Shown here: piece after piece, positions 1-64,000 of the stretch | How positions within the stretch are numbered: the stretch's first letter is position 1 | How the letters are laid out: every line of letters starts with the position of its first letter | Assembly (NCBI GenBank): GCA_963845565.1 | Contig: CAWJSJ010000002.1 | Span: forward strand, 2,048,001-2,112,000 | Source of the DNA: an uncultured Methylomirabilota bacterium | Lineage (GTDB): Bacteria > Methylomirabilota > Methylomirabilia > Methylomirabilales > 2-02-FULL-66-22 | Length of the DNA stretch: 64,000 nt | Reading direction: 5' to 3' | Made by a program: the position numbers and the translations under genes | The notes under the pieces: model-generated | Told to the model about the DNA's origin: nothing | Database searches by the model: none | What the model saw: only the letters and a program-made list of their open reading frames with translations

Positions 1-246
1 CACATAGAGCGCGTCCATCCGGACGTGCCCCCGCTGTTCGGTGCAGAGGTTCAGACTTCCGACCAGGACGGCGAGCTGGATGAGGGCGCTGACCTCGTTC
101 CCCCACCGCAGGGGTCTATTGGCGAGGTAGCGCAGCACGACGTCGGTGCTGATGATGAGGATGAGCGCCGGGATCCCAGCGTAGACCCCGACCAAATGGA
201 GCACCCCGGACAGCCGACTCGTGCCGCGGAGCAACAGGGTGCCCAT
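1..246 (-). CDS. dctQ: TRAP transporter small permease (DctQ), runs off the window edge
   Basis: Manual translation from ATG 246: MGTLLLRGTSRLSGVLHLVGVYAGIPALILIISTDVVLRYLANRPLRWGNEVS...GHVRMDALYV. The DVxxRY..P..W..E and HVRMD motifs are typical of DctQ, and it lies downstream of dctP. Not in the ORF track. Confidence 0.85.
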   Translation of the reverse strand, partial: MGTLLLRGTSRLSGVLHLVGVYAGIPALILIISTDVVLRYLANRPLRWGNEVSALIQLAVLVGSLNLCTEQRGHVRMDALYV

Positions 247-336
247 GCGTTTCCGTTCCTCTCCGATATCGGGGCGGAAAATCGAACGCCTGGCCCTGCG
301 ACCGGACCAGGCGTTCGGCGGTATGTGCGCGGTCGC

Positions 337-1479
337 TCAGAAGTCGATGATGCCCTTGACCGGCTCCTCGATGATCAGATTGAAGATCTGGTTGTCGCTC
401 ATTCCGTTGTACTTGGCGGTGAGCCGCTCGATGTCGGCGAGGAGCGCCTTGGTCGGCCCGTCCGCCTCGTGCTTCGCCGCCCACTTGTCCACCAGTGGCT
501 TGAGCGCCGCCTTCCAGCGCGCCATCTCGTCGGGTGCCAGCCTGATCATCTCGACCCTATTCTCGGCGTACTTGGCCTGCGCCTCCTTCTTGAAGTCCAC
601 ACCGATCCGCTTGGCGACGGCGAACGCTATGCGCTGCTGGTAATCGTAGAACGTCTGCTTCAGATCCTTGGGCAACGCCGCAAAGCTCTTGGTGTTGATG
701 CACGTGTCGATCTTCTGGGCGGACAACCCGAGGGTGGTGTGATACTTCGCCAGCTCGTAGATCTTGTAGGGGACGAACCCCGGGTCCACCCACAGGACCG
801 CGTCCACGACCCCCTGCTGGAGCGAGGTGTAGATGTCAGGGAAGGGGACGTTGACGATCACGGCGCCCAGGGCATCGGCCACCTCGGGCTCGAATCCTTG
901 CACGATGACCTTCAGCCCCTTCATGTCCTCGAGCTTCCGGATGGGCTTCTTGCTCATGATGTCCGCCGCGCCCACCAGGACCTGGTAGCCGAAGTGGATG
1001 CCCTGCTTGTCGTATTCGGGCTTGAAATACTTGGGGGCCAGCTCCGACGTGATACGCACGCCGGCCAGGGGGTTGCTGGGCGTCACGAAGGGCAGCTCGA
1101 ACACCTTGCTCAGCGGGAACCCGCGGGCCTCGGACGCCACGAAGCAGGTGGCGTAATCCGAGATGTTGGAGCGGACCGCCTTGAAGCCGTCCCGTGGGCC
1201 GTGCAGCGTTCCGGCGCCAAACTCCTTCAGGGTGAGCTTGTTGTTGGTGGCCTGCTGGAGCCAGGTCATGCCGCTCCGCCAGATGGGCGGCACCAGGGAC
1301 GCCGGCGGGTTCGGGTGCGAGAACTTGAGCTGGATGGGCTCGCCGGCATAGGCGATCTTGGGTTCGGCGGCCGGGATCTTCCGGTTGAACCAGTCATCCA
1401 CCATGTCGGCGGACACCGTCATGGGGGAAAGCGCGCCGCAAAGCAGGAGTACCGCCGCGATCTTTGCAATGAACCTCAT
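337..1479 (-). CDS. dctP: TRAP transporter substrate-binding protein (DctP family)
   Basis: Signal peptide MRFIAKIAAVLLLCGAL; FELPF, KPIRKLEDMKGLKV and YTSLQQGVVDA motifs. Confidence 0.9.
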   Translation of the reverse strand: MRFIAKIAAVLLLCGALSPMTVSADMVDDWFNRKIPAAEPKIAYAGEPIQLKFSHPNPPASLVPPIWRSGMTWLQQATNNKLTLKEFGAGTLHGPRDGFKAVRSNISDYATCFVASEARGFPLSKVFELPFVTPSNPLAGVRITSELAPKYFKPEYDKQGIHFGYQVLVGAADIMSKKPIRKLEDMKGLKVIVQGFEPEVADALGAVIVNVPFPDIYTSLQQGVVDAVLWVDPGFVPYKIYELAKYHTTLGLSAQKIDTCINTKSFAALPKDLKQTFYDYQQRIAFAVAKRIGVDFKKEAQAKYAENRVEMIRLAPDEMARWKAALKPLVDKWAAKHEADGPTKALLADIERLTAKYNGMSDNQIFNLIIEEPVKGIIDF

Positions 1480-1541
1480 GGCTTCCCTCGCTTCTGTGCT
1501 GTGAGTGCGCACACGCAAAGCGCCAGTTGATAGCCGCGTTA

Positions 1542-1640
1542 GGAGCCGTTACGAAATAACCTATACATCTCTTTCTATTTCGTTACGGCTCCTTATGCCG
1601 TTTCGGAATGTCTCCGCTCAACTAATTCTTTGACAACGGC
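1542..1640. mobile_element. MITE family A, two tandem ~50-bp palindromic units
   Basis: TTA-GGAGCCGTTACGAAATA...TATTTCGTTACGGCTCC-TTA-TGCCGTTTCGGAAT...ATTCTTTGACAACGGC. Near-identical reverse complement at 10690-10788. Abuts the OsmC stop codon. Confidence 0.85.
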
Positions 1641-2069
1641 TCAGCGCCCGGCGTCCTTGTGAATCTCGTACGTGGTCCGAAGGGCGATATCCTGCCGCAA
1701 GGAGTGCCAGACCGAGCAGTACTTCTCGTGAGACAACTCGATGGCTCGTTCCACGGCCTCGGGCGGGACATCCCCGGTGACGGTGAAGTGCAGCGTCACC
1801 TCGGTGAAATATTTCGGCTCCTCGCCTCGCCGGTTGCCGACGAGGTGGGCTTGCAGGGCCTTCAGCGGATGGCGACCCTTGGTGAGGATCTGCACCAGAT
1901 CGATACCCATGCAGGCGGCCAGGCTCCCCGCGAGGGCCTGCACCGGTGTGGGGACGGTGTTGCCGGGGCCGTCCATGACGAATTCTGCCGCGTCGGAACG
2001 GGCGGCGAAGCGCATGCCGCCTTGCCAGGTCAGATCAACGACGATCGGGGGTGGGGATGGAGCCGTCAT
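1641..2069 (-). CDS. OsmC/YhfA family protein
   Basis: TPVQALAGSLAACMGID and IELSHEKYCSV carry the two conserved Cys of the OsmC family. Confidence 0.9.
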   Translation of the reverse strand: MTAPSPPPIVVDLTWQGGMRFAARSDAAEFVMDGPGNTVPTPVQALAGSLAACMGIDLVQILTKGRHPLKALQAHLVGNRRGEEPKYFTEVTLHFTVTGDVPPEAVERAIELSHEKYCSVWHSLRQDIALRTTYEIHKDAGR

Positions 2070-2236
2070 CGGGTCACTCCTGCATATCGAGACACGGTTG
2101 AGCTTCAGATTGCGAGGTGGCGTTCGGGGCGCCGTCTCCCGATACGGGGCCGTAGGATGGCCCAGGATCGCCGTGCGTGTCAAGGCCGAAACGGGCGAGG
2201 CCGACTATGGACAAGCTATTTCGCAACGGCGCCTAC

Positions 2237-2484
2237 GTGCCTCTGCCCGCAATCACGGTGACGTATCGCCGGTCCCCCCGGACCGCCCCTCGGACGCCTC
2301 GCCTCGTCGATGCCGGCTCGCCCTTACCCGGGTCGGTCCGCTCAGACGCGGCCCTCCGTGCCGGGGACGGGCTCGCCGGGTACCCATGCGGAGCATGGGT
2401 GTGGCGCGGCGTCTCGGGTCGGCCCGGGGGGACCTGGACTTATGCGGCCACCGTATACGTCATCGAATTTGTCTCCGCGTGTAC
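2237..2484. mobile_element. MITE family B (~250 bp), preceded by a family-A right-end remnant at 2209-2233
   Basis: Near-identical to 49681-49950. Imperfect TIR cores GGTGACGTAT / ATACGTCATC. Ends at the tenA stop codon. Confidence 0.85.
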
Positions 2485-3167
2485 TAGCCTCGCGGCTCGA
2501 CGCGAATCGGCCAGGATTCGCCGTTCCAGCACATCTCCCAGAACAGCCACTCGTACTGGCTGGAGATCTCGAAGATTTCCATCAGGTGTTGCCGCTTTGA
2601 CGGAGTGATTCCTTCGGTCAGCCGGTTCATCTCCGCCTTGAGCCATTCGGCAGCCTGGACGAACTCCGGCGATGTGTACTGGGCGATCCAGTCGGCGTAC
2701 CGTTGGTCGGCCGGCGGCTTGCCTTGGGCAAGGTGCTGGGCGAGGTACACATACCCCCAGGCGCAGGGCAGGAGCGCCGCCACGAGATCGGCCATGTCGC
2801 CGTCGGCGGCGGTGCGGATCAGGAAGTCGGTGTAGGCGCGCGTGGTGGGCCACATCGCCTCCGCCTCGAGCTCCGCCGGCGTGATGCCGAAGCGATGCGC
2901 ATACTCGCGATGGAGCGCCATCTCGGTGTTGAGTGTCAGGTGGAGGACGGCGGCGTACCAGCCCATGGACTCCAACCGGTCGGCCTTGGCGACCGCCCAG
3001 GCAAAGAGTCGGGCGAAGTCCCTCAGGTACAGGTAATCCTGGCGCACCCAGCGACCGAATCGCTCGACCGGAAGGGAACCATCGCCCAGACCGCGCACGA
3101 AGGGATGCGCGAGCTGGGCGTCCCAGATCGGTCTGGCACTCGTGAACAACGCGTCGGTAAAGGCCAT
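2484..3167 (-). CDS. tenA: Thiaminase II / aminopyrimidine aminohydrolase TenA
   Basis: HPFVRGLGDGSL, QDYLYL, LLPCAWGY (catalytic Cys), WIAQY and EWLFWEM motifs. Confidence 0.95.
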   Translation of the reverse strand: MAFTDALFTSARPIWDAQLAHPFVRGLGDGSLPVERFGRWVRQDYLYLRDFARLFAWAVAKADRLESMGWYAAVLHLTLNTEMALHREYAHRFGITPAELEAEAMWPTTRAYTDFLIRTAADGDMADLVAALLPCAWGYVYLAQHLAQGKPPADQRYADWIAQYTSPEFVQAAEWLKAEMNRLTEGITPSKRQHLMEIFEISSQYEWLFWEMCWNGESWPIRVEPRG

Positions 3168-3344
3168 GGCAGCACTCCTGTGCGGCGGGTCGGGAACGGC
3201 GAACCCAACGGATGGACTCTAGGCAAAAGTATGCCGAGTCGTCAAGGACGAATCGCCCCTCGCCGAAGCCCGCATCGCCGGAATCCTTGACGGGCGCCAT
3301 TGCCTGCGATACCGTTCCGCGAACACGTTGTGGGAGGGCGTCAC

Positions 3345-4310
3345 GTGGGCGAGCCGGAATTTGACGTGGTCGGACTCGGGGATGCGATGGTCAGTTTTTC
3401 GCCTCCAGGCCTCCTGCGCCTGGAACAGGCGACCCAGCTGGAAGTGTGGCCCACCGGGGCCGAGGCCAACGCAGCGGTCGCCTTGGCACGCCTCGGGAAG
3501 CGCGTCGGCTGGATCTCCAAGCTGCCCGACCATCCGCTCTCTCGTCTGATCGCGGCAGCAGTCTCGCGGCACGGCGTGGATACCTCCCGAGTCGTCTGGA
3601 CGCCGGACGGGCGGGTGGGGACGCTGTTCTACGAGCGGGCCGTTCCCCCACGACCGCCTCGCGTCTGGTACGATCGGCGAGACTCCGCGTTCACCACACT
3701 GACGTCGTCGGAGCTGGATTGGCCGTACCTCCGGGGTGCCCGGGTTGTCCTGATGGCCGGGACCGCCCCGGCGCTCAGCGCCACGCTGCGCGAGACGACG
3801 CGCCGGGTCGCCCAGGAGGTCCGAACGGCGGGGCGGCTCTTTGCCCTGGACGTGAATTACCGGGCGAAACTCTGGTCCCCGGCGGAGGCGACCGAGTATC
3901 TCACGACGCTGCTGCCCCTCGTCAGCATCCTGTTTTGCGGACGTCGGGACGCCGCGCTGCTCTTCGGCCTGGGGGGCGAGCCCGAGGCGACGGCCCGCGC
4001 GCTCCAGGAACGGTTCGGCGTGCCGACCGTCGTCCTCACGCTGGGATCCGAGGGCGCCATGGCCGTCTCTGATCGGGTCGATCGTGTCTCGCGCGTGCCG
4101 CGGGTAACGGTGGTGGACGCGGTGGGTGCGGGCGACGCCTTTGCCGGGGGGTTCCTGTGCGGATACCTGGAGGGCGGGGTGCAGCGCGGGCTGGACATGG
4201 GCAGCGCCGTGGGGGCGCTGCACTGCACGATCCCGGGCGACTTCGCGTATATCACCCGGGCGGAGGTGGAGGAGTTGCTCGCGTCGGACGACGACGAGAT
4301 CCGGCGGTGA
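3345..4310 (+). CDS. PfkB-family sugar kinase (KdgK-like)
   Basis: GAEANAAVALARLG, LDVNYRAKLWS and VDAVGAGDAFAGG motifs. GTG start after a GGGAGGG SD. Confidence 0.9.
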   Translation: MGEPEFDVVGLGDAMVSFSPPGLLRLEQATQLEVWPTGAEANAAVALARLGKRVGWISKLPDHPLSRLIAAAVSRHGVDTSRVVWTPDGRVGTLFYERAVPPRPPRVWYDRRDSAFTTLTSSELDWPYLRGARVVLMAGTAPALSATLRETTRRVAQEVRTAGRLFALDVNYRAKLWSPAEATEYLTTLLPLVSILFCGRRDAALLFGLGGEPEATARALQERFGVPTVVLTLGSEGAMAVSDRVDRVSRVPRVTVVDAVGAGDAFAGGFLCGYLEGGVQRGLDMGSAVGALHCTIPGDFAYITRAEVEELLASDDDEIRR

Positions 4311-4330
4311 GAGCGGAGATGGGAGAGCTT

Positions 4331-4534
4331 AGAGCCGAGAGCCGAGACGGACGAGCCGCGATGCGAGAGCCGAGTGCCTGGAGCCGAGCCGGACGAGCCG
4401 CGAGCCACGACCTGAGAGCCGCGAGTTGGGGCCTGAAGGGCTGAAGGCGAGGGAGACGACTCGTCAACGGGTCTGCCCCAATTGACCAGTTGCCATTTGA
4501 CGAATCGACTTCCTGAGCGCTGAAAGCTGAAAGC
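4331..4534. repeat. Degenerate heptamer tandem repeats
   Basis: GAGCCGA/GAGCCGC runs at 4331-4425 and GCTGAAA GCTGAAA GC at 4519-4534. Confidence 0.6.
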
Positions 4535-4550
4535 ACGGGAGAGCTTCCTC

Positions 4551-5980
4551 ATGCGTGATCTGTGTTTCACATCTGCGACGGAGCTGACCCGGCTGTACCG
4601 GGCACGAAAGGTGTCGCCCGTCGAGGCGATGGAGGCAATCCTGGGCCAGGTGGACCGGGTCAATCCACACGTGAATGCCATCGTCACGCTGGCGCGAGAG
4701 TCCGCCCAGCGCGCAGCGCGGGCGGCCACGCGGGCGATGTCGCGAAAGGGCGAGCTGCCGCCGCTCTTCGGCGTGCCGGTCACCATCAAGGATCTCACGG
4801 TAACCAAGGGGCTGCGCACCACGTATGGCTCCACGATCTACGCGGATCATGTCCCGGCCGAGGACGCCCTGGTGGTCCAGCGGCTCAAGGCGGCCGGCGC
4901 CATCGTGCTCGGCAAGACCAACACGCCGGAGTTCGGTGCCGGCGCCAACACCTTCAACGCGGTGTTCGGGGCGACACGGAACCCCTGGGATCTGGCGCGG
5001 ACCTGCGGCGGGTCGAGCGGTGGCTCCGCGGTGGCCCTGGCCACGGGGATGGGACCGCTGGCGCACGGGTCGGATCTGGGCGGTTCGCTTCGCATCCCGG
5101 CGGCGTTTTGCGGCGTGGTGGGGTTCCGGACGACGCCGGGGCTGGTGCCCGTCTATCCACGGGAGCTGGCCTGGGATCAATTCTCGGTGCACGGGCCGAT
5201 GGCGCGGACCGTGGCGGACACGGCCTTGATGCTCTCGGCGATCGCGGGGCCGGATGACCGTTCGCCGATCTCGTATCCGGTGGACACCCGGGAGTTCCTG
5301 AAAGCGGTGCGGACACCGTCGGTCAGGGGATGGCGCGTGGGATGGACGCCCGACCTCGACGGACTCATCCCCGTCGATTCCGAGGTGGCTGCCGTGGCGG
5401 AGCAGGGCGTCCGGGTCTTCCGCTCCCTGGGCGCGAGAGTCGAGGCGGCCTCGCCAAGCTTCGCAGAGACGAATGACATCGTGCTGTCCACGCGGGGTCT
5501 CATGATGGCGACGCTCCACGCCGAGAAGCTCCCTCGCTGGCGGGCCCGGATGCAACAGGGATTGGTGTGGAACATCGAGCAGGGCCTCAAGCTCACCCCG
5601 CCGGAGATCGGCCGGGGGAGAAGCTCCGGACGATCCTCTGGCACCGGGTGCGGACCTTCTTCGAGCGGTACGATCTGCTGATCCTACCGACGGTGGCCGT
5701 GAAGCCGTTTCCGGTGGAGCAGCCGTACCCTGCGGAGATCAACGGGCAGGCGCTCACGAACTACACCCAGTGGTTCTTCCTCACCTATGCCATCTCGCTG
5801 ACCGGCTTGCCCGCCATCTCCATCCCCTGCGGCTTCACGCGGGACGGCCTGCCGGTGGGGCTGCAGATTGTCGGCCGACGCCGCCACGAAGCCGCCGTCC
5901 TCCGGGCCGCCGCCGCGTTCGAACGGGCGGCGCCCTGGGCGGACCGGGTTCCGCCGATCGGCGCCGCCCTACCACGTTGA
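4551..5980 (+). CDS. Amidase-signature family amidase, one frameshift near 5615
   Basis: GVPVTIKDL, GKTNTPEFG, GGSSGGSA and GSDLGGSLRIPA motifs. The C-terminus (GLPAISIPCG, GLPVGLQIVG) continues in ORF 5567..5980 after a G-run. Confidence 0.9.
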
Positions 5981-6000
5981 GCGAATGACTGCGGTGCGTT

Positions 6001-6030
6001 TTCGACATTCGAATTTCGAAATTCGAATTT
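6001..6030. repeat. Heptamer tandem repeat
   Basis: TTCGACA TTCGAAT TTCGAAA TTCGAAT. Confidence 0.7.
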
Positions 6031-6189
6031 GCGACTTGTCTGGAATCCTCCGGTTGACGTCCTCGTCTTGACGGCCAATACTCCTGCTACCGTCTGTTTC
6101 GCGTCCGGCGTGCCGGTATTTCCCCTCTCGACGGGAACTGTCAGACGGGCGAGACCTCGGCCGTCACGCCGCCGCCGCCGGAGGTCCGC

Positions 6190-7149
6190 ATGCGTCGTCT
6201 GATCGTCACCCTCGTCCTTGCGCTCACCGCGGCGACGGCCGCCGCCCAGGTCACGGTTCAGGAATACCCCTTGCCTCCCCGTCTCGGCGCACACGACGTC
6301 TGGGCGGACCCCGCGCCGGATGGGCCGGTGTGGTTCTCCGCGCAGCGCAGCGGGCATCTCGGCCGGCTCGACCCGAAGACCGGCAAGGTCGAGTTGATCC
6401 CGCTGGGGCAGAACTCGGCACCCCATGGGGTGATCCTCGACGCCGACGGTGCCCCCTGGCTCACCGACGGCGGCCAGAATGCCATTGTGCGGGTGGACCC
6501 CACGACCAAGGCCGTGACGAGGTGGCCGCTGCCGCAATCGCGCGGGTACGTCAACTTGAATACGGCCATCTTCGATCGGGGCGGAGTTCACTGGTTCACG
6601 GGACAGAATGGAATCTACGGCCGTTTGGATCCGAAGACGGGTGACCTGAAGGTCTTCGACGCGCCCAAGGGACGCGGGCCGTACGGCATCCACGTCACGC
6701 CCGAGGGGGTCGTGTACTACGCCTCGCTGGCCGGCTCGCACATCGCCCGCATCGACGCGGCGACGGACAAGGCCGTGATGATCGAGCCGCCGACGCCCGG
6801 CCAGGGTGCACGCCGTGTCTGGTCCGATTCGGCCGGCGTCGTCTGGGTGAGCGAGTGGAACTCGGGGCAGCTGAGCCGCTACGACCCCCGCACCGGGCAA
6901 TGGCGGCAGTGGAAGGCCCCGGGGGCGCGGCCCAGGGTGTACGCGGTGTACGTCGATGAGCGCGACAAGGTATGGGTCTCGGAATGGGCCGATCAGGTGA
7001 TGCTGCGTTTCGACCAGGCGACGGAGAAGTTCGAGGCGTTCAAGTCGTCGAGCGGCACGGCCGACGTCCGGCAAATTCACGGCCGCCGGGGCGAGATCTG
7101 GACGCCGGAGTCGGCGGCGGACAAGCTGGTGGTTTACCGCTACCGTTGA
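6190..7149 (+). CDS. Secreted Vgb (virginiamycin B lyase)-like beta-propeller protein
   Basis: Signal peptide; repeated blades PHGV..DGAPWLTD, GPYGI..DG.VYY and VWVSEW; GGAGG SD. Confidence 0.85.
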   Translation: MRRLIVTLVLALTAATAAAQVTVQEYPLPPRLGAHDVWADPAPDGPVWFSAQRSGHLGRLDPKTGKVELIPLGQNSAPHGVILDADGAPWLTDGGQNAIVRVDPTTKAVTRWPLPQSRGYVNLNTAIFDRGGVHWFTGQNGIYGRLDPKTGDLKVFDAPKGRGPYGIHVTPEGVVYYASLAGSHIARIDAATDKAVMIEPPTPGQGARRVWSDSAGVVWVSEWNSGQLSRYDPRTGQWRQWKAPGARPRVYAVYVDERDKVWVSEWADQVMLRFDQATEKFEAFKSSSGTADVRQIHGRRGEIWTPESAADKLVVYRYR

Positions 7150-7191
7150 TGCGACTGAGATCTTTCGCCACAAGACACACAAGACACACAA

Positions 7192-7608
7192 GTGTTTCGA
7201 TCACCTGGGATTGCTGGCGCGCGGTGTGGGACGAAACGATCGTGTCCCGGATTGGCGATCGCGCTGCTTGTGATTGTTTCGGGGGGCGCCGCTTGGGCGC
7301 AGGACGGCGCGAGTATCTTCCAGCGCTGCTACGCCTGCCACTCGCTCGAGGTTGCCGAGCGCAACCTCTCCGGCCCGAACCTGCGCGGACTCTTCGGTCG
7401 CCGGGCCGGCGCGCTGGACGCGTTCGAGTATTCCCTCCCGTTGCGAGCGGCCGGCCGGCGCGGGCTCGTCTGGACCGCCGAGACGCTCGACCGGTTTCTG
7501 GAGGACCCCGAGGAACTCGTTCCGGGCGTGCGGATGACCGGTGTGCGGCTGCGCGACGCGGGGGAGCGCCGCGAGCTCATTCGCTGGTTGCAGGGCGCGA
7601 CCCGATGA
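7192..7608 (+). CDS. Class I cytochrome c (c2-like)
   Basis: CYACH heme motif, GPNLRGLFGRRAG, FEYS, WTAETLD and PGVRM axial Met; signal peptide. Start codon uncertain. Confidence 0.9.
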   Translation: MFRSPGIAGARCGTKRSCPGLAIALLVIVSGGAAWAQDGASIFQRCYACHSLEVAERNLSGPNLRGLFGRRAGALDAFEYSLPLRAAGRRGLVWTAETLDRFLEDPEELVPGVRMTGVRLRDAGERRELIRWLQGATR

Positions 7609-7627
7609 GCAGCAGCCCGATCTCAGA

Positions 7628-7669
7628 AGCCCACGGGCGCCCCATCGTTGGATGGGGCGCCCGTGGGCT
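7628..7669. terminator. 19-bp stem hairpin between convergent cytochrome c and nifS genes
   Basis: AGCCCACGGGCGCCCCATC gttg GATGGGGCGCCCGTGGGCT. Confidence 0.6.
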
Positions 7670-7725
7670 GATCGGGACCGCGTAGCGGCCGCGCGGGGAT
7701 TCCGCTGTGGCAGAGCCGCGGGGTG

Positions 7726-8946
7726 TCAGGCTCCCTGCATCATGGCCTCGGCCTCTGGCCGGGGCCGCTCGTGAGCTTGGTCCCAGTACGGGGAGAGCCG
7801 CCGGAGATTGGCGACGATGCGTGGGAACACCTCCAGGGCGTGGTTCACGTCCTCGTCGGTGTTGTACCGACCCAGGGACAGGCGGATGGAGCCATGGACG
7901 GCGCTGAAGGGCACCTGCATGGCGCGAAGGACATGGGACGGCTCCAGCGACCCCGAGGTGCAGGCCGATCCCGAGGAGGCGCAGATGCCGTGCTCGTTGA
8001 GCTGGTAGAGGATCCCTTCCCCTTCGATGAAGTGGATCGAGAGGTTGCAGGTGTTGGGGATGCGAGGCGCGCCCCGACCGTTCACCTCCACGCACGGGAT
8101 GCTCGCGAGAAGCCCCGCCTCCAGCCGATCCCGCAGTTGCCGGATGCGCGCCTCCACCGCCTCGTGATCCGTCTGGGCGAGCTCCACGGCCCGGGTCAGC
8201 GCGGCGATGTACGGCACGTTCTCGGTTCCGGCCCGGCGTCCGCCCTCCTGATGGCCCCCGATCATGAACGGGCGGAGGGGCGTCCCGCGGCGCACGAAGA
8301 GGGCGCCGACGCCTTTGGGCGCGTAGAGCTTGTGGCCCGAGAAGGCCAGCAGGTCGACGTGGGCCAGGGCCCCCCGAAGGTCCAGGGGAAGCTTGCCGGC
8401 GGTCTGGGTGGCATCGGTCAGGAAGAGAATGGCGGGGTCGGTTTCCTTGGTGACGCGCGCCAACTGGTCGATGGGGAAGATGACGCCGGTCTCGTTGTTG
8501 GCGTGCATGACGGCTGCGATCAGGGTGTCCGGCCGGAGCGCCTGGATGAAGGTGCGGAGGTCGAGGTTGCCCGCCCGGTCCACGGGGAGGAACGTCACCT
8601 CCAGACCGCTTCGCGCCAGGTCCTTGCACACCTCGTAGACCGCAGGGTGCTCGACTGCGGTCGTGACCACGTGGCGACGGCCGGGGTTCGCCCGGACCGC
8701 CCCGTAGAGGGCGGTGTTCAGGCTCTCGGTGGCGCAGGACGTGAACAGGATCTCGGAGGGATCGACGCCCCCCAGGAAGCGCGCCAGGGTCTCGCGCCCT
8801 CGTTTGATGGCCTGGGAGGCCGGGGAGGCGCGATCGTAGGCCGAGCTGGGGTTGAAGTACTCGGCAGTGAAGTATGCCTCCATGGCCGCGCGGACTTCCG
8901 GAGCGACGGGGGTCGTGGCATTGTTGTCCAGATAGACGGTTCGCAT
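7726..8946 (-). CDS. nifS: Cysteine desulfurase (NifS/IscS type)
   Basis: YLDNNATT, FSGHKLYAPKG (PLP Lys) and SSGSACTSGSLEPSHVL; directly downstream of nifU. Confidence 0.93.
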   Translation of the reverse strand: MRTVYLDNNATTPVAPEVRAAMEAYFTAEYFNPSSAYDRASPASQAIKRGRETLARFLGGVDPSEILFTSCATESLNTALYGAVRANPGRRHVVTTAVEHPAVYEVCKDLARSGLEVTFLPVDRAGNLDLRTFIQALRPDTLIAAVMHANNETGVIFPIDQLARVTKETDPAILFLTDATQTAGKLPLDLRGALAHVDLLAFSGHKLYAPKGVGALFVRRGTPLRPFMIGGHQEGGRRAGTENVPYIAALTRAVELAQTDHEAVEARIRQLRDRLEAGLLASIPCVEVNGRGAPRIPNTCNLSIHFIEGEGILYQLNEHGICASSGSACTSGSLEPSHVLRAMQVPFSAVHGSIRLSLGRYNTDEDVNHALEVFPRIVANLRRLSPYWDQAHERPRPEAEAMMQGA

Positions 8947-8956
8947 GGGTGGCCTC

Positions 8957-9918
8957 TCAGACGGCGATGATCCGGATCCGGTCGTCCACCATCTCCTTCA
9001 GGCTACGCTCGACCATCAGCTTCAGCGTCATGCCGGCACCGCCGCATCCCGCGCACGCCCCGACCAGGCGGCAGTAGACCACGTTGTCCTTGATGTCGAC
9101 GATCTCGACGTCGCCGCCGTCCTTCGCCAGCATCGGCCGGACGTACTCGTCCAGGGCCTTCTCCACCTGCTTGTTGAATTGATACGGCGAGAGCGGGGGA
9201 CGACCGGCGACCGCCGCCTCGCGCGGGTCCGGGGGCGTGGGGCGGATCTTGAGGGTGAGGGGCTGCGCACCCCACACCTCGTTCAGGAGGTCCTGCAGCC
9301 CGCCCGGCTTGTGGTGGCAGGACATGCACGCACCACCCGCCTTGATGGCGCCGGTGATCTCGGTGATGGTCTTCAGTCCCAATTCCCGGATCTTGCGCTT
9401 GAGGTAGGGCTCGGTGAGTCCGAAACACTGGCAGACGAGTCCGGCCCTCCTCTTTCTCCTCGGCGTGCATGTCGACGCCCAGCGCCGAGAGATCCACTCC
9501 CCGTTTCTGGGCCCAGTTGAAGACCGCCGCCTCCAGCGCCTCCGCGCCCATCACGGAGCAGTGGATCTTCTGATCGGGCAGCCCGCCAAGGTACGCGACG
9601 ATGTCGCGGTTGGTGATCTTGAGGGCGCCGATCGGGGTGATAGGTTCCCTGCTCGATCAGCGTGCAGAGCGCCTCGGAGGAGGCGATGGCCGACGTGCAG
9701 CCGAAGGTGAGGTAGCGCGCCTCGGTGATGACGTCCTGCAGCGGGTCGGTGGCGTGCCGGCGGACGCGAAACGTGAATCGGAGCGCGTCGCCGCACGCGA
9801 TGGAGCCGTGCTCGCCGATGCCGTCCGGCTGCTCGATCTCGCCCATGTGGGTCCCGGGCTTGCCGTGGACCGCGTCCATGAAGATTTGCTTGGTCTTCTC
9901 GCTGTATTCCCAAGCCAT
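8957..9918 (-). CDS. nifU: Three-domain NifU Fe-S scaffold, two frameshifts (~9640 and ~9440)
   Basis: IscU domain ([27 protein letters not shown]), BFD-like domain (VCQCFG...AGGACMSC) and NifU C-domain (DGGDVE..GACAGC), spread over ORFs 9373..10023, 9003..9554 and 8957..9382. Confidence 0.88.
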
Positions 9919-10233
9919 GGAGTCCCCCGTCGGTTTGTTTCCGTGCGATTTCCGGTGTTGTCTGACGCCGCCGCCGAGCCGCTGTGCCGTCCGAGGATCG
10001 CTCGCCGGCCGTTCTCTTGTCAACGCAAAGCCGTCAAAGGTCAGGAAAACGGCACCACGGGTCCGATGCGCCGGAGGCGCGTGGCAGGCGGTTTGTTCTT
10101 GACGAAGCGGGGGGCCCGCGGTATCCAGATGGCGGATCGTCGGCGCGGTCTGCGCCGGGCCGGGCCGCGGTGTACCGCGGCCCGGCCCCGGTGCCCACGA
10201 TATGCGGCAAACAGGGGATCGGGAGGTGTGACG

Positions 10234-10689
10234 ATGCAGGCAGGAGGATCGATCGTGCGATGCGCCCTAAGCGCCGCGTGCGGGCTGATGTTCGTGATGG
10301 CCGTGGCGCAGGCCGCCGAGGCGAAGAAGATCGACTGCGAACTCCGGTACTCGCTGGCGGGCTGGTCCGCGTTCTACAAGACGGCGAAGGGCCAGGGAAA
10401 GATCACGTGTGACAACGGGCAGACGATGCGGGTGGCGATCACCGTGAAAGGGGGCGGCATCACGTTCGGCAAGACGAAGATCGAGGACGGCCGCGGGAAG
10501 TTCTCCGAGGTGTCGAACATCAACGACCTGCTCGGCGGGTACGCCGAGGCGGGGGTCGAGGCCGGCGCGGTCAAGTCCACGGAGGCCAATGTCCTGACCA
10601 ATGGCACGACCACGCTGGCTCTTGCCGGGAAGGGCGAGGGGTGGAATCTGGGGGTCTCCGGCGCCAAGTTCACGATCAGCCGGAAGTAA
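10234..10689 (+). CDS. Conserved hypothetical secreted protein
   Basis: GGAGG SD, signal peptide ending AQA, Gly-rich beta-type sequence with two Cys; codon usage looks coding. Confidence 0.75.
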   Translation: MQAGGSIVRCALSAACGLMFVMAVAQAAEAKKIDCELRYSLAGWSAFYKTAKGQGKITCDNGQTMRVAITVKGGGITFGKTKIEDGRGKFSEVSNINDLLGGYAEAGVEAGAVKSTEANVLTNGTTTLALAGKGEGWNLGVSGAKFTISRK

Positions 10690-10788
10690 GCCGTTGTCAA
10701 AGAATTAGTTGAGCGGAGACATTTCGAAACGGCATAAGGAGCCGTAACGAAATAGAAAGAGATGTATAGGTTATTTCGAAACGGCTCC
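10690..10788. mobile_element. MITE family A, copy 2
   Basis: Reverse complement of 1542-1640. Flanked by TAA on both sides; the left TAA is the stop codon of the upstream gene. Confidence 0.85.
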
Positions 10789-10915
10789 TAACGCGGGGCG
10801 GTCATTCGCGAACCGGACATGCCGCCACGTGACGGGCGGCGAACCGTCCGACAACCGGGGTGAGGGGCCGACCGCGTTGGCCGGGGCATCCGGCGGATCC
10901 GAGCGAGGGGGGCGC

Positions 10916-11380
10916 ATGGTGCGTCTGGTGGTGAACGGGGAGGCGCGGGAGTTCGACGGAGACCCCACGGCCCGATTGGTCGAGGTCCTCCGCCGCGACC
11001 TGGAACTGCCCGGGACGAAGTTCGGCTGCGGCCAGGGGCGATGCGGGGTATGCACGGTGATCGTCAACGGGCAGGCGGTCCGCTCGTGCCAGATCCCGGT
11101 GCAGGCCGTGGCAGGGCAGGCGATCACCACGATCGAGGGGGTGGGGTCTCCCGAGCAACCGCACCCGCTGCAGGTCGCCGTCCGCGAGGCGCAGGCCATG
11201 CAGTGCGGCCACTGCGCGCCCGGCATGATCATGGCGGCCAAGGCCCTGCTGGACCGGGCGCCCCGCCCGAGCGAAGCCCAGGTCCGACAGGTCCTGGAGG
11301 GACACGAGTGCATGTGCGGGAGTCGCAGTCAGGTGATTCGGGCCGTGCTTCGCCTCTCCGGGCCGGCGGGTCGGCGATGA
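10916..11380 (+). CDS. (2Fe-2S)-binding small subunit, CoxS/IorA family
   Basis: GTKFGCGQGRCGVCTV, RSC, ITTIEG, MQCGHCAPG and ECMCG motifs. Confidence 0.9.
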   Translation: MVRLVVNGEAREFDGDPTARLVEVLRRDLELPGTKFGCGQGRCGVCTVIVNGQAVRSCQIPVQAVAGQAITTIEGVGSPEQPHPLQVAVREAQAMQCGHCAPGMIMAAKALLDRAPRPSEAQVRQVLEGHECMCGSRSQVIRAVLRLSGPAGRR

Positions 11381-11438
11381 CGGGCCGGCCGGCGGACGCT
11401 CCGGTGCAAGGCCTGGGCGGCCGCGGACAGGGTGTGCG

Positions 11439-12140
11439 ATGAGCGCAGTCGCCAGCCCACCCGAGTCCGCCGGCGTCGCTCCGCTCCACCGCCCGACGCG
11501 GATTCAGCGGCTGGTTGCCGTCCTCATCTTCGTCTCGATCCGGGCCCTCGCGGCGACCCTGCGGTTCCGCGTGGAGGACGCCTCGGGACTGTTCACCGGG
11601 GGTGTCACCGGAGATCCCGTCATTTTCACGGTCTGGCACAACCGACTGGCGCTTGTGCTCGTGATCTATCGCCGGTTCGTGGTTTCGCATCACCCCCAGC
11701 GACGCCTGGCGGCCATGGTGAGCGCGAGTCGGGACGGCGCCATGCTGGCGCGGGCGTTGGAACTGTTCGGCGTCCAGCCGGTCCGCGGCTCGACGAGCCG
11801 GCGCGGTCCGCAGGCGCTGCGCGAACTCACCAGCTGGGGTGCGCAGGGCTACGATCTCGCCATCACCCCGGATGGACCGCGCGGGCCTTGTTATGTCGTG
11901 CAGAGCGGCGTGGTGTCGGTAGCGCAACTCACCGGACTGCCCATTGTGCCGGTGTCCTACCACCTGAGCAGAAAGACCCGGCTCAAAAGTTGGGACCGGT
12001 TCCAGGTCCCGTGGCCCTTCACGCGCTGCACCATTCGGGTCGGGGAGGTCCTGCGGGTGCCGCGCGACGCCAGCGAGGCCGACCGCGACCAGCTTCGGGA
12101 GGAACTCGAAAAGCGGATGCGCGCCATCACGGAGGATTAG
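11439..12140 (+). CDS. DUF374 / lysophospholipid acyltransferase family protein
   Basis: WHNR, SASRDG, RGSTSRRG, ITPDGPRGP and SWDRFQVPWPF motifs. Confidence 0.88.
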   Translation: MSAVASPPESAGVAPLHRPTRIQRLVAVLIFVSIRALAATLRFRVEDASGLFTGGVTGDPVIFTVWHNRLALVLVIYRRFVVSHHPQRRLAAMVSASRDGAMLARALELFGVQPVRGSTSRRGPQALRELTSWGAQGYDLAITPDGPRGPCYVVQSGVVSVAQLTGLPIVPVSYHLSRKTRLKSWDRFQVPWPFTRCTIRVGEVLRVPRDASEADRDQLREELEKRMRAITED

Positions 12141-12165
12141 TCGGCTGCAACACCCCGCGTTGTTT

Positions 12166-12290
12166 CAGGCTGCTCAAAAAGGCCCAGATGCTAGGCGGCG
12201 GGCAAAGGGCCGAGCGAGGCGTACTCCAGGTACGCCGCAGTGAGCGCCCGAGCACGCCAACGCCGCAGATGGACCTTTTTCAGCAGCCTG
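12166..12290. mobile_element. MITE family C
   Basis: TIRs CAGGCTGCTCAAAAAGGCCCAGATGC ... GCAGATGGACCTTTTTCAGCAGCCTG. Abuts the DUF3047 stop codon. Homologs at 20108-20412 and 47263-47453. Confidence 0.85.
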
Positions 12291-13055
12291 CTACCGTCGG
12301 AAGCGAATGTCGCCATAGTGCGCCGTGACCGACTCGCCGGTGTTGTCGGTGTCGGTCATGATGGCCACCCCCGAGATCATGGGCGGCTCCTCGCCGAACG
12401 CCTTGCGGTAGTCCTCGACGATGTTTCGCTCGACCCGCACCCACTGCTGGAGTCGCCCCGGTCCCGACTCGACCACCACCATCCGGACGCGATCGGTATA
12501 GGCGTTGGGCAGGATGGTGTCTTTCGGGACGCGCCCCTCCCAGATGTAATTGATGCCGGCGTGGGGCGGGTAGGCGCCGTACAGCAGCTTGGCCGTCTCG
12601 TATTTCGCGTTGTCGAGGAAACCCAGCCGACCGGGATCGTACGCGAACGTGATGTAGAGGCGCGCCGGATAGTCGTCGCCGTCCTTCCGAGTCGGGTCGC
12701 CTTTCGTCAGAAGGTTGGACACGCGCCAGCGCCACTCCACGATCGGGAACTCTTTCGGATCGATTCGGATCTCGCGCGTTAGGCCCGAGGCTCCGGCGGT
12801 CGACACCGCTTCCACTACCACGTCCCCGTCCGGTCGGACCAGTCGATACCGGGTGTGCCGCTCGATTTTCTTGAAGGTGAGGGGCTTCCAGTCTGCGGGC
12901 GGGCCGTCGCCGGGAGTCTCGGCCGAGAAGCGTCCCACCTCCAGCACCGCGGGGGCCGTGCCCGCAGGCGCGCCGCCGGCCAGGAGCGCGGCGGCCAGAA
13001 CGCCGATCATGCTGAGCCATCGCGACCCCCGGAATATTCCGCATCGCTCAGTCAT
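12291..13055 (-). CDS. DUF3047 domain protein (secreted)
   Basis: WRWRV, KDGDDYPARLYITF, INYIW and VAIMTDTDNTG motifs. Confidence 0.9.
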   Translation of the reverse strand: MTERCGIFRGSRWLSMIGVLAAALLAGGAPAGTAPAVLEVGRFSAETPGDGPPADWKPLTFKKIERHTRYRLVRPDGDVVVEAVSTAGASGLTREIRIDPKEFPIVEWRWRVSNLLTKGDPTRKDGDDYPARLYITFAYDPGRLGFLDNAKYETAKLLYGAYPPHAGINYIWEGRVPKDTILPNAYTDRVRMVVVESGPGRLQQWVRVERNIVEDYRKAFGEEPPMISGVAIMTDTDNTGESVTAHYGDIRFRR

Positions 13056-13698
13056 GGTCCGCCACCTCTTCCAGCAGATGCGCCAGTCGAGGATCCTGCC
13101 GGAGGCGACGCAGATCCTCCGGCTGGTCCACGTCCCAGCGCAGCGGGATCTCGGTCCAGCGCCATTCGAGTGCGCGCAGTCGCACGCGGGTTGCCGCCAT
13201 GACGCCGGCGGTGCTCCACGCGATATCCTCGAAGAGTTCGGCGGCGACCTGCCGAAGCGCCACCAGCGCGTAGCCGCCGTCCTCGACCGGGCAGAACACG
13301 GCATCCATGTCCCCGTTCAGCCCATCCCGCGCCGCCTGCAGGTCCTCCGGACACAGCGCCGGACAGTCGGTGCCGACGAGGATCGCGTGGCGATGGCGTC
13401 GGAGGGCGTCCGCCAGTGCGGTGTGCATTCGCTCGCCCAGGTCGCGACCCCGCTGGGGGACGAGGCGGAGTCCGTAGCGCGCCGCCAGCGACGCGAACCA
13501 CGGGTGGGCCGTATCCGGCGCACACCAGAGCTCCACGGGGCCGATCTCGGCGGCGAGGGCGGTCTCGAGACACTGCCGGGCCATGCGCCGGTAGAGCCGG
13601 GCAGCGCCCTCCGCGCCCAGGATGGGTGCGAGCCGGGTCTTGACCGTGCCCGGGACGGGTGCCTTGGCGAAGACCAGGACGCCGACCTGCTCAGACAT
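13048..13698 (-). CDS. TIGR04282 / DUF2064 glycosyltransferase-like protein
   Basis: FAKAPVPGTVKTRL, QRGRDLGERM, GTDCP, EDGGY, IAWST and DVDQPEDL motifs. Confidence 0.9.
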   Translation of the reverse strand: MSEQVGVLVFAKAPVPGTVKTRLAPILGAEGAARLYRRMARQCLETALAAEIGPVELWCAPDTAHPWFASLAARYGLRLVPQRGRDLGERMHTALADALRRHRHAILVGTDCPALCPEDLQAARDGLNGDMDAVFCPVEDGGYALVALRQVAAELFEDIAWSTAGVMAATRVRLRALEWRWTEIPLRWDVDQPEDLRRLRQDPRLAHLLEEVADHD

Positions 13699-14402
13699 CG
13701 TGGTCGTGTCCGGGATAGTATCGGCTCGCCAGGCGGCACGGGTCCGCGCCGAAGAAATAGGCAATCCGCAGCCGCCACATGAAGAGGATCGTCCGCCAGA
13801 TGCCGTCCCGCTCCCAGCGGCGGCTGGAGGTCACGACCTGCGCCCGGAGACAGAGCGGGCGGCCGACCCGTTTGAGGCGAGCGCTCAGGGCAATATCCTC
13901 CATCAGGGGAATCTCCCGGTACCGGCCGACCGCCTCGAACGTCTCCCGTGCCACGAAGATCGCCTGATCGCCGGTGGCGACCCCGGTCAGGCGCGAGCGC
14001 AGGTTCATCAGGCCCCTCGACCATCCGAAGCGCGGGCCGCGTGCCGGAGAGCCGGACGTCGAAACGACCCCAGCACCGGCCGCACCTCGCCAAGCCGTCC
14101 AGGATCAGGCGATCCGCCTCGGGCGGCAGCCGGGTGTCCGCGTGGAGGAACAGCAGGACCTCCCCCTCGGCCAGCGTGGCTCCCGCATTCATCTGGAGGG
14201 CGCGACCGCGGGCGCTGCCGATGATCCGATCGGCGTGCGGTCGCGCGAGTTCGACGGTGCCGTCCCGGCTTCCCCCGTCGACCACGATGACCTGGTGCCC
14301 GGCCCGACGGTAGGGCTGGAGCGCTGCCAGTGCGGCGTCAATCCCCTCCGCCTCGTCCAGGCAGGGCACCACGATCGTCAGGTGTTTCGACCGCGTCTCC
14401 AT
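13691..14402 (-). CDS. TIGR04283 family GT2 glycosyltransferase, frameshift near 14010
   Basis: VVDGGSRDGT, GRALQMNAGA and FLHADTRLP, then ATGDQAIFV, PLMEDIAL and TSSRRW in ORF 13691..14008. Confidence 0.9.
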
Positions 14403-14410
14403 CGGTGTAA

Positions 14411-14478
14411 GCCGTTGTCAAAGGATAATTTGACCGGAGAAATTCCGAAAAATGGCCAAGTTATTTCGCAACGGCTCC
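14411..14478. mobile_element. MITE family A, short variant
   Basis: TAA-GCCGTTGTCAAAG...TTATTTCGCAACGGCTCC-TAA. Confidence 0.75.
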
Positions 14479-14744
14479 TAATCTCCCGGCCGTGCGGAGC
14501 GATCGGCGGGCCGCGTCGTGGCGCCCGACCTTGGGCGGTGGACGGCGGGGCCGCGCGGGACGAGGATCGCCGGTCTGGGGGGGCGGTGTCAACAGGAAGT
14601 CGCCAATGCACCGCTCTGTGGGGATGTACCCAGAACCCGGGGCGGTCTGGGCATGGACAGGGCGCGCGCGCGGCGCTATGATGCCGCGATGTGCGGTCGG
14701 ACGAGATACACAACGGGCGATTTTAGACACGGAAGGAGGATGGT

Positions 14745-15494
14745 ATGAGCAAGCTTCAGGGGCAGGTGGCCATCGTGATTGGCGCGAGCAGCGGGATGGG
14801 GCGGGCGACGGCGCTGGCCTTCGTCGCAGAGGGGGCCAAGGTGGCGATTGCCGCTCGGCGGAAGGCGGAACTCGATTCGCTGGCCGCGGAGATCGCGCGG
14901 CGAGGCGGAGACGCCGTCGTGCTGACCGCGGACGTTGTCAAGCGGTCGGACGTCGACGCGGTGGTGCAGGCCGCCGTCGCGCGGTTCGGCAAAGTGGACG
15001 TGCTTGCGAACTGCGCCGGTGTCAACACGCGCGACCGACAGCTCGCTCTGCTCGATCAGGCGGGGTGGGACCGGATCGTCGGGATCAACCTGACCGGCGC
15101 GTTCCACTGCACGCAGGCGGTCTTGCCCAGGATGCGGGAGCAGAAGGGGGGGCTCATCATCCACGTGGCGTCGATCTCGGGTCTCTGGGGGGATTTCTCG
15201 GGCGCGGCGTACCAGGCCAGCAAGCACGGGATCGTAGGGCTGGCGAACGCGACGATGATGGAGGAACGGCTCAACGGGATCCGGGTCACGGTGATCTACC
15301 CTGGGCTGTGCGACACACCGATCCTGAACAACCGGCCGGTGCCGCCGAGCCAGGAACAGCGCGATCTGATGATGAAACCCGAGGACATCGCCGCGGCGTG
15401 CGTCTTCGCGGCCAGCCTGCCCCCGCGGACCTACGTGGCGGACCTGGTCCTGATGCCCGGGGCGCTCCAGTGCAACGGTCACCCGACGCCGTAG
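14745..15494 (+). CDS. Short-chain dehydrogenase/reductase
   Basis: GASSGMG, NCAG and catalytic YQASK motifs. Confidence 0.93.
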   Translation: MSKLQGQVAIVIGASSGMGRATALAFVAEGAKVAIAARRKAELDSLAAEIARRGGDAVVLTADVVKRSDVDAVVQAAVARFGKVDVLANCAGVNTRDRQLALLDQAGWDRIVGINLTGAFHCTQAVLPRMREQKGGLIIHVASISGLWGDFSGAAYQASKHGIVGLANATMMEERLNGIRVTVIYPGLCDTPILNNRPVPPSQEQRDLMMKPEDIAAACVFAASLPPRTYVADLVLMPGALQCNGHPTP

Positions 15495-15629
15495 CCTGCC
15501 GTGCGCGGCGGGCCCGAGTTGCCCGTCGCGGGCAAACATGGTAGCTTGGCTTGCCCGCCGCCCGAGGGCGGATCGGGCGGGGTGACGATTCCATTTTCGA
15601 AGAGGCGCGAGTATTCACGGAGGTTTGGC

Positions 15630-17300
15630 ATGCGTAGCGACACGGTGAAGAAGGGGTACGACAAGGCGCCACACCGCAGCCTGTTCCGGGCGGTGGGTTT
15701 GAAAGACGCGGACTTCGACAAGCCGTTCATCGGGGTGGCCAACTCGTACGTTGGGATCATTCCGGGACACGTCCACCTCCAAGAGGTCGGACGCATCGTC
15801 CGGGAGGCGATTACCGAGGCCGGCGGTGTGCCGTTCGAGTTCAACACCATCGGGGTGGACGACGGAATCGCCATGGGCCACACCGGGATGCGCTTCTCGC
15901 TGCCCAGCCGCGAGCTGATCGCGGATGCCATCGAGACCATGGCGATGGCCCACTGCTTCGACGGGCTGGTGATGATCGGCAACTGCGACAAGATCGTCCC
16001 CGGGATGCTGATGGCCGCCATGCGGGTCAACATCCCGGCGATCTATGTCAGCGGCGGCCCGATGGCGGCGGGCAAGACGGGCGCCGGGAAGGTCGTGGAT
16101 CTGGCGACGGTGTTCGAGGCCGTGGGCTCCTATTCGGCCGGCAAGCTGGACGATGCGGCGCTGCTCGAACTGGAGAAGACCGGCTGCCCCACCTGCGGCT
16201 CCTGCTCCGGCATGTTCACGGCCAACTCCATGAACTGCCTGGCCGAGGCGCTGGGGATGGCCCTGCCGGGCAACGGCACCATCCTGGCGGTGGACGAGAA
16301 GCGGAAGGCGCTCTACCGGGCGGCGGGGCGGCAGATCCTGACGCTGGTGGCGAAGGATCTGAAGCCGCGCGACATCGTCACCCGCGAGACGATCGACAAC
16401 GCCTTCTGTCTGGACATGGCCATGGGCGGCTCGACCAACACCGTCCTCCACACACTGGCCATCGCGCACGAAGCCGGGATCCCGTACTCGCTGGACCGGA
16501 TCAACCAGCTGTCCGATCGCGTTCCGTATCTCTGCAAGGTGAGTCCGGCCGGGCATCACCACGTGGAGGACGTGGACCGGGCCGGCGGGGTCAACGCCAT
16601 CCTGAGCCGGCTGGCCGAAAAGGGTGATGTGCTCCGGCTCGATCGGCCGACGGTGAGCGGCAAGACGCTCGGCGAGGTGATCCGGGGCGCCAAGGTGGCG
16701 GACGACGACGTCATCCGTCCGCTCGCCAATCCCTACCGCGCCACCGGCGGCCTGACGGTGCTGTTTGGGAACCTGGCCCCGGAGGGGGGCGTGGTCAAGG
16801 CCGGCGGCGTGGCGCCGGAGATGCTCCGCCACGAGGGTCCTGCGGTGATCTTCGAATCGCAGGACGAGGCCCTGGCGGGCATCCTGAGCGGCAAGGTGAA
16901 GGCCGGGGACGTGGTCGTGATCCGGTACGAGGGCCCCAAGGGCGGCCCCGGCATGCAGGAGATGCTCTCGCCGACCTCCGCCATCATCGGGCGAGGTCTG
17001 GGCAAGTCGGTCTCGCTCATCACCGACGGGCGCTTCTCGGGGGCGAGCCACGGGGCCTGCATCGGACACGTGTCGCCCGAGGCGGCGGCGGGCGGTCCGA
17101 TCGGCCTGCTCAAGACCGGGGATCGCATCCGGATCGACATCGAGAAGCGGCTGCTGGAGGTGCAACTCAGCGGCGCGGAACTCCAAGCGCGCCGGGCCGC
17201 CTGGAAGCCGCTGGCGCCCCGCGTCACGACCGGCTGGCTGTATCGGTACTCCAAGATGGTGACGTCGGGGAGCCGCGGAGCGGTCCTCAGCGCCGATTGA
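15630..17300 (+). CDS. ilvD: Dihydroxy-acid dehydratase
   Basis: [51 protein letters not shown] and TDGRFSG motifs. Confidence 0.97.
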
Positions 17301-17498
17301 CGGGGCGTCCGGGGCCCGGGGTGGGGCCCCGGGGAACCGGACGGCCAATGAGTCTCCAGCAGGGCGGGTCGGCAGTGCGGCCCGCCCTGCGTTTTTCCGG
17401 CAGGCGGGACTTGATTTTCCTGCCATCACTGTGGCAGGCTTCCTCGGACGGGCGGGGAGCCGCCGCGGTTCGTTGCGGTCGCGGGGAGGTTTGGTCCG

Positions 17499-18728
17499 AT
17501 GGGCATCGCCTCACAGACGGCGCCGGAAGACGAGGGGCGGCCGGACCCCCGGTATCTGACCCGGCTGGTCGCCCTCTTCTGCGCCGGTTGGGCCGTGATC
17601 TACGCCGACCGGACGATCCTGTATCCGCTCCTGACCGTGATCGCGGGCGAGTTCGGCCTGACCGGATTCCAGACCGGCCTGATCAGCAGCACCTACTTCA
17701 CGCTGTACGTGGCAGCCATGCTCCCGGCCGGTCTCCTGGCAGAGCGGCTGGGCCTCAAGCGCACGCTGGTGCTGTTTTTTTTCGTGTCGGCGGCGGGGGT
17801 GGCGGGGTTCGGGGCGGCCGCGGTGAACTACCTCGCGCTCCTCGCCATGGCCGGGCTGCACGGCGCGGGCGCGGGGGCCTATTACACCATGGCCTACAGC
17901 ATCACGATTCACACGGTGCCGAGCCGCCACCGCGGCATCGCGTCGGGCGTCATCAACGGCGGGATGTCCGTGGGCCTGGCGGTGGGCCTCGCCCTGGCGG
18001 GCCCGCTGTTTCACGCCACGGGAAGCTGGCGGATTCCGTTCGCGATCCTGGCGGTGCCGACGGTCCTGATGGCGGCGCTTTTCCAGGGGGCGGTGCGCGA
18101 GGTGCCGATTCCCCGTCGACGCGCCACCCCGGTCTGGGAGTTACTGTGTGACCCCACGCTGCTTCGGATGAACCTGTCCGGCTTCTGCGTCCTGTACGGC
18201 TGGTGGGTCGTGCTGTCCTGGGGACCGGTCTTCTTTCAGAGTGAACGGAACGTCAGCCTCACGATGTCGGGTCTCTATACCCTGGTGATCGCGGCGACCG
18301 CCATTCCATCCGGGCTGATCCTGGGACGCCTGTCGGATCGCATCGGTCGGAAGCGGATCATTTTGACGATGCTCCCCCTCATGGCGCTCAGCCTGGTGGT
18401 CATCCCGCAGGTGACATCGCGGACGGGGATGCTCCTGTCCCTCCTGGCGTACGGCCTGGTCGGAAAGCTCGCCTGGGACCCGCTGGCCATTGCCTGGCTG
18501 GGCGACTATGCGGCACGCCATCGGCCCGAGGCGGTGGGGGCGGCAGTGGCGCTCTTCTCCTTCTGCAGCGTCGTGTCGGCGGTGGTCGCCCCACCGGTGA
18601 CGGGCTGGATCAAAGACGTCACCGGCTCGCTGGCGGGGGGCTTCTACCTGGCGGCGGCGGTGGTCCTGGTCGGCTTCGCTCTCTCGCTGGGACCCGCCGA
18701 TGGCCGGCGGGGCGAGGTGGGAGCATGA
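17499..18728 (+). CDS. MFS transporter
   Basis: About 12 hydrophobic segments; GLLAERLGLKR and GRLSDRIGRKR MFS motif A. Confidence 0.92.
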   Translation: MGIASQTAPEDEGRPDPRYLTRLVALFCAGWAVIYADRTILYPLLTVIAGEFGLTGFQTGLISSTYFTLYVAAMLPAGLLAERLGLKRTLVLFFFVSAAGVAGFGAAAVNYLALLAMAGLHGAGAGAYYTMAYSITIHTVPSRHRGIASGVINGGMSVGLAVGLALAGPLFHATGSWRIPFAILAVPTVLMAALFQGAVREVPIPRRRATPVWELLCDPTLLRMNLSGFCVLYGWWVVLSWGPVFFQSERNVSLTMSGLYTLVIAATAIPSGLILGRLSDRIGRKRIILTMLPLMALSLVVIPQVTSRTGMLLSLLAYGLVGKLAWDPLAIAWLGDYAARHRPEAVGAAVALFSFCSVVSAVVAPPVTGWIKDVTGSLAGGFYLAAAVVLVGFALSLGPADGRRGEVGA

Positions 18729-20107
18729 TGTGCGCCGGCCGACCGCGCCCACCTGATGGGGTGCCGTATGGCATCCGAGGGGCACTCGGCCTCGCGGCGA
18801 TCGTGGCGGCCCTTGTGTCGGTCGGCCTCGCCGCGGACCCGGTGCCGGCCGGGGCGCCGAGGGACCCGGCGATTCGGGTGCTGGTCGTGAAGACCGAGGC
18901 CGAGGCGCGGGAGGCGATCGGCATGTTCACGGCTGGCATGACGTTCGATCGCATCGTGCGGGAGCGGTCGATCGGTCCGGAACGCGAGCGGGGAGGCTAT
19001 CTGGGCCGAGTGGACCCGGCGACCCTGTCCCCGGCGGCGCGCGCGGCGGTGGCCAGAACCCGGAGCGGACGACTGACTCCTGTCTTTCCGACCGACGGGG
19101 GTTTCGGCGTGATCCAGATCCTGACCGACCAGGAGGAGCAAGAGCTGGAGGCCAAGCTCCGCAAGGAACCCGAGGCGCTGGCGTTGCTCCAGGAAGGGAC
19201 GGACCTCGGCAAGCGCGGGGACCTTGACCGGGCCGTGGCGCTGCTCCAGCGGGCGGTGGAACTGAACCCCCTGCTGGCGGACGCCCACTTCAACCTGGCC
19301 GTCGGCTGGTGGCATCTCGGGCGTCATGAGGCCGCCATCACGGCGCTGCGCGAGGCCATCCGGCTCCAGCCCAAGGATTTCGACGCTCACCTCCTCCTGG
19401 GCGGCTGGCTGTCCCAGCGCGGCCGACCCGAGGAGGCCGTAGCGCACTTCGAGCGCGCGGCGGCGCTGGACATGAATTCCCTGGAGGCCTGGCGAATGCT
19501 CGCCCGGGCCTACGATGCCGCGGGCCGCGCCCGGGCGGCGGTCGGGGCGTATCGGCAGGCTCTCGGGCTGCTTGGCCGAGACGACCCGGCGCTGCTGGAG
19601 GCGCTGCTTGCGGCGGCGATGCGGGCGCCGGATGGGCCGGCGGCGGTGGAGGCGGCCCGCAAGCTCCGCGGGATCCGACCGGGATACGAGGGGTTCGTCG
19701 CGGTGGGGGATGCGCTCCTGCTGAACGGCGACGCCGAGGCGGCGGTACAGGAATACCGCAAGGCGCTCGGCTTGGCGCCCGCGTCGGTGCGGGGACAGGT
19801 CGGTCTGGCAACGGCCTTTGCCCGGCTGGGCCAGCGGGAGCCGGCGACGCAGCACCTGCTGGCGGCCATCCGCCTGGACCCGGCGAACCCACAGCACTAT
19901 CAGACGCTCTCGCGCCTGTACGAGGAGATGGGTAGGCTGGACCTGGCGATCGTGGCACAGCGCGACGGAGTGGCGGCGGCGTCCGGCGCGCCGGCGGCGA
20001 CGCGAGCGGCCATGGTGGATCAGTTGGCGGCGCTCTACGAACGTGCGGAGATGCGGCGGGAGGCGGAGCAGGAGCGGCGGCGCGCCAAGGCGCTCCGCGA
20101 GCCGTAG
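18725..20107 (+). CDS. Secreted parvulin-type PPIase plus TPR-repeat protein
   Basis: FDRIVRERSIGPERERGGYLG rotamase-like segment followed by multiple TPR helices. Start uncertain. Confidence 0.8.
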   Translation: MMCAGRPRPPDGVPYGIRGALGLAAIVAALVSVGLAADPVPAGAPRDPAIRVLVVKTEAEAREAIGMFTAGMTFDRIVRERSIGPERERGGYLGRVDPATLSPAARAAVARTRSGRLTPVFPTDGGFGVIQILTDQEEQELEAKLRKEPEALALLQEGTDLGKRGDLDRAVALLQRAVELNPLLADAHFNLAVGWWHLGRHEAAITALREAIRLQPKDFDAHLLLGGWLSQRGRPEEAVAHFERAAALDMNSLEAWRMLARAYDAAGRARAAVGAYRQALGLLGRDDPALLEALLAAAMRAPDGPAAVEAARKLRGIRPGYEGFVAVGDALLLNGDAEAAVQEYRKALGLAPASVRGQVGLATAFARLGQREPATQHLLAAIRLDPANPQHYQTLSRLYEEMGRLDLAIVAQRDGVAAASGAPAATRAAMVDQLAALYERAEMRREAEQERRRAKALREP

Positions 20108-20412
20108 CAGGCCGCTGAAAACGGCCCATCTGCAGCGTTGGTCCGCCTTGCCACTCGCTGCGACGTACCTGGAGTACGTCTCGCTCGGCCTTCGGCGGGC
20201 CGCCTTGCATCTGAGCCCTTTTGAGCGGCCTGGGGAGAGCAGGCCGCTGAAAACGGCCGATCTGCGGTGACCCATCCTGCGGATGGGTACCCCGCTTGCT
20301 TGGGCGCTCATTGCGGCGTACCTGGAGTACGCCTCACTCGGCCTTTCGCGTTCCGCCTTGCATCTGGGCCTTTTTGAGCAGCCTGGGCGAAAACAGGTTC
20401 TTCAGTATGCTG
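20108..20412. mobile_element. Two tandem family C MITE copies (20108-20232 and 20240-20385) plus an extended end
   Basis: Reverse-complement homologs of 12166-12290. The first copy starts right after a TAG stop. 20386-20412 matches the reverse complement of 47262-47290. Confidence 0.85.
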
Positions 20413-20480
20413 CGAAGGCGGACGCACTTCCGGAGGGGCAGCGACGGCCCGCGACGCGGCGCGGTGGGCGGGGGGACGAG

Positions 20481-21374
20481 ATGGACACGCGGTCTGCCGC
20501 CAAACTGCTTTCGACCCGACGCGCGATCGAGGACTGGCGCGACCGGAGTTTCCGCCGTCGCCCGGCGCTCAAGGTCCGAGGGGAGCGGAGCGCGCTCCGG
20601 TTCGTCAACGAGGTCGGCTTCTGCTTCACGCTGAGCGACTTCGGGCTGCCGGTGGCGAGCCTGTACGTGGCCGTCTGCGGCCGCCGCCATCCGCGCCGGC
20701 CCATCCATACCCACCACGACCCGGAGATCGGGCTCACGTGGAATCTGAAGAACAGTCTGCCCGCCAAGCGGCTCACCTACTACGGCAAACTGATCAGGGG
20801 AAAGCCGACCCTGGTGTCGCTGGCCCTCTTCCCGGCGTTCTGCGCGGTCATACGGGAGGGAAAAGGGAGCGGGGACTACATCGTGGATTATCGGCAGGGG
20901 CGGATGACCACGAGTGCCGTCCGGATCCTGGAGGCGCTGCATGAGCACGGGGCGCTGGCCACACCGGACCTGCGCCGGGCGGTCGCCCTGCACGGTGCGG
21001 AGCGCACGGTCGACTTCGACCGGACCATGGCCGAGTTGCAGCGGGGACTGTGGATCGTGAAGGTGGAAGAGGTGTACGACCCGGATTTTTACTACCGATG
21101 GGACCTGCTGGACAACTGGCTGCCGGAGCCGCTGGCGATCTCCCAAGACCTCAGACGGTCCGATGCGTCGCAGCGGCTCTGCGTCGCCTACCTCAAGGGC
21201 GCGGCGGCGACGCAACCGCGGTTTCTGGCAAGCCTGCTTGGCTTGAGCCTGGAGGAGACCGGGGCGGCGCTCCGTTCACTGGAGGCGGAGGGGTCCATCC
21301 GCCAAGGGCAACGTTTCAGCGGTCTTTCGGGGTCGTGGGTGGTCTGGACAGGGGCCCGAGCGGATGATCAATAG
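20481..21374 (+). CDS. Winged-helix protein, AlkZ/YcaQ-like (putative DNA crosslink repair)
   Basis: ALRFVNEVGFCF, YYGKLIRGKPTLVS and ELQRGLW motifs; family assignment from memory. Confidence 0.6.
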   Translation: MDTRSAAKLLSTRRAIEDWRDRSFRRRPALKVRGERSALRFVNEVGFCFTLSDFGLPVASLYVAVCGRRHPRRPIHTHHDPEIGLTWNLKNSLPAKRLTYYGKLIRGKPTLVSLALFPAFCAVIREGKGSGDYIVDYRQGRMTTSAVRILEALHEHGALATPDLRRAVALHGAERTVDFDRTMAELQRGLWIVKVEEVYDPDFYYRWDLLDNWLPEPLAISQDLRRSDASQRLCVAYLKGAAATQPRFLASLLGLSLEETGAALRSLEAEGSIRQGQRFSGLSGSWVVWTGARADDQ

Positions 21375-21397
21375 TGCGCGGCGGAAAGGATTTCCCC

Positions 21398-21748
21398 ATG
21401 GAGGATCTGATCAGGGCCGTCCTCGCCTTTCGGGATGCGCGGGACTGGCGGCAGTTTCATAACCCGAAAGACCTGGCCATCTCCATCTGTCTGGAGGCGG
21501 CCGAACTCCTGGAGCCGTTTCAGTGGAAGCGCCCCGACGAGATCGCCGACTACCTCGCCGACGGCACGAATCGGCACCGCGTGGGCGAGGAGATGGCCGA
21601 CGTCCTGATCCTGCTGGTGTCCATGGCCGACGTCCTGGGGGTCAACCTGGTGGAGGCGGCTCGCGCCAAGCTGGCGGAGAACGCGCGCAAGTATCCGGTG
21701 GAGCGGGCCAAGGGAAATGCCAAGAAATACGACGAGCTGGCGTCCTAG
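21398..21748 (+). CDS. MazG-like nucleotide pyrophosphohydrolase
   Basis: RDWRQFHNPKDLA, EAAELLE.FQW, EEMADV and KYPVERAKG motifs. Confidence 0.92.
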   Translation: MEDLIRAVLAFRDARDWRQFHNPKDLAISICLEAAELLEPFQWKRPDEIADYLADGTNRHRVGEEMADVLILLVSMADVLGVNLVEAARAKLAENARKYPVERAKGNAKKYDELAS

Positions 21749-22970
21749 CGCGGCCGGTGGTGGGGCGGCCCTGTTGCTGGCCGGCTTGCTGGTCACGGCG
21801 TGCTCGAACGACGCGCCGCTGGCGGATCGGGTCGAGGCGCAGGTGCGACGTGGGCAAGCGGATCGAGCCCTGGTGCTCCTCGACAAGGAGATCCGGGCGC
21901 GACCGACCGACTGGGCGCTCCAGGATCTTCGCGTGCGGGTGCTGCTCCAGGCCGAGCGGGCGGACCAGGCGCTGCAAGCCTACGCCGAGCGGTGGATGCG
22001 CGAGGGGCACGACGCGTCGGCGCTCTTTCGGGGAATCGCGGTCGCGCTGTTACGCGAGGGGTTGCGCTCTCCCGACGGCTTGATCCGAACGCGGGCGGGC
22101 GCGGCGCTGGCTGTCTGGCATTCCCCGGAGCTGTGGCCCGTGTTCCGGGAAGCGCTCGCTCATCCCGAGGCCTCGATCCGGGCGCTGGCGGCGGAAGGCC
22201 TCGGCAAGCTGTCCGGCGACGAGGCGGATCGGCTCCTCCGGGCGGCCCTCGCCGACCCGGAGCACGCGGTGCGGGCGGCCGCGGCCGCCGCGCTGGCCGG
22301 GCGACAAGACCCGGACACGTTGGCGGCGCTGCGCGGGGCCCTGGCCGACCCCGCGCCGTCGGTCCGGATGAGCGCCGCCACGGTCCTGGCGCGGGGTGGA
22401 GATCCCCGAGCCAGCCGGCTCTTGACGGGGATGCTCACCGATCCGAGCGAGTCCATCCGCATGCAGGCGACGGAGGCTTTGGGACATCTCGGGTTACCCG
22501 ACACGGTTTCGGCTGTCCGTCCGCTGCTCCGCGACCGCAATCCGTATGTCCGGATCTATGCCGGCGAGGCCCTGGCGCGCCTGGGGGAGCCGGAAGGGCG
22601 CCGCCGACTCCTGGGAGCCCTTGCCGATCCGCGCCCCACGGTGGCCCTGTACGCTTCGGAGGCGCTGTCGAACCTGGGAGACGCGGCAGGATCCGAGCGT
22701 CTGGCGGCCGCCCTCGCATCCGGAGAGGACGTGTCCGTCCGTCTGTACGCCGCCTGGACGCTGGCGCGGCTCGGGGACGCACAAGGCCGGCCCGTCCTGG
22801 AGTCGCTGTTGCAACATCCGGATGCGCAGGTGCGGATGCAGGCCGTGTGGACCCTGGGGGAATTCCGGGACGCATCGGGGGTTCCCGGTTTGAAGCGCGG
22901 TGTCCTGGATGCGGCGCACCCGGTGCGCTGGCAGGCGGCGTGGGCGCTGGCGAGAGGGATGGGAACTTGA
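21717..22970 (+). CDS. HEAT-repeat lipoprotein
   Basis: LVTAC lipobox; repeated L.DP...VR..AA.AL units. Confidence 0.85.
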   Translation: MPRNTTSWRPSAAGGGAALLLAGLLVTACSNDAPLADRVEAQVRRGQADRALVLLDKEIRARPTDWALQDLRVRVLLQAERADQALQAYAERWMREGHDASALFRGIAVALLREGLRSPDGLIRTRAGAALAVWHSPELWPVFREALAHPEASIRALAAEGLGKLSGDEADRLLRAALADPEHAVRAAAAAALAGRQDPDTLAALRGALADPAPSVRMSAATVLARGGDPRASRLLTGMLTDPSESIRMQATEALGHLGLPDTVSAVRPLLRDRNPYVRIYAGEALARLGEPEGRRRLLGALADPRPTVALYASEALSNLGDAAGSERLAAALASGEDVSVRLYAAWTLARLGDAQGRPVLESLLQHPDAQVRMQAVWTLGEFRDASGVPGLKRGVLDAAHPVRWQAAWALARGMGT

Positions 22971-23656
22971 TTCCGCAGGCCGTATTCCGCAATCTGCCGC
23001 GCACCGTCGCGATCTGCCTGCTTTGCCTTTACTCCGCGTTCCTGAGCTCCTGCGGCCGGCCACCGGCGCGCCCGGCGATCCCCGGGATCCCTGGGGCCGG
23101 CGAGGTCGGCCTCGCCTCGTGGTACGGGCAGGATTTTCATGGGCGGAGAACGTCGAGCGGCGACGTCTATGACATGTACCAGCTCACAGCCGCGCACCGG
23201 GAGCTTCCCCTGGGCACCTGGATCATGGTCGTCAACCTGGAGAACGGGCGCTCGGTGGAGCTGCGGGTGAACGATCGGGGGCCCTTCGTGGCCGACCGGA
23301 TCGTGGACGTCTCCTATGCGGCAGGGCGACTACTTGGCATGATCGGGCCGGGGGTCGCACGCGTCCGGCTGACCGTCACCCGGCCCGCGATTGCCCCTGG
23401 AGGGGTCCCACTCGGGCGGGCGGCGAGATTCGCGGTCCAGGTCGGATCGTTCATATCGTTGGAGAATGCCCGCGCCGTCGAGCGATCGCTTGCCGAGGGG
23501 TTTCCCGGGGTGGAAGTGGACCGCCGTGTCATCGGCGCAGAGACCTATTTCCGGGTTTGGGTCGGGAATTTTGGTCAGCGGTCCGAGGCTCAGGCGGTTG
23601 CGGAGCGTCTGGCAGCCCGCGGCTTGGCGGTTCTCGTCATCGAACGGGACAGATAG
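22967..23656 (+). CDS. rlpA: Septal ring lytic transglycosylase RlpA with SPOR domain
   Basis: GLASWYG, TAAHRELP and RVNDRGPF motifs; C-terminal VQVGSF SPOR domain; LSSC lipobox; TTG start. Confidence 0.92.
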   Translation: MIPQAVFRNLPRTVAICLLCLYSAFLSSCGRPPARPAIPGIPGAGEVGLASWYGQDFHGRRTSSGDVYDMYQLTAAHRELPLGTWIMVVNLENGRSVELRVNDRGPFVADRIVDVSYAAGRLLGMIGPGVARVRLTVTRPAIAPGGVPLGRAARFAVQVGSFISLENARAVERSLAEGFPGVEVDRRVIGAETYFRVWVGNFGQRSEAQAVAERLAARGLAVLVIERDR

Positions 23657-23715
23657 TCTCACGATCAAACGTTCAGTGTTGTCTGACATGACTCCCCGCC
23701 GGAGGGAGTTTCTCC

Positions 23716-23745
23716 TTGACACTTTTCATTTCTGCATGGTACCGT
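23716..23745 (+). promoter_or_regulatory. Sigma70-type promoter
   Basis: TTGACA-18nt-TACCGT with TG one base upstream of the -10 (extended -10). Confidence 0.6.
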
Positions 23746-23751
23746 CCGCCA

Positions 23752-23905
23752 ACTTCAGTAAAGAGACCCCAGCGCCCCGAATGTGACCTGCCCTGTTTCA
23801 ATCCGCCCCCTGCTGTCTCTTCGGGGGAGCCATTTTCCGGTGGGAAGGGGCCCGAGCCGTCTCGTCCCCCGGTTGGCAGCGCACGCGGACTCTGAGGTCT
23901 CCCTG
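23752..23905 (+). ncRNA. Candidate structured RNA (6S-like rod, or a 5' leader)
   Basis: Nested complementarity GAGACC/GGTCTC, CAG/CTG, TGTG/CGCA and CTGCC/GGCAG around a central open region; inner GCCCC/GGGGC helix and a C-TTCG-G tetraloop. Confidence 0.35.
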
Positions 23906-24013
23906 GCGGCTATCCGGATGGGTCGCGTGCCCCTCCGGGGGCGATGGTTCGACCTCCCTGGGTTTTCCCCACACCGCGCGACGAGGCAGGATCCGGCGCG
24001 CAAGGAGGCGGTG

Positions 24014-24967
24014 ATGCCCAAGCGGTTTTATACGGTCCTGGTTCTTCCGGATGCCACGTCCACCCCGCGGAAGTTCCATATCAGCCGAACGACGATCACG
24101 ATCCTGTCGTCCATGGCAGCGGTTGCCATGGTGGCAATGACTTTCTTCGTCTATCAATATGTCAACCTGAACGTCCGGCTGCTGGAGTTGCGACAGCTCC
24201 GGCACGAGGCGGGTGGTCGGACCCAGTTGGTGGAAAAGGTGGGCCAGTTCGAGGGCGACCTGACCCGCCTGCGTGACCTGGATCGGCGGCTCCGGGTCTT
24301 GGTCGGTCTGGACAAGGCCGAGTCGCAGCCTCCCGCCCTGGCGCAGGGCGGCGCCGACACCGTCAGCCGGAACGTTCTCCTGGATGCTCTGAAACAGCGG
24401 ACCGGCCGGTTCGTGGAGTGGGCGACGCGGGACCTCACCGCGCTCGGGGAGGAGATAAACTCCCGGGAGCGCAGCCTGCGCGAGTTGAAGGTGTTCATCG
24501 AGGAGAAGGCATCCACCCTGGCCGCCACGCCGACGATCTTGCCCGTGAACGGCCTCGTCACGGCCGGCTACGGGTATCGGAAGTCGCCCTTCACCGGGGG
24601 GCGGGAGTTTCATGAGGGGCTGGACATCGCGGCGCCCTACGGGACCCCGATCATGGCCACGGCGGACGGGATCGTGACGTTCGCGGGACCGCTGGCGGCC
24701 TACGGGAACGTGGTCTTCGTCGATCACGGGCACGATTTTGCGACCTTCTACGCGCACAACAGCAGCCACCGGGTCCGCGAAGGCCAGCGGGTGCGACGGG
24801 GAGAGGTGATCGCCCACGTCGGCACCACCGGGCGAACCACCGGCCCCCACGTTCACTACGAGGTGCACGTGAAGGGGGTCATCTCCAACCCGATGAAGTA
24901 CGCGTTGGACGTCTCGGGGGTGCGATTCGCATCCGATGCGGAACAGGAGAAGGCGAACCCGTCCTAA
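24014..24967 (+). CDS. M23 family metallopeptidase
   Basis: HEGLDIA, YAH and GPHVHYEV zinc motifs; N-terminal TM segment and coiled coil; AAGGAGG SD. Confidence 0.93.
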   Translation: MPKRFYTVLVLPDATSTPRKFHISRTTITILSSMAAVAMVAMTFFVYQYVNLNVRLLELRQLRHEAGGRTQLVEKVGQFEGDLTRLRDLDRRLRVLVGLDKAESQPPALAQGGADTVSRNVLLDALKQRTGRFVEWATRDLTALGEEINSRERSLRELKVFIEEKASTLAATPTILPVNGLVTAGYGYRKSPFTGGREFHEGLDIAAPYGTPIMATADGIVTFAGPLAAYGNVVFVDHGHDFATFYAHNSSHRVREGQRVRRGEVIAHVGTTGRTTGPHVHYEVHVKGVISNPMKYALDVSGVRFASDAEQEKANPS

Positions 24968-24990
24968 GAGATTCCACGGCGACAATCTTT

Positions 24991-25032
24991 CACACGCCCC
25001 GGAGGGTGAAATCTCCGGGGCGTGTGTTTTTT
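24991..25032 (+). terminator. Rho-independent terminator
   Basis: CACACGCCCCGGAG-loop-CTCCGGGGCGTGTG followed by TTTTTT. Confidence 0.85.
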
Positions 25033-25075
25033 GGCGGCGTGTGGCCGTTTGGTCGCGGGAACGGCGAGGTTGCTC

Positions 25076-25555
25076 TCAGGGGGTGAGATCAAGGGCGAGC
25101 GGGGGATGAACCGGGCGCAATTCCGTGTCCTCTGCATTGCCGACATCCCAGCGCAGCATGATGAATTTTCCCGGACCGTCCAGCACCGTGTGGGGTGCGT
25201 GCCACACGTTCGGGTGGTACGTGACGGCCTGATCGCCGTCCGCCACGAAAACGACCAGGCGATCGAGTTCGGGGTCGCCCGCCGCCGAGGAGGGGCAGAC
25301 GGCGACGAGGTACCGGGTCCCCTGCACCGGAACGAAGCTCTGCGACGAATATGGGTGGCGTTCGAGCGCATCGATCTGCCATGGTGGATTCGACGGCTTA
25401 CTGAGAAGAAAGGCCATATTGAGCGTCGCCTGTGGTCGGTAGTTCTTCAGCGTGGCGGCGAACTCTTGCCGTGGAACATCGTCACCGGCGGCCATCAGGA
25501 CTTGGCCGAACAGGGCGAACGCCTCTCGCGTCAACGGCTGCGTCGTGTGTGGCAC
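25076..25555 (-). CDS. allA: Ureidoglycolate lyase
   Basis: PLTREAFALFG, LERHPYSSQSFVP, YLVAVC, Q.VTY..NVWHAP motifs. Confidence 0.88.
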   Translation of the reverse strand: MPHTTQPLTREAFALFGQVLMAAGDDVPRQEFAATLKNYRPQATLNMAFLLSKPSNPPWQIDALERHPYSSQSFVPVQGTRYLVAVCPSSAAGDPELDRLVVFVADGDQAVTYHPNVWHAPHTVLDGPGKFIMLRWDVGNAEDTELRPVHPPLALDLTP

Positions 25556-25581
25556 GTTCCAACTCCCGTGACCGGCGATTC

Positions 25582-26910
25582 CTAGAGGTGCAGGCCGAGA
25601 TGTGCGAGCCAGCGCGCCGTCCGCAGGAGGCGGGCGTCGTCGCCCCTTCGCGCCACGAGCTGGACGCCCAGCGGCAACTCATCCGCACCATGGAGTAGCG
25701 GCATGCTGAGGGCCGGGATCCCGCACAGCGTCCAGATCGTGCAAAAGATCGGGCTGCCCGTGGCGTGGAGCCCGACTGGGGCCTCGCTGGGTGTCGCCGG
25801 CGTGAGCACCGCGTCGAAGCCGCCGAGCGTGTTGTCCAGGGCTTCGGCCAGTAGTGGAATCTGCTCCAGCGCTCGCAAGTAGTCTGTCGCCGGAACGGCC
25901 CGGCCGCGCTCGATGATCTCGCAGAGCGTGGGGCTCAGGCGGTCTTTGCCCGTGGAATACTCGGTATGGTAGTGGAGGGCCAGCTCCGGTTCCATGACCG
26001 TACGATGAACGGTGTGGGCTGTGTCGAAGGCGGACGAGAGAGAGATCTCGACCACCCGCGGACCGAGTTCGGCGATCAACTGCGCAAAGGCCTGCTGGGT
26101 GGCCTGACTGGCCTGGCTCCACACCGGGGTCTTGACGAAGGCGACCCGCGGTTCGGCCGGCGGATCCTGCGACGCGACGGCGAGGAGGTTCGGGCGCGAC
26201 GTTGGACGCATGGCGCGATCGCTCGGGTCGAACACCATGAGTTCCTGGGCAAGCACCGCCACGTCCTCCACGGTCCTGCCAAAGACCCCGATCTGATCCA
26301 GGGAGGGTGACTGCGTCAAGACGCCGTTGCGCGAGATGCGGCCAAAGGTCGGCTTGTATCCATAGACACCACAGTAGGATGCCGGCCGGATCACCGAACC
26401 GTTGTTCTGGCTTCCGGTGGCCAAGGGTGTCATGCGGGCCGCCACTGCGGCCGCCGACCCGCTGGACGATCCGCCGGGGGTGCGTCCAGGGTCGTGCGGG
26501 TTCTTCGTCTTGCCTGGCGCCACCAGGCCGAGCTCCGTACACACGGTCTTGCCAAGAATGATGGCCCCGGCCTGTCGAAGCAGCGAGACGACGGTTGCGT
26601 CCTTGGTGGGACGCCGACCTGCATGCAGGACCGTCCCGTTCTCGGTCGGCATGTCCGCCGTTTCAAAGACATCTTTGACCCCCACGGGAACACCGTGCAA
26701 CGGACCGAGGTCCCGTCCTTCGCTGCGCGCGCGATCCGCCCGGCGCGCCTGTTCCAGCGCGTACGACGGATCCAGGAACGCCCAGGCCTCGACTGTCCGA
26801 TCCGCCTCGGCGATCCGCGCCAGGGCAGCCCGAACCAATTCCTCGGAAGAGACGGACCCGTCCCGAACGCGCCTCGCCGCTTCGACCGCCGTCAATTCGG
26901 TTAGCGTCAC
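25582..26910 (-). CDS. Amidase-signature family amidase
   Basis: Own GTG start with AAGGAG SD; GPLHGVPVGVKD, TPGGSSSGSAA and GSQNNGSVIRPAS motifs. Confidence 0.9.
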   Translation of the reverse strand: MTLTELTAVEAARRVRDGSVSSEELVRAALARIAEADRTVEAWAFLDPSYALEQARRADRARSEGRDLGPLHGVPVGVKDVFETADMPTENGTVLHAGRRPTKDATVVSLLRQAGAIILGKTVCTELGLVAPGKTKNPHDPGRTPGGSSSGSAAAVAARMTPLATGSQNNGSVIRPASYCGVYGYKPTFGRISRNGVLTQSPSLDQIGVFGRTVEDVAVLAQELMVFDPSDRAMRPTSRPNLLAVASQDPPAEPRVAFVKTPVWSQASQATQQAFAQLIAELGPRVVEISLSSAFDTAHTVHRTVMEPELALHYHTEYSTGKDRLSPTLCEIIERGRAVPATDYLRALEQIPLLAEALDNTLGGFDAVLTPATPSEAPVGLHATGSPIFCTIWTLCGIPALSMPLLHGADELPLGVQLVARRGDDARLLRTARWLAHLGLHL

Positions 26911-26966
26911 AGCATTCTCCTTCGAGCCATTACATTGAGGGGCCACGAGCACGCCGACCAAGGCAG

Positions 26967-28143
26967 TTAGCGGGCGGTGGCCAAGTATTCCAGCGCGACC
27001 TGGACGCCGCCCTTCCGATGCGGTACCCCGGCGGCGGCCAAGTCCCATCTCGACGCCGCAGAGCGTTCCCGCAAGCATGAGGTCGTTGAAGTCGCCGAGG
27101 TGCCCGATGCGGAACGCCGTTCCCTTCAGCTTGCCCAGGCCGGTTCCGAGCGAGAGGTCGAATCGCTCCAGAATGATCCGACGGAGGGCATCGGCATCGC
27201 AGCCTGCAGGCATCAGGACTCCCGTCAACGCGCTGCTGTACTCGGCGGGATTCTTACAGACGATCTCGAGCCCCCACGACTGAACGGCGCGCCGAGTGGC
27301 CTCGGCATGCCGGTCGTGCCGTGCGAAAACATTCGCCAGGCCTTCCTCCTCCAAGAGATGCAGGGCCTCGCGCAAGGCGTAGAACAGGTTGGTCGCCGGC
27401 GTGTAGGGGAAGAATCCGGCCTGGTTGTCCTCGAGCATCGGCCCCCAGTTCCAGTAGGCGCGGGGAAGGCGCGCCTCTCGGGAGGCCGCCAGCGCCTTTT
27501 GACTGATGGCGTTCAGACCGAGGCCAGGCGGGAGCATCAGTCCTTTCTGGGAGCAGCCGATTGTGACGTCCACCCCCCATTCGTCATGGCGGTAGTCGAT
27601 GGAACCCAGCGAGGAAATGGTGTCCGCCAGGAGGAGGGCGGGGTGGCGGGCCCGGTCCATCGCCTGCCGGATCAGGGGAATGCGACTCGCCACGCCGGTC
27701 GAGGTCTCGTTGTGGACGACGCAGACGGCCTTGATGGCGTGCGTGCCATCTGCCGCGAGTCTGGCCTCGACCACGGCCGGGTCCACGCCGGTGCGCCAGT
27801 CGCCCGGCACGAAGTCCACGGACAGTCCCAGCCGCTCGGCGACACCCTTCCAGAGCACGGCGAAGTGGCCGGTCTCGAACATCAGGACCGTGTCGCCGGA
27901 CGAGAGGGTGTTCACGAGGGATGCCTCCCACGCGCCGGTGCCGGACGACGGATAGATGACGATCGGACCGTTAGTCTGGAAGATACGACGAAGGCCTGTG
28001 AGGACCTCCTTCGCCAACGGGGCGAAATCCGGTCCTCGGTGATCGATGGTGGGCGCGGCGAGCGCTCGGAGGACCCGCTCGGGGACATTGGTGGGGCCGG
28101 GGATTTGAAGGAAGTGACGTCCTGCGCTATGGGTGCGTGACAT
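26967..28143 (-). CDS. Class-V PLP aminotransferase (serine/alanine-glyoxylate, PucG-like), frameshift near 27038
   Basis: GRHFLQIPGPTNVP, HNETSTG, CSQKGLMLPPG, PYTP and FRIGHLG motifs. Removing one base gives ...LAAAGVPHRKGGVQVALEYLATAR then TAA at 26967. Confidence 0.88.
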
Positions 28144-28224
28144 GGTAGTCCCCTCCTGACTGCGATGTGGGCAGTTCCGCAGCGTCCTCGGGATGGCGAC
28201 CCGTGCAGCGACGGGGAGGGGGAC

Positions 28225-28260
28225 GACGGACGGGAGACCCGGATGGGTCTCCCGTCCGTC
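28225..28260. other. Perfect 16-bp stem intra-operon hairpin
   Basis: GACGGACGGGAGACCC ggat GGGTCTCCCGTCCGTC, with no U-tract. Confidence 0.7.
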
Positions 28261-28271
28261 GGGGAACACGA

Positions 28272-28892
28272 CTACAGCAATCGCCGCAAGAGCTCCGCTG
28301 CCCGCGTGGGGTTGAATACGCCGCAGACGCACGGTTTCGTCAGTTCGACGGCGGCCTCCTCGATGGTCAGCTTTTGCTGTTTCACCTTGGCGATCACGCT
28401 GTCCAGGAGCGCCACGGGCACCATCGCGTGACCGCACATCGTGTGAATGTCCAGCTTCTTCTTATCGGGAAGCAACTCGGTCTTGCCCCAGATGCCCAGC
28501 GAAAGCGCCGCGGTGTGGGGCGTGAGCTTCGCCTGGGCGCAGCAATCCTTGACCTCATCGAAGAGGCCGGTCACGATGACGGACATGCCCAGGTCGGCCT
28601 CTCGGATCTCCTTCAGGGACTTGATCAGGTTCTCCTTGTTGTCGAAGTGGGCATGAGCAATGGCTCCGTCCACCATCCGCTTGAAGACCTCTTCGGCGGA
28701 TCCCAAGAGGTACATGTCCCCCTGCTGCGTGTCGCCGATGTTGATCGGGTTGTGTTTCAGGCAAATTCGCAGGACGCCGACGAGCTTCTCGCGGGACCCC
28801 TTCAGGTTGGCGTCCTTCGTGGCCATGGCCATGAGCGTGTAGTCCGCCGCCTGATCGATCGGTGTTCCGGTGCGATGGAGTGTGTGTGTCAT
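28272..28892 (-). CDS. Uncharacterised Cys-motif protein, partner of the 4Fe-4S protein
   Basis: MTHTLHR N-terminus, DCC, TMCGH and CVCGVFNP motifs; 4-bp overlap (ATGA) with the upstream gene. Confidence 0.85.
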   Translation of the reverse strand: MTHTLHRTGTPIDQAADYTLMAMATKDANLKGSREKLVGVLRICLKHNPINIGDTQQGDMYLLGSAEEVFKRMVDGAIAHAHFDNKENLIKSLKEIREADLGMSVIVTGLFDEVKDCCAQAKLTPHTAALSLGIWGKTELLPDKKKLDIHTMCGHAMVPVALLDSVIAKVKQQKLTIEEAAVELTKPCVCGVFNPTRAAELLRRLL

Positions 28893-29614
28893 CGGAGTTC
28901 CTCCACGAACGCCGGCTTGGCGAGGCCGACATTGGTCTTGCCGCAAAGATAGGGTGTGTAGCCCAGACGCGCTAGCCGATCTTTGAAGACCAGGGAGCCG
29001 TCAGGGTAGACGCGCGAGGAGAGTCCGACGCTGAAGACTGTCTCCACTTCGCCGCCGACCTCCTTCAGTGCCGCCAGGACGGCCTCGAGTTTCTCGATGA
29101 GCACGTCCCCCTCCACGATGGCCGACAAGACGAATTCGCCCAAGATATCCTCCCGGAGCTTCCCGGTCTTGGTGTCCTTCATGACGTACGTGACGGGGTT
29201 CTTGGGCTCGAAGCTGATATGGGGGGCGAGGGCGATGCAGACCTTTTCCACATCCCGCATGCTGGTCCCGACACCCGGCCGGCCCAGCTCCACGCCAATG
29301 CCGAAATGGCCGTACCGGATGCGGCCCGTCACATCGTTGGTCTTCATCTCTGCGGTGCCGCGGCCCGAAACGCCGGTGCGGTTATCCACCGTGATCGGAT
29401 CGCTCATCGCTCGCCGGAAGCTCCGTGGCCACGCGAGATCCTCGGGCTCGAAGCAATCATACGGGCAACAGGGCATGCGGTAGCAGTTGTAGCACTCTAC
29501 GCAACGGTCCCGGTCGATCGTCGCCACGTCGTCGTCGCGAATGATCGCTTGGGTGGGACAGTAGACCGAGCACTTCTCGATACAACCCCTGCACTCCTCC
29601 TGGATGATTCGCAT
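28889..29614 (-). CDS. 4Fe-4S dicluster protein with an uncharacterised C-terminal domain
   Basis: CRGCIEKCSVYCP and CVECYNCYRMPCCP, then GRGTAEMKTNDVTGR, ELGRPG and KTNVGL. Confidence 0.88.
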   Translation of the reverse strand: MRIIQEECRGCIEKCSVYCPTQAIIRDDDVATIDRDRCVECYNCYRMPCCPYDCFEPEDLAWPRSFRRAMSDPITVDNRTGVSGRGTAEMKTNDVTGRIRYGHFGIGVELGRPGVGTSMRDVEKVCIALAPHISFEPKNPVTYVMKDTKTGKLREDILGEFVLSAIVEGDVLIEKLEAVLAALKEVGGEVETVFSVGLSSRVYPDGSLVFKDRLARLGYTPYLCGKTNVGLAKPAFVEELR

Positions 29615-29718
29615 GGATTCCCTCCTGTGCATTGCGGGGTCAACGCCCCAAGAACGGGTGGGTCGCCGATCCTTCCCCAAAGGAAAACTCGCCACGGCCA
29701 GATATTAAAGATGCACAC

Positions 29719-29759
29719 TTAATATCGAATTATGTATTATATGTCAAGAATTATTTATT
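29719..29759 (-). promoter_or_regulatory. Island promoter/operator P1 (Fe-S pair to allA operon)
   Basis: Minus strand AATAAATAATTC TTGACA TATAATACATAATTCGA TATTAA (17-nt spacer). Confidence 0.8.
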
Positions 29760-29867
29760 CAGAAAAGATCTTCCTCGAGTGTGTGCTGAGGGGTATCGGA
29801 CCGTGGCGTTGAGGACGCGCGGGGCTTCTCGATGTCGGGAGTTGGAAGCTGTCTGTGAAAAAGGCGA

Positions 29868-30722
29868 CTAGGACTGCGGCGGGGTCTGGCGGCGTGGCCA
29901 GCAGCCGGCATCAACCGCGGTTAGGAAGTCCAGTACGGTGCGATTGAAAAGGTCCGGCTCTTCCAGGTTGATGGTGTGTCCGGAGTTCGGGAAGGTCACC
30001 AACCCTGCTGCCGGAGCGTGTCGCTTGAGGAAGAGGCTGGGCTCGATCGCGGGTTCGTCCTCGTCTCCCACTAAAACCAGCACGGGGACATCCATCCCCT
30101 GGAAGCGATCTTGGAGGTCGTAGAAAGAGGGGCGGGTCAATTGCACGCCTCGGAGCGTCATGGCGCGGCCGACCGCCGACCCGGTCGCGAGGTAATCGTG
30201 GAACTCCTGCCAGCCCTGCGGGTCCTTTTGTTGGAACTGGACGCGGGTGGGGCCGCGCGAGTACGTCTCCGCCACGGCAGCCATTCCGTCCCGTTCCAAC
30301 CGCTCGGCCATGTCGTTCGTGATCTTCCGGAATGCGTCACGATCCGTGCCGCTGCCATATCCGCCGCCTGCCACCGTGAGTGAAAGAGCGCGGTCCGGAT
30401 AGGTGAGTCCGAACAGCAGCGTGGCGTAGGCGCCCATGGACAACCCGCAGACATGCGCCGCGGGGATGGCCAGATGATCGAGGACGCCCTTGATGTCGTC
30501 CACGGCCATCTGCTGAGTATATGTGGCGATGTCGGACGGAACAGCCGATGGCGGGTACCCGCGAGCGCCGAAGGTGATGACCCGATATCGGCGGGCGAAG
30601 AAGCGGACCTGGGGCTGCCAGCTTCGATGATCGCCCCCCCATTCGTGGGCAAAGATGAGAGGGCGCCCGTGTCCACACTCCTCGTAGTACAGGCTCACAC
30701 CGTTGATCTCGGCCTGTGGCAT
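29868..30722 (-). CDS. Alpha/beta hydrolase
   Basis: GLSMG nucleophile elbow, VGDEDE and SGHTINLEEP motifs. Confidence 0.9.
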   Translation of the reverse strand: MPQAEINGVSLYYEECGHGRPLIFAHEWGGDHRSWQPQVRFFARRYRVITFGARGYPPSAVPSDIATYTQQMAVDDIKGVLDHLAIPAAHVCGLSMGAYATLLFGLTYPDRALSLTVAGGGYGSGTDRDAFRKITNDMAERLERDGMAAVAETYSRGPTRVQFQQKDPQGWQEFHDYLATGSAVGRAMTLRGVQLTRPSFYDLQDRFQGMDVPVLVLVGDEDEPAIEPSLFLKRHAPAAGLVTFPNSGHTINLEEPDLFNRTVLDFLTAVDAGCWPRRQTPPQS

Positions 30723-30750
30723 CTTCTTCTCCGGCCAGGATGGCGAGACG

Positions 30751-31453
30751 TCACGCCGTGGGGTGCACGTCCGTCGTGGTGGCGCCGCCGCTCAGCAGCG
30801 CCTGGACCCGGCGGCCCGTCTCGCGGCTGTGCTCCATCAGCAGCCGCCCGAGGCGCTCGCCGTCCTTGGCTTCCAGCGCATCCAGGCTGTCGCGGTGCTC
30901 CTTGATGCCGCGGTCCCAATGCGACTGCGAGTGAATGGCCACGTAGCGGGCGCGCTGGATCTGCGACGCCAGCGTCGTGTAGGTGGCGAGCAGGACGGAA
31001 TTGCCTGAGAGGCTCGACCACGCTGCGATGGAATTGCCCGTTCATCTGGAAATATTCGACGCGATCCTTGCGGTCGTGAAGGCGCTCCATTTGAGTCAGG
31101 TGCTTGCGGAGACGCTGAATATCCTTGTCTTCGACGCGTGTGACGGCCAACTCGCCGGCGTACCGCTCCAGCCACGCCATCACGTCGAACAGTTCGCCGA
31201 CGTTCTCTCGCGTGATGGGCGCCACCCGCGGGCTACGATTCGGTACGAGCTCGATCAATCCCTCGGCTGCGAGAACCTTCAGCGCCTCGCGAAGCGGGGT
31301 CCGCGAGATCCCAAATCGTTCGCAGAGCTGTTTTTCGTCAATGCGCTCGCCGGGGGGCAACTCGTTATGTACGATGAGGTCGCGAAGTCTTTCGGTTAAT
31401 TGCTCGTGCAGCGGCGGCCGTACGAGCACGTCGGCGCTTCTCTCAGGTCCCAT
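30751..31453 (-). CDS. GntR (FadR/FCD) transcriptional regulator, frameshift near 31010
   Basis: HTH LCERFGISRTPLREALKVL; FCD FH...SGN...EH motifs continue in ORF 30751..30942. Confidence 0.9.
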
Positions 31454-31549
31454 GATCGGCTCCCAGGTGTGCGGCCGTCCGTCGATGTTCCGCGCGCTGG
31501 ATTCGGTGCAATGAAAACGCGACAACGACCTCGTATTTCGATCGTCCAC

Positions 31550-31578
31550 AATCTATCCGAGGTTCACCAGGATTTCAA
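31550..31578 (-). promoter_or_regulatory. Probable gntR promoter
   Basis: Minus strand TTGAAA-17nt-TAGATT. Confidence 0.6.
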
Positions 31579-31614
31579 GTATAAAAAATACAGAATTAAA
31601 TATGATAAAAAACT

Positions 31615-31643
31615 TGGACATATAATACATAATGATGTATTTT
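31615..31643 (+). promoter_or_regulatory. Island promoter/operator P2 (carbamate kinase operon)
   Basis: TGGACA TATAATACATAATGATG TATTTT; the spacer shares its first 13 nt with P1. Confidence 0.8.
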
Positions 31644-31724
31644 ATACAGGAATCCAAGTGTTCTTGACCTGATACAACCCTGCATGAAATCATGCGTCTC
31701 CGCGGGAAGGATGGGAGCAGCGAG

Positions 31725-32693
31725 ATGACTCAGGCGTACGAGATCCCGGGGCGTCTGCTCATCGCCATCGGGGGCAATGCCATCCACCCGGGCGGCATCG
31801 CGGGGACGCCCCAAGAGCAGGTGGACATCGTTGCTGCGACCGCCCGTGCCTTGCTCCCCATCATGCAACTGAACAACGAGTTGATCGTTACGCATGGGAA
31901 CGGACCTGTTGTCGGGAAGATCCTGCTGCGGCAAACGCTTGCTCGCCATCGGGTGGTCCCGATGTCGCTGGACATCTGCGTGGCCCACAGCCAGGGGGGG
32001 ATTGCGTATCTGTTGATGCAGGCGTTCGAGAACGCGTTGCGTGAGGCGGACGATCAGCGCCACGTTGTCTGTCTGCTCACGCAAGTCGAAGTTGATCCCG
32101 AGGATCCAGGTTTTCGAAATCCCACCAAACCGGTCGGTTACTTTTACACGGAAGAGGAGGCTCGGGGAATCGCCACGGAGCTCGGCTGGACAATGCGAGA
32201 AGACGCTGGCCGCGGGTGGAGATTGGTCGTGGCGTCTCCGGAGCCGAAACACATTGTCGATATCTCCCTGATAGACGCGTTGGCGAAACGGGGCGCCGTC
32301 GTCATTGCCGGAGGTGGCGGCGGGATCCCGGTGATCCGCGGGCCAAAGAAGGTCCGCCATGGGGTCGAGGCGGTGATCGACAAGGATTTAACATCCGCGC
32401 TGATGGCTAACGTGCTCGGTATAGACGTGATGATGATCCTGACCGGCGTGTCGCGGGTCGCCATCGATTATCGGACGCCGCAGGAGCGCGACCTTGACCA
32501 TGTGACTGTTTCGGAGGCCCGGCGCTTGCTCAGGGAAGGACAGTTTCCGGCGGGCAGCATGGGGCCGAAGATCGAGGCCGCTGTTCGGTTTCTCGAACGC
32601 GGCGGCAAGCGGGCCATTATCGGTCACCTGAATGACGCCCTGCCTGCCCTCCGTGGCGAGACGGGGACCCACATCGTTCCCGATGAACACTGA
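31725..32693 (+). CDS. arcC: Carbamate kinase
   Basis: IAIGGNA, THGNGP, NPTKPVG, GRGWRLVVASP, GVEAVIDKD and GSMGPK motifs. Confidence 0.95.
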   Translation: MTQAYEIPGRLLIAIGGNAIHPGGIAGTPQEQVDIVAATARALLPIMQLNNELIVTHGNGPVVGKILLRQTLARHRVVPMSLDICVAHSQGGIAYLLMQAFENALREADDQRHVVCLLTQVEVDPEDPGFRNPTKPVGYFYTEEEARGIATELGWTMREDAGRGWRLVVASPEPKHIVDISLIDALAKRGAVVIAGGGGGIPVIRGPKKVRHGVEAVIDKDLTSALMANVLGIDVMMILTGVSRVAIDYRTPQERDLDHVTVSEARRLLREGQFPAGSMGPKIEAAVRFLERGGKRAIIGHLNDALPALRGETGTHIVPDEH

Positions 32694-33702
32694 GGCGCGC
32701 ATGCTCATGTCGGTATCGCCATCCTCGGCCAGGGCCGCTCTTCCGACGGCGATTCCCATCACCCGGCTCGGCCGTTTCGCGGCCGACGCGCTTCGAGCGG
32801 AGTCCCGGTGGGTGGTCCAGGCCGTTTTCCGCCGCAGCTTCTATTGCCGAAGTCAGGACGGGTCCTTCGTGTGCGTCGGCCCGATGTCGCTCGGCAGTGG
32901 GCCGCTGAATGTCCTTTGCCCGGTCCCCGAGCGGACCGACTGGGAGGCAGCCGGTCTCGCGCCGGGCTCCGCCGCAACGTGCGATGGCACATGGTTCCGC
33001 GTCGCGGAGCATTTCGCGTTTTCGCTGGTTGACGCCACGGTCTGGCGGCCCGCCACGCCGGCCACCCGGTGGCAACCGGCGACTATGCGCGCGAACCTGG
33101 TCGCGCTTTCGCGAGAGGCGCGCGCACGATCGGCGCGGGGAGGCCTGCAAGCGTTGGTGCCGTCGTTCGCCGGGAACGCGACCAACCTCGCGGATGGAGC
33201 GTCGGGCGCCGACCCCTTGAACCGGATGGCGCTCGGGGGCGCCGGACCCTTGGCGAGATGGCTGGAGGCGAGCCTCGACCGCGCCGAAGAGCGGATCCCG
33301 ATTCCGAGTGGGGCGATCACGGCGCTGGTCGGTCTCGGCCCGGGCCTGACCCCTTCCGGGGACGACTTTCTCGGAGGCGTGCTGGTGGCCCTTCGGCAGT
33401 TGGGTGCCGCGCGCGTCGCCGCGCGCCTCGCCGCCGCTGTGCTCTCCCATGCCGAGTGGGGCACGAACGACATCAGCCGCGCGCACCTCGCCGCAGCGGC
33501 TGGCGGAGAAGGCGCGGCCGCCCTGCACGGTCTCTTGATGAGCCTGTGCACGCCAGGCGCCCCCGGGATGCGCGACTGGGTGTCCGCGATCGAAACGATC
33601 GGGCATAGCTCCGGCTGGGATGCCGTGGCGGGGATATCCTTGGTGGCGGCCGGATTCGCGCGGGTCGGTCTCGCGCGTGATGGAGGGGCGGCAACGGCCT
33701 GA
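32683..33702 (+). CDS. DUF2877 protein (YlbF/AllH-like)
   Basis: LVGLGPGLTPSGDDFLGG, TNDIS and IGHSSGWD motifs. Confidence 0.88.
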   Translation: MNTEARMLMSVSPSSARAALPTAIPITRLGRFAADALRAESRWVVQAVFRRSFYCRSQDGSFVCVGPMSLGSGPLNVLCPVPERTDWEAAGLAPGSAATCDGTWFRVAEHFAFSLVDATVWRPATPATRWQPATMRANLVALSREARARSARGGLQALVPSFAGNATNLADGASGADPLNRMALGGAGPLARWLEASLDRAEERIPIPSGAITALVGLGPGLTPSGDDFLGGVLVALRQLGAARVAARLAAAVLSHAEWGTNDISRAHLAAAAGGEGAAALHGLLMSLCTPGAPGMRDWVSAIETIGHSSGWDAVAGISLVAAGFARVGLARDGGAATA

Positions 33703-33755
33703 CGGCCGTGCGTGTAACGCGGTGCGTGCCCCGCCGGCGGTGGCGCGCGTGACAC

Positions 33756-33854
33756 GCCGTTGTCAAAGAATTATTTGACGGCAGAAATTCTGAAACGGCA
33801 TAAGGAGCCGTAACGAAATCGCAAGAAGTGGCCAAGTCATTTCGTAACGGCTCC
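33756..33854. mobile_element. MITE family A copy between DUF2877 and fdrA
   Basis: GCCGTTGTCAAAGAATT...AAACGGCA-TAA-GGAGCCGTAACGAAAT...ATTTCGTAACGGCTCC-TAA. Confidence 0.85.
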
Positions 33855-33868
33855 TAAGGAGAGGGCTC

Positions 33869-35389
33869 ATGGCGATACGTACGGAAATATTATCGTCTTT
33901 CTATCAGGATTCGGTCGTGTTCATGCGCATCGCGTCCCAGATCCGGACGCGGCCTGGGGTGCGGGAGGCGGCCGCGTTCATGGGGACGCCGTCGAACCAG
34001 GGCTTGCTGGAGCAGATCGGCCTGGCGACGGTCGAGAGCAAGGAGGCGCGTCCAAATGACCTGATTCTCACGGTGGACGCGGACAGCGATGCCGCGGCCG
34101 AAGCGGCGCTGGCGGCGGCGAAGGAACTGCTCGCCCAGCGGCGCCAGGTCAGCGAGTCGGCCGCGGAGGTGCGGCCCCGCACTTTGGAGTCGGCTCTCCG
34201 AATGCTCCCTGATGCGAACCTGGTCGCCATCTCGGTTCCGGGGGCCTACGCCAAGTTCGAGGCGATGAAGGCGATCAAGCATGGCCTGCACGTGTTCCTG
34301 TTCAGCGACAACGTGCCGGTCCAGGACGAGATCGAGCTCAAGACCGAAGCGGTGCGCCGAGGCGTCTTGTGTATGGGGCCTGACTGTGGGACAGCCTACC
34401 TGAACGGCATGGGGGTTGGCTTCACTAACGTCGCGCCGCGCGGACGCATCGGGTTCGTCGCTGCCGCGGGGACGGGGCTTCAGGCGGTGGTCTCCCGCGT
34501 CGCGGCGTTGGGAGAAGGTGTCTCGCATGGCATCGGCGTCGGCGGGCGGGATCTATCGTCCGAGGTCGGGGGAATGATGACGCTCTTCGCCCTGGAGGCG
34601 CTGGCGGACGATCCGTCCACCGAAGCCATCGTGATCATCTCGAAACCGCCACACCCGACGATCCTGCCGCGGCTGGAGGCGGCCATTGCGAAGATCCGGA
34701 AGCCGGTGGTGGCGTGCGTGCTGGGCGTACAGGCGCCGGCGCAGAGTGCGGCGACATGGGTCGATACGCTGGACGCCGCCGCGGATGCCGTCGTGGCGCT
34801 GATCGCCAAGCGGAACCTCGGGTGGGGGACGTTTTCGGATGTGTCCGGGATTCGCGCCCGTCTGGCCCGCCTCCAGGCGAAAGGTCCGATTGCCCCCGAG
34901 GTGTTCGGCCTGTACACGGGCGGGACGCTCGCGCATGAGACGCATCTGCTGCTCGATTCTCTTCTGGGACATGACGCTCGGCATCAGATCCTCGATCTGG
35001 GCGACGATCAATACACCGTGGGCCGGCCCCACCCCATGATCGATCCGCAGACTCGGACGGACATGATTCTCAAGGCGGGTCAGGAGAAGGCGGGGGTACT
35101 GCTTGTGGACCTGGTGCTGGGCCGAGGATCGCATCCCAATCCGGCAGCGCCTCTCGCGGCGGCGATACGCCAGGCATCCGCCATGGCCGCGGCGGCCGGT
35201 CGGCGGCTGATCGCGGTGGGGTCGGTTGTGGGAACCGCCGGGGACCCCCAGGACCTCGCGGGCCAGGTGGCCCAACTGGAAGAGGCGGGAGTCGAGCTTC
35301 TTCCATCCAACGCGGAGGCCGCCCGATTTGCCGCACTCCTGGTCAAGCCCGAGCTTGCCGAAACGCTCGCTGTGGAGGTGTCCCGATGA
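33869..35389 (+). CDS. fdrA: FdrA / AllF acyl-CoA synthetase-like protein
   Basis: YQDSVVFM, MGTPSN, ISVPGAYA, FSDNV, MGPDCGT, GVGGRDLS, DLGDDQYTVGRPHPMIDP motifs. Confidence 0.93.
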   Translation: MAIRTEILSSFYQDSVVFMRIASQIRTRPGVREAAAFMGTPSNQGLLEQIGLATVESKEARPNDLILTVDADSDAAAEAALAAAKELLAQRRQVSESAAEVRPRTLESALRMLPDANLVAISVPGAYAKFEAMKAIKHGLHVFLFSDNVPVQDEIELKTEAVRRGVLCMGPDCGTAYLNGMGVGFTNVAPRGRIGFVAAAGTGLQAVVSRVAALGEGVSHGIGVGGRDLSSEVGGMMTLFALEALADDPSTEAIVIISKPPHPTILPRLEAAIAKIRKPVVACVLGVQAPAQSAATWVDTLDAAADAVVALIAKRNLGWGTFSDVSGIRARLARLQAKGPIAPEVFGLYTGGTLAHETHLLLDSLLGHDARHQILDLGDDQYTVGRPHPMIDPQTRTDMILKAGQEKAGVLLVDLVLGRGSHPNPAAPLAAAIRQASAMAAAAGRRLIAVGSVVGTAGDPQDLAGQVAQLEEAGVELLPSNAEAARFAALLVKPELAETLAVEVSR

Positions 35390-35562
35390 GCATGCTGAAG
35401 ATCTTCGCCGAGCCGCTGCGGGTGATCAATATTGGGGTCGAGGGCTTCGCCGAGGATCTCAAGGCCGCCGGTGTGGAGGTCATTCAGCTCGACTGGCGCC
35501 CTCCGACGGGCGGGAACGCACGTCTGACTGCCCTGCTGGCCAGCCTGCAAGACGACGACTAA
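35386..35562 (+). CDS. Small FdrA C-terminal domain protein (58 aa)
   Basis: Manual translation: MSMLKIFAEPLRVINIGVEGFAEDLKAAGVEVIQLDWRPPTGGNARLTALLASLQDDD. GGAGG SD and ATGA overlap with fdrA. Below the ORF-track size cutoff. Confidence 0.88.
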   Translation: MSMLKIFAEPLRVINIGVEGFAEDLKAAGVEVIQLDWRPPTGGNARLTALLASLQDDD

Positions 35563-35664
35563 GATCCCCCGTACGCGTCCGAAGTCGTCTGTCGTCCCTG
35601 CTGCGGTGGCAGATTGCACCTCCGACAGTAGGGAGCCGACGGGCCGCCTTGGTGTTGCGACGCG

Positions 35665-36576
35665 TCAACGGGAAAAGGGATGATGCTGAATCCAGTGCCG
35701 GGCGATGTCGATCCGCCGGCAGGTCCAGACATCCGGATGCTGCGTCACATAATCGAGGAATCGCTCCAGGCCCGCCGCCCGTGACGGATGGCCGACAAGT
35801 CGCATATGGAGCCCCACCGACATCATCTTGGGTTGCGTCCTGCCCTCGCGGTACAGCAGATCGAAGCCATCCTTCAGGAACGTGAAGAAGTGATCGGCGG
35901 TGAAAAACCCTCCAACACCGAACTTCAGGTCGTTTGTGCTCAAGGAGTACGGCACGACGAGGTGCGCCGCTTCTCCGACCCGAACCCAGTATGGGAGTTC
36001 GTCGTTGTATGCATCAGAATCGTACAGGAAACCGCCCTCCTCGACAAGGAGTCGTCGGGTATTGATGCCCGGTCCATACCGGCAGTACCAGCCCAGCGGG
36101 CGCTGCCCCACGGTTTTTCCCAACGACTCGACGGCCAGACGTATGTGGCGACGCTCCTCTTCTTCGGACAACTCGAATTGCCTCACCCAGCGCCAGCCGT
36201 GGCTACAGACGTCGTGGCCGGCCTCGACGATGGCCTTGGCCGCCTCGGGGTTCCGCTCCAAAGCCAGAGCGCATCCGAACACCGTGAGGGGAAGACCACG
36301 CTCTCGAAAGATTCTCATGAGCCGCCAGAAGCCGACGCGGCTCCCATACTCGAACATGGACTCGGCGGCAAGGTCGCGGCCTCGGACCGTCTGGCCCGTT
36401 CCAGTGGCTTCGGTGAGCGTCGCTTCGGAAAACCCGTCCTCGTCCGGTACGGAATACTCGGAACCTTCCTCGTAATTCATCACAAAATTGAGCGCTAGAC
36501 GGGCATGGCGTGGCCAGCGAGGGTCAGGAGGATTGGCGCCGTAGCCGACGAGATCGCGGGGATAGCCGTTGGCCAT
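35665..36576 (-). CDS. puuE: Allantoinase PuuE (polysaccharide deacetylase fold)
   Basis: YPRDLVGYG, NYEEGSE, ESMFEYGSRVGFWR, SHGWRW, KMMSVGLH.RLVG and RIDIARHW motifs. Confidence 0.9.
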   Translation of the reverse strand: MANGYPRDLVGYGANPPDPRWPRHARLALNFVMNYEEGSEYSVPDEDGFSEATLTEATGTGQTVRGRDLAAESMFEYGSRVGFWRLMRIFRERGLPLTVFGCALALERNPEAAKAIVEAGHDVCSHGWRWVRQFELSEEEERRHIRLAVESLGKTVGQRPLGWYCRYGPGINTRRLLVEEGGFLYDSDAYNDELPYWVRVGEAAHLVVPYSLSTNDLKFGVGGFFTADHFFTFLKDGFDLLYREGRTQPKMMSVGLHMRLVGHPSRAAGLERFLDYVTQHPDVWTCRRIDIARHWIQHHPFSR

Positions 36577-36654
36577 GGGTTTCCCTCCGTGGCTTCCGAT
36601 GCCTCGGGAAGCGGCGCAGACTTCGACAACCGGACATGGGGCAAGGTAATTGAA

Positions 36655-37911
36655 CTACGCGGCGGAAACCGCCGTGGACCGCGCGGCCGCGAAAGCCTCC
36701 AGTGCCTTGACGAAGCATTCCATCGGTACTGCCGTGATGCCCGCGCCGATCTGGCCGACTCCAGGCCGGCGACACGCGATGCCGGTGTTGATGACTGGGG
36801 TGAAACCGGTCTCGACCACCTTTCGGATGTCGATTCCAAGCGGCGTACCTCGAAAGTTCAACGCGGGGATCTTGAAAGTGTCGTGTTCTCCCGCGGTGAT
36901 CTCGTAGGACCGCATGGTCGTTTCCACGGCCTTTTGGGGTGTCCCCCCTACGTACTGGACGATGGCCGGTGCGGCGGCCATGGCGCACGAACCCAATCCC
37001 ATGGTCTCGGTGATCGCCGAATCCCCGATGTCCGGATTGGCGTCGTCGGGGCCGAAGCCGGGGAAGTACACGCCCTCGATCTTGGGGGCCGGGGCAGTGA
37101 ACCATGTATCCCCCAGGCCGCTTACACGGATCCCGACCTCGGTGCCGTTTCGGGCAATGGTGGTGACGACGGTGGAATCCGGGATGCCGCTCCCCGCATC
37201 CAGCATCGCCTTGCAGCTCGGCATGACGCTGTTCAGGATGAAATGGCCAGACCCCTCGATAAAGGTGATGGCCTTGATGGCCTGCTCGGTGGACTTGGCC
37301 ACCGCTATGAGATGCGGGGCAAGTGCAAGGGTCAACAGGGAGTTGCTGGCCTTATTCCGGTTGTGCATCTCGTCACCCATCTGGACCGCCTGGGCAACGA
37401 GGTTCTTGATGTCAATTCCCCCGGAGCGACGGATCGCGTCGCGGAGTAATTGAGCCAGCTCGCTATTCATCCAGCGGAGCCGCTCCAACACGTCCGGCGT
37501 GTTTGCCCCGTGCCGCAAGACCTTGCCGATACCCTCGTACAGGTTGCAGTACGTCTCGATGTCGTGGACATCGTTCCGGATCACGTTGACCATCATGGAC
37601 GGGGTGGTGATCCCGGACATGGGGCCGCAGGCCCGGTGATTGTGCAGGGAATCGAAGTGCAGTGCCCCGCCGGCCGCCAAGGCCTCGGCTTCCTCCAGCG
37701 TCGTGGCCCAACCTTCGAACAGGCAGGCGCCGGCAATAGCCCCCTGCATGGGGCCGCACATCCTCTCCCAGGCGACCGGCGGCCCGGCGTGGAAGACGGA
37801 GCGATCGCCCATGCCGGGGATCACGTCCCGCGCCTTGCGGATGTCCACGAGCGTGGCCGTACTCTCCTGAATCCGTTTCACGCATTCCTTGTTCGCTGCC
37901 GAAATACTCAT
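36655..37911 (-). CDS. DUF1116 protein (YlbE/AllG-like)
   Basis: HAGPP, GPMQGA, MGDEMHNRN, ARNGTEVGI, DIGDSAITET, PVINTGIA and GQIGAG motifs. Confidence 0.93.
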   Translation of the reverse strand: MSISAANKECVKRIQESTATLVDIRKARDVIPGMGDRSVFHAGPPVAWERMCGPMQGAIAGACLFEGWATTLEEAEALAAGGALHFDSLHNHRACGPMSGITTPSMMVNVIRNDVHDIETYCNLYEGIGKVLRHGANTPDVLERLRWMNSELAQLLRDAIRRSGGIDIKNLVAQAVQMGDEMHNRNKASNSLLTLALAPHLIAVAKSTEQAIKAITFIEGSGHFILNSVMPSCKAMLDAGSGIPDSTVVTTIARNGTEVGIRVSGLGDTWFTAPAPKIEGVYFPGFGPDDANPDIGDSAITETMGLGSCAMAAAPAIVQYVGGTPQKAVETTMRSYEITAGEHDTFKIPALNFRGTPLGIDIRKVVETGFTPVINTGIACRRPGVGQIGAGITAVPMECFVKALEAFAAARSTAVSAA

Positions 37912-37962
37912 ACCGCCTCCAATGGATGTCAACAGGAACGCCCCGCCCGACGCTCCCGGGCT

Positions 37963-39246
37963 TTACATCTGCTTGGGCAGCCAGGTCACCAGCGCTGGGA
38001 ATTGTGTGAGGAGCAAGGTGAACAGCAACATGATGATGACGTATGGCCAGGCACCCTTGATGACGTCTTTCAGCGGACCGCCATCACGGCGTACCCCTTG
38101 AATGACGAACAGATTCATCCCGACCGGTGGAGTGATCATGCCGATCTCGCTCATGAGAACGATGAAGATGCCGAGCCAGATGGCGTCCCCGCCCACCGCG
38201 GTGACGATGGGGTACACGATCGGGATGGTGGCCACCTGCATGGCCAGGACGTCCAGGAAGCAGCCGAGAATCAGGTAAAACACGGTCAGAGCCAGGACGA
38301 GCATGTTGAATGACAACTGCATGTCCGTAACCACTTTCGTCATGGCCTGGGCCACACCGAGCATGCTCAATGCCAGGTTCAAGACGAAGGCGCCGGTGAT
38401 GATCAGGAGGATCATTCCAGTGAGCTGGGCCGTCCGGATGAAGCAGGGGTTGAGCATGGCGAAGGACAGGCGTCCCGCCTTCAACGCGAAACCTAAGGCA
38501 ACGGCGATCCCCAGGGCGGCCGCCTCGGTCGGCGTGGCGATTCCGAAGTAGATGCTCCCCATCACGATGGAGAACACGATCAACGGGGGAAGGAGGAGCG
38601 GGGTCGCCGCCAGACGCTCCTTCCAAGTGGCTTTTCGCTCCCTGCCGGTGGTGGGGCGCCGTATCGCTTCCATGAAGATGTACATACTGAAGCAGAGGGT
38701 GAGCAGGATGCCCGGAATCACCCCGCCGACGAACAGTTTGCTGATAGAGTTGTTGGTCAGACTGCCGTACACCAGCAGGGCGACGCTCGGGGGGATCAGG
38801 ATGCCCAGCGTGCCACCCGCCGCCAGCGAGCCCAGAGCCATGGGCTTGTCGTACCCCCGCTTGTCCAGCTCGGGCAGCGCCACCGTGCCGATGGTGGCCG
38901 CACACGCGACCGAAGAGCCGGTGGTGGCGGCGAAGAGGGCGCAGCAGCCGATGTTGCTGTGCAGGAGTCCACCGGGCAAGCCCGTGAGCCAGATGGAGAG
39001 TCCCTTGTACATCCCATCCGCAATGCCGCTCCGGAGCAGCAACTCTCCCATCATGATGAACACCGGGATGGCCGTCAGCATGTTTTCGTTGTGGACCCCC
39101 CAGATCACGCTCCCGATGGAATCCAGGAACGGCTGCCCAAAGGCGAGCCACCCCCCGGCCATCCCGAGGCTCATCATGATCGGTCCGATGGGGATGCCGA
39201 TCATCAGCAATGCGACCATGATCAGAAGACCGAGCAATACAGCCAT
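37963..39246 (-). CDS. dctM: TRAP transporter large permease
   Basis: AIPVFIMMG, GGTLGILIPPS, ATPTEAA and ITPPVGMNLF motifs. Confidence 0.95.
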   Translation of the reverse strand: MAVLLGLLIMVALLMIGIPIGPIMMSLGMAGGWLAFGQPFLDSIGSVIWGVHNENMLTAIPVFIMMGELLLRSGIADGMYKGLSIWLTGLPGGLLHSNIGCCALFAATTGSSVACAATIGTVALPELDKRGYDKPMALGSLAAGGTLGILIPPSVALLVYGSLTNNSISKLFVGGVIPGILLTLCFSMYIFMEAIRRPTTGRERKATWKERLAATPLLLPPLIVFSIVMGSIYFGIATPTEAAALGIAVALGFALKAGRLSFAMLNPCFIRTAQLTGMILLIITGAFVLNLALSMLGVAQAMTKVVTDMQLSFNMLVLALTVFYLILGCFLDVLAMQVATIPIVYPIVTAVGGDAIWLGIFIVLMSEIGMITPPVGMNLFVIQGVRRDGGPLKDVIKGAWPYVIIMLLFTLLLTQFPALVTWLPKQM

Positions 39247-39271
39247 GGCAGAGATCCTCTCCGTGAGCGGC

Positions 39272-39838
39272 CTAGAGGCGCCGCTTGGCGTCCTCGAGCT
39301 CTTCCTGAAGCTCTTCCCTGGCCGCCTTGGGCTCGAACTCCGAGGCCAACTGCGCGGTCTGGCCGCGCAAGAGTAGATAGGTAGCCCGACCGCCCAGCAG
39401 GACGGCCACGATGGCGAAGGCGACGATCCCTGCGTACCAGACCGTCTGGGGGTACTTGAGCGGAGTCGCCCAGGGGGTCGGAGCCGTGCTGTTGTACGCA
39501 AACGTGTCGCGGACCACCCCAAAAGACGCCCAGGCGAGCACCAAGGCGAACAGGGCGATGGAGGTCACGGAGATCCAGTTCAGGAGCGCCTGACCGCGCT
39601 GGGACAGGCGGTAGTGGATCACATCGATGCGCATGTGGTTGCGCCCGATCAGCGCCACGCAGAAGGAGAGACAGGCGCTGACCGCCAGGATGTATCCGCC
39701 GATCTCGTCGGCCCCCTGCATGGACCAGTTGAAGAGCTTCCTGGCCCCGACCTCGACGGTGACGAGCAGACCCAGGAGCATCGTCAGCCAGCCGAAAGTC
39801 AGGCCCAGGATGTCGGAGAGACGCTTCATGATTGGCAT
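39272..39838 (-). CDS. dctQ: TRAP transporter small permease
   Basis: Four TM segments; GADEIGGY, HMRID and TPLKYPQ motifs. Confidence 0.9.
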   Translation of the reverse strand: MPIMKRLSDILGLTFGWLTMLLGLLVTVEVGARKLFNWSMQGADEIGGYILAVSACLSFCVALIGRNHMRIDVIHYRLSQRGQALLNWISVTSIALFALVLAWASFGVVRDTFAYNSTAPTPWATPLKYPQTVWYAGIVAFAIVAVLLGGRATYLLLRGQTAQLASEFEPKAAREELQEELEDAKRRL

Positions 39839-39920
39839 GGTGCTCCTCGCGCGAAGCCGGGGCGCCACCGCCAGGAGGCCGGGTTGTGTCCCGGTGCTCT
39901 GGCGGTGGCGGAATCCAATC

Positions 39921-40967
39921 CTACTTGATGCCGGTGAGCGGGCCGAGGATCTCCTTCCACTTGGCCCCGCAGCCGGGCATGCTGCGCTCGCACACGGCGG
40001 ACCACGCCGGGAAAGAGATCTTGGCCACCGCATCCGAGAGCAATTTCTGGTCGGCTTCCGTGACCGGAACTTCCTTCATCTTGAATTTGTTGACGGTCTT
40101 GCAGGGTTCCTTCCCGACATTGCAGCGCACCGCGTCGAGGAAGATCTCCTCGGAATAGGCCCAGATGTCCTTGTTCAGGCCGTCGATAGCGGTCTGGAGC
40201 TTCTTCTGGTTCTCGGCGCCCAGCTTCTGCCAGCTATTCAGGTTCATGATGTATCCGTTGAACCCGACCTGGAAGCCGATCGGCATGAAATACTCGGACA
40301 CCTCCGGCCAGCCGGCGGTGTTGGCGGAACTGGGACCGGTGATGGCGCACTCGACCACGCCCCGCGCCAGCGCCTGCTGCGTTTCGGAGAAGCCGACGGA
40401 AACCGGAATGGCGCCGAGGCTCTCGATGAACTGGGCCAGGCTCTGATCGTAGACGCGCACCTTCATGCCTTTGATATCGCGCAGTCCCTTGATCTCCTTC
40501 TTGCAGAAGAGAACCTGGGGTCCGAAGGGCCACAAGCCGAGCAGGCGGGAGTTGAACTTCTCCTGGATCACCTTGTCGAAGTGCGGAGAGTAAAGGTCGT
40601 ACACCTTACGCGCCATCTTGTAGTCGGGAACCAGGCCAACGATATCTTGACCGAGGAGGAACGGCTCGTCACGAGCGGCCTGCGCCGCGCGCAAGGAGAC
40701 GATGTCGAAGAGCCCGGTCTTCGACAGGCGGAGGGTTTCCTCGGATTTCTGACCGGTGACGTCGATGGGCTTGTAGTTCACCGTGGCCTGGATCCCGGTA
40801 TTCTTGGCGAAGTTCTCGAAGAACGGCTGCTCCTTGTTCTTCTGGATCAATCCGGTGGCGATAGGTTGTCCCAGAACATTGAGGGAGATTTCGCCGGCGA
40901 CGGCGGCGCCGGTCAGGACGCTTGCGCCCAGCAACAGAACGAGTGCGGTCCACAGCAGTCGCTTCAT
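39921..40967 (-). CDS. dctP: TRAP transporter substrate-binding protein
   Basis: Signal peptide; DIKGMKVRV and QALARGVVECAIT motifs; CAGGAGG SD. Confidence 0.92.
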   Translation of the reverse strand: MKRLLWTALVLLLGASVLTGAAVAGEISLNVLGQPIATGLIQKNKEQPFFENFAKNTGIQATVNYKPIDVTGQKSEETLRLSKTGLFDIVSLRAAQAARDEPFLLGQDIVGLVPDYKMARKVYDLYSPHFDKVIQEKFNSRLLGLWPFGPQVLFCKKEIKGLRDIKGMKVRVYDQSLAQFIESLGAIPVSVGFSETQQALARGVVECAITGPSSANTAGWPEVSEYFMPIGFQVGFNGYIMNLNSWQKLGAENQKKLQTAIDGLNKDIWAYSEEIFLDAVRCNVGKEPCKTVNKFKMKEVPVTEADQKLLSDAVAKISFPAWSAVCERSMPGCGAKWKEILGPLTGIK

Positions 40968-41114
40968 GGAGTGCCTCCTGTTGAAAAGAGTGGCGGGCCT
41001 GAAAAAGGGGAAACGCAAACGCGTCCCCGGAGTGCGACAGGGGTTTCGAGGTGCGGTGAAGCAGTGTGCAGGTCCGGTCCCATATGATGCGTACTCCGGA
41101 CGAAGGTTGAAGAG

Positions 41115-41155
41115 AGAATATGTAATATTGTATTATGTGTCAAGTATTATTTATT
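41115..41155 (-). promoter_or_regulatory. Island promoter/operator P3 (TRAP-DUF1116-puuE operon)
   Basis: Minus strand AATAAATAATAC TTGACA CATAATACAATATTACA TATTCT; 25 of 27 bases match P1. Confidence 0.8.
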
Positions 41156-41512
41156 GTATTCGAATCTTGGCTGAAGCAAATGGGCGTGATCGGCATCGAG
41201 CGCCGACGACGAGCCTGAAATCGATCGGCTTCCGTTCCGGGTCGACGGTCAGGTCGCATCTCGGCGCCGGCTTCTTCCGGCCAGGTTCTCGACGGCCGCT
41301 GGGTATCGAATAGAGCACTTGGCGAGTTTGGGTGGCGGGAATAACCGCCGCCGGGGTGGGTGGTCGAAGAAGGGTTTGCGACCGAGGGTCTATGACCAGC
41401 TAACTAACCGGCAATACGCCGTGCCCCGGGAAATGCGTTGCCCGGGCGCCGTTTCGTCTGTTAAGATGCGCTGTCGCGGATGGTCGCGACGCGAAAGGAT
41501 GGGTCGCCTCGA

Positions 41513-44404
<2,892 letters not shown>

Positions 44405-44456
44405 TGCGGACAGGACGTCGGCGCGGGCGACAGACGGGTCGGAATGGAGGCATGCC

Positions 44457-45299
44457 GTGAGCGAGCGCATACCGCCCAAGACGCTACTCACCGTTGCGGG
44501 AGTCCAGCTCGAGTGCGGTCCCGACCGGGATGCGAATTTCGCCAAGGCGCTCGGCCTGGTCCGGATCGCGGCGGACCGGGGGGCCCGGATCGTCTGCTTC
44601 GCCGAGTGCTTCGCCTGGCCCTGGTTTCCCCGCAAGGCGGCGGAGGAGCAGCGCAAGTTGGCGGTGCCGATCCCGGGCCCGTACACCGAGGCGCTGCAAC
44701 TCCTGGCGGAAGAGACCGGCGCCGTGCTGGTGGCCCCGATGTTCGAGACGGCCGACGATTCCGCCCACTACAACACGACGGCGGTCATCGACGCCAACGG
44801 CCACATCCTCGGTATCTATCGGAAGAATCACATCCCCGAGCTGACGAACTACCAGGAGCGGTTCTACTTCCGTCCGGGCAATCTCGGCTTCCCGGTGTTC
44901 AAGACGCGGTATGCGGTCATCGGCGTGCAGACCTGCTGGGACAACTTCTTCCCGGAAGGGGCGCGGGCGCTGGCCTTGAAGGGGGCGCAGCTCCTCTTCT
45001 GCCCCACGGCCTGCTCCAGCCCGGGGAGTGTCGCCAAGTGGGAGCGGGCGATCGTGGGCCACGCCGTCTACAACTCGGTGTATGCGTTCCGTGTGAACCG
45101 AATCGGGACCGAAGGGACGATGACGTTCTACGGGAAGAGCTTCTGCGTGGATCCCAACGGGGACTTCGTCACCGAGCCGAGCGGCGTCAACGAAGGCGTG
45201 GTGCTGGCAGACCTGGACCTGGAGCGGATTAAACTGACCCGCGACGACTGGACATTCTTCCACGATCGGCGGCCGGAGATCTACCAGGATCTGGCATGA
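44457..45299 (+). CDS. Carbon-nitrogen hydrolase (nitrilase superfamily, N-carbamoylase-like)
   Basis: Catalytic E-K-C triad in FAECF, YRKNHIP and TCWD; E.FYFRPGNLGFPVF and NRIG motifs. Confidence 0.9.
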   Translation: MSERIPPKTLLTVAGVQLECGPDRDANFAKALGLVRIAADRGARIVCFAECFAWPWFPRKAAEEQRKLAVPIPGPYTEALQLLAEETGAVLVAPMFETADDSAHYNTTAVIDANGHILGIYRKNHIPELTNYQERFYFRPGNLGFPVFKTRYAVIGVQTCWDNFFPEGARALALKGAQLLFCPTACSSPGSVAKWERAIVGHAVYNSVYAFRVNRIGTEGTMTFYGKSFCVDPNGDFVTEPSGVNEGVVLADLDLERIKLTRDDWTFFHDRRPEIYQDLA

Positions 45300-45736
45300 C
45301 GATCGATCGTGTGAGCGGATCGGCCTTTATCCTCCTCGGACTGTTCGTCATGTGGGAACGACGGGTCCTGCCCCTGGGGACCCACGGGCAACCTGGCCCC
45401 GGGTACCTGCCGCTCCTGCTGGCGATCTTGCTGGTCATCCTCGGCGGCCTCCTCGTCCTGCAGGGCAGGGGTGCCACGCCGCTCCGCACCGTCGTCTGGT
45501 CCGAGGCCCCTCACGCCCTCGCCATCCTCGCCTGCACCGCCTTCGCCACGGGCCTACTCGAACGTATTGGGTATCGGATCACCATGGTCCTCATCTTGGG
45601 TTTCCTGTTCGGCGTCATGGAGCGGCTCCGCCCCTGGCAAGCCGCGGTCTTGACCCTCGGCCTCTCTCTCGGCACGTTCTGGCTCTTCGATTCGCTCCTC
45701 CGGGTCCCCCTCCCCAGGGGCGGGTGGGGGTTCTGA
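45296..45736 (+). CDS. tctB: Tripartite tricarboxylate transporter TctB
   Basis: PGPGYLP and F..LLRVPLP motifs, 4-5 TM segments, upstream of tctA. Confidence 0.9.
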   Translation: MTIDRVSGSAFILLGLFVMWERRVLPLGTHGQPGPGYLPLLLAILLVILGGLLVLQGRGATPLRTVVWSEAPHALAILACTAFATGLLERIGYRITMVLILGFLFGVMERLRPWQAAVLTLGLSLGTFWLFDSLLRVPLPRGGWGF

Positions 45737-47262
45737 TGGACGTCAGTTTCCAGAACCTGATCCTGGGGTTCGCGACGGTTTTCACGCCGGCCAACATCTT
45801 CTACTCCCTGATCGGATGTCTGATCGGCACCATGGTCGGGGTCCTGCCGGGCGTGGGTCCCCTCGCCGGCATCAGTATGCTCCTGCCCACGACCTTCGGC
45901 CTGGATCCAACCTCCGCGATCATTCTCCTGGCCGGCATCTACTACGGGGCCATGTATGGCGGATCCACCACCTCCATCCTGATGCGCATACCCGGGGAAG
46001 CGGCCTCGGTGATGACCTGCATCGACGGCTACGCCATGTCCCAAAAGGGACGGGCGGGTGCCGCGCTGGCCATCTCGGCGATCGGCTCTTACGTCGCCGG
46101 CACCCTCAGCGTAGTAGGACTCATGTTCCTCGCGCCGCCGCTGGCCAGGTTCGCCCTCGGATTCGGCCCACCGGAGTACACCAGCCTGCTCCTCTGTGGC
46201 CTCGTCGTCCTGGCCTACATGACCGGCGGCTCGGTCGTGAAGAATCTGGCGATGGTCGTGCTCGGCCTGATGTTCGGGATGGTCGGCATCGACCAGATGT
46301 CGGGGTATTTTCGGTTCTCGTACGGGCTGGTGGCCCTGGGGGACGGAATCGGGGTCGTGCCCGTCGCCGTGGGACTCTTCGGCATCTCCGAGATCCTGGT
46401 GACCGCGGGGGCCCCTAAACAGCGCGAGGTCTTGAAGCCGAAGCTCCGCGACCTCCTCCCGACCACGGAGGAACTGCGGGATTCCGCGAAACCGATCCTG
46501 CGAGGGACCGTGCTGGGCTTTTTCATCGGCATCATTCCGGGCTCGGCCCACATCATCTCCACCTTCGTCTCGTACGCCATGGAGCGCCGGCTCTCGAAGC
46601 ACCCCGAGCGTTTCGGCAAGGGCGCCATCGAGGGAGTGGCCGGGCCCGAATCCGCCAACAACGCCGCCAGCGAGGGGGCCCTGGTTCCCATGCTGGCGCT
46701 CGGCGTTCCCACCGGACCGATCCCGGCCGTCCTCCTCGCCGCGCTGATGGTCCACGGCATCACCCCGGGGCCGTTGTTCATCAAGGAGCAGCCGGCGATC
46801 TTCTGGGGGCTGATCGCCAGCATGTACGTGGGGAATTTGGTGCTCCTCCTGCTCAACCTCCCCCTGGTGGGCATCTTCGTGAACTTCCTGCGGATTCCCT
46901 ATCGGATCCTCTATCCGACGATCCTTCTGTTCTGCATCGTGGGCGTCTACGCGGTCAACAGCAGCGTGGTGGACGTCGGCATCATGGCGGTCATGGGGCT
47001 CCTGGGCTACCTCCTGCGGAAACTGGACTTCGAGATCGCACCTATCGTTCTGGGGGTTGTCCTGGCCCCCATCCTCGAGTTCAGCTTCCGGCAGGCCCTG
47101 GCCATGTCCGACGGGCAGTACGCGATCTTCGTCGAGCGCCCCATCTCCGTCACCTTTCTTGCGGTCGGGCTGTTGATGATCCTGCTCGGCTTGAAGCCCC
47201 TGATCTGGAGGAAGGGAAAGGACTGGCGCGATCGGTTGACCCAGGCCGAAAAGAGCACCTAG
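45736..47262 (+). CDS. tctA: Tripartite tricarboxylate transporter TctA
   Basis: GVLPGVG, YYGAMYGGS, GVAGPESANNA motifs. Confidence 0.95.
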   Translation: MDVSFQNLILGFATVFTPANIFYSLIGCLIGTMVGVLPGVGPLAGISMLLPTTFGLDPTSAIILLAGIYYGAMYGGSTTSILMRIPGEAASVMTCIDGYAMSQKGRAGAALAISAIGSYVAGTLSVVGLMFLAPPLARFALGFGPPEYTSLLLCGLVVLAYMTGGSVVKNLAMVVLGLMFGMVGIDQMSGYFRFSYGLVALGDGIGVVPVAVGLFGISEILVTAGAPKQREVLKPKLRDLLPTTEELRDSAKPILRGTVLGFFIGIIPGSAHIISTFVSYAMERRLSKHPERFGKGAIEGVAGPESANNAASEGALVPMLALGVPTGPIPAVLLAALMVHGITPGPLFIKEQPAIFWGLIASMYVGNLVLLLLNLPLVGIFVNFLRIPYRILYPTILLFCIVGVYAVNSSVVDVGIMAVMGLLGYLLRKLDFEIAPIVLGVVLAPILEFSFRQALAMSDGQYAIFVERPISVTFLAVGLLMILLGLKPLIWRKGKDWRDRLTQAEKST

Positions 47263-47453
47263 CAGGATGCTGAAAAACCCGTTTTTGCGCAGGCTGCTCA
47301 AAAAGGCCCAGGTGCAAGGCGGCGCGTAAAGGGCGGGGTACCCACCGAAGGTGGGTCAAGGCGTACGTCCGGTACGCCGCAGCGAGTGCCCGAGCAAGCG
47401 GGGTACCCGGCCGCAGGCTGGGTCCCCGCAAATGGGCCTTTTTCAGGAGCCTG
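47263..47453. mobile_element. MITE family C with two nested GGGTACCC hairpins
   Basis: Starts right after the tctA TAG and is followed by TTAG; TIRs as in 12166-12290. Confidence 0.85.
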
Positions 47454-47535
47454 TTAGAGGACCGGGGCGGCGACGGCGGGCGACAGATGCCCGGCGCCGC
47501 GTCCGATGAGTGGGCCCGTACAACAGGAGGGGACC

Positions 47536-48528
47536 ATGAAAGCCTTGCGAATGCTTCTTTTGGTAATGGTGGTGGCGTGCGTGGTGGGGAGCCCGCTCCC
47601 GGGGCGCGCCCTGGCGGCAGAGGAGCCGTATCCGACCCGGCCGATCCAGATCATCGTTCCCTTCCCGCCGGGCGGGGTCGCCGACCTGGTGGCCCGGCCC
47701 TTCGCCACGGCGCTGGAGAAACACCTCAAACAGCCGGTGGTGGTCGTCAACAAGACCGGCGCCGGTGGCGCCGTGGGGATGCAGGCCGCCGCCGTCTCCA
47801 AGCCGGATGGGTACACCCTGATGGTGGCCCTCTCCAGCATCTCCGTGATGCCAGAGGTGGACGCCCTCTTCGGCCGCCCGTCCACCTACAAGCTGAAGGA
47901 CTTTGCCCCCATCGGACTTCTGACCGCCGACCCCACCATCCTGGTGATCAAGAACGAGGCCCCCTGGAAGAGCGTGGCGGACTTCGTGGCCGACGCCAAG
48001 AAGCGCCCCAACGAGATCAAGTACAGCTCGTCGGGGGTTTACGGGACCATGCACGTGGCCATGGAGATGTTTGCCCACGCCGCCGGCATCAAGCTGCGCC
48101 ACATTCCCACCGGTGGGGGTGGGCCGGCGGTGACCTCGCTCCTGGGCGGCCACGTGGACTGCCTGTCGGGGGGCCCCAACGTGTCCATCCCCCACATCAA
48201 GGCGGGCACCCTGCGGGTCCTGGCCAACTGGGGGGACAAGCGGCTGGCCGCGCTACCCGACACCCCCACCATGAAGGAGCTCGGTTTCAAGGATGTGGAG
48301 TTCCTGATCTGGTCCGGGTTCTTCGCCCCGGTGGCCACGCCGCCTGCCGCCATCAAGGTCCTGCGCGAGGCCACGGCCAAGGCGGTCCAGGCCCCCGAGT
48401 TCAAGGCGGCCATGGAGAAGATGGACACGCCGATCTATTACCTGGACGCGCCGGAGTTTCAGAAGTTCTGGGACGCCGACGCGGAGCGGTTGATCAAGGC
48501 CGTCCGGAACATCGGCAAGGTCCAGTAA
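47536..48528 (+). CDS. tctC: Tripartite tricarboxylate transporter substrate-binding protein (TctC/Bug)
   Basis: YP.RPIQIIVPFPPGG, VVNKTGAGG, KPDGYTL and LPDTPTMKELG motifs. Confidence 0.95.
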   Translation: MKALRMLLLVMVVACVVGSPLPGRALAAEEPYPTRPIQIIVPFPPGGVADLVARPFATALEKHLKQPVVVVNKTGAGGAVGMQAAAVSKPDGYTLMVALSSISVMPEVDALFGRPSTYKLKDFAPIGLLTADPTILVIKNEAPWKSVADFVADAKKRPNEIKYSSSGVYGTMHVAMEMFAHAAGIKLRHIPTGGGGPAVTSLLGGHVDCLSGGPNVSIPHIKAGTLRVLANWGDKRLAALPDTPTMKELGFKDVEFLIWSGFFAPVATPPAAIKVLREATAKAVQAPEFKAAMEKMDTPIYYLDAPEFQKFWDADAERLIKAVRNIGKVQ

Positions 48529-48599
48529 TTCGCGCGACGGGTTTCGGAGGCGGCCGGGGGACTCAGGCCTCCTCCTCGCTGTCCGAGCGGTGGCAACCA

Positions 48600-48634
48600 A
48601 CGGACGGGGAGCCGACGGCTCCCCGTCCGTTTTC
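48600..48634 (+). terminator. Rho-independent terminator
   Basis: ACGGACGGGGAGCC gac GGCTCCCCGTCCGT then TTT. Confidence 0.75.
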
Positions 48635-48642
48635 GAAAGGTA

Positions 48643-48768
48643 AGCATTCAGCATTCAGCGGTCAGCGTTCAGCAAGAACACCCGGCTGCGATCCCGGCGG
48701 AAGGTGCGCACGAAGTCGCCTCGGGTTCCGTTTTTCGACCGAACGCTGACCGCTGACGGCTGAACGCT
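48643..48768. repeat. Inverted pair of heptamer arrays
   Basis: AGCATTC AGCATTC AGCGGTC AGCGTTC AGC ... GCTGACC GCTGACG GCTGAAC GCT. Confidence 0.7.
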
Positions 48769-48786
48769 TGCTTCGAAGGAGCGGGT

Positions 48787-49680
48787 ATGCAACGGATCGG
48801 GTTTGTCGGAATCGGCTTGATGGGACAGCAGATGTCGCGGCGCCTGCTGGCGGCGGGGTTTCCGGTGGTGGTCTGGAACCGCACCAAGGCGAGGGCAGCC
48901 GATTTGCTGGCGGCGGGGGCGGCCTGGGGAGAGTCCCCGCGCGCAGTGACGGAGGCTTCGGATGTCGTGATCGTCATGGTGACCGATTCGGCCGCCTCGG
49001 AAGCGGTGATCGCCGGGCCGGAGGGAGTGCTGGCGGGCGCCCATCCGGGACTCACGCTGATCGACATGGGGAGCGTGGCGCCCGAAACCTCCCGGGCGAT
49101 GGCGGAGCGGGCCCGGGCCAAGGGGGTGCCGATGCTGGACGCGCCGGTCACCGGCAACCCCAAGGTGGCTTCCGAGGGCAAGCTGGGAATCATGGTGGGG
49201 GGGCCGCAGGCGACGTTCGACGCCTGCCTGCCGATCTTCCAGGCCATGGGCGTGAAGATCATCCATGTCGGAGAGAACGGAAAGGGAACCACGCTCAAGC
49301 TGATCAACAACCTGATCATGGGGGTAGCGATCCAGGCGGTGGCCGAGGCTCTCGTCCTGGCCCAGAAGGCCGGGATCGACCCGGTGAAGGTCCAGGAGAT
49401 CACCTCGGTAGGCGGCGCCCGGACCGGCGCCATGGAGACCCGCGGGCGGCGGATGATCACCCACGATTTCTCGCCCCACTTTTCCGCCAACAACATGTAC
49501 AAGGATCTTTCCACCGCCCTCAAGCTGGCTGACGAGGTGGGGGTCTCCCTCCCGGCGACGAGCATCGCCCGGGAGATGCTGCGGGCGGTGAAGAGCCAGG
49601 GGAAGGGCGAGCTGGATTCCTGCGCCGTCCTGACCGTGATCGAGGCGCTGGCGAATACCGTGGTGGAGAGTCGGGGCTAA
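48787..49680 (+). CDS. Beta-hydroxyacid dehydrogenase (tartronate semialdehyde reductase GarR/GlxR-like)
   Basis: IGFVGIGLMG, LDAPVTG, KLINN and MYKDL motifs. Confidence 0.9.
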   Translation: MQRIGFVGIGLMGQQMSRRLLAAGFPVVVWNRTKARAADLLAAGAAWGESPRAVTEASDVVIVMVTDSAASEAVIAGPEGVLAGAHPGLTLIDMGSVAPETSRAMAERARAKGVPMLDAPVTGNPKVASEGKLGIMVGGPQATFDACLPIFQAMGVKIIHVGENGKGTTLKLINNLIMGVAIQAVAEALVLAQKAGIDPVKVQEITSVGGARTGAMETRGRRMITHDFSPHFSANNMYKDLSTALKLADEVGVSLPATSIAREMLRAVKSQGKGELDSCAVLTVIEALANTVVESRG

Positions 49681-49990
49681 GTGCTTCTGCCCGCAATTAC
49701 GGTGACGTATCGCCGGTCCCCCGGACCGACCCTCGGACGCCTGGCGCCTGCACCCTTCCCTGCGGGTGGGTACCCGATGCCGGCTCGCCCTTACCCCGGG
49801 TCGGTCCGCTCAGACGCGGCCCTCCGTACCGGGGACGGCTCGCCGGGTACCCATGCGGAGCATGGGTGTGGCGCGGCGTCTCGGGTCGGCCCGGGGGACC
49901 TGGACTTATGCGGCCACCGTATACGTCATCGAATTTATGTCCGCGTGTACTAAGCCGTTGTCAAAGAATAACGTGACCGGAGAAATTCCG
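49681..49990. mobile_element. MITE family B (49681-49950) with TAA duplication, followed by a family-A left end
   Basis: TAA(stop)-GTGCTTCTGCCCGC...CGCGTGTAC-TAA-GCCGTTGTCAAAGAATA; homologous to 2237-2484. Confidence 0.85.
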
Positions 49991-50024
49991 GTGGGGACCT
50001 TGACGAGAAAGGAGACCGCGGGAG

Positions 50025-51209
50025 ATGTTTCAGACCATCGAGTTCAGAACACCGGCCGTCCTCTTCGGCCTGGAGACCATTGCCCGGATCGGTAAGGAAG
50101 CCAAGCGACTGGGCGGCCATCGCGTCCTCATCGTGACGGGACCGCGCGTGAACGCCGCGGGACTGCTGGAGAAGCCCCTCGCGAGCCTGAAGGCCGAGAA
50201 GCTCGAGGTGGACGTCATTGTCGAGGAGCGGGACACACCCGAGCCGGCCACGAGCGTGGTGGAGGAGGTGGCCGACTTCGCCCGGAAGGGCGCCTTCGAC
50301 GTCATCGTCGGCATCGGCGGAGGCAGCATCCTGGACGTGGCCAAGATGGCTTCGGCGCTCCTCACCAACCCCGGGAAGACCCGGGACTATTTCGGGAAGG
50401 AGAAGGTCCCGCAGCGGGGCAGGCCGACCATCATCGTGCCAACGACCTCCGGAACCGGGGCCGAGGTGACCAAGCACGCGATCTTCCTGGACCGCGAGGC
50501 CAATGTGAAGAAGGCGGTGGCCTCGACGAACCTGCTGCCGGACGTGGCCATCATCGATCCGATGCTCTCCGTGAGCTGTCCCTCTCGGGTGACGGCGGCC
50601 GCCGGGATCGACGCCTTCTTCCATGCCGTGGAGCCGTTCTTGTCGCGGATGGCCAACCCCATCACCGACGCGCTTGCCCTGAAAGCCATCTCCATCATCA
50701 CCCAGTGGCTGGGGCCGGCCGTGGCGGACGGCGAGAACATTACAGCTCGCTACCACATGGCCCTGGGAAGCGTCACGGCGGGCTTCGTCCTCAACAACTC
50801 GGGCACCAGCCTGGTCCACGCGATGGCGTACCCGGTGGGCGGCGAATACCACACCCCGCACGGGATCACCTTGACGGTCCTGGCCCTGGCCTGCTTCGAC
50901 GCCATCAAGGTGGCAAAGCAGGACCGGCTGGTGCAGATCGCCGAGGCGATGGGCGAGCCCGTGACGGGCCTCGCGGCGCGCGAGGCCGCGGACCGGGCGC
51001 TCCTGGCCATTCGCCACCTGATGAAGAGCGTGGACCTCCCCGTCTGTCTGGAGGAGGCCGGCATCACGGATCGCTCCCGGATTCCCGTCTGGGCGGTGGA
51101 GGCCCACAAGGAGCAGCGCCTCCTGTCGCGGTCCGCACGCATCCTGTCGGTGGAAGATATCTCCAAGATCTACGCGAAGGCGTTCACCGACTGGGGGCAA
51201 GGGCGGTAA
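50025..51209 (+). CDS. Iron-containing alcohol dehydrogenase
   Basis: GIGGGSILDVAK, PTTSGTGAEVT, GIDAFFHAVE and HAMAYP...HG motifs. Confidence 0.93.
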   Translation: MFQTIEFRTPAVLFGLETIARIGKEAKRLGGHRVLIVTGPRVNAAGLLEKPLASLKAEKLEVDVIVEERDTPEPATSVVEEVADFARKGAFDVIVGIGGGSILDVAKMASALLTNPGKTRDYFGKEKVPQRGRPTIIVPTTSGTGAEVTKHAIFLDREANVKKAVASTNLLPDVAIIDPMLSVSCPSRVTAAAGIDAFFHAVEPFLSRMANPITDALALKAISIITQWLGPAVADGENITARYHMALGSVTAGFVLNNSGTSLVHAMAYPVGGEYHTPHGITLTVLALACFDAIKVAKQDRLVQIAEAMGEPVTGLAAREAADRALLAIRHLMKSVDLPVCLEEAGITDRSRIPVWAVEAHKEQRLLSRSARILSVEDISKIYAKAFTDWGQGR

Positions 51210-51232
51210 CGGGGCAGGAGGGGGAAAAGAAA

Positions 51233-51274
51233 GAACGACGCGGCCGGCCCCGGATGGGGCCGGCCGCGTCGTTT
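51233..51274. terminator. Probable bidirectional terminator
   Basis: AACGACGCGGCCGGCCCC..GGGGCCGGCCGCGTCGTT with an A-rich left flank and a T-rich right flank. Confidence 0.75.
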
Positions 51275-51305
51275 GCTGATCGCTGACCGCCTACTTCTTC
51301 ACACC

Positions 51306-52062
51306 GTGGCGGCTTTCTGGACAACCACAAGATCGGGCTGTCGTACATCAGCTCCATGATCCTCCTCATCGATCCGCGCACGGCCAGTTCCGGGCGGCCA
51401 TGGACGGCGCGCTCATCACCAACCTGCGCACCGGGGCCCAGTCGGCGGTGGCCCTGAAGTACATCCACACGGGACCGTCCATTCGCCTCGGCCTCTTCGG
51501 TGCCGGGGCCAGGGGCGGACACAGACCCGGGCGGTCGCCGAAGTGTTTGCCATCCAGACTCTCACGGTATACGACATCCGGCGCGAGGCGGCCGAGCGCT
51601 TCGCCGACGAGATCCGCCCGGTGGTAAAAGGGAAGATCGTGATCGCCCGCTCACCCGAAGAGGTGATGGACAGCGACGCGACCATCTGCGTCACGCAGTC
51701 GAAGGAGAAGTTCGTCAGGGAGTCGTGGTGGAAGCCCGGAACGGCCCTCTTCCCTATGGGGTCCTATCAGGAATGCGAGGATGCCTGCATCCTCAAGGCC
51801 GACAAGATCATCGTGGATCACATCGGGCAATGTCTGCATCGGGGGGCCTGAAGGAGCTGAACGAGGCGGGCAAGATCTCGGAGCGGAACATCACCGCCAC
51901 CATCGGAGAGGTCGTCGCCGGGAAGAAGCCCGGCCGCACCTCCCCGACCGAGCGTCTGCTCTGCATCCCGATTGGCACGGGGGCATGGATATCGCCGTGG
52001 CCACCGTCGCCTTGCAGCGGGCTGGCGAAAAAGGGCTGGGCGGAACATTCCCCTTTGTGTAA
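51306..52062 (+). pseudogene. 5'-truncated, multiply frameshifted ornithine cyclodeaminase/mu-crystallin family gene
   Basis: GGFLDNHKIGL, MDGALITNLRTGA, GLFGAG, IIVDHIGQC, TIGEVVAGKKPGR and PIGTG..DIAVA segments in changing frames; no N-terminus. Confidence 0.8.
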
Positions 52063-52170
52063 CTGTCCCCTCCGTACCGATCCCGCAGGTGGCGCGAGAT
52101 CGCAGAGCACTCGAGCCGTACGGCGTAACGGGAGCACGGCATTCCTCTCGCAGGAAAGGAGGTTGACACC

Positions 52171-52812
52171 ATGAAATGGAAACGGGGATTTGAAGTGTGG
52201 GTGTCGGCGGTGATTCTCATGTTGGCCGCATCCGTGGCCGCCCTCGGCTTGGCGGAAGCCGCTGCCCCTCAGTACAAGTGGAAGCTCGCCCACATTCGCC
52301 CCGCGGGGGCCGCCATCGACAAGGACATGCAGTGGTTCGCGGAGAAGGTCGGCAAAGACTCTGGTGGCCGAATCGCGATAGAAATCTACCCGGCCAGCCA
52401 ACTGGGGGATTACACCGTCGTCCAGGAGCGCGTCTCGCTGGGCGCGGTCGAGATGCAGATCGGCCCGCTCGGGACCACGGTGGACAAGCGATTAAACCTC
52501 CCCTCCGCGCCCTACCTGGCCAAAGACTGGAAAGATGCTCGCACGCTGTTCGCGCGGGACAGCCTCCTTTGGAAGAAGACCGCTGAATTGCTGGAGAAGC
52601 AGGACCTCCATCCCATCGGGGGATGGGCGGTATACTTCGGGGGGATTGTCCTGACCAAGGAACCGCCCAGCCCGGGCGACCCGAATGTCGCGAAGAACAT
52701 CAAGATCCGGGTGCCGCCCATCAAGTCGTTTGAACTGACCGCGGATGCCCTTGGCTACCTGGCCACACCTATTCCGTGGGCGGATACATTCACGGCCATG
52801 CAGAGCGGGATC
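52171..52812 (+). pseudogene. 3'-truncated TRAP DctP gene
   Basis: Signal peptide, IYPASQLGDY, KIRVP and WADTFTAMQSGI, then runs abruptly into the antisense strand of the aldolase gene. Confidence 0.8.
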
Positions 52813-53598
52813 CTACTTCTTCACGCCTTCCATCACGGCGTTGTACGCGACCTGCATGGCGTCCTGCAGCCAGGCCACGTCGCCACCCAGGCACATGAAG
52901 CGGCAGCCGCGGGCGATCCACTTCTTGGCCGTGTCCAGGTCGTAGGTGTGCACGCCGCAGGGGATATTCTTCTTTCCGCAGACCTCCAGGACGCGGTCCA
53001 CGCGCTTGGCCACCTCGGGATGACCGATGTCGCCGGGGATGCCGAGGGTCTGGGACATGTCGTTCGGGCCGATGAAGACGGCGTCCACGCCGGGCACGTC
53101 GAGCATGGGCTCCAGGTTGTCCACGCCGGTCTTGGATTCGATCTGGAGAACGATCATGGTTTCCTGGTTCAGCTTGGGGGTGAGCTCGGAGCCCTTGTAT
53201 TTCCCCCAGGAGGTGTGGTTGTTGCGCAGGGACATCCCGCGCTGACCCATGGGGAAATACTTGGTGGAGTGGATGATGAACTCCACCTGCTCCTTGGTCT
53301 CGGTTTGCGGGCACAGGAGCCCATTCGCCCCAAGGTCGAGCGTCTGGTACATCCGCTGGGCTTCTCGACTGTTCGGCACGCGGACGATGGTGGGCAGGTT
53401 CACCCCGCGGGCCGCGACGCAGAAGTCCAGCAGGTCGGGCGGCGTGAAGGAGCCGTGTTCGGCATCCAGGAAAACGTAGTCCCAGCCGGCGTTCTTCATC
53501 AGGACGGCCACGGCGGGCTGCCGGAGGTGGGTGAGCATGGTTCCGAGGACCACGCCCCCGGCCTTGAGGGTCTTCTTCACCGAGTTTTCCTGGATCAT
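52813..53598 (-). CDS. HpcH/HpaI (GarL-like) aldolase
   Basis: FLDAEHG, LDLGA, QIESKTG and DAVFIGPNDMS motifs. Confidence 0.92.
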   Translation of the reverse strand: MIQENSVKKTLKAGGVVLGTMLTHLRQPAVAVLMKNAGWDYVFLDAEHGSFTPPDLLDFCVAARGVNLPTIVRVPNSREAQRMYQTLDLGANGLLCPQTETKEQVEFIIHSTKYFPMGQRGMSLRNNHTSWGKYKGSELTPKLNQETMIVLQIESKTGVDNLEPMLDVPGVDAVFIGPNDMSQTLGIPGDIGHPEVAKRVDRVLEVCGKKNIPCGVHTYDLDTAKKWIARGCRFMCLGGDVAWLQDAMQVAYNAVMEGVKK

Positions 53599-53610
53599 CG
53601 CTTCCTCCAT

Positions 53611-53645
53611 CAGGGACAGGGATTAGGGATCAGGGGTCAGGGATT
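53611..53645. repeat. Heptamer-like tandem repeat
   Basis: CAGGGA CAGGGAT TAGGGAT CAGGGGT CAGGGAT. Confidence 0.6.
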
Positions 53646-54050
53646 CGAGTTTGGGCGGGGCGCCCCTCACGCCTTGCGCCGTGCAAACCCAAACAGGGTA
53701 GCGCAGGACAGGGGAGCGGCAAAGCGAAAAGGGCCAGAGGTACGCTTCTCCTGACGCCTTTTCGCCGTTCGCTTTCCTCCTTGACAGACGGTAGGTGGCT
53801 AGGTTATTGGTCGCCAACGTGCTGGATGGGATTGTGCGGGTCGAGAGCGGCCGGCCAGGCGGTTCGGTTTTCTCTTCCGCTCGCCTTCTGTTGGAGCAAT
53901 ACCCTCGGGTAGCCCCCATGCCGACTCGACTCGATCGCTCGGTCGAGTGAGTCTCTAGTGAATCTCCGTGGGCTTGCCTGCAGGATGGACCTGCGGACGG
54001 CCGCGGACGTATAACCGGGGCGAGGGCCCCCTGACCTCGGAGGAGGCAAC

Positions 54051-55031
54051 ATGAGAAAAGTGTTGTTCGGAACCCTGATCGTGTTCGCGGTTGTGGCTTT
54101 CGCGATGCCGGGCTTCGCGGGGACCGTCCTGAAGTTCTCCAGCATCCACGAGCCGGCCCATCCGTCAGCCCACACGGCCGAGTTCTTCGCCGCGCGGGTC
54201 AGGCAGTTGACCAACGGCGAGCTCGATGTGCAGGTGTACCACTCTCGGCAGCTCGGCGACGCCCGGGACAACGTTGAGAACGTGCGGAACGGCAGCATCG
54301 CCTTCACCTCGGTGTCCATCTCGAACCTGAGCCAGGTGCTTCCCGTGATGGACGTGTGGTCGCTGCCCTATATCTTCAAGAGCGATGACCACTACTGGTA
54401 CGTCCTGAACGGCGGGAAAGCCATGGAGTTCATGCAGCAGCTCGAGCCCAAGGGGATCAAGGTCATCACGTGGATCACCTCGGGCGCCCGCAACTTCTTC
54501 ACCCAAAAGCCGATCAACAGCGCGGCTGATTTGAAAGGCCAGAAGATCCGCGTCATGGCGTCGCCGGTCATGATCGACACCATGAAGGCCTTGGGGGCCA
54601 ACGGCGTGCCGGTGGCCTGGGGCGAACTGTACACGGCCCTCCAGACGGGCGTGGTGGACGGGGCAGAGAACAACCACCCGTCCGTCATCTCCATGAAGTT
54701 CTACGAGGTCTCCAAGTCCTACAGCCTCGACGAGCACATGCGGATTCCCGACGTGAACATCGTCTCCACCAAGGTCTTCGAGAAGCTGTCCAAATCTCAG
54801 CAGGCTGCGATCCTGAAGGCCGGCGAGGAAGCCACCGCCTACATGCGCGGCGCCTGGAAGATTGCCGAGATCAATGACCTGGAAAAGATCAAGGGCCTGA
54901 TGAAGATCACCACGCCCGACAAGAAGAGCTTAATGGACGCCGTGGCGCCGATGGTGGCGGACAGCGCCAAGAAGCTTGGCGGCGAGGCCTTCGTGAAGTA
55001 CGTCCTGGAGACCGGCAAGAACTTCAAGTAA
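54051..55031 (+). CDS. dctP: TRAP substrate-binding protein (sugar-acid-type DctP)
   Basis: QLGD, SGARNF, DLKGQKIRVM, YTALQTGVVDGAENN and LDEH motifs. Confidence 0.95.
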   Translation: MRKVLFGTLIVFAVVAFAMPGFAGTVLKFSSIHEPAHPSAHTAEFFAARVRQLTNGELDVQVYHSRQLGDARDNVENVRNGSIAFTSVSISNLSQVLPVMDVWSLPYIFKSDDHYWYVLNGGKAMEFMQQLEPKGIKVITWITSGARNFFTQKPINSAADLKGQKIRVMASPVMIDTMKALGANGVPVAWGELYTALQTGVVDGAENNHPSVISMKFYEVSKSYSLDEHMRIPDVNIVSTKVFEKLSKSQQAAILKAGEEATAYMRGAWKIAEINDLEKIKGLMKITTPDKKSLMDAVAPMVADSAKKLGGEAFVKYVLETGKNFK

Positions 55032-55107
55032 GTCTGGAAATCTCTCCGGCGGGGGGCTATCCGCCCCCCGCCGGTCCATTCAACTCCCCAGGAACGGGTG
55101 GAACGAC

Positions 55108-55626
55108 ATGTCGACGGCATTCGATCGGGTCCTGGAGTGGATCACGACGGTCGTGAAGTGGGTGATGGTGTCCATGACGATCGTGATCTTCATCATCACG
55201 ACGTATACCGTGTTCACCCGCTATGTCCTGAACATCGTGCCGTCATGGTCCGAGGAGATTCCGCGGTACCTCCTGGTGTGGATCACCTATCTCGGGGCGG
55301 CGCTGGCCATCAAGTTCAAGGAGCACATCAGCCTGGATGTCTTCTTCAACCTGATGCCGCTCCGGGCACGCCAGGTTGGGCATTTCTTCCTGAATGGGCT
55401 CGTCGCCATCGTCGCCGTGATCATGGTGGTGTACGGGATCGGGCTGGTCAACCATTTCGGCGAGGACCTGATGGAGTCGATCCCCGTCACCAATTTCTGG
55501 CTCTATCTGGCCATGCCCGTCTCCGGCACGCTGATGCTCCTCTACCTCGTCCAGGATACCTGGAAGCGGATCCGGGATTTCGGGAAGGCGGAGGCGGCGT
55601 CCGGGTCGGAGATGGTTCCCATCTAG
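55108..55626 (+). CDS. dctQ: TRAP small permease
   Basis: VFTRYVLN..SWSEEIPRY and HISLD motifs. Confidence 0.92.
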   Translation: MSTAFDRVLEWITTVVKWVMVSMTIVIFIITTYTVFTRYVLNIVPSWSEEIPRYLLVWITYLGAALAIKFKEHISLDVFFNLMPLRARQVGHFFLNGLVAIVAVIMVVYGIGLVNHFGEDLMESIPVTNFWLYLAMPVSGTLMLLYLVQDTWKRIRDFGKAEAASGSEMVPI

Positions 55627-55732
55627 ATGGCGTTGCGGTCGAGAATCTCGTACGAGTTTTGGGACGATCCCGGGTCGATCCCGGCTCGGCCGGGTGGTGG
55701 GCTGAACCCATTCGCGGGAAAGTGGCGACATC

Positions 55733-57024
55733 ATGACACTTGGAATCGCGTTCTTCTGCTTCTTCGTTTTCATGATCATCAACCTGCCGATCTCCTTCGG
55801 CATCGGGCTGGGGGCCCTGCTGGCCGGGCTGACGCTGGACATCGACCACTCGACCCTCATCCAGCGCATGCTCTCGGCGGTGAACTCGTTCCCGTTGCTG
55901 GCGGTCATCTTCTTCATCTTCGCCGGGACACTTCTGGCCCGGGGCGGTGTCTCCACCCGACTGGTGCGGCTGGCAGAGGTCCTGGTGGGGCGGATCCCGG
56001 GCGCCATGGCCCACGTCACCATCCTGGCCTGCATGTTCTTCGGCGGCGTGTCGGGCTCCGCGGTGGCCGAGATCTCTTCCATCGGGGCCATGATGATCCC
56101 GACGATGGAGAAGGCGGGCTACAAGAGGGAAACGGCCACCTCCATCGCCCTGGCCTCGGCGGTCATGGGGCCGATCATCCCGCCCTCCATCCCCATGATC
56201 ATCTTTGCCCACACGGCGGGCTCGGTCTCCATCGCCGCCCTGTTCCTGGCGGGGGCCATCCCGGGCATCCTCATCGGACTCAGCCTGATGGTCTGGGCCT
56301 TCTTCCACGCCAAGAAAGCACATCAAGCCGGCGCCGCTGCCGCAGCTCTCCTTCAAGGAGAAGGCCTTCCGGGTGGCCGACGGCATGGCCGGACTCTTCA
56401 CGATCTTCATCATCCTCGGCGGGATCATCTCGGGAATCTTCACGGCCACCGAGGCGGGGGCCGTGTCGTCGCTCTACGCCATCATCCTGTGCTGCGGCGT
56501 GTACCGCGAGACCAAGTGGAGCGAGCTGCCCAAGATCCTGTTCGAGTGCTGCCAGGTCAACGCCGTGGTGCTGTTCCTGGTGGCAACGAGCTCGGTGTTC
56601 ACCTGGATCCTGACCTACGAGAATCTGCCCAAGGTGCTGGCCAACACGGTCTTCACCATCACCGACAACAAGTTCCTGCTGCTCATCGTCATCAACATCT
56701 TCCTGCTGATCGTGGGCTGCCTGGTGGATCTGACGCCGGCGGTCATCATGCTGACCCCGATCCTGCTTGCCCCTGATGCAGAAGATGGGGCTTCACATCG
56801 TCCACTTCGGGGCCATGATGATCATCAATCTCTGCTACGGCCTGATCACGCCGCCGGTGGGGACATCGCTCTTCGTCGGCCTCCGCATCTCCGGCCTGTC
56901 GATGAACCAGATCATCCGGCCGCTAGCCCCGCTCCTGGCCATCGAGCTCGTGATCCTGGCGGCCGTCACCTACTGGCCGCCGCTCACGATGTGGCTGCCG
57001 CGGATGTTCGGGTTCGTGATGTAG
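55733..57024 (+). CDS. dctM: TRAP large permease, two frameshifts (~56320 and ~56770)
   Basis: SFPLLAV, GVSGSA.AE, IIPPSIP, FTATEAG and ITPPVGT motifs across ORFs 55733, 56373 and 56767. Confidence 0.9.
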
Positions 57025-57068
57025 CGGTGGCGAACCCCGAGAAGGTTTGCTCGGGCGAAAGCGAACAT

Positions 57069-57105
57069 CAGCCCCCCTGTTCGAAGAGAGCAGGGGGGCT
57101 TTTTT
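57069..57105 (+). terminator. Rho-independent terminator
   Basis: AGCCCCCCTGTTC..GAGCAGGGGGGCT then TTTTT. Confidence 0.8.
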
Positions 57106-57157
57106 GCAGCCAGGCGCGTCCACTGCTAGCGTTCCGGGCGGGGAGGGAGCCCGCCTT

Positions 57158-58433
57158 GTGAACGGACAACGGAAGTTCATCCTGGTTCCTGCCGGAAGCT
57201 CGGGCGACATCTACCCGTTCGTCTGGCTGGGGAAGGGGTTGGCCTCGCTGGGCCACGAGGTCGTGGTTGTCGTGCACCGGCCGTTCGACCGGACGATGGA
57301 GGCCGCCGGCCTCCGGACGCTCGGCTACGGGACGGACGAGGATTTCGAGCAGATCATGCGGCACCCCGATCTCTGGCACCCGAGGAGGGGTTTTGAACTG
57401 ATCGCTCTTCTGGCGCCCCGCTTGTACCCGGAGATCGTCTCCCGAGTGCACGCGGAGACTCGCACCAGGCCGAACGCTGCTGGTGGGGGCGGGGATCGCC
57501 TTCGGGGCGCGCATTGCGGCGGAGGCGTTCAAGGTGCCGCTGGTGACGGTTCAGCTTCAGCCGGCCGTCTTCTTGAGCCCGGAAGATCCCCCGGTGCCGC
57601 AGGCAGGGATGGAATGGTTCCGAAAGGCGCCGCGCTGGCTGCGAAGGTTGCTCTACCGGGTCGGGTATTTTCGGACGGACCGACTCTTGGCGGGGGGAAT
57701 CAATGCGTACCGGTCCGAACTCGGTCTCCACCGACCCGTCCGACACATCATGCGCGATTACTGGATGTCTTCCTTCAAGGTGCTGGCGCTGTTTCCAGAA
57801 TGGTACGGCCCAAAGCAGTCGGACTGGCCGCCGCAAACGGTGGTCACGCGGTTCCCGCTCTACGACGACAGCGATCGAGGTTGCCGTGTCCGAGGACCTC
57901 GCGGCGTTCCTGGATGCCGGAGACGCACCGGTGCTGTTCACGCCCGGGTCGGCGAACCTGCAGGCGCGCCGGTTCTTTGACGTGGGACTCGAAGCCTGCC
58001 GCCGGCTCGGCTTCCGGGCCCTGTTCGTGACCCGCTATCCGGAACAGCTTCCTGCCGCGCTCCCACCAGAGATCCGACATGTCACGTACGTGCCATTCAG
58101 CCAGGTCCTGCCGCGCTGCAAGGCGCTGGTCCATCACGGCGGCATCGGCACGGTAGCCCAGGGGCTGGCCGCGGGCGTCCCGCAATTGGTGATGGCCATG
58201 AGCCACGACCAGCCGGACAACGGGTACCGTCTGACCCGCCTGGGTGTGGGGGCGTACGTGTACCCGAAGGCCTTCACGCCCGGCCGCGTGGCCGACGCGC
58301 TGGCGCACCTGACGACGTCGCCCGGAAGTGGCGCGGGCGTGCCGGGCGTGCCGGGCGCGGATCGAAGACCAGATGCCCGCAGAGGCGGTGTTTCGACTTG
58401 TTGGAGGAGGCGCATCGCACGGCCTGCGGTTGA
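57158..58433 (+). CDS. GT1 family glycosyltransferase (RhlB-like), several frameshifts
   Basis: GSSGDIYPF, LFPEWY.P.Q.DWP, FTPGSAN, YVPFSQVLP, HHGGIGT and HDQPDN motifs across three or more frames. End approximate. Confidence 0.85.
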
Positions 58434-58454
58434 TGCGCTGCGGACGGGGAACGG

Positions 58455-58977
58455 ATGCCCATGGACATGGTGCTGTCCCGGTGTCGGCTGCGGCCATTCC
58501 GCGAGGGCGATCAGCCATCCATCGCGCGGTACGCCAACAACCGCCGGATCTGGATCAACCTGCGCGACCGGTTCCCGCACCCCTATACGCTGGCGGATGC
58601 CGATGCCTGGATCCGGGAGGTGGCCGATCAGGATCCGCCGACCCAGTGCGCGATCGAGGTGGGGGGCGACGTGGTCGGCGGTATCGGTCTCACGTTACAG
58701 GAGGATGTTCACCGGCGGTCGGCCGAGATCGGCTATTGGCTTGGGAGAGCCGTTCTGGGGGCGCGGCATCATGAGCGAGGTCGTGCCCGCGTTCACTGCG
58801 TATGGGTTTGCGACCTTCGACGTGTGCCGCATCTTTGCGACCGTCTTCGAGTGGAACCCGGCCTCGGCGCGAATTCTGGAGAAGGCGGGGTACATCCTGG
58901 AGGGGCGGTTGCGAAAGAGCGTGACGAAGGATGGGCGGATGATCGATCAGTTGCTGTATGCCCGCGTGCGGGAGTGA
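58455..58977 (+). CDS. GNAT (RimJ/RimL-type) acetyltransferase, frameshift near 58740
   Basis: NLRDRFPHPYT, SAEIGYWL / GEPFWGRGI and NPASARILEKAGY motifs. Confidence 0.88.
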
Positions 58978-59021
58978 CGCTTGAGGGGCGCCTTGGTGTA
59001 TGGGGATGCTGGGGGGCCGCG

Positions 59022-59618
59022 ATGGATACGTTGCTGAGCTTGGGGGTGGGTCTGGGGCTAAGTGCGGCCTGCGGCTTTCGCGTGTTTGTCCCGCTCTTGG
59101 CGGCAAGCGTCGCCGCGCAGGCCGGCTATCTGACGCCGGCGCCGGGGTTCGAGTGGATCGGCACATCCCAGGCGCTGTACGCCTTCGCCACGGCGACGCT
59201 GCTGGAGGTCCTGGCCTACTCGATCCCGTGGCTGGACAATGCGCTGGACGCGATCGCGACCCCGGCTGCGGTGATCGCGGGAATGCTCGCCAGTGCGGCG
59301 GTGTTCGCCGACCTTCCACCATTCCTCAAGTGGAGCCTGGCGATCATCGGCGGCGGGGGACTGGCCGGATTGACCCAGGGCGCGACAGCGCTCCTGCGTC
59401 TCAAGACGGCACTGGCGAGCGGAGGGATCGGAAACTTCCTGATTGCCGGCGTGGAGCTGGTTGGATCGGTTGCGGTGTCCCTCCTCGCCATCGCGGTCCC
59501 GTTGGCATGCCTCGTTCTGGTGTGCGGCATCGGCGTGGTCGCGTGGCGTCTCGGCGGACGCCTCATCTTCGGACGCCACGGGCGACCCCAGCGGGCCAGC
59601 GATGGAGAAGCGCGTTGA
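59022..59618 (+). CDS. DUF4126 membrane protein
   Basis: GLGLSAACGFRVFVPLL and IPWLDNALD motifs. Confidence 0.88.
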   Translation: MDTLLSLGVGLGLSAACGFRVFVPLLAASVAAQAGYLTPAPGFEWIGTSQALYAFATATLLEVLAYSIPWLDNALDAIATPAAVIAGMLASAAVFADLPPFLKWSLAIIGGGGLAGLTQGATALLRLKTALASGGIGNFLIAGVELVGSVAVSLLAIAVPLACLVLVCGIGVVAWRLGGRLIFGRHGRPQRASDGEAR

Positions 59619-59880
59619 CCGCGTTCGGGGCGAGTGATAGCCTGTTACGCTGATAGGCTTCCCGGGCGGCCGCCCGTCGGTCGTGGATGTGCCAGCGCGG
59701 TCGGTGCGTTTCTTGACCGGACGAGCGGAGGGCATCACGACCGAATCACAGAGAGGAGGGGAGGAAGGTCCACGGCGCTCCAGAGAGGGTCCCAATCAGG
59801 GTGCAGGACATGGACGCGGGATGCGGTGACGGCGTGCGACCAGCGAGCCGTAGCCCACGAGTGGAAAGGGGGAACCCGGA

Positions 59881-61497
59881 ATGACGGATCGGAGTGTATC
59901 CTCAGAGCGCATTACCATCGACGGACTCGCCCGCATGCTTCAGGACGGCCGGATTACCCGGCGCGGCTTTCTGGTGGGTGCGGCGGGACTACTGGGCAGC
60001 ATGGCCGCGGCGGAGGGAATTCTCGCGCGGGTTGCCGGCGCCCAGACAACCAGCAAGAACACCCTGGTGGTCGGTCAGTCGAGCGATGTCAGCAAGCTGG
60101 ACCCCCAGATGAGCACCACGGTCAACGATATCGCTATCACCTTCAACCTCTTCGACAATCTCCTGACTCGCCGCCGCGACGGCAAGCTCCATCCCTCCCT
60201 GGCCACCGAGTGGAAGCTGGTGAACCCGACGACCTGGCAATTCAAGCTGCGCCCGAACGTGAAGTTCCACAACGGAGATCGGTTCACCTCCGCGGATGTG
60301 AAATTCTCCTACGAGCGCTCCTATGACCCCAATGCGAAGGTCATTACCAAGTCCGTGCTGAATACCATCGAGCGCGTCGAGACGCCCGACCCGCTGACGG
60401 TCGTCATCGTCACCAAGCAGCCTGACCCGCTCCTCGCTGCCCGCACGGCCTTCTACGCGGGGCAGATCATGCCCAAGGACTACTTCGCGAAGGTCAAGGA
60501 CGACGAATTCAACGCCAAGCCGATCGGCACCGGCCCGGTGAAGCTCGCGTCGTGGGTCAAGGACGACCGGATGATCCTGGATGCGAACGCGGATTACTGG
60601 GGTGGGAAGTTGGCCGTGAACCAGATCATCTTCCGCCCGCTGCCGGAGCTGGCGGCCCGCGTCGGTGCGCTCCTCAAGGGTGAGGTGGACATCATCACCA
60701 AGATCCCGCCGGACCAGATGGACCGCATCGCCAAGGCGCCCACCACGAAGATCGAGGGCGTCCTGTACGGCGGCCTGTACTGCCTGTCGGTGACGACGCA
60801 GAAGCCGCCCCTGGACAGCAAGCCGTTCCGGCAGGCCATGAGCCTGGCGCTCGACCGCGAGACCATCGTCAAGGAGCTGTGGCGCAGCCAGGCCGCCGTG
60901 CCGAACAGCCTGGTCGTGAAGGGCGACAGCCACCACGATCCGACGTTGCCGCCGCTGAAGTACGATCCGAACCAGGCCAAGCAACTCCTCAAGGAGGCGA
61001 ACTACAAGGGCGAGGAGCTCACGCTCGAAACCCCGATCGGGTTCATGGTGATGGACAAGGAGATGAGCGAGGTCGTCACCGCCATGTGGAAGGACGTGGG
61101 CATCAACGCCAAGCTGGAACAGTTGGAGTACTCGGTCTATCAGCAGAAGATCCGCGAGAAGAGTTTCAAGGGGGTCCGCTGGACCGATCCCACCTCCGCG
61201 TACAACGATCCGGATGGGATGATGTGGCGCCACCTGGCGCCGGGCGGCCCCAACGCCTACTGGTTCCGGAACCCGCGCTTCGACGAGCTGGGCAACGGGG
61301 CTCGCTTCAGCGTGGACGAGAAGTTCCGGGCCGAGGCCTATAAAGAGATGGCGCGGCTGGAGCTGGAGTTCCTTCCGCTGATTCCGGTCATCCAGCCGAT
61401 GGAGCTGTACGGCCTCCAGAAGTACGTGGACTGGAAGCCGTACGCAAACCAGACCATGGAGTTTCGGAACTTCAACCTGAAGCTCACCCGCGGGTAG
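59881..61497 (+). CDS. ABC transporter substrate-binding protein, family 5 (Tat-exported)
   Basis: TRRGFL Tat motif; LRPNVKFHNG..FTSADVKFS and PIGTGP motifs. Confidence 0.93.
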   Translation: MTDRSVSSERITIDGLARMLQDGRITRRGFLVGAAGLLGSMAAAEGILARVAGAQTTSKNTLVVGQSSDVSKLDPQMSTTVNDIAITFNLFDNLLTRRRDGKLHPSLATEWKLVNPTTWQFKLRPNVKFHNGDRFTSADVKFSYERSYDPNAKVITKSVLNTIERVETPDPLTVVIVTKQPDPLLAARTAFYAGQIMPKDYFAKVKDDEFNAKPIGTGPVKLASWVKDDRMILDANADYWGGKLAVNQIIFRPLPELAARVGALLKGEVDIITKIPPDQMDRIAKAPTTKIEGVLYGGLYCLSVTTQKPPLDSKPFRQAMSLALDRETIVKELWRSQAAVPNSLVVKGDSHHDPTLPPLKYDPNQAKQLLKEANYKGEELTLETPIGFMVMDKEMSEVVTAMWKDVGINAKLEQLEYSVYQQKIREKSFKGVRWTDPTSAYNDPDGMMWRHLAPGGPNAYWFRNPRFDELGNGARFSVDEKFRAEAYKEMARLELEFLPLIPVIQPMELYGLQKYVDWKPYANQTMEFRNFNLKLTRG

Positions 61498-61697
61498 ATT
61501 CGCCGGGCCGCTCGTCCGCTACCGCGCCCCGTCCCGGGAGAAGGGTGGGGCGCGGTAGTCTTGTCCGGGACCGGCGGACGGCCTGGCCCGCATTGTTCCC
61601 GAGCGCAGCTCGCGAACAATGCGGGCTTAATGAGAGCCCGTACGTAAGCCCGGATTCGTCACGAAGGATTCGTGAAGAATCCGGGCTCGAGGGACCG

Positions 61698-62621
61698 ATG
61701 CCAGGGTTCGGCCGATTCCTGACCTACCGGGTGGTGCGGATGCTGATCGCGCTGTGGAGCGTGGTGACGGTGGTCTTCGTCGTCATGCGCCTCTCGGGCG
61801 ATCCGGTGCCCCTCCTCCTGCCCCCGGACGCGCCCATCGCAGAGATGGAGCGGCTGCGGAGCGAGATGGGCCTGGACCGGCCGATCTACGTCCAGTACGG
61901 GGTGTTCATCAACCAGGCCGTCCAGGGCGACTTTGGCCGCTCCATCCACTTCCGGACCTCGGCCATGACGGTCGTCTGGGAACGGGTGCCCGCCACCCTG
62001 GAATTGGCCTTTGCCTCGTTCCTGTGCGCGATCGTCTTCGCCATCCCGGCCGGGATCATCTCGGCCGTCAGGCGCGGAAGCCTCATTGATGACATCGTCA
62101 TGGGGGTCGCGCTGGTCGGGCAGGCGGCGCCGACGTTCTATATCGGCATCATGTTGATTCTGACCTGCTCCCTCTGGCTGGGCCTGTTCCCGACGTCGGG
62201 CAGGGGTGACTGGCGGAACCTGGTATTGCCGGCGGTGACACTGGGGGCCTTCGCCATGGCCAGCATCGCCCGGATCACCCGTTCCGCGGTGCTGGAGATC
62301 CTGCGGGCCGACTACATCCGGACGGCCCGGGCCAAGGGGCTGCCGGAGTTCTGGACGCTCGCCAAGCACACCATGCGGAATGCCGCCATTCCGATCGTCA
62401 CGATCGTGGGGCTGCAGCTCGGAAACCTGCTGGGCGGCGCGGTGGTCACCGAGACCATCTTCTCCTGGCCGGGGATCGGGCGGCTGGCCATCCAATCCAT
62501 CTACAACCGCGATTATCCGGTCGTGCAGTCCTGCGTCTTCATGACCGCGGCCATGTTCGTCGTGGTGAACTTTCTGGTGGACGTCGCGTATGGCATCCTC
62601 GATCCACGCATCCGGCACTAA
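61698..62621 (+). CDS. ABC peptide/nickel permease (DppB-like)
   Basis: GLDRP, GDFGRS, YIRTARAKGL and ETIFSWPGIG motifs. Confidence 0.93.
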   Translation: MPGFGRFLTYRVVRMLIALWSVVTVVFVVMRLSGDPVPLLLPPDAPIAEMERLRSEMGLDRPIYVQYGVFINQAVQGDFGRSIHFRTSAMTVVWERVPATLELAFASFLCAIVFAIPAGIISAVRRGSLIDDIVMGVALVGQAAPTFYIGIMLILTCSLWLGLFPTSGRGDWRNLVLPAVTLGAFAMASIARITRSAVLEILRADYIRTARAKGLPEFWTLAKHTMRNAAIPIVTIVGLQLGNLLGGAVVTETIFSWPGIGRLAIQSIYNRDYPVVQSCVFMTAAMFVVVNFLVDVAYGILDPRIRH

Positions 62622-62625
62622 GGCC

Positions 62626-63489
62626 GTGGAGGTCGGGAACGAAGCCCTCCGGCGGCGGAAGGTGCCCCTCTTTGTCTGGGCCTCGGCGGGTTTCTTGCTC
62701 GTGGTGGTGCTGGCGGCCACCTTCGCCCCCCTGGTCAGTCCGTATGACCCGATCCGGCAGTCGCTCCGCGAGCGGCTCAAGGCTCCGGCCTGGTTTCCGG
62801 AGGAGGGCCGGCAGCGCCACCTCTTGGGCACGGACCAGCTTGGGCGCGACATCCTGAGCCGGGTCATCTACGGCTCCCGGATCTCCCTCGTTGTGGGATT
62901 CGCGGCGGTGTTGATCGGGGGGGCAATCGGGGGACTCCTGGGTCTGATCTCGGGCTACACGGGTGGCATCCTGGACGAGATCATCATGCTGCTGGTGGAT
63001 GGCCAACTGGCGTTCCCGTTCATCTTGCTGGCGATCGGGATCATCGCCGTGCTGGGACCCAGCTTCGGGAACCTGATCATCATCGTGGGGCTCAGCGGGT
63101 GGGTGACCTATGCGCGGGTCGTCCGCGCCCAGGTCTTGACCATCAAGGAGCGGGAGTACGTCCTGGCCATCCGAGGGTTGGGTGGATCCACCTTGCGAAT
63201 CCTGGCGAGGCACATCGTGCCTAACACGCTGGCCCCGTTCCTGGTCATCGCCACGCTGGAGCTGGCCCGCACCATCCTCCTGGAGTCCACACTGAGCTTC
63301 CTCGGCCTGGGGATCCAGCCTCCCACCCCGAGCTGGGGCGGCATGCTGAGCGAGGGGCGGGGCTATCTGGATTCCGCCTGGTGGATCTCAGCCTTCCCTG
63401 GTCTGGTCCTCATGATGACCGCGCTGGTGGTCAGCCGGGTGGGCGACTGGCTGCGGGACGTCCTGGATCCGACCCTACGGGGGATGTAG
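62626..63489 (+). CDS. ABC peptide/nickel permease (DppC-like)
   Basis: HLLGTDQLGRD, LSFLGLG and PSWGGML motifs; GTG start (ATG 62590 also possible). Confidence 0.92.
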   Translation: MEVGNEALRRRKVPLFVWASAGFLLVVVLAATFAPLVSPYDPIRQSLRERLKAPAWFPEEGRQRHLLGTDQLGRDILSRVIYGSRISLVVGFAAVLIGGAIGGLLGLISGYTGGILDEIIMLLVDGQLAFPFILLAIGIIAVLGPSFGNLIIIVGLSGWVTYARVVRAQVLTIKEREYVLAIRGLGGSTLRILARHIVPNTLAPFLVIATLELARTILLESTLSFLGLGIQPPTPSWGGMLSEGRGYLDSAWWISAFPGLVLMMTALVVSRVGDWLRDVLDPTLRGM

Positions 63490-63521
63490 CGGAATGAGGC
63501 GCAATGGCGCCTGGATCGGTG

Positions 63522-63570
63522 TTGACTGTGCATGCACCGGTGATGCATAATGACGCATTCGGTGCATCAC
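63522..63570 (+). promoter_or_regulatory. TA operon promoter with palindromic operator
   Basis: TTGACT-18nt-CATAAT; inverted repeats ATGCACCG/CGGTGCAT and GTGATGCA/TGCATCAC. Confidence 0.65.
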
Positions 63571-63583
63571 AGGGGAGGGAACC

Positions 63584-63844
63584 ATGGGTGCGATCACGGT
63601 GCGGAATCTCCCGCCCGAGCTGGCGCGGGTGATTCAGCAAAAAGCCAAGAAAGAAAAGATAAGCCTCAACCACGCCGTCATGGACTTATTAGAGACGGCC
63701 ACGGGTCTCGGGAAGCGCCTCAAGAAGGAGGTGCTGCACCACGATCTCGACGAGTTAGCCGGGAGCTGGTCCGAGCAGGAGTATGAGGAGTTCGGCGAGG
63801 CGCTGCGGGAACAACGGCAGATTGAGCCGGAGATCTGGAGGTGA
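63584..63844 (+). CDS. Antitoxin (RHH, FitA/VapB-like)
   Basis: ITVRNLPPEL...SLN RHH pattern; LAGSWS; overlaps the PIN gene by GTGA. Confidence 0.85.
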   Translation: MGAITVRNLPPELARVIQQKAKKEKISLNHAVMDLLETATGLGKRLKKEVLHHDLDELAGSWSEQEYEEFGEALREQRQIEPEIWR

Positions 63845-64000
63845 GCCGCATCTTGGTGGACACCTCTGCCTATGCGGCGTACCTGCGTGACCATTCCGAG
63901 GTCAAAGCGGCCATTCAGCGCGCCTCGGAGGTCGGCCTGAGTGCGATCTCCATCGGCGAACTTCGCGCTGGTTTCCTGCAGGGATCGCGCCCGAGACGGA
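63841..64000 (+). CDS. vapC: VapC PIN-domain toxin, runs off the window edge
   Basis: Manual translation: MSRILVDTSAYAAYLRD...SAISIGELRAGF. Confidence 0.88.
   Translation, partial: MSRILVDTSAYAAYLRDHSEVKAAIQRASEVGLSAISIGELRAGFLQGSRPRR

Follow-up and report, generated by a model that had tools for sequence, protein, structure and literature searches.

In E. coli, AllFGH provides an oxamic transcarbamylase activity, and the users of the complex named there are urease-negative (PMC11326118). This assignment dates from 2024 only and was made in E. coli. The Klebsiella hpx / Bacillus puc route comprises HpxA, HpxB/PuuE, HpxK/PucF, HpxJ/PucG, and HpxW/Y. E. coli also carries a paralogous orphan set, yahEFGI. 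In Rubrobacter, allantoate is phosphorolyzed by a UGTCase encoded beside carbamate kinase (PMC4016543).

The window analyzed here, 64,000 nucleotides of an uncultured Methylomirabilota genome, contains an island (25076..41155) that probably imports small purine-breakdown acids, removes their nitrogen, and makes some ATP. Its gene content was confirmed with Pfam and NCBIfam profiles, and all genes named in the first-pass annotation are there:

25076..25555, minus strand: AllA-like cupin, divergent ureidoglycolate lyase family (PF04115, 109.5 bits)
25582..26910, minus strand: amidase-signature enzyme, malonamidase-E2-like (best PDB sequence match MAE2, 208 bits)
26967..28143, minus strand: class-V aminotransferase, SGAT/BhcA type
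28272..28892, minus strand: Cys-motif protein without a name, second gene of the Fe-S pair (alignment, predicted model)
28889..29614, minus strand: 4Fe-4S-binding protein, first gene of the Fe-S pair (Cys motifs; Fer4-type look-alikes)
29733..29747, minus strand: shared motif copy 3, putative operator/promoter (motif search)
29868..30722, minus strand: alpha/beta hydrolase, PcaD/RutD-like but under cut-offs
30751..31453, minus strand: GntR/FCD regulator (Pfam)
31615..31629, plus strand: shared motif copy 1, putative operator/promoter (motif search)
31725..32693, plus strand: carbamate kinase (NF009007, 330.6 above 266; TIGR00746, 352.6 below 358.25)
32701..33702, plus strand: AllH/DUF2877 (PF11392, 73 bits)
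33756..33857, no strand: dispersed hairpin repeat of ~100 bp (hairpin fold)
33869..35389, plus strand: FdrA/AllF-like protein, short YahF-type form (NF004760, 453 above 433)
35386..35562, plus strand: free-standing 58-aa domain, a homolog of the C-terminus of AllF and the N-terminus of YahG
35665..36576, minus strand: PuuE-family ring-opening amidohydrolase of a non-canonical WYCRYGP clade, PuuE' (TIGR03212, 409.9 below 424.6)
36655..37911, minus strand: AllG/DUF1116 (PF06545, 288.7 bits; tree)
37963..39246, minus strand: TRAP DctM (TIGR00786, 323 above 268)
39272..39838, minus strand: TRAP DctQ (ORF between dctP and dctM, position kept in related loci)
39921..40967, minus strand: TRAP DctP (NF037995; Arg171 invariant)
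41129..41143, minus strand: shared motif copy 2, putative operator/promoter, overlapping a TTGACA-17-TATTCT promoter match

The island's genes are arranged in convergent units. A 15-bp motif, putatively the GntR site, occurs three times in the whole 5.36-Mb genome, each time 5' of an island transcription unit. The island is one co-regulated set; as a correction to the earlier description of one block, its genes form three transcription units, with gntR in addition, linked by this one motif. In the assembly, the aminotransferase and amidase read as one 951-aa ORF and gntR is broken, both through one-base assembly errors, an extra base each near 27040 (aminotransferase) and near 31011 (gntR). 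Contigs from X1 and X7 lack the former base, as do those from X5 at about half of the depth, while no such deletion appeared in run X18; the latter base is missing from X1; 5 of 90 testable genes in this assembly are frameshifted. The puuE'-allG junction is bridged by an X7 contig. The hairpin repeat is not island-specific, with 188 near-full-length copies in the genome.

All three subunit families, AllF, AllG, and AllH, are present together with carbamate kinase. Identities are 40% to AllF and 37% to YahF for FdrA, 45% to AllG and 47% to YahG for AllG (YahG slightly ahead), and 46% to YahI and 40% to YbcF for the kinase, placing these three proteins at about equal distance from both E. coli paralog sets, All and Yah. 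FdrA is the short form, followed by the separate 58-aa ORF, whose homologs occur, free or fused, in 69 of 80 AllG loci. The island AllG falls in a clade of 100 support made up of these clusters, which a quick tree with a long branch places weakly (87) closer to the AllG of E. coli than to YahG; in that tree, sampled AllGs linked to Mo-hydroxylase, cyclase, or barbiturase genes fall outside this grouping, most with YahG. Across the wider family, AllG mostly occurs with cyclase genes (27 of 70 loci), Mo-hydroxylase (23 of 70), or AtzD/barbiturase (4 of 70), and in nitrifiers it occurs with biuret/triuret genes (PMC12625717), so that AllFG alone is no proof of oxalurate as substrate.

None of AllB, AllC, AllD, or AllE is encoded within the island, as first proposed, and the arrangement of the E. 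coli all regulon, with these genes linked under AllR/AllS, is not found. In the whole genome no AllE exceeds its cut-off, the best AllC scores 272 against 598, and the single AllD-like protein scanned scores 244 against 496. AllB-family, M20 carbamoylase, HpxA, canonical PuuE, and HpxJ (C2:1376834) genes do occur elsewhere; of these, puuE, hpxA, and the AllB-family and M20 genes are not preceded by the 15-bp motif. Urease, a full urea carboxylase, and AtzH/HpxZ are absent from the genome, which points to phosphorolysis as the way to recover ureido nitrogen. The proposal of a ureide-type module yielding carbamoyl phosphate and ATP without local AllC/D/E is supported.

The same core (TRAP, AllF/G/H-like proteins, carbamate kinase, amidase, aminotransferase, AllA-like protein, GntR) recurs in Alpha- and Betaproteobacteria and Desulfobacteraceae, so the neighborhood survey called for at the outset did recover the module in other genomes. 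The named isolate Ramlibacter lithotrophicus carries it ~7 kb from a puuD-HIUase-puuE-OHCU/M20 cluster, and L024 has two carbamate kinase genes in tandem. Just 2 of the 11 module genomes encode HpxJ, implying that most must import oxalurate or produce it otherwise; M20 carbamoylases, a broad family, exceed the cut-off in all 11. Sister clusters with the same transporter carry an FAH-family gene (17 of 40 loci) or AllG (12 of 40), never together, which predicts a hydrolytic substitute. This class occurs in the isolates Defluviimonas, Salipiger, and S. meliloti, the last with a minimal set of aminotransferase, TRAP, amidase, FAH, and racemase-like genes. The sister-class ring-opener passes dihydropyrimidinase cut-offs; where this genome has PuuE', other clusters have a D-hydantoinase or none. 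DctP Arg171 is present in 42 of 42 aligned sequences, and in isolates this DctP family neighbors uraD, HIU hydrolase, hydantoin racemases, and dihydropyrimidinase. Among 31 long loci, 2 have gcl-hyi-glxR next to it, which points to a C2 product.

The initially assigned enzyme roles mostly do not hold up. PuuE' lacks the canonical WYTGR and F-L-S-E pocket motifs, having WYCRYGP and TLTE instead, while its NYEEG, SHGWRW, and GLH segments align to 3CL6 and keep Glu-His-Trp, the catalytic residues of PuuE. None of the 80 AllG loci has a PuuE gene, and the 2 of 80 DctP loci that do have the canonical type, which argues against this paralog as the module's entry enzyme. Of 56 loci retrieved with PuuE', 16 have it next to an AllA-like gene, and allC-like genes were close by in just 2 of 20 wider regions. 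The AllA-like protein, 31% identical to E. coli AllA, meets the Pfam family and retains the ERH and WH motifs but is below every NCBIfam AllA cut-off (84.5 against 230, 82.8 against 160). The alpha/beta hydrolase and Fe-S pair, both listed in the first-pass annotation, are accessory, being present in 2 of 80 and 0 of 80 AllG loci. Neither gene of the pair matches Pfam or NCBIfam; the second product has a ferredoxin-like N-domain with invariant MCGH and CxCG in the alignment, no named homolog among the matches listed (120 of 2016), and a model (pLDDT 93) for which a fold search gave no clear match.

Against plant SGAT the aminotransferase reaches 350 bits, compared with 143 against PucG and 106 against HpxJ. 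It carries DHR and FFPYTP (PYT) rather than GQF and NHHTE, which define the PucG/HpxJ family and can be seen in L012/L284 as well as in the alignment to 3ISL; its clade separates from PucG/HpxJ at 100/100, and in the tree it is intermixed with FAD-oxidase-linked homologs. With a true HpxJ elsewhere, the proposed PucG/HpxJ equivalence finds no support, and the accompanying caveat of likeness to serine-glyoxylate aminotransferase is borne out. Against the BhcA model NF045640 it scores 422, below 650, and bhc genes are absent from the island. Among solved structures, malonamidase E2 is nearest to the amidase; their catalytic residues align, and it tops the fold search with AtzE at a nearly equal E-value; active-site loops of the model have pLDDT below 50. 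Scored as the fused ORF, it is below the cut-offs for AtzE (237 against 461), TIGR02715 (224 against 426), and allophanate hydrolase (170 against 511). Of 251 genomes from the phylum, 124 carry its family, which has another DctM alongside in 46 of 59 loci and is widespread next to other TRAPs without ureide genes. This distribution and the nearest solved relative speak against an allantoate hydrolase. The malonamidase E2 likeness would fit oxamate better than allantoate, and a probable oxamate amidohydrolase is suggested, although solved malonamidase E2 structures hold malonamate/malonate, not oxamate.

If each enzyme retains the role of its nearest characterized relative, a GntR-controlled module for scavenging lower ureides through two branches is favored, with all substrates predicted; as a whole, its chances are a little short of even. 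As open-chain N-carbamoyl C2 carboxylates, oxalurate, ureidoglycolate, or both would be imported by the TRAP transporter, with allantoate possible. The AllF/G/H-like complex would phosphorolyze oxalurate to oxamate and carbamoyl phosphate, carbamate kinase would convert the latter to ATP, CO2, and NH3, and the amidase would hydrolyze oxamate to oxalate and NH3. In parallel, the AllA-like lyase would release glyoxylate from ureidoglycolate for conversion to glycine by the aminotransferase. PuuE' may be an exchangeable opener of hydantoin-type precursors such as parabanate, 5-hydroxyhydantoin, or allantoin; parabanate gives oxalurate by hydrolysis at neutral pH (PMC5703782), and oxalurate may also be obtainable via the dispersed puuE/hpxA/M20/hpxJ genes. 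In favor of this scheme, an allH-amidase pair is present in G655 and G656. Against it, AllA yields urea, which the genome appears unable to use, and no island gene joins the branches, AllD being absent.

The self-contained route of the first-pass annotation, in which PuuE' opens allantoin, the amidase takes one ureido group off allantoate, the aminotransferase makes oxalurate from the resulting ureidoglycine with glyoxylate, and AllFGH plus the kinase yield ATP, leaves no conserved gene of either cluster class without a role, down to the minimal S. meliloti set. Plant AGT1 takes asparagine (PMC6797613), which may be regarded as the carbon analog of ureidoglycine; this, the missing HpxJ in 9 of 11 module genomes, and the closeness of AtzE in the fold search favor the route. 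It is nevertheless quite unlikely, requiring two new activities of an aminotransferase and an amidase whose motifs and distributions point elsewhere, while M20 carbamoylases occur in all 11 module genomes and PuuE' is not conserved with the module. In a double phosphorolysis, the AllFGH-like complex itself would split allantoate to ureidoglycine plus carbamoyl phosphate and, after transamination, oxalurate to oxamate plus carbamoyl phosphate, giving two ATP per allantoate, with the amidase finishing oxamate. The Rubrobacter precedent, the tandem kinases of L024, a regulon without AllC/AllE/Alc, and an amidase left malonamidase-like all suit this reading, but UGTCase is ATCase-like and unrelated to AllFGH, the SGAT-type enzyme must still use ureidoglycine, and the accessible part of PMC11326118 reports no AllFGH activity on allantoate, making it very unlikely.

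Another acyl-ureide is unlikely as well: a (5-substituted) barbiturate or ureidomalonate, leading through malonamate to malonate by the amidase, or an oxidized-guanine product such as guanidinohydantoin, a class proposed as substrates of unidentified enzymes (PMC12623156). The malonamidase similarity, the wider associations of AllG, the dihydropyrimidinase-like sister-class opener, and the altered PuuE' pocket would agree with it, whereas Mo-hydroxylase, cyclase, or AtzD markers occur in 0 of 9 tested module loci, PF09663 has no genome match (its control likewise silent), malonate-use genes are absent from the island, and the AllA-like, SGAT, and gcl genes indicate glyoxylate. Decidedly unlikely is an undescribed self-sufficient pathway in which one AllFGH-type complex cleaves first allantoate and later oxalurate by phosphorolysis for two ATP, a recruited enzyme of the SGAT clade transaminates ureidoglycine, and oxamate is processed by a malonamidase-type enzyme, with hydrolytic sister clusters in which an FAH-family oxalurate hydrolase replaces AllFGH and the kinase, and a PuuE'/AllA-like pair for non-enzymatic urate/guanine oxidation products.

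A distinct AllFGH clade belongs here to a conserved import-and-degrade system of unrelated environmental bacteria; the two-branch module would extend ATP-yielding ureide breakdown and purine cross-feeding past enteric bacteria. The comparison makes several orphan functions testable: ureide binding by a TRAP, oxamate hydrolysis by an amidase-signature enzyme, action of an FAH-family enzyme on oxalurate or ureidoglycolate, and the substrate preference of a widespread PuuE paralog currently annotated as allantoinase.

Like the E. coli oxamate branch of allantoin use (AllD, AllFGH, AllK/YbcF; PMC11326118), the island unites AllF/G/H and carbamate kinase homologs in a urease-negative host, with an AllA-family gene for a glyoxylate branch. 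It differs in its identities of only 40-45%, an AllF split in the YahF manner, convergent units, TRAP import, GntR control in place of AllR/AllS, the lack of AllB/C/D/E, and the extra amidase and SGAT-type aminotransferase. It shares with yahEFGI the short FdrA and identities of AllG (47%) and kinase (46%) slightly above those to the All set but has no YahD or YahJ, and in the quick tree its AllG falls, weakly, apart from YahG. The overall chemistry via oxalurate and oxamate is that of the hpx/puc route, whose HpxA, canonical PuuE, and HpxJ orthologs lie outside the island; the island aminotransferase and PuuE' are not those orthologs, HpxK is missing from the island and AtzH/HpxZ from the genome, and oxalurate would undergo phosphorolysis rather than hydrolysis. 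The aminotransferase resembles plant AGT1/SGAT (6PK1) in score and in placing His-Arg at the AGT1 Tyr35-Arg36 site (PMC6797613), and unlike BhcA it scores under the cut-off, lacks bhcBCD, and sits in ureide-linked clusters. The amidase has its best sequence and fold match in Bradyrhizobium malonamidase E2 (1OCK), with the catalytic Lys, Ser-Ser, and next Arg aligned, but at 33% identity and with the clade motif G[ST]Q[TN]NGS instead of GTQTGGS. The Rubrobacter system (PMC4016543) likewise pairs ATP-yielding ureide phosphorolysis with the lack of an allantoate amidohydrolase, using another, ATCase-like protein family and another gene set.

The ureide island of the window (25076..41155) is one regulon tied by the 15-mer TTGACATATAATACA, and the module that it carries is real and conserved. 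Every gene named for the island in the first-pass annotation was found there, arranged in the following units:

minus strand: dctPQM-allG-puuE', with TRAP transporter genes, AllG (DUF1116) and a non-canonical PuuE-family protein (PuuE')
plus strand: CK-allH-fdrA-small ORF, with carbamate kinase (CK), AllH (DUF2877) and AllF/FdrA
minus strand: gntR-hydrolase
minus strand: FeS1-FeS2-aminotransferase-amidase-allA, with the Fe-S gene pair at 28272-29614

A whole-genome scan for the 15-mer at two or fewer mismatches returned three sites, upstream of CK, dctP and FeS1. With one position allowed to be C or T, there are four sites at up to two mismatches and 20 at up to three. The -35 consensus accounts for 6 of the 15 bases. 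Of the 30 related loci scanned, 9 have similar words upstream of either dctP or the unit linked to gntR. GntR is the putative binder of the motif.

The window corresponds to G000:C2:2048001-2112000, G000 being the source genome. The GC content of the island (63.7%) is lower than that of its left flank (68.5%) and close to that of its right flank (65.0%). The island is bordered by secA and by a gene for an M23 peptidase; these two adjoin each other in the congener G012, so the island is an insertion at this site. As assembled, the aminotransferase frame runs on into the amidase and gntR shifts frame, with one surplus base in each of the aminotransferase gene and gntR by comparison with intact orthologs. 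The base at 27040 is missing from contigs of read runs X1, X5 (in about half its depth) and X7, a deletion not seen in run X18, and that at 31011 is missing from X1 contigs. An aminotransferase-amidase fusion was thus ruled out as an assembly error, as was a gntR pseudogene on a single run (X1); frameshifts affect 5 of 90 testable genes in the source assembly. Contigs of X18, an RNA run, cover the Fe-S pair, allG and dctMQP, a coverage that is not proof of transcription. A MITE- or REP-like hairpin repeat of ~100 bp at window 33756-33857 has 188 near-full-length copies over all six contigs, three of them in the window, and its contigs are very deeply covered in each of the four runs.

Recurrence of the module outside the source genome was borne out for its core genes. 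Among the best 10 of 80 surveyed AllG loci (63-73% identity, some truncated at contig ends, and L020, L022 and L024 near-identical), FdrA and the amidase each occur in 9, DctP in 8, the aminotransferase and an AllA-like gene each in 7, and CK in 5. These 10 are labeled Rhodospirillales, Burkholderiales, Desulfobacteraceae and Ramlibacter lithotrophicus. Across all 80, the hydrolase is present in two, and neither PuuE nor the Fe-S pair in any. The island DctP was met among 40 relatives only in G012, which carries fdrA, CK, gntR, hydrolase, Fe-S pair, amidase and dctPQM-allG; PuuE' was found neither there nor in any of 20 congeners.

Loci anchored on DctP, from gene calls that omit L136 and most of L019, split into window-like clusters with AllG (class A) and sister clusters (class B) that share the TRAP transporter and aminotransferase and add an over-cut-off dihydropyrimidinase/D-hydantoinase, a different amidase, a FAH-family protein, and racemase-like and HIUase-like genes; gcl-hyi-glxR also occurs with class B, in 2 of 31 long loci. 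In 40 loci, FAH was found in 17, AllG in 12, an AllA-like gene in 10, and FAH with either of the latter in none, an exclusion that is a pattern rather than a statistical test, because the loci are partial and related. The aminotransferase, in 22 of the 40, is common to both classes. At L143, which has secA as neighbor as in the window, an ABC transporter and a D-hydantoinase follow allG at the position of puuE', and isolate plasmids carry an island-type DctP beside uraD, HIU hydrolase, racemases and hydA. The FAH-family protein of class B loci L153-L204 and L322-L324 may be an oxalurate hydrolase or else a ureidoglycolate lyase. A FAH-family ureidoglycolate lyase is known from Burkholderia; our literature search for it found no paper. 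The Ramlibacter racemase-like gene was down-weighted as evidence of an allantoin racemase, its cysteines being missing, and cysteine-free hydantoin-racemase-like and AMDase-like genes accompany the island's TRAP family at L028:4459-5259 and L322/L323.

PuuE' retains catalytic motifs, yet lies in the WYCRYGP clade, separate from the WYTGR enzymes encoded next to puuD, HIUase and OHCU decarboxylase. An AllA-like gene directly adjoins puuE' in 16 of 56 loci fetched with PuuE', often as a minimal ABC-allA-puuE' operon, and 2 of 20 wider regions contain allC-like genes in its vicinity; these neighborhoods suggest that the PuuE' product feeds AllA directly. The minimal operon, with an SBP_bac_8 ABC transporter, occurs in many genomes without allantoate enzymes (L297-L314) and could constitute a pathway that acts on some non-allantoin hydantoin. 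The unnamed Fe-S pair, which lies under the island motif, was also noted at L011, L229, L230 and L231, and its second gene has 2016 homologs. For the product of this second gene Foldseek matched nothing at E<=0.001, and the best Z was 5.1; neither result is evidence for a new fold. G012 has one copy of the pair in its island and another with a TRAP transporter and an ortholog of the window aminotransferase. We speculate that the pair might stand in for the FAD/Fe-S oxidase encoded next to the island-type aminotransferase in L320 and L321.

For the amidase, malonamidase E2 is the top match in sequence and in fold, with AtzE a close second in fold; the alignment of amidase homologs leaves out L233. 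Members of the family are encoded by 124 of the 251 phylum genomes and by 32 of the 301 from Ramlibacter's order; among 59 of its loci, a different DctM adjoins in 46, a glyoxylate-reductase-like gene in 5 and allH in 2. The TRAP transporter adjoining most other homologs may be of the 2-oxo-acid (TakP) type; NCBIfam returns generic DctP only, and the reading given here does not draw on that assignment. The simpler reading is a general small amide-acid hydrolase, with oxamate as a candidate substrate.

Ureide genes elsewhere in the source genome (5.36 Mb, six contigs, 98.72% complete, 6.43% contamination) lie outside the control of the motif, which is absent within 400 nt of 11 such genes or operons at up to four mismatches; the absence of co-regulated allC and allD expected earlier held on whole-genome search. 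With controls working, no HIU hydrolase, OHCU decarboxylase or PuuD was found in this genome. AllE, urease, full urea carboxylase and AtzH were not found either. Searches for allantoicase and AtzD were also blank, but with silent controls, and both genes may still be present. One AllB-family gene exceeds its cut-off (393.8>357.85). One of three M20 carbamoylases passes the broad allantoate-amidohydrolase model, none the AllC equivalog, and of 12 AllD-like matches (28-34% identity) the single one scanned falls below the AllD cut-off. Outside the module, 6 of 10 module genomes encode a canonical PuuE that exceeds its cut-off. In the source genome canonical puuE lies on contig C4 beside an HpxA ortholog, in a cluster (G000:C4:77730-88007) with a peptide-type ABC transporter and a deaminase-like amidohydrolase, its tail seemingly displaced by ~6 kb. 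The genome's own HpxJ ortholog (C2:1376834) scores 524 bits to 3NNK, and HpxJ is present in 2 of 11 module genomes. Because HpxA, PuuE, M20 and HpxJ-type genes occur outside the island, an Hpx-like oxalurate route from dispersed genes is possible.

We tentatively favor, at somewhat below even confidence, a two-branch lower-ureide scavenger. The first-pass annotation proposed a self-contained allantoin route through PuuE, the amidase, an aminotransferase equivalent to PucG/HpxJ, and AllFGH with CK; that role for the aminotransferase is not supported. A 44-row tree sets it outside the GQF/NHHTE enzymes at 100/100, intermixed with FAD-oxidase-linked homologs, with deep joins limited by long branches. 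It matches plant SGAT at 350 bits, PucG at 143 and HpxJ at 106, and scores 422 against the BhcA model, below the cut-off of 650. Its His-Arg aligns with PucG Gln-Phe and with Tyr35-Arg36 of AGT1 (PMC6797613). Because AGT1 accepts asparagine, the enzyme may by analogy still act on ureidoglycine. We consider the allantoin route improbable, and a different acyl-ureide as substrate unlikely, if less so. Double phosphorolysis, with a precedent in PMC4016543, is the least probable of these. The DctP ligand could not be read off, since solved relatives are all weak (best 58 bits).

AllFGH are subunits of the oxamic-transcarbamylase type. In E. coli they interconvert oxalurate with oxamate and carbamoyl phosphate and are associated with urease-negative hosts (PMC11326118), and in nitrifiers allFGHK lies next to biuret genes (PMC12625717). 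Linkage in the remaining 70 AllG loci is mostly to cyclase, Mo-hydroxylase or AtzD; from these two neighborhoods, the family is not oxalurate-specific. AllFG homologs with Mo-hydroxylase, cyclase and AtzD/barbiturase genes (L043-L097) suggest an oxidative pyrimidine pathway that would pass through ureidomalonate and yield ATP. A second source-genome allG without fdrA (L003, G000:C2:1143585-1146064) has as neighbors an ABC transporter and an amidohydrolase that resembles cytosine deaminase, and L040, L044, L059 and L064 have tandem allG copies with similar deaminases. No description of the island's gene set was found in the literature searched, most subscription papers lying outside its coverage, and the module is undescribed as far as those searches reach. 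The window's AllFGH-type proteins are roughly as far from the E. coli All paralogs as from the Yah ones, and a quick 40-row tree places class A AllG in a clade of its own, weakly nearer E. coli AllG. The module is a variant of known ureide catabolism.
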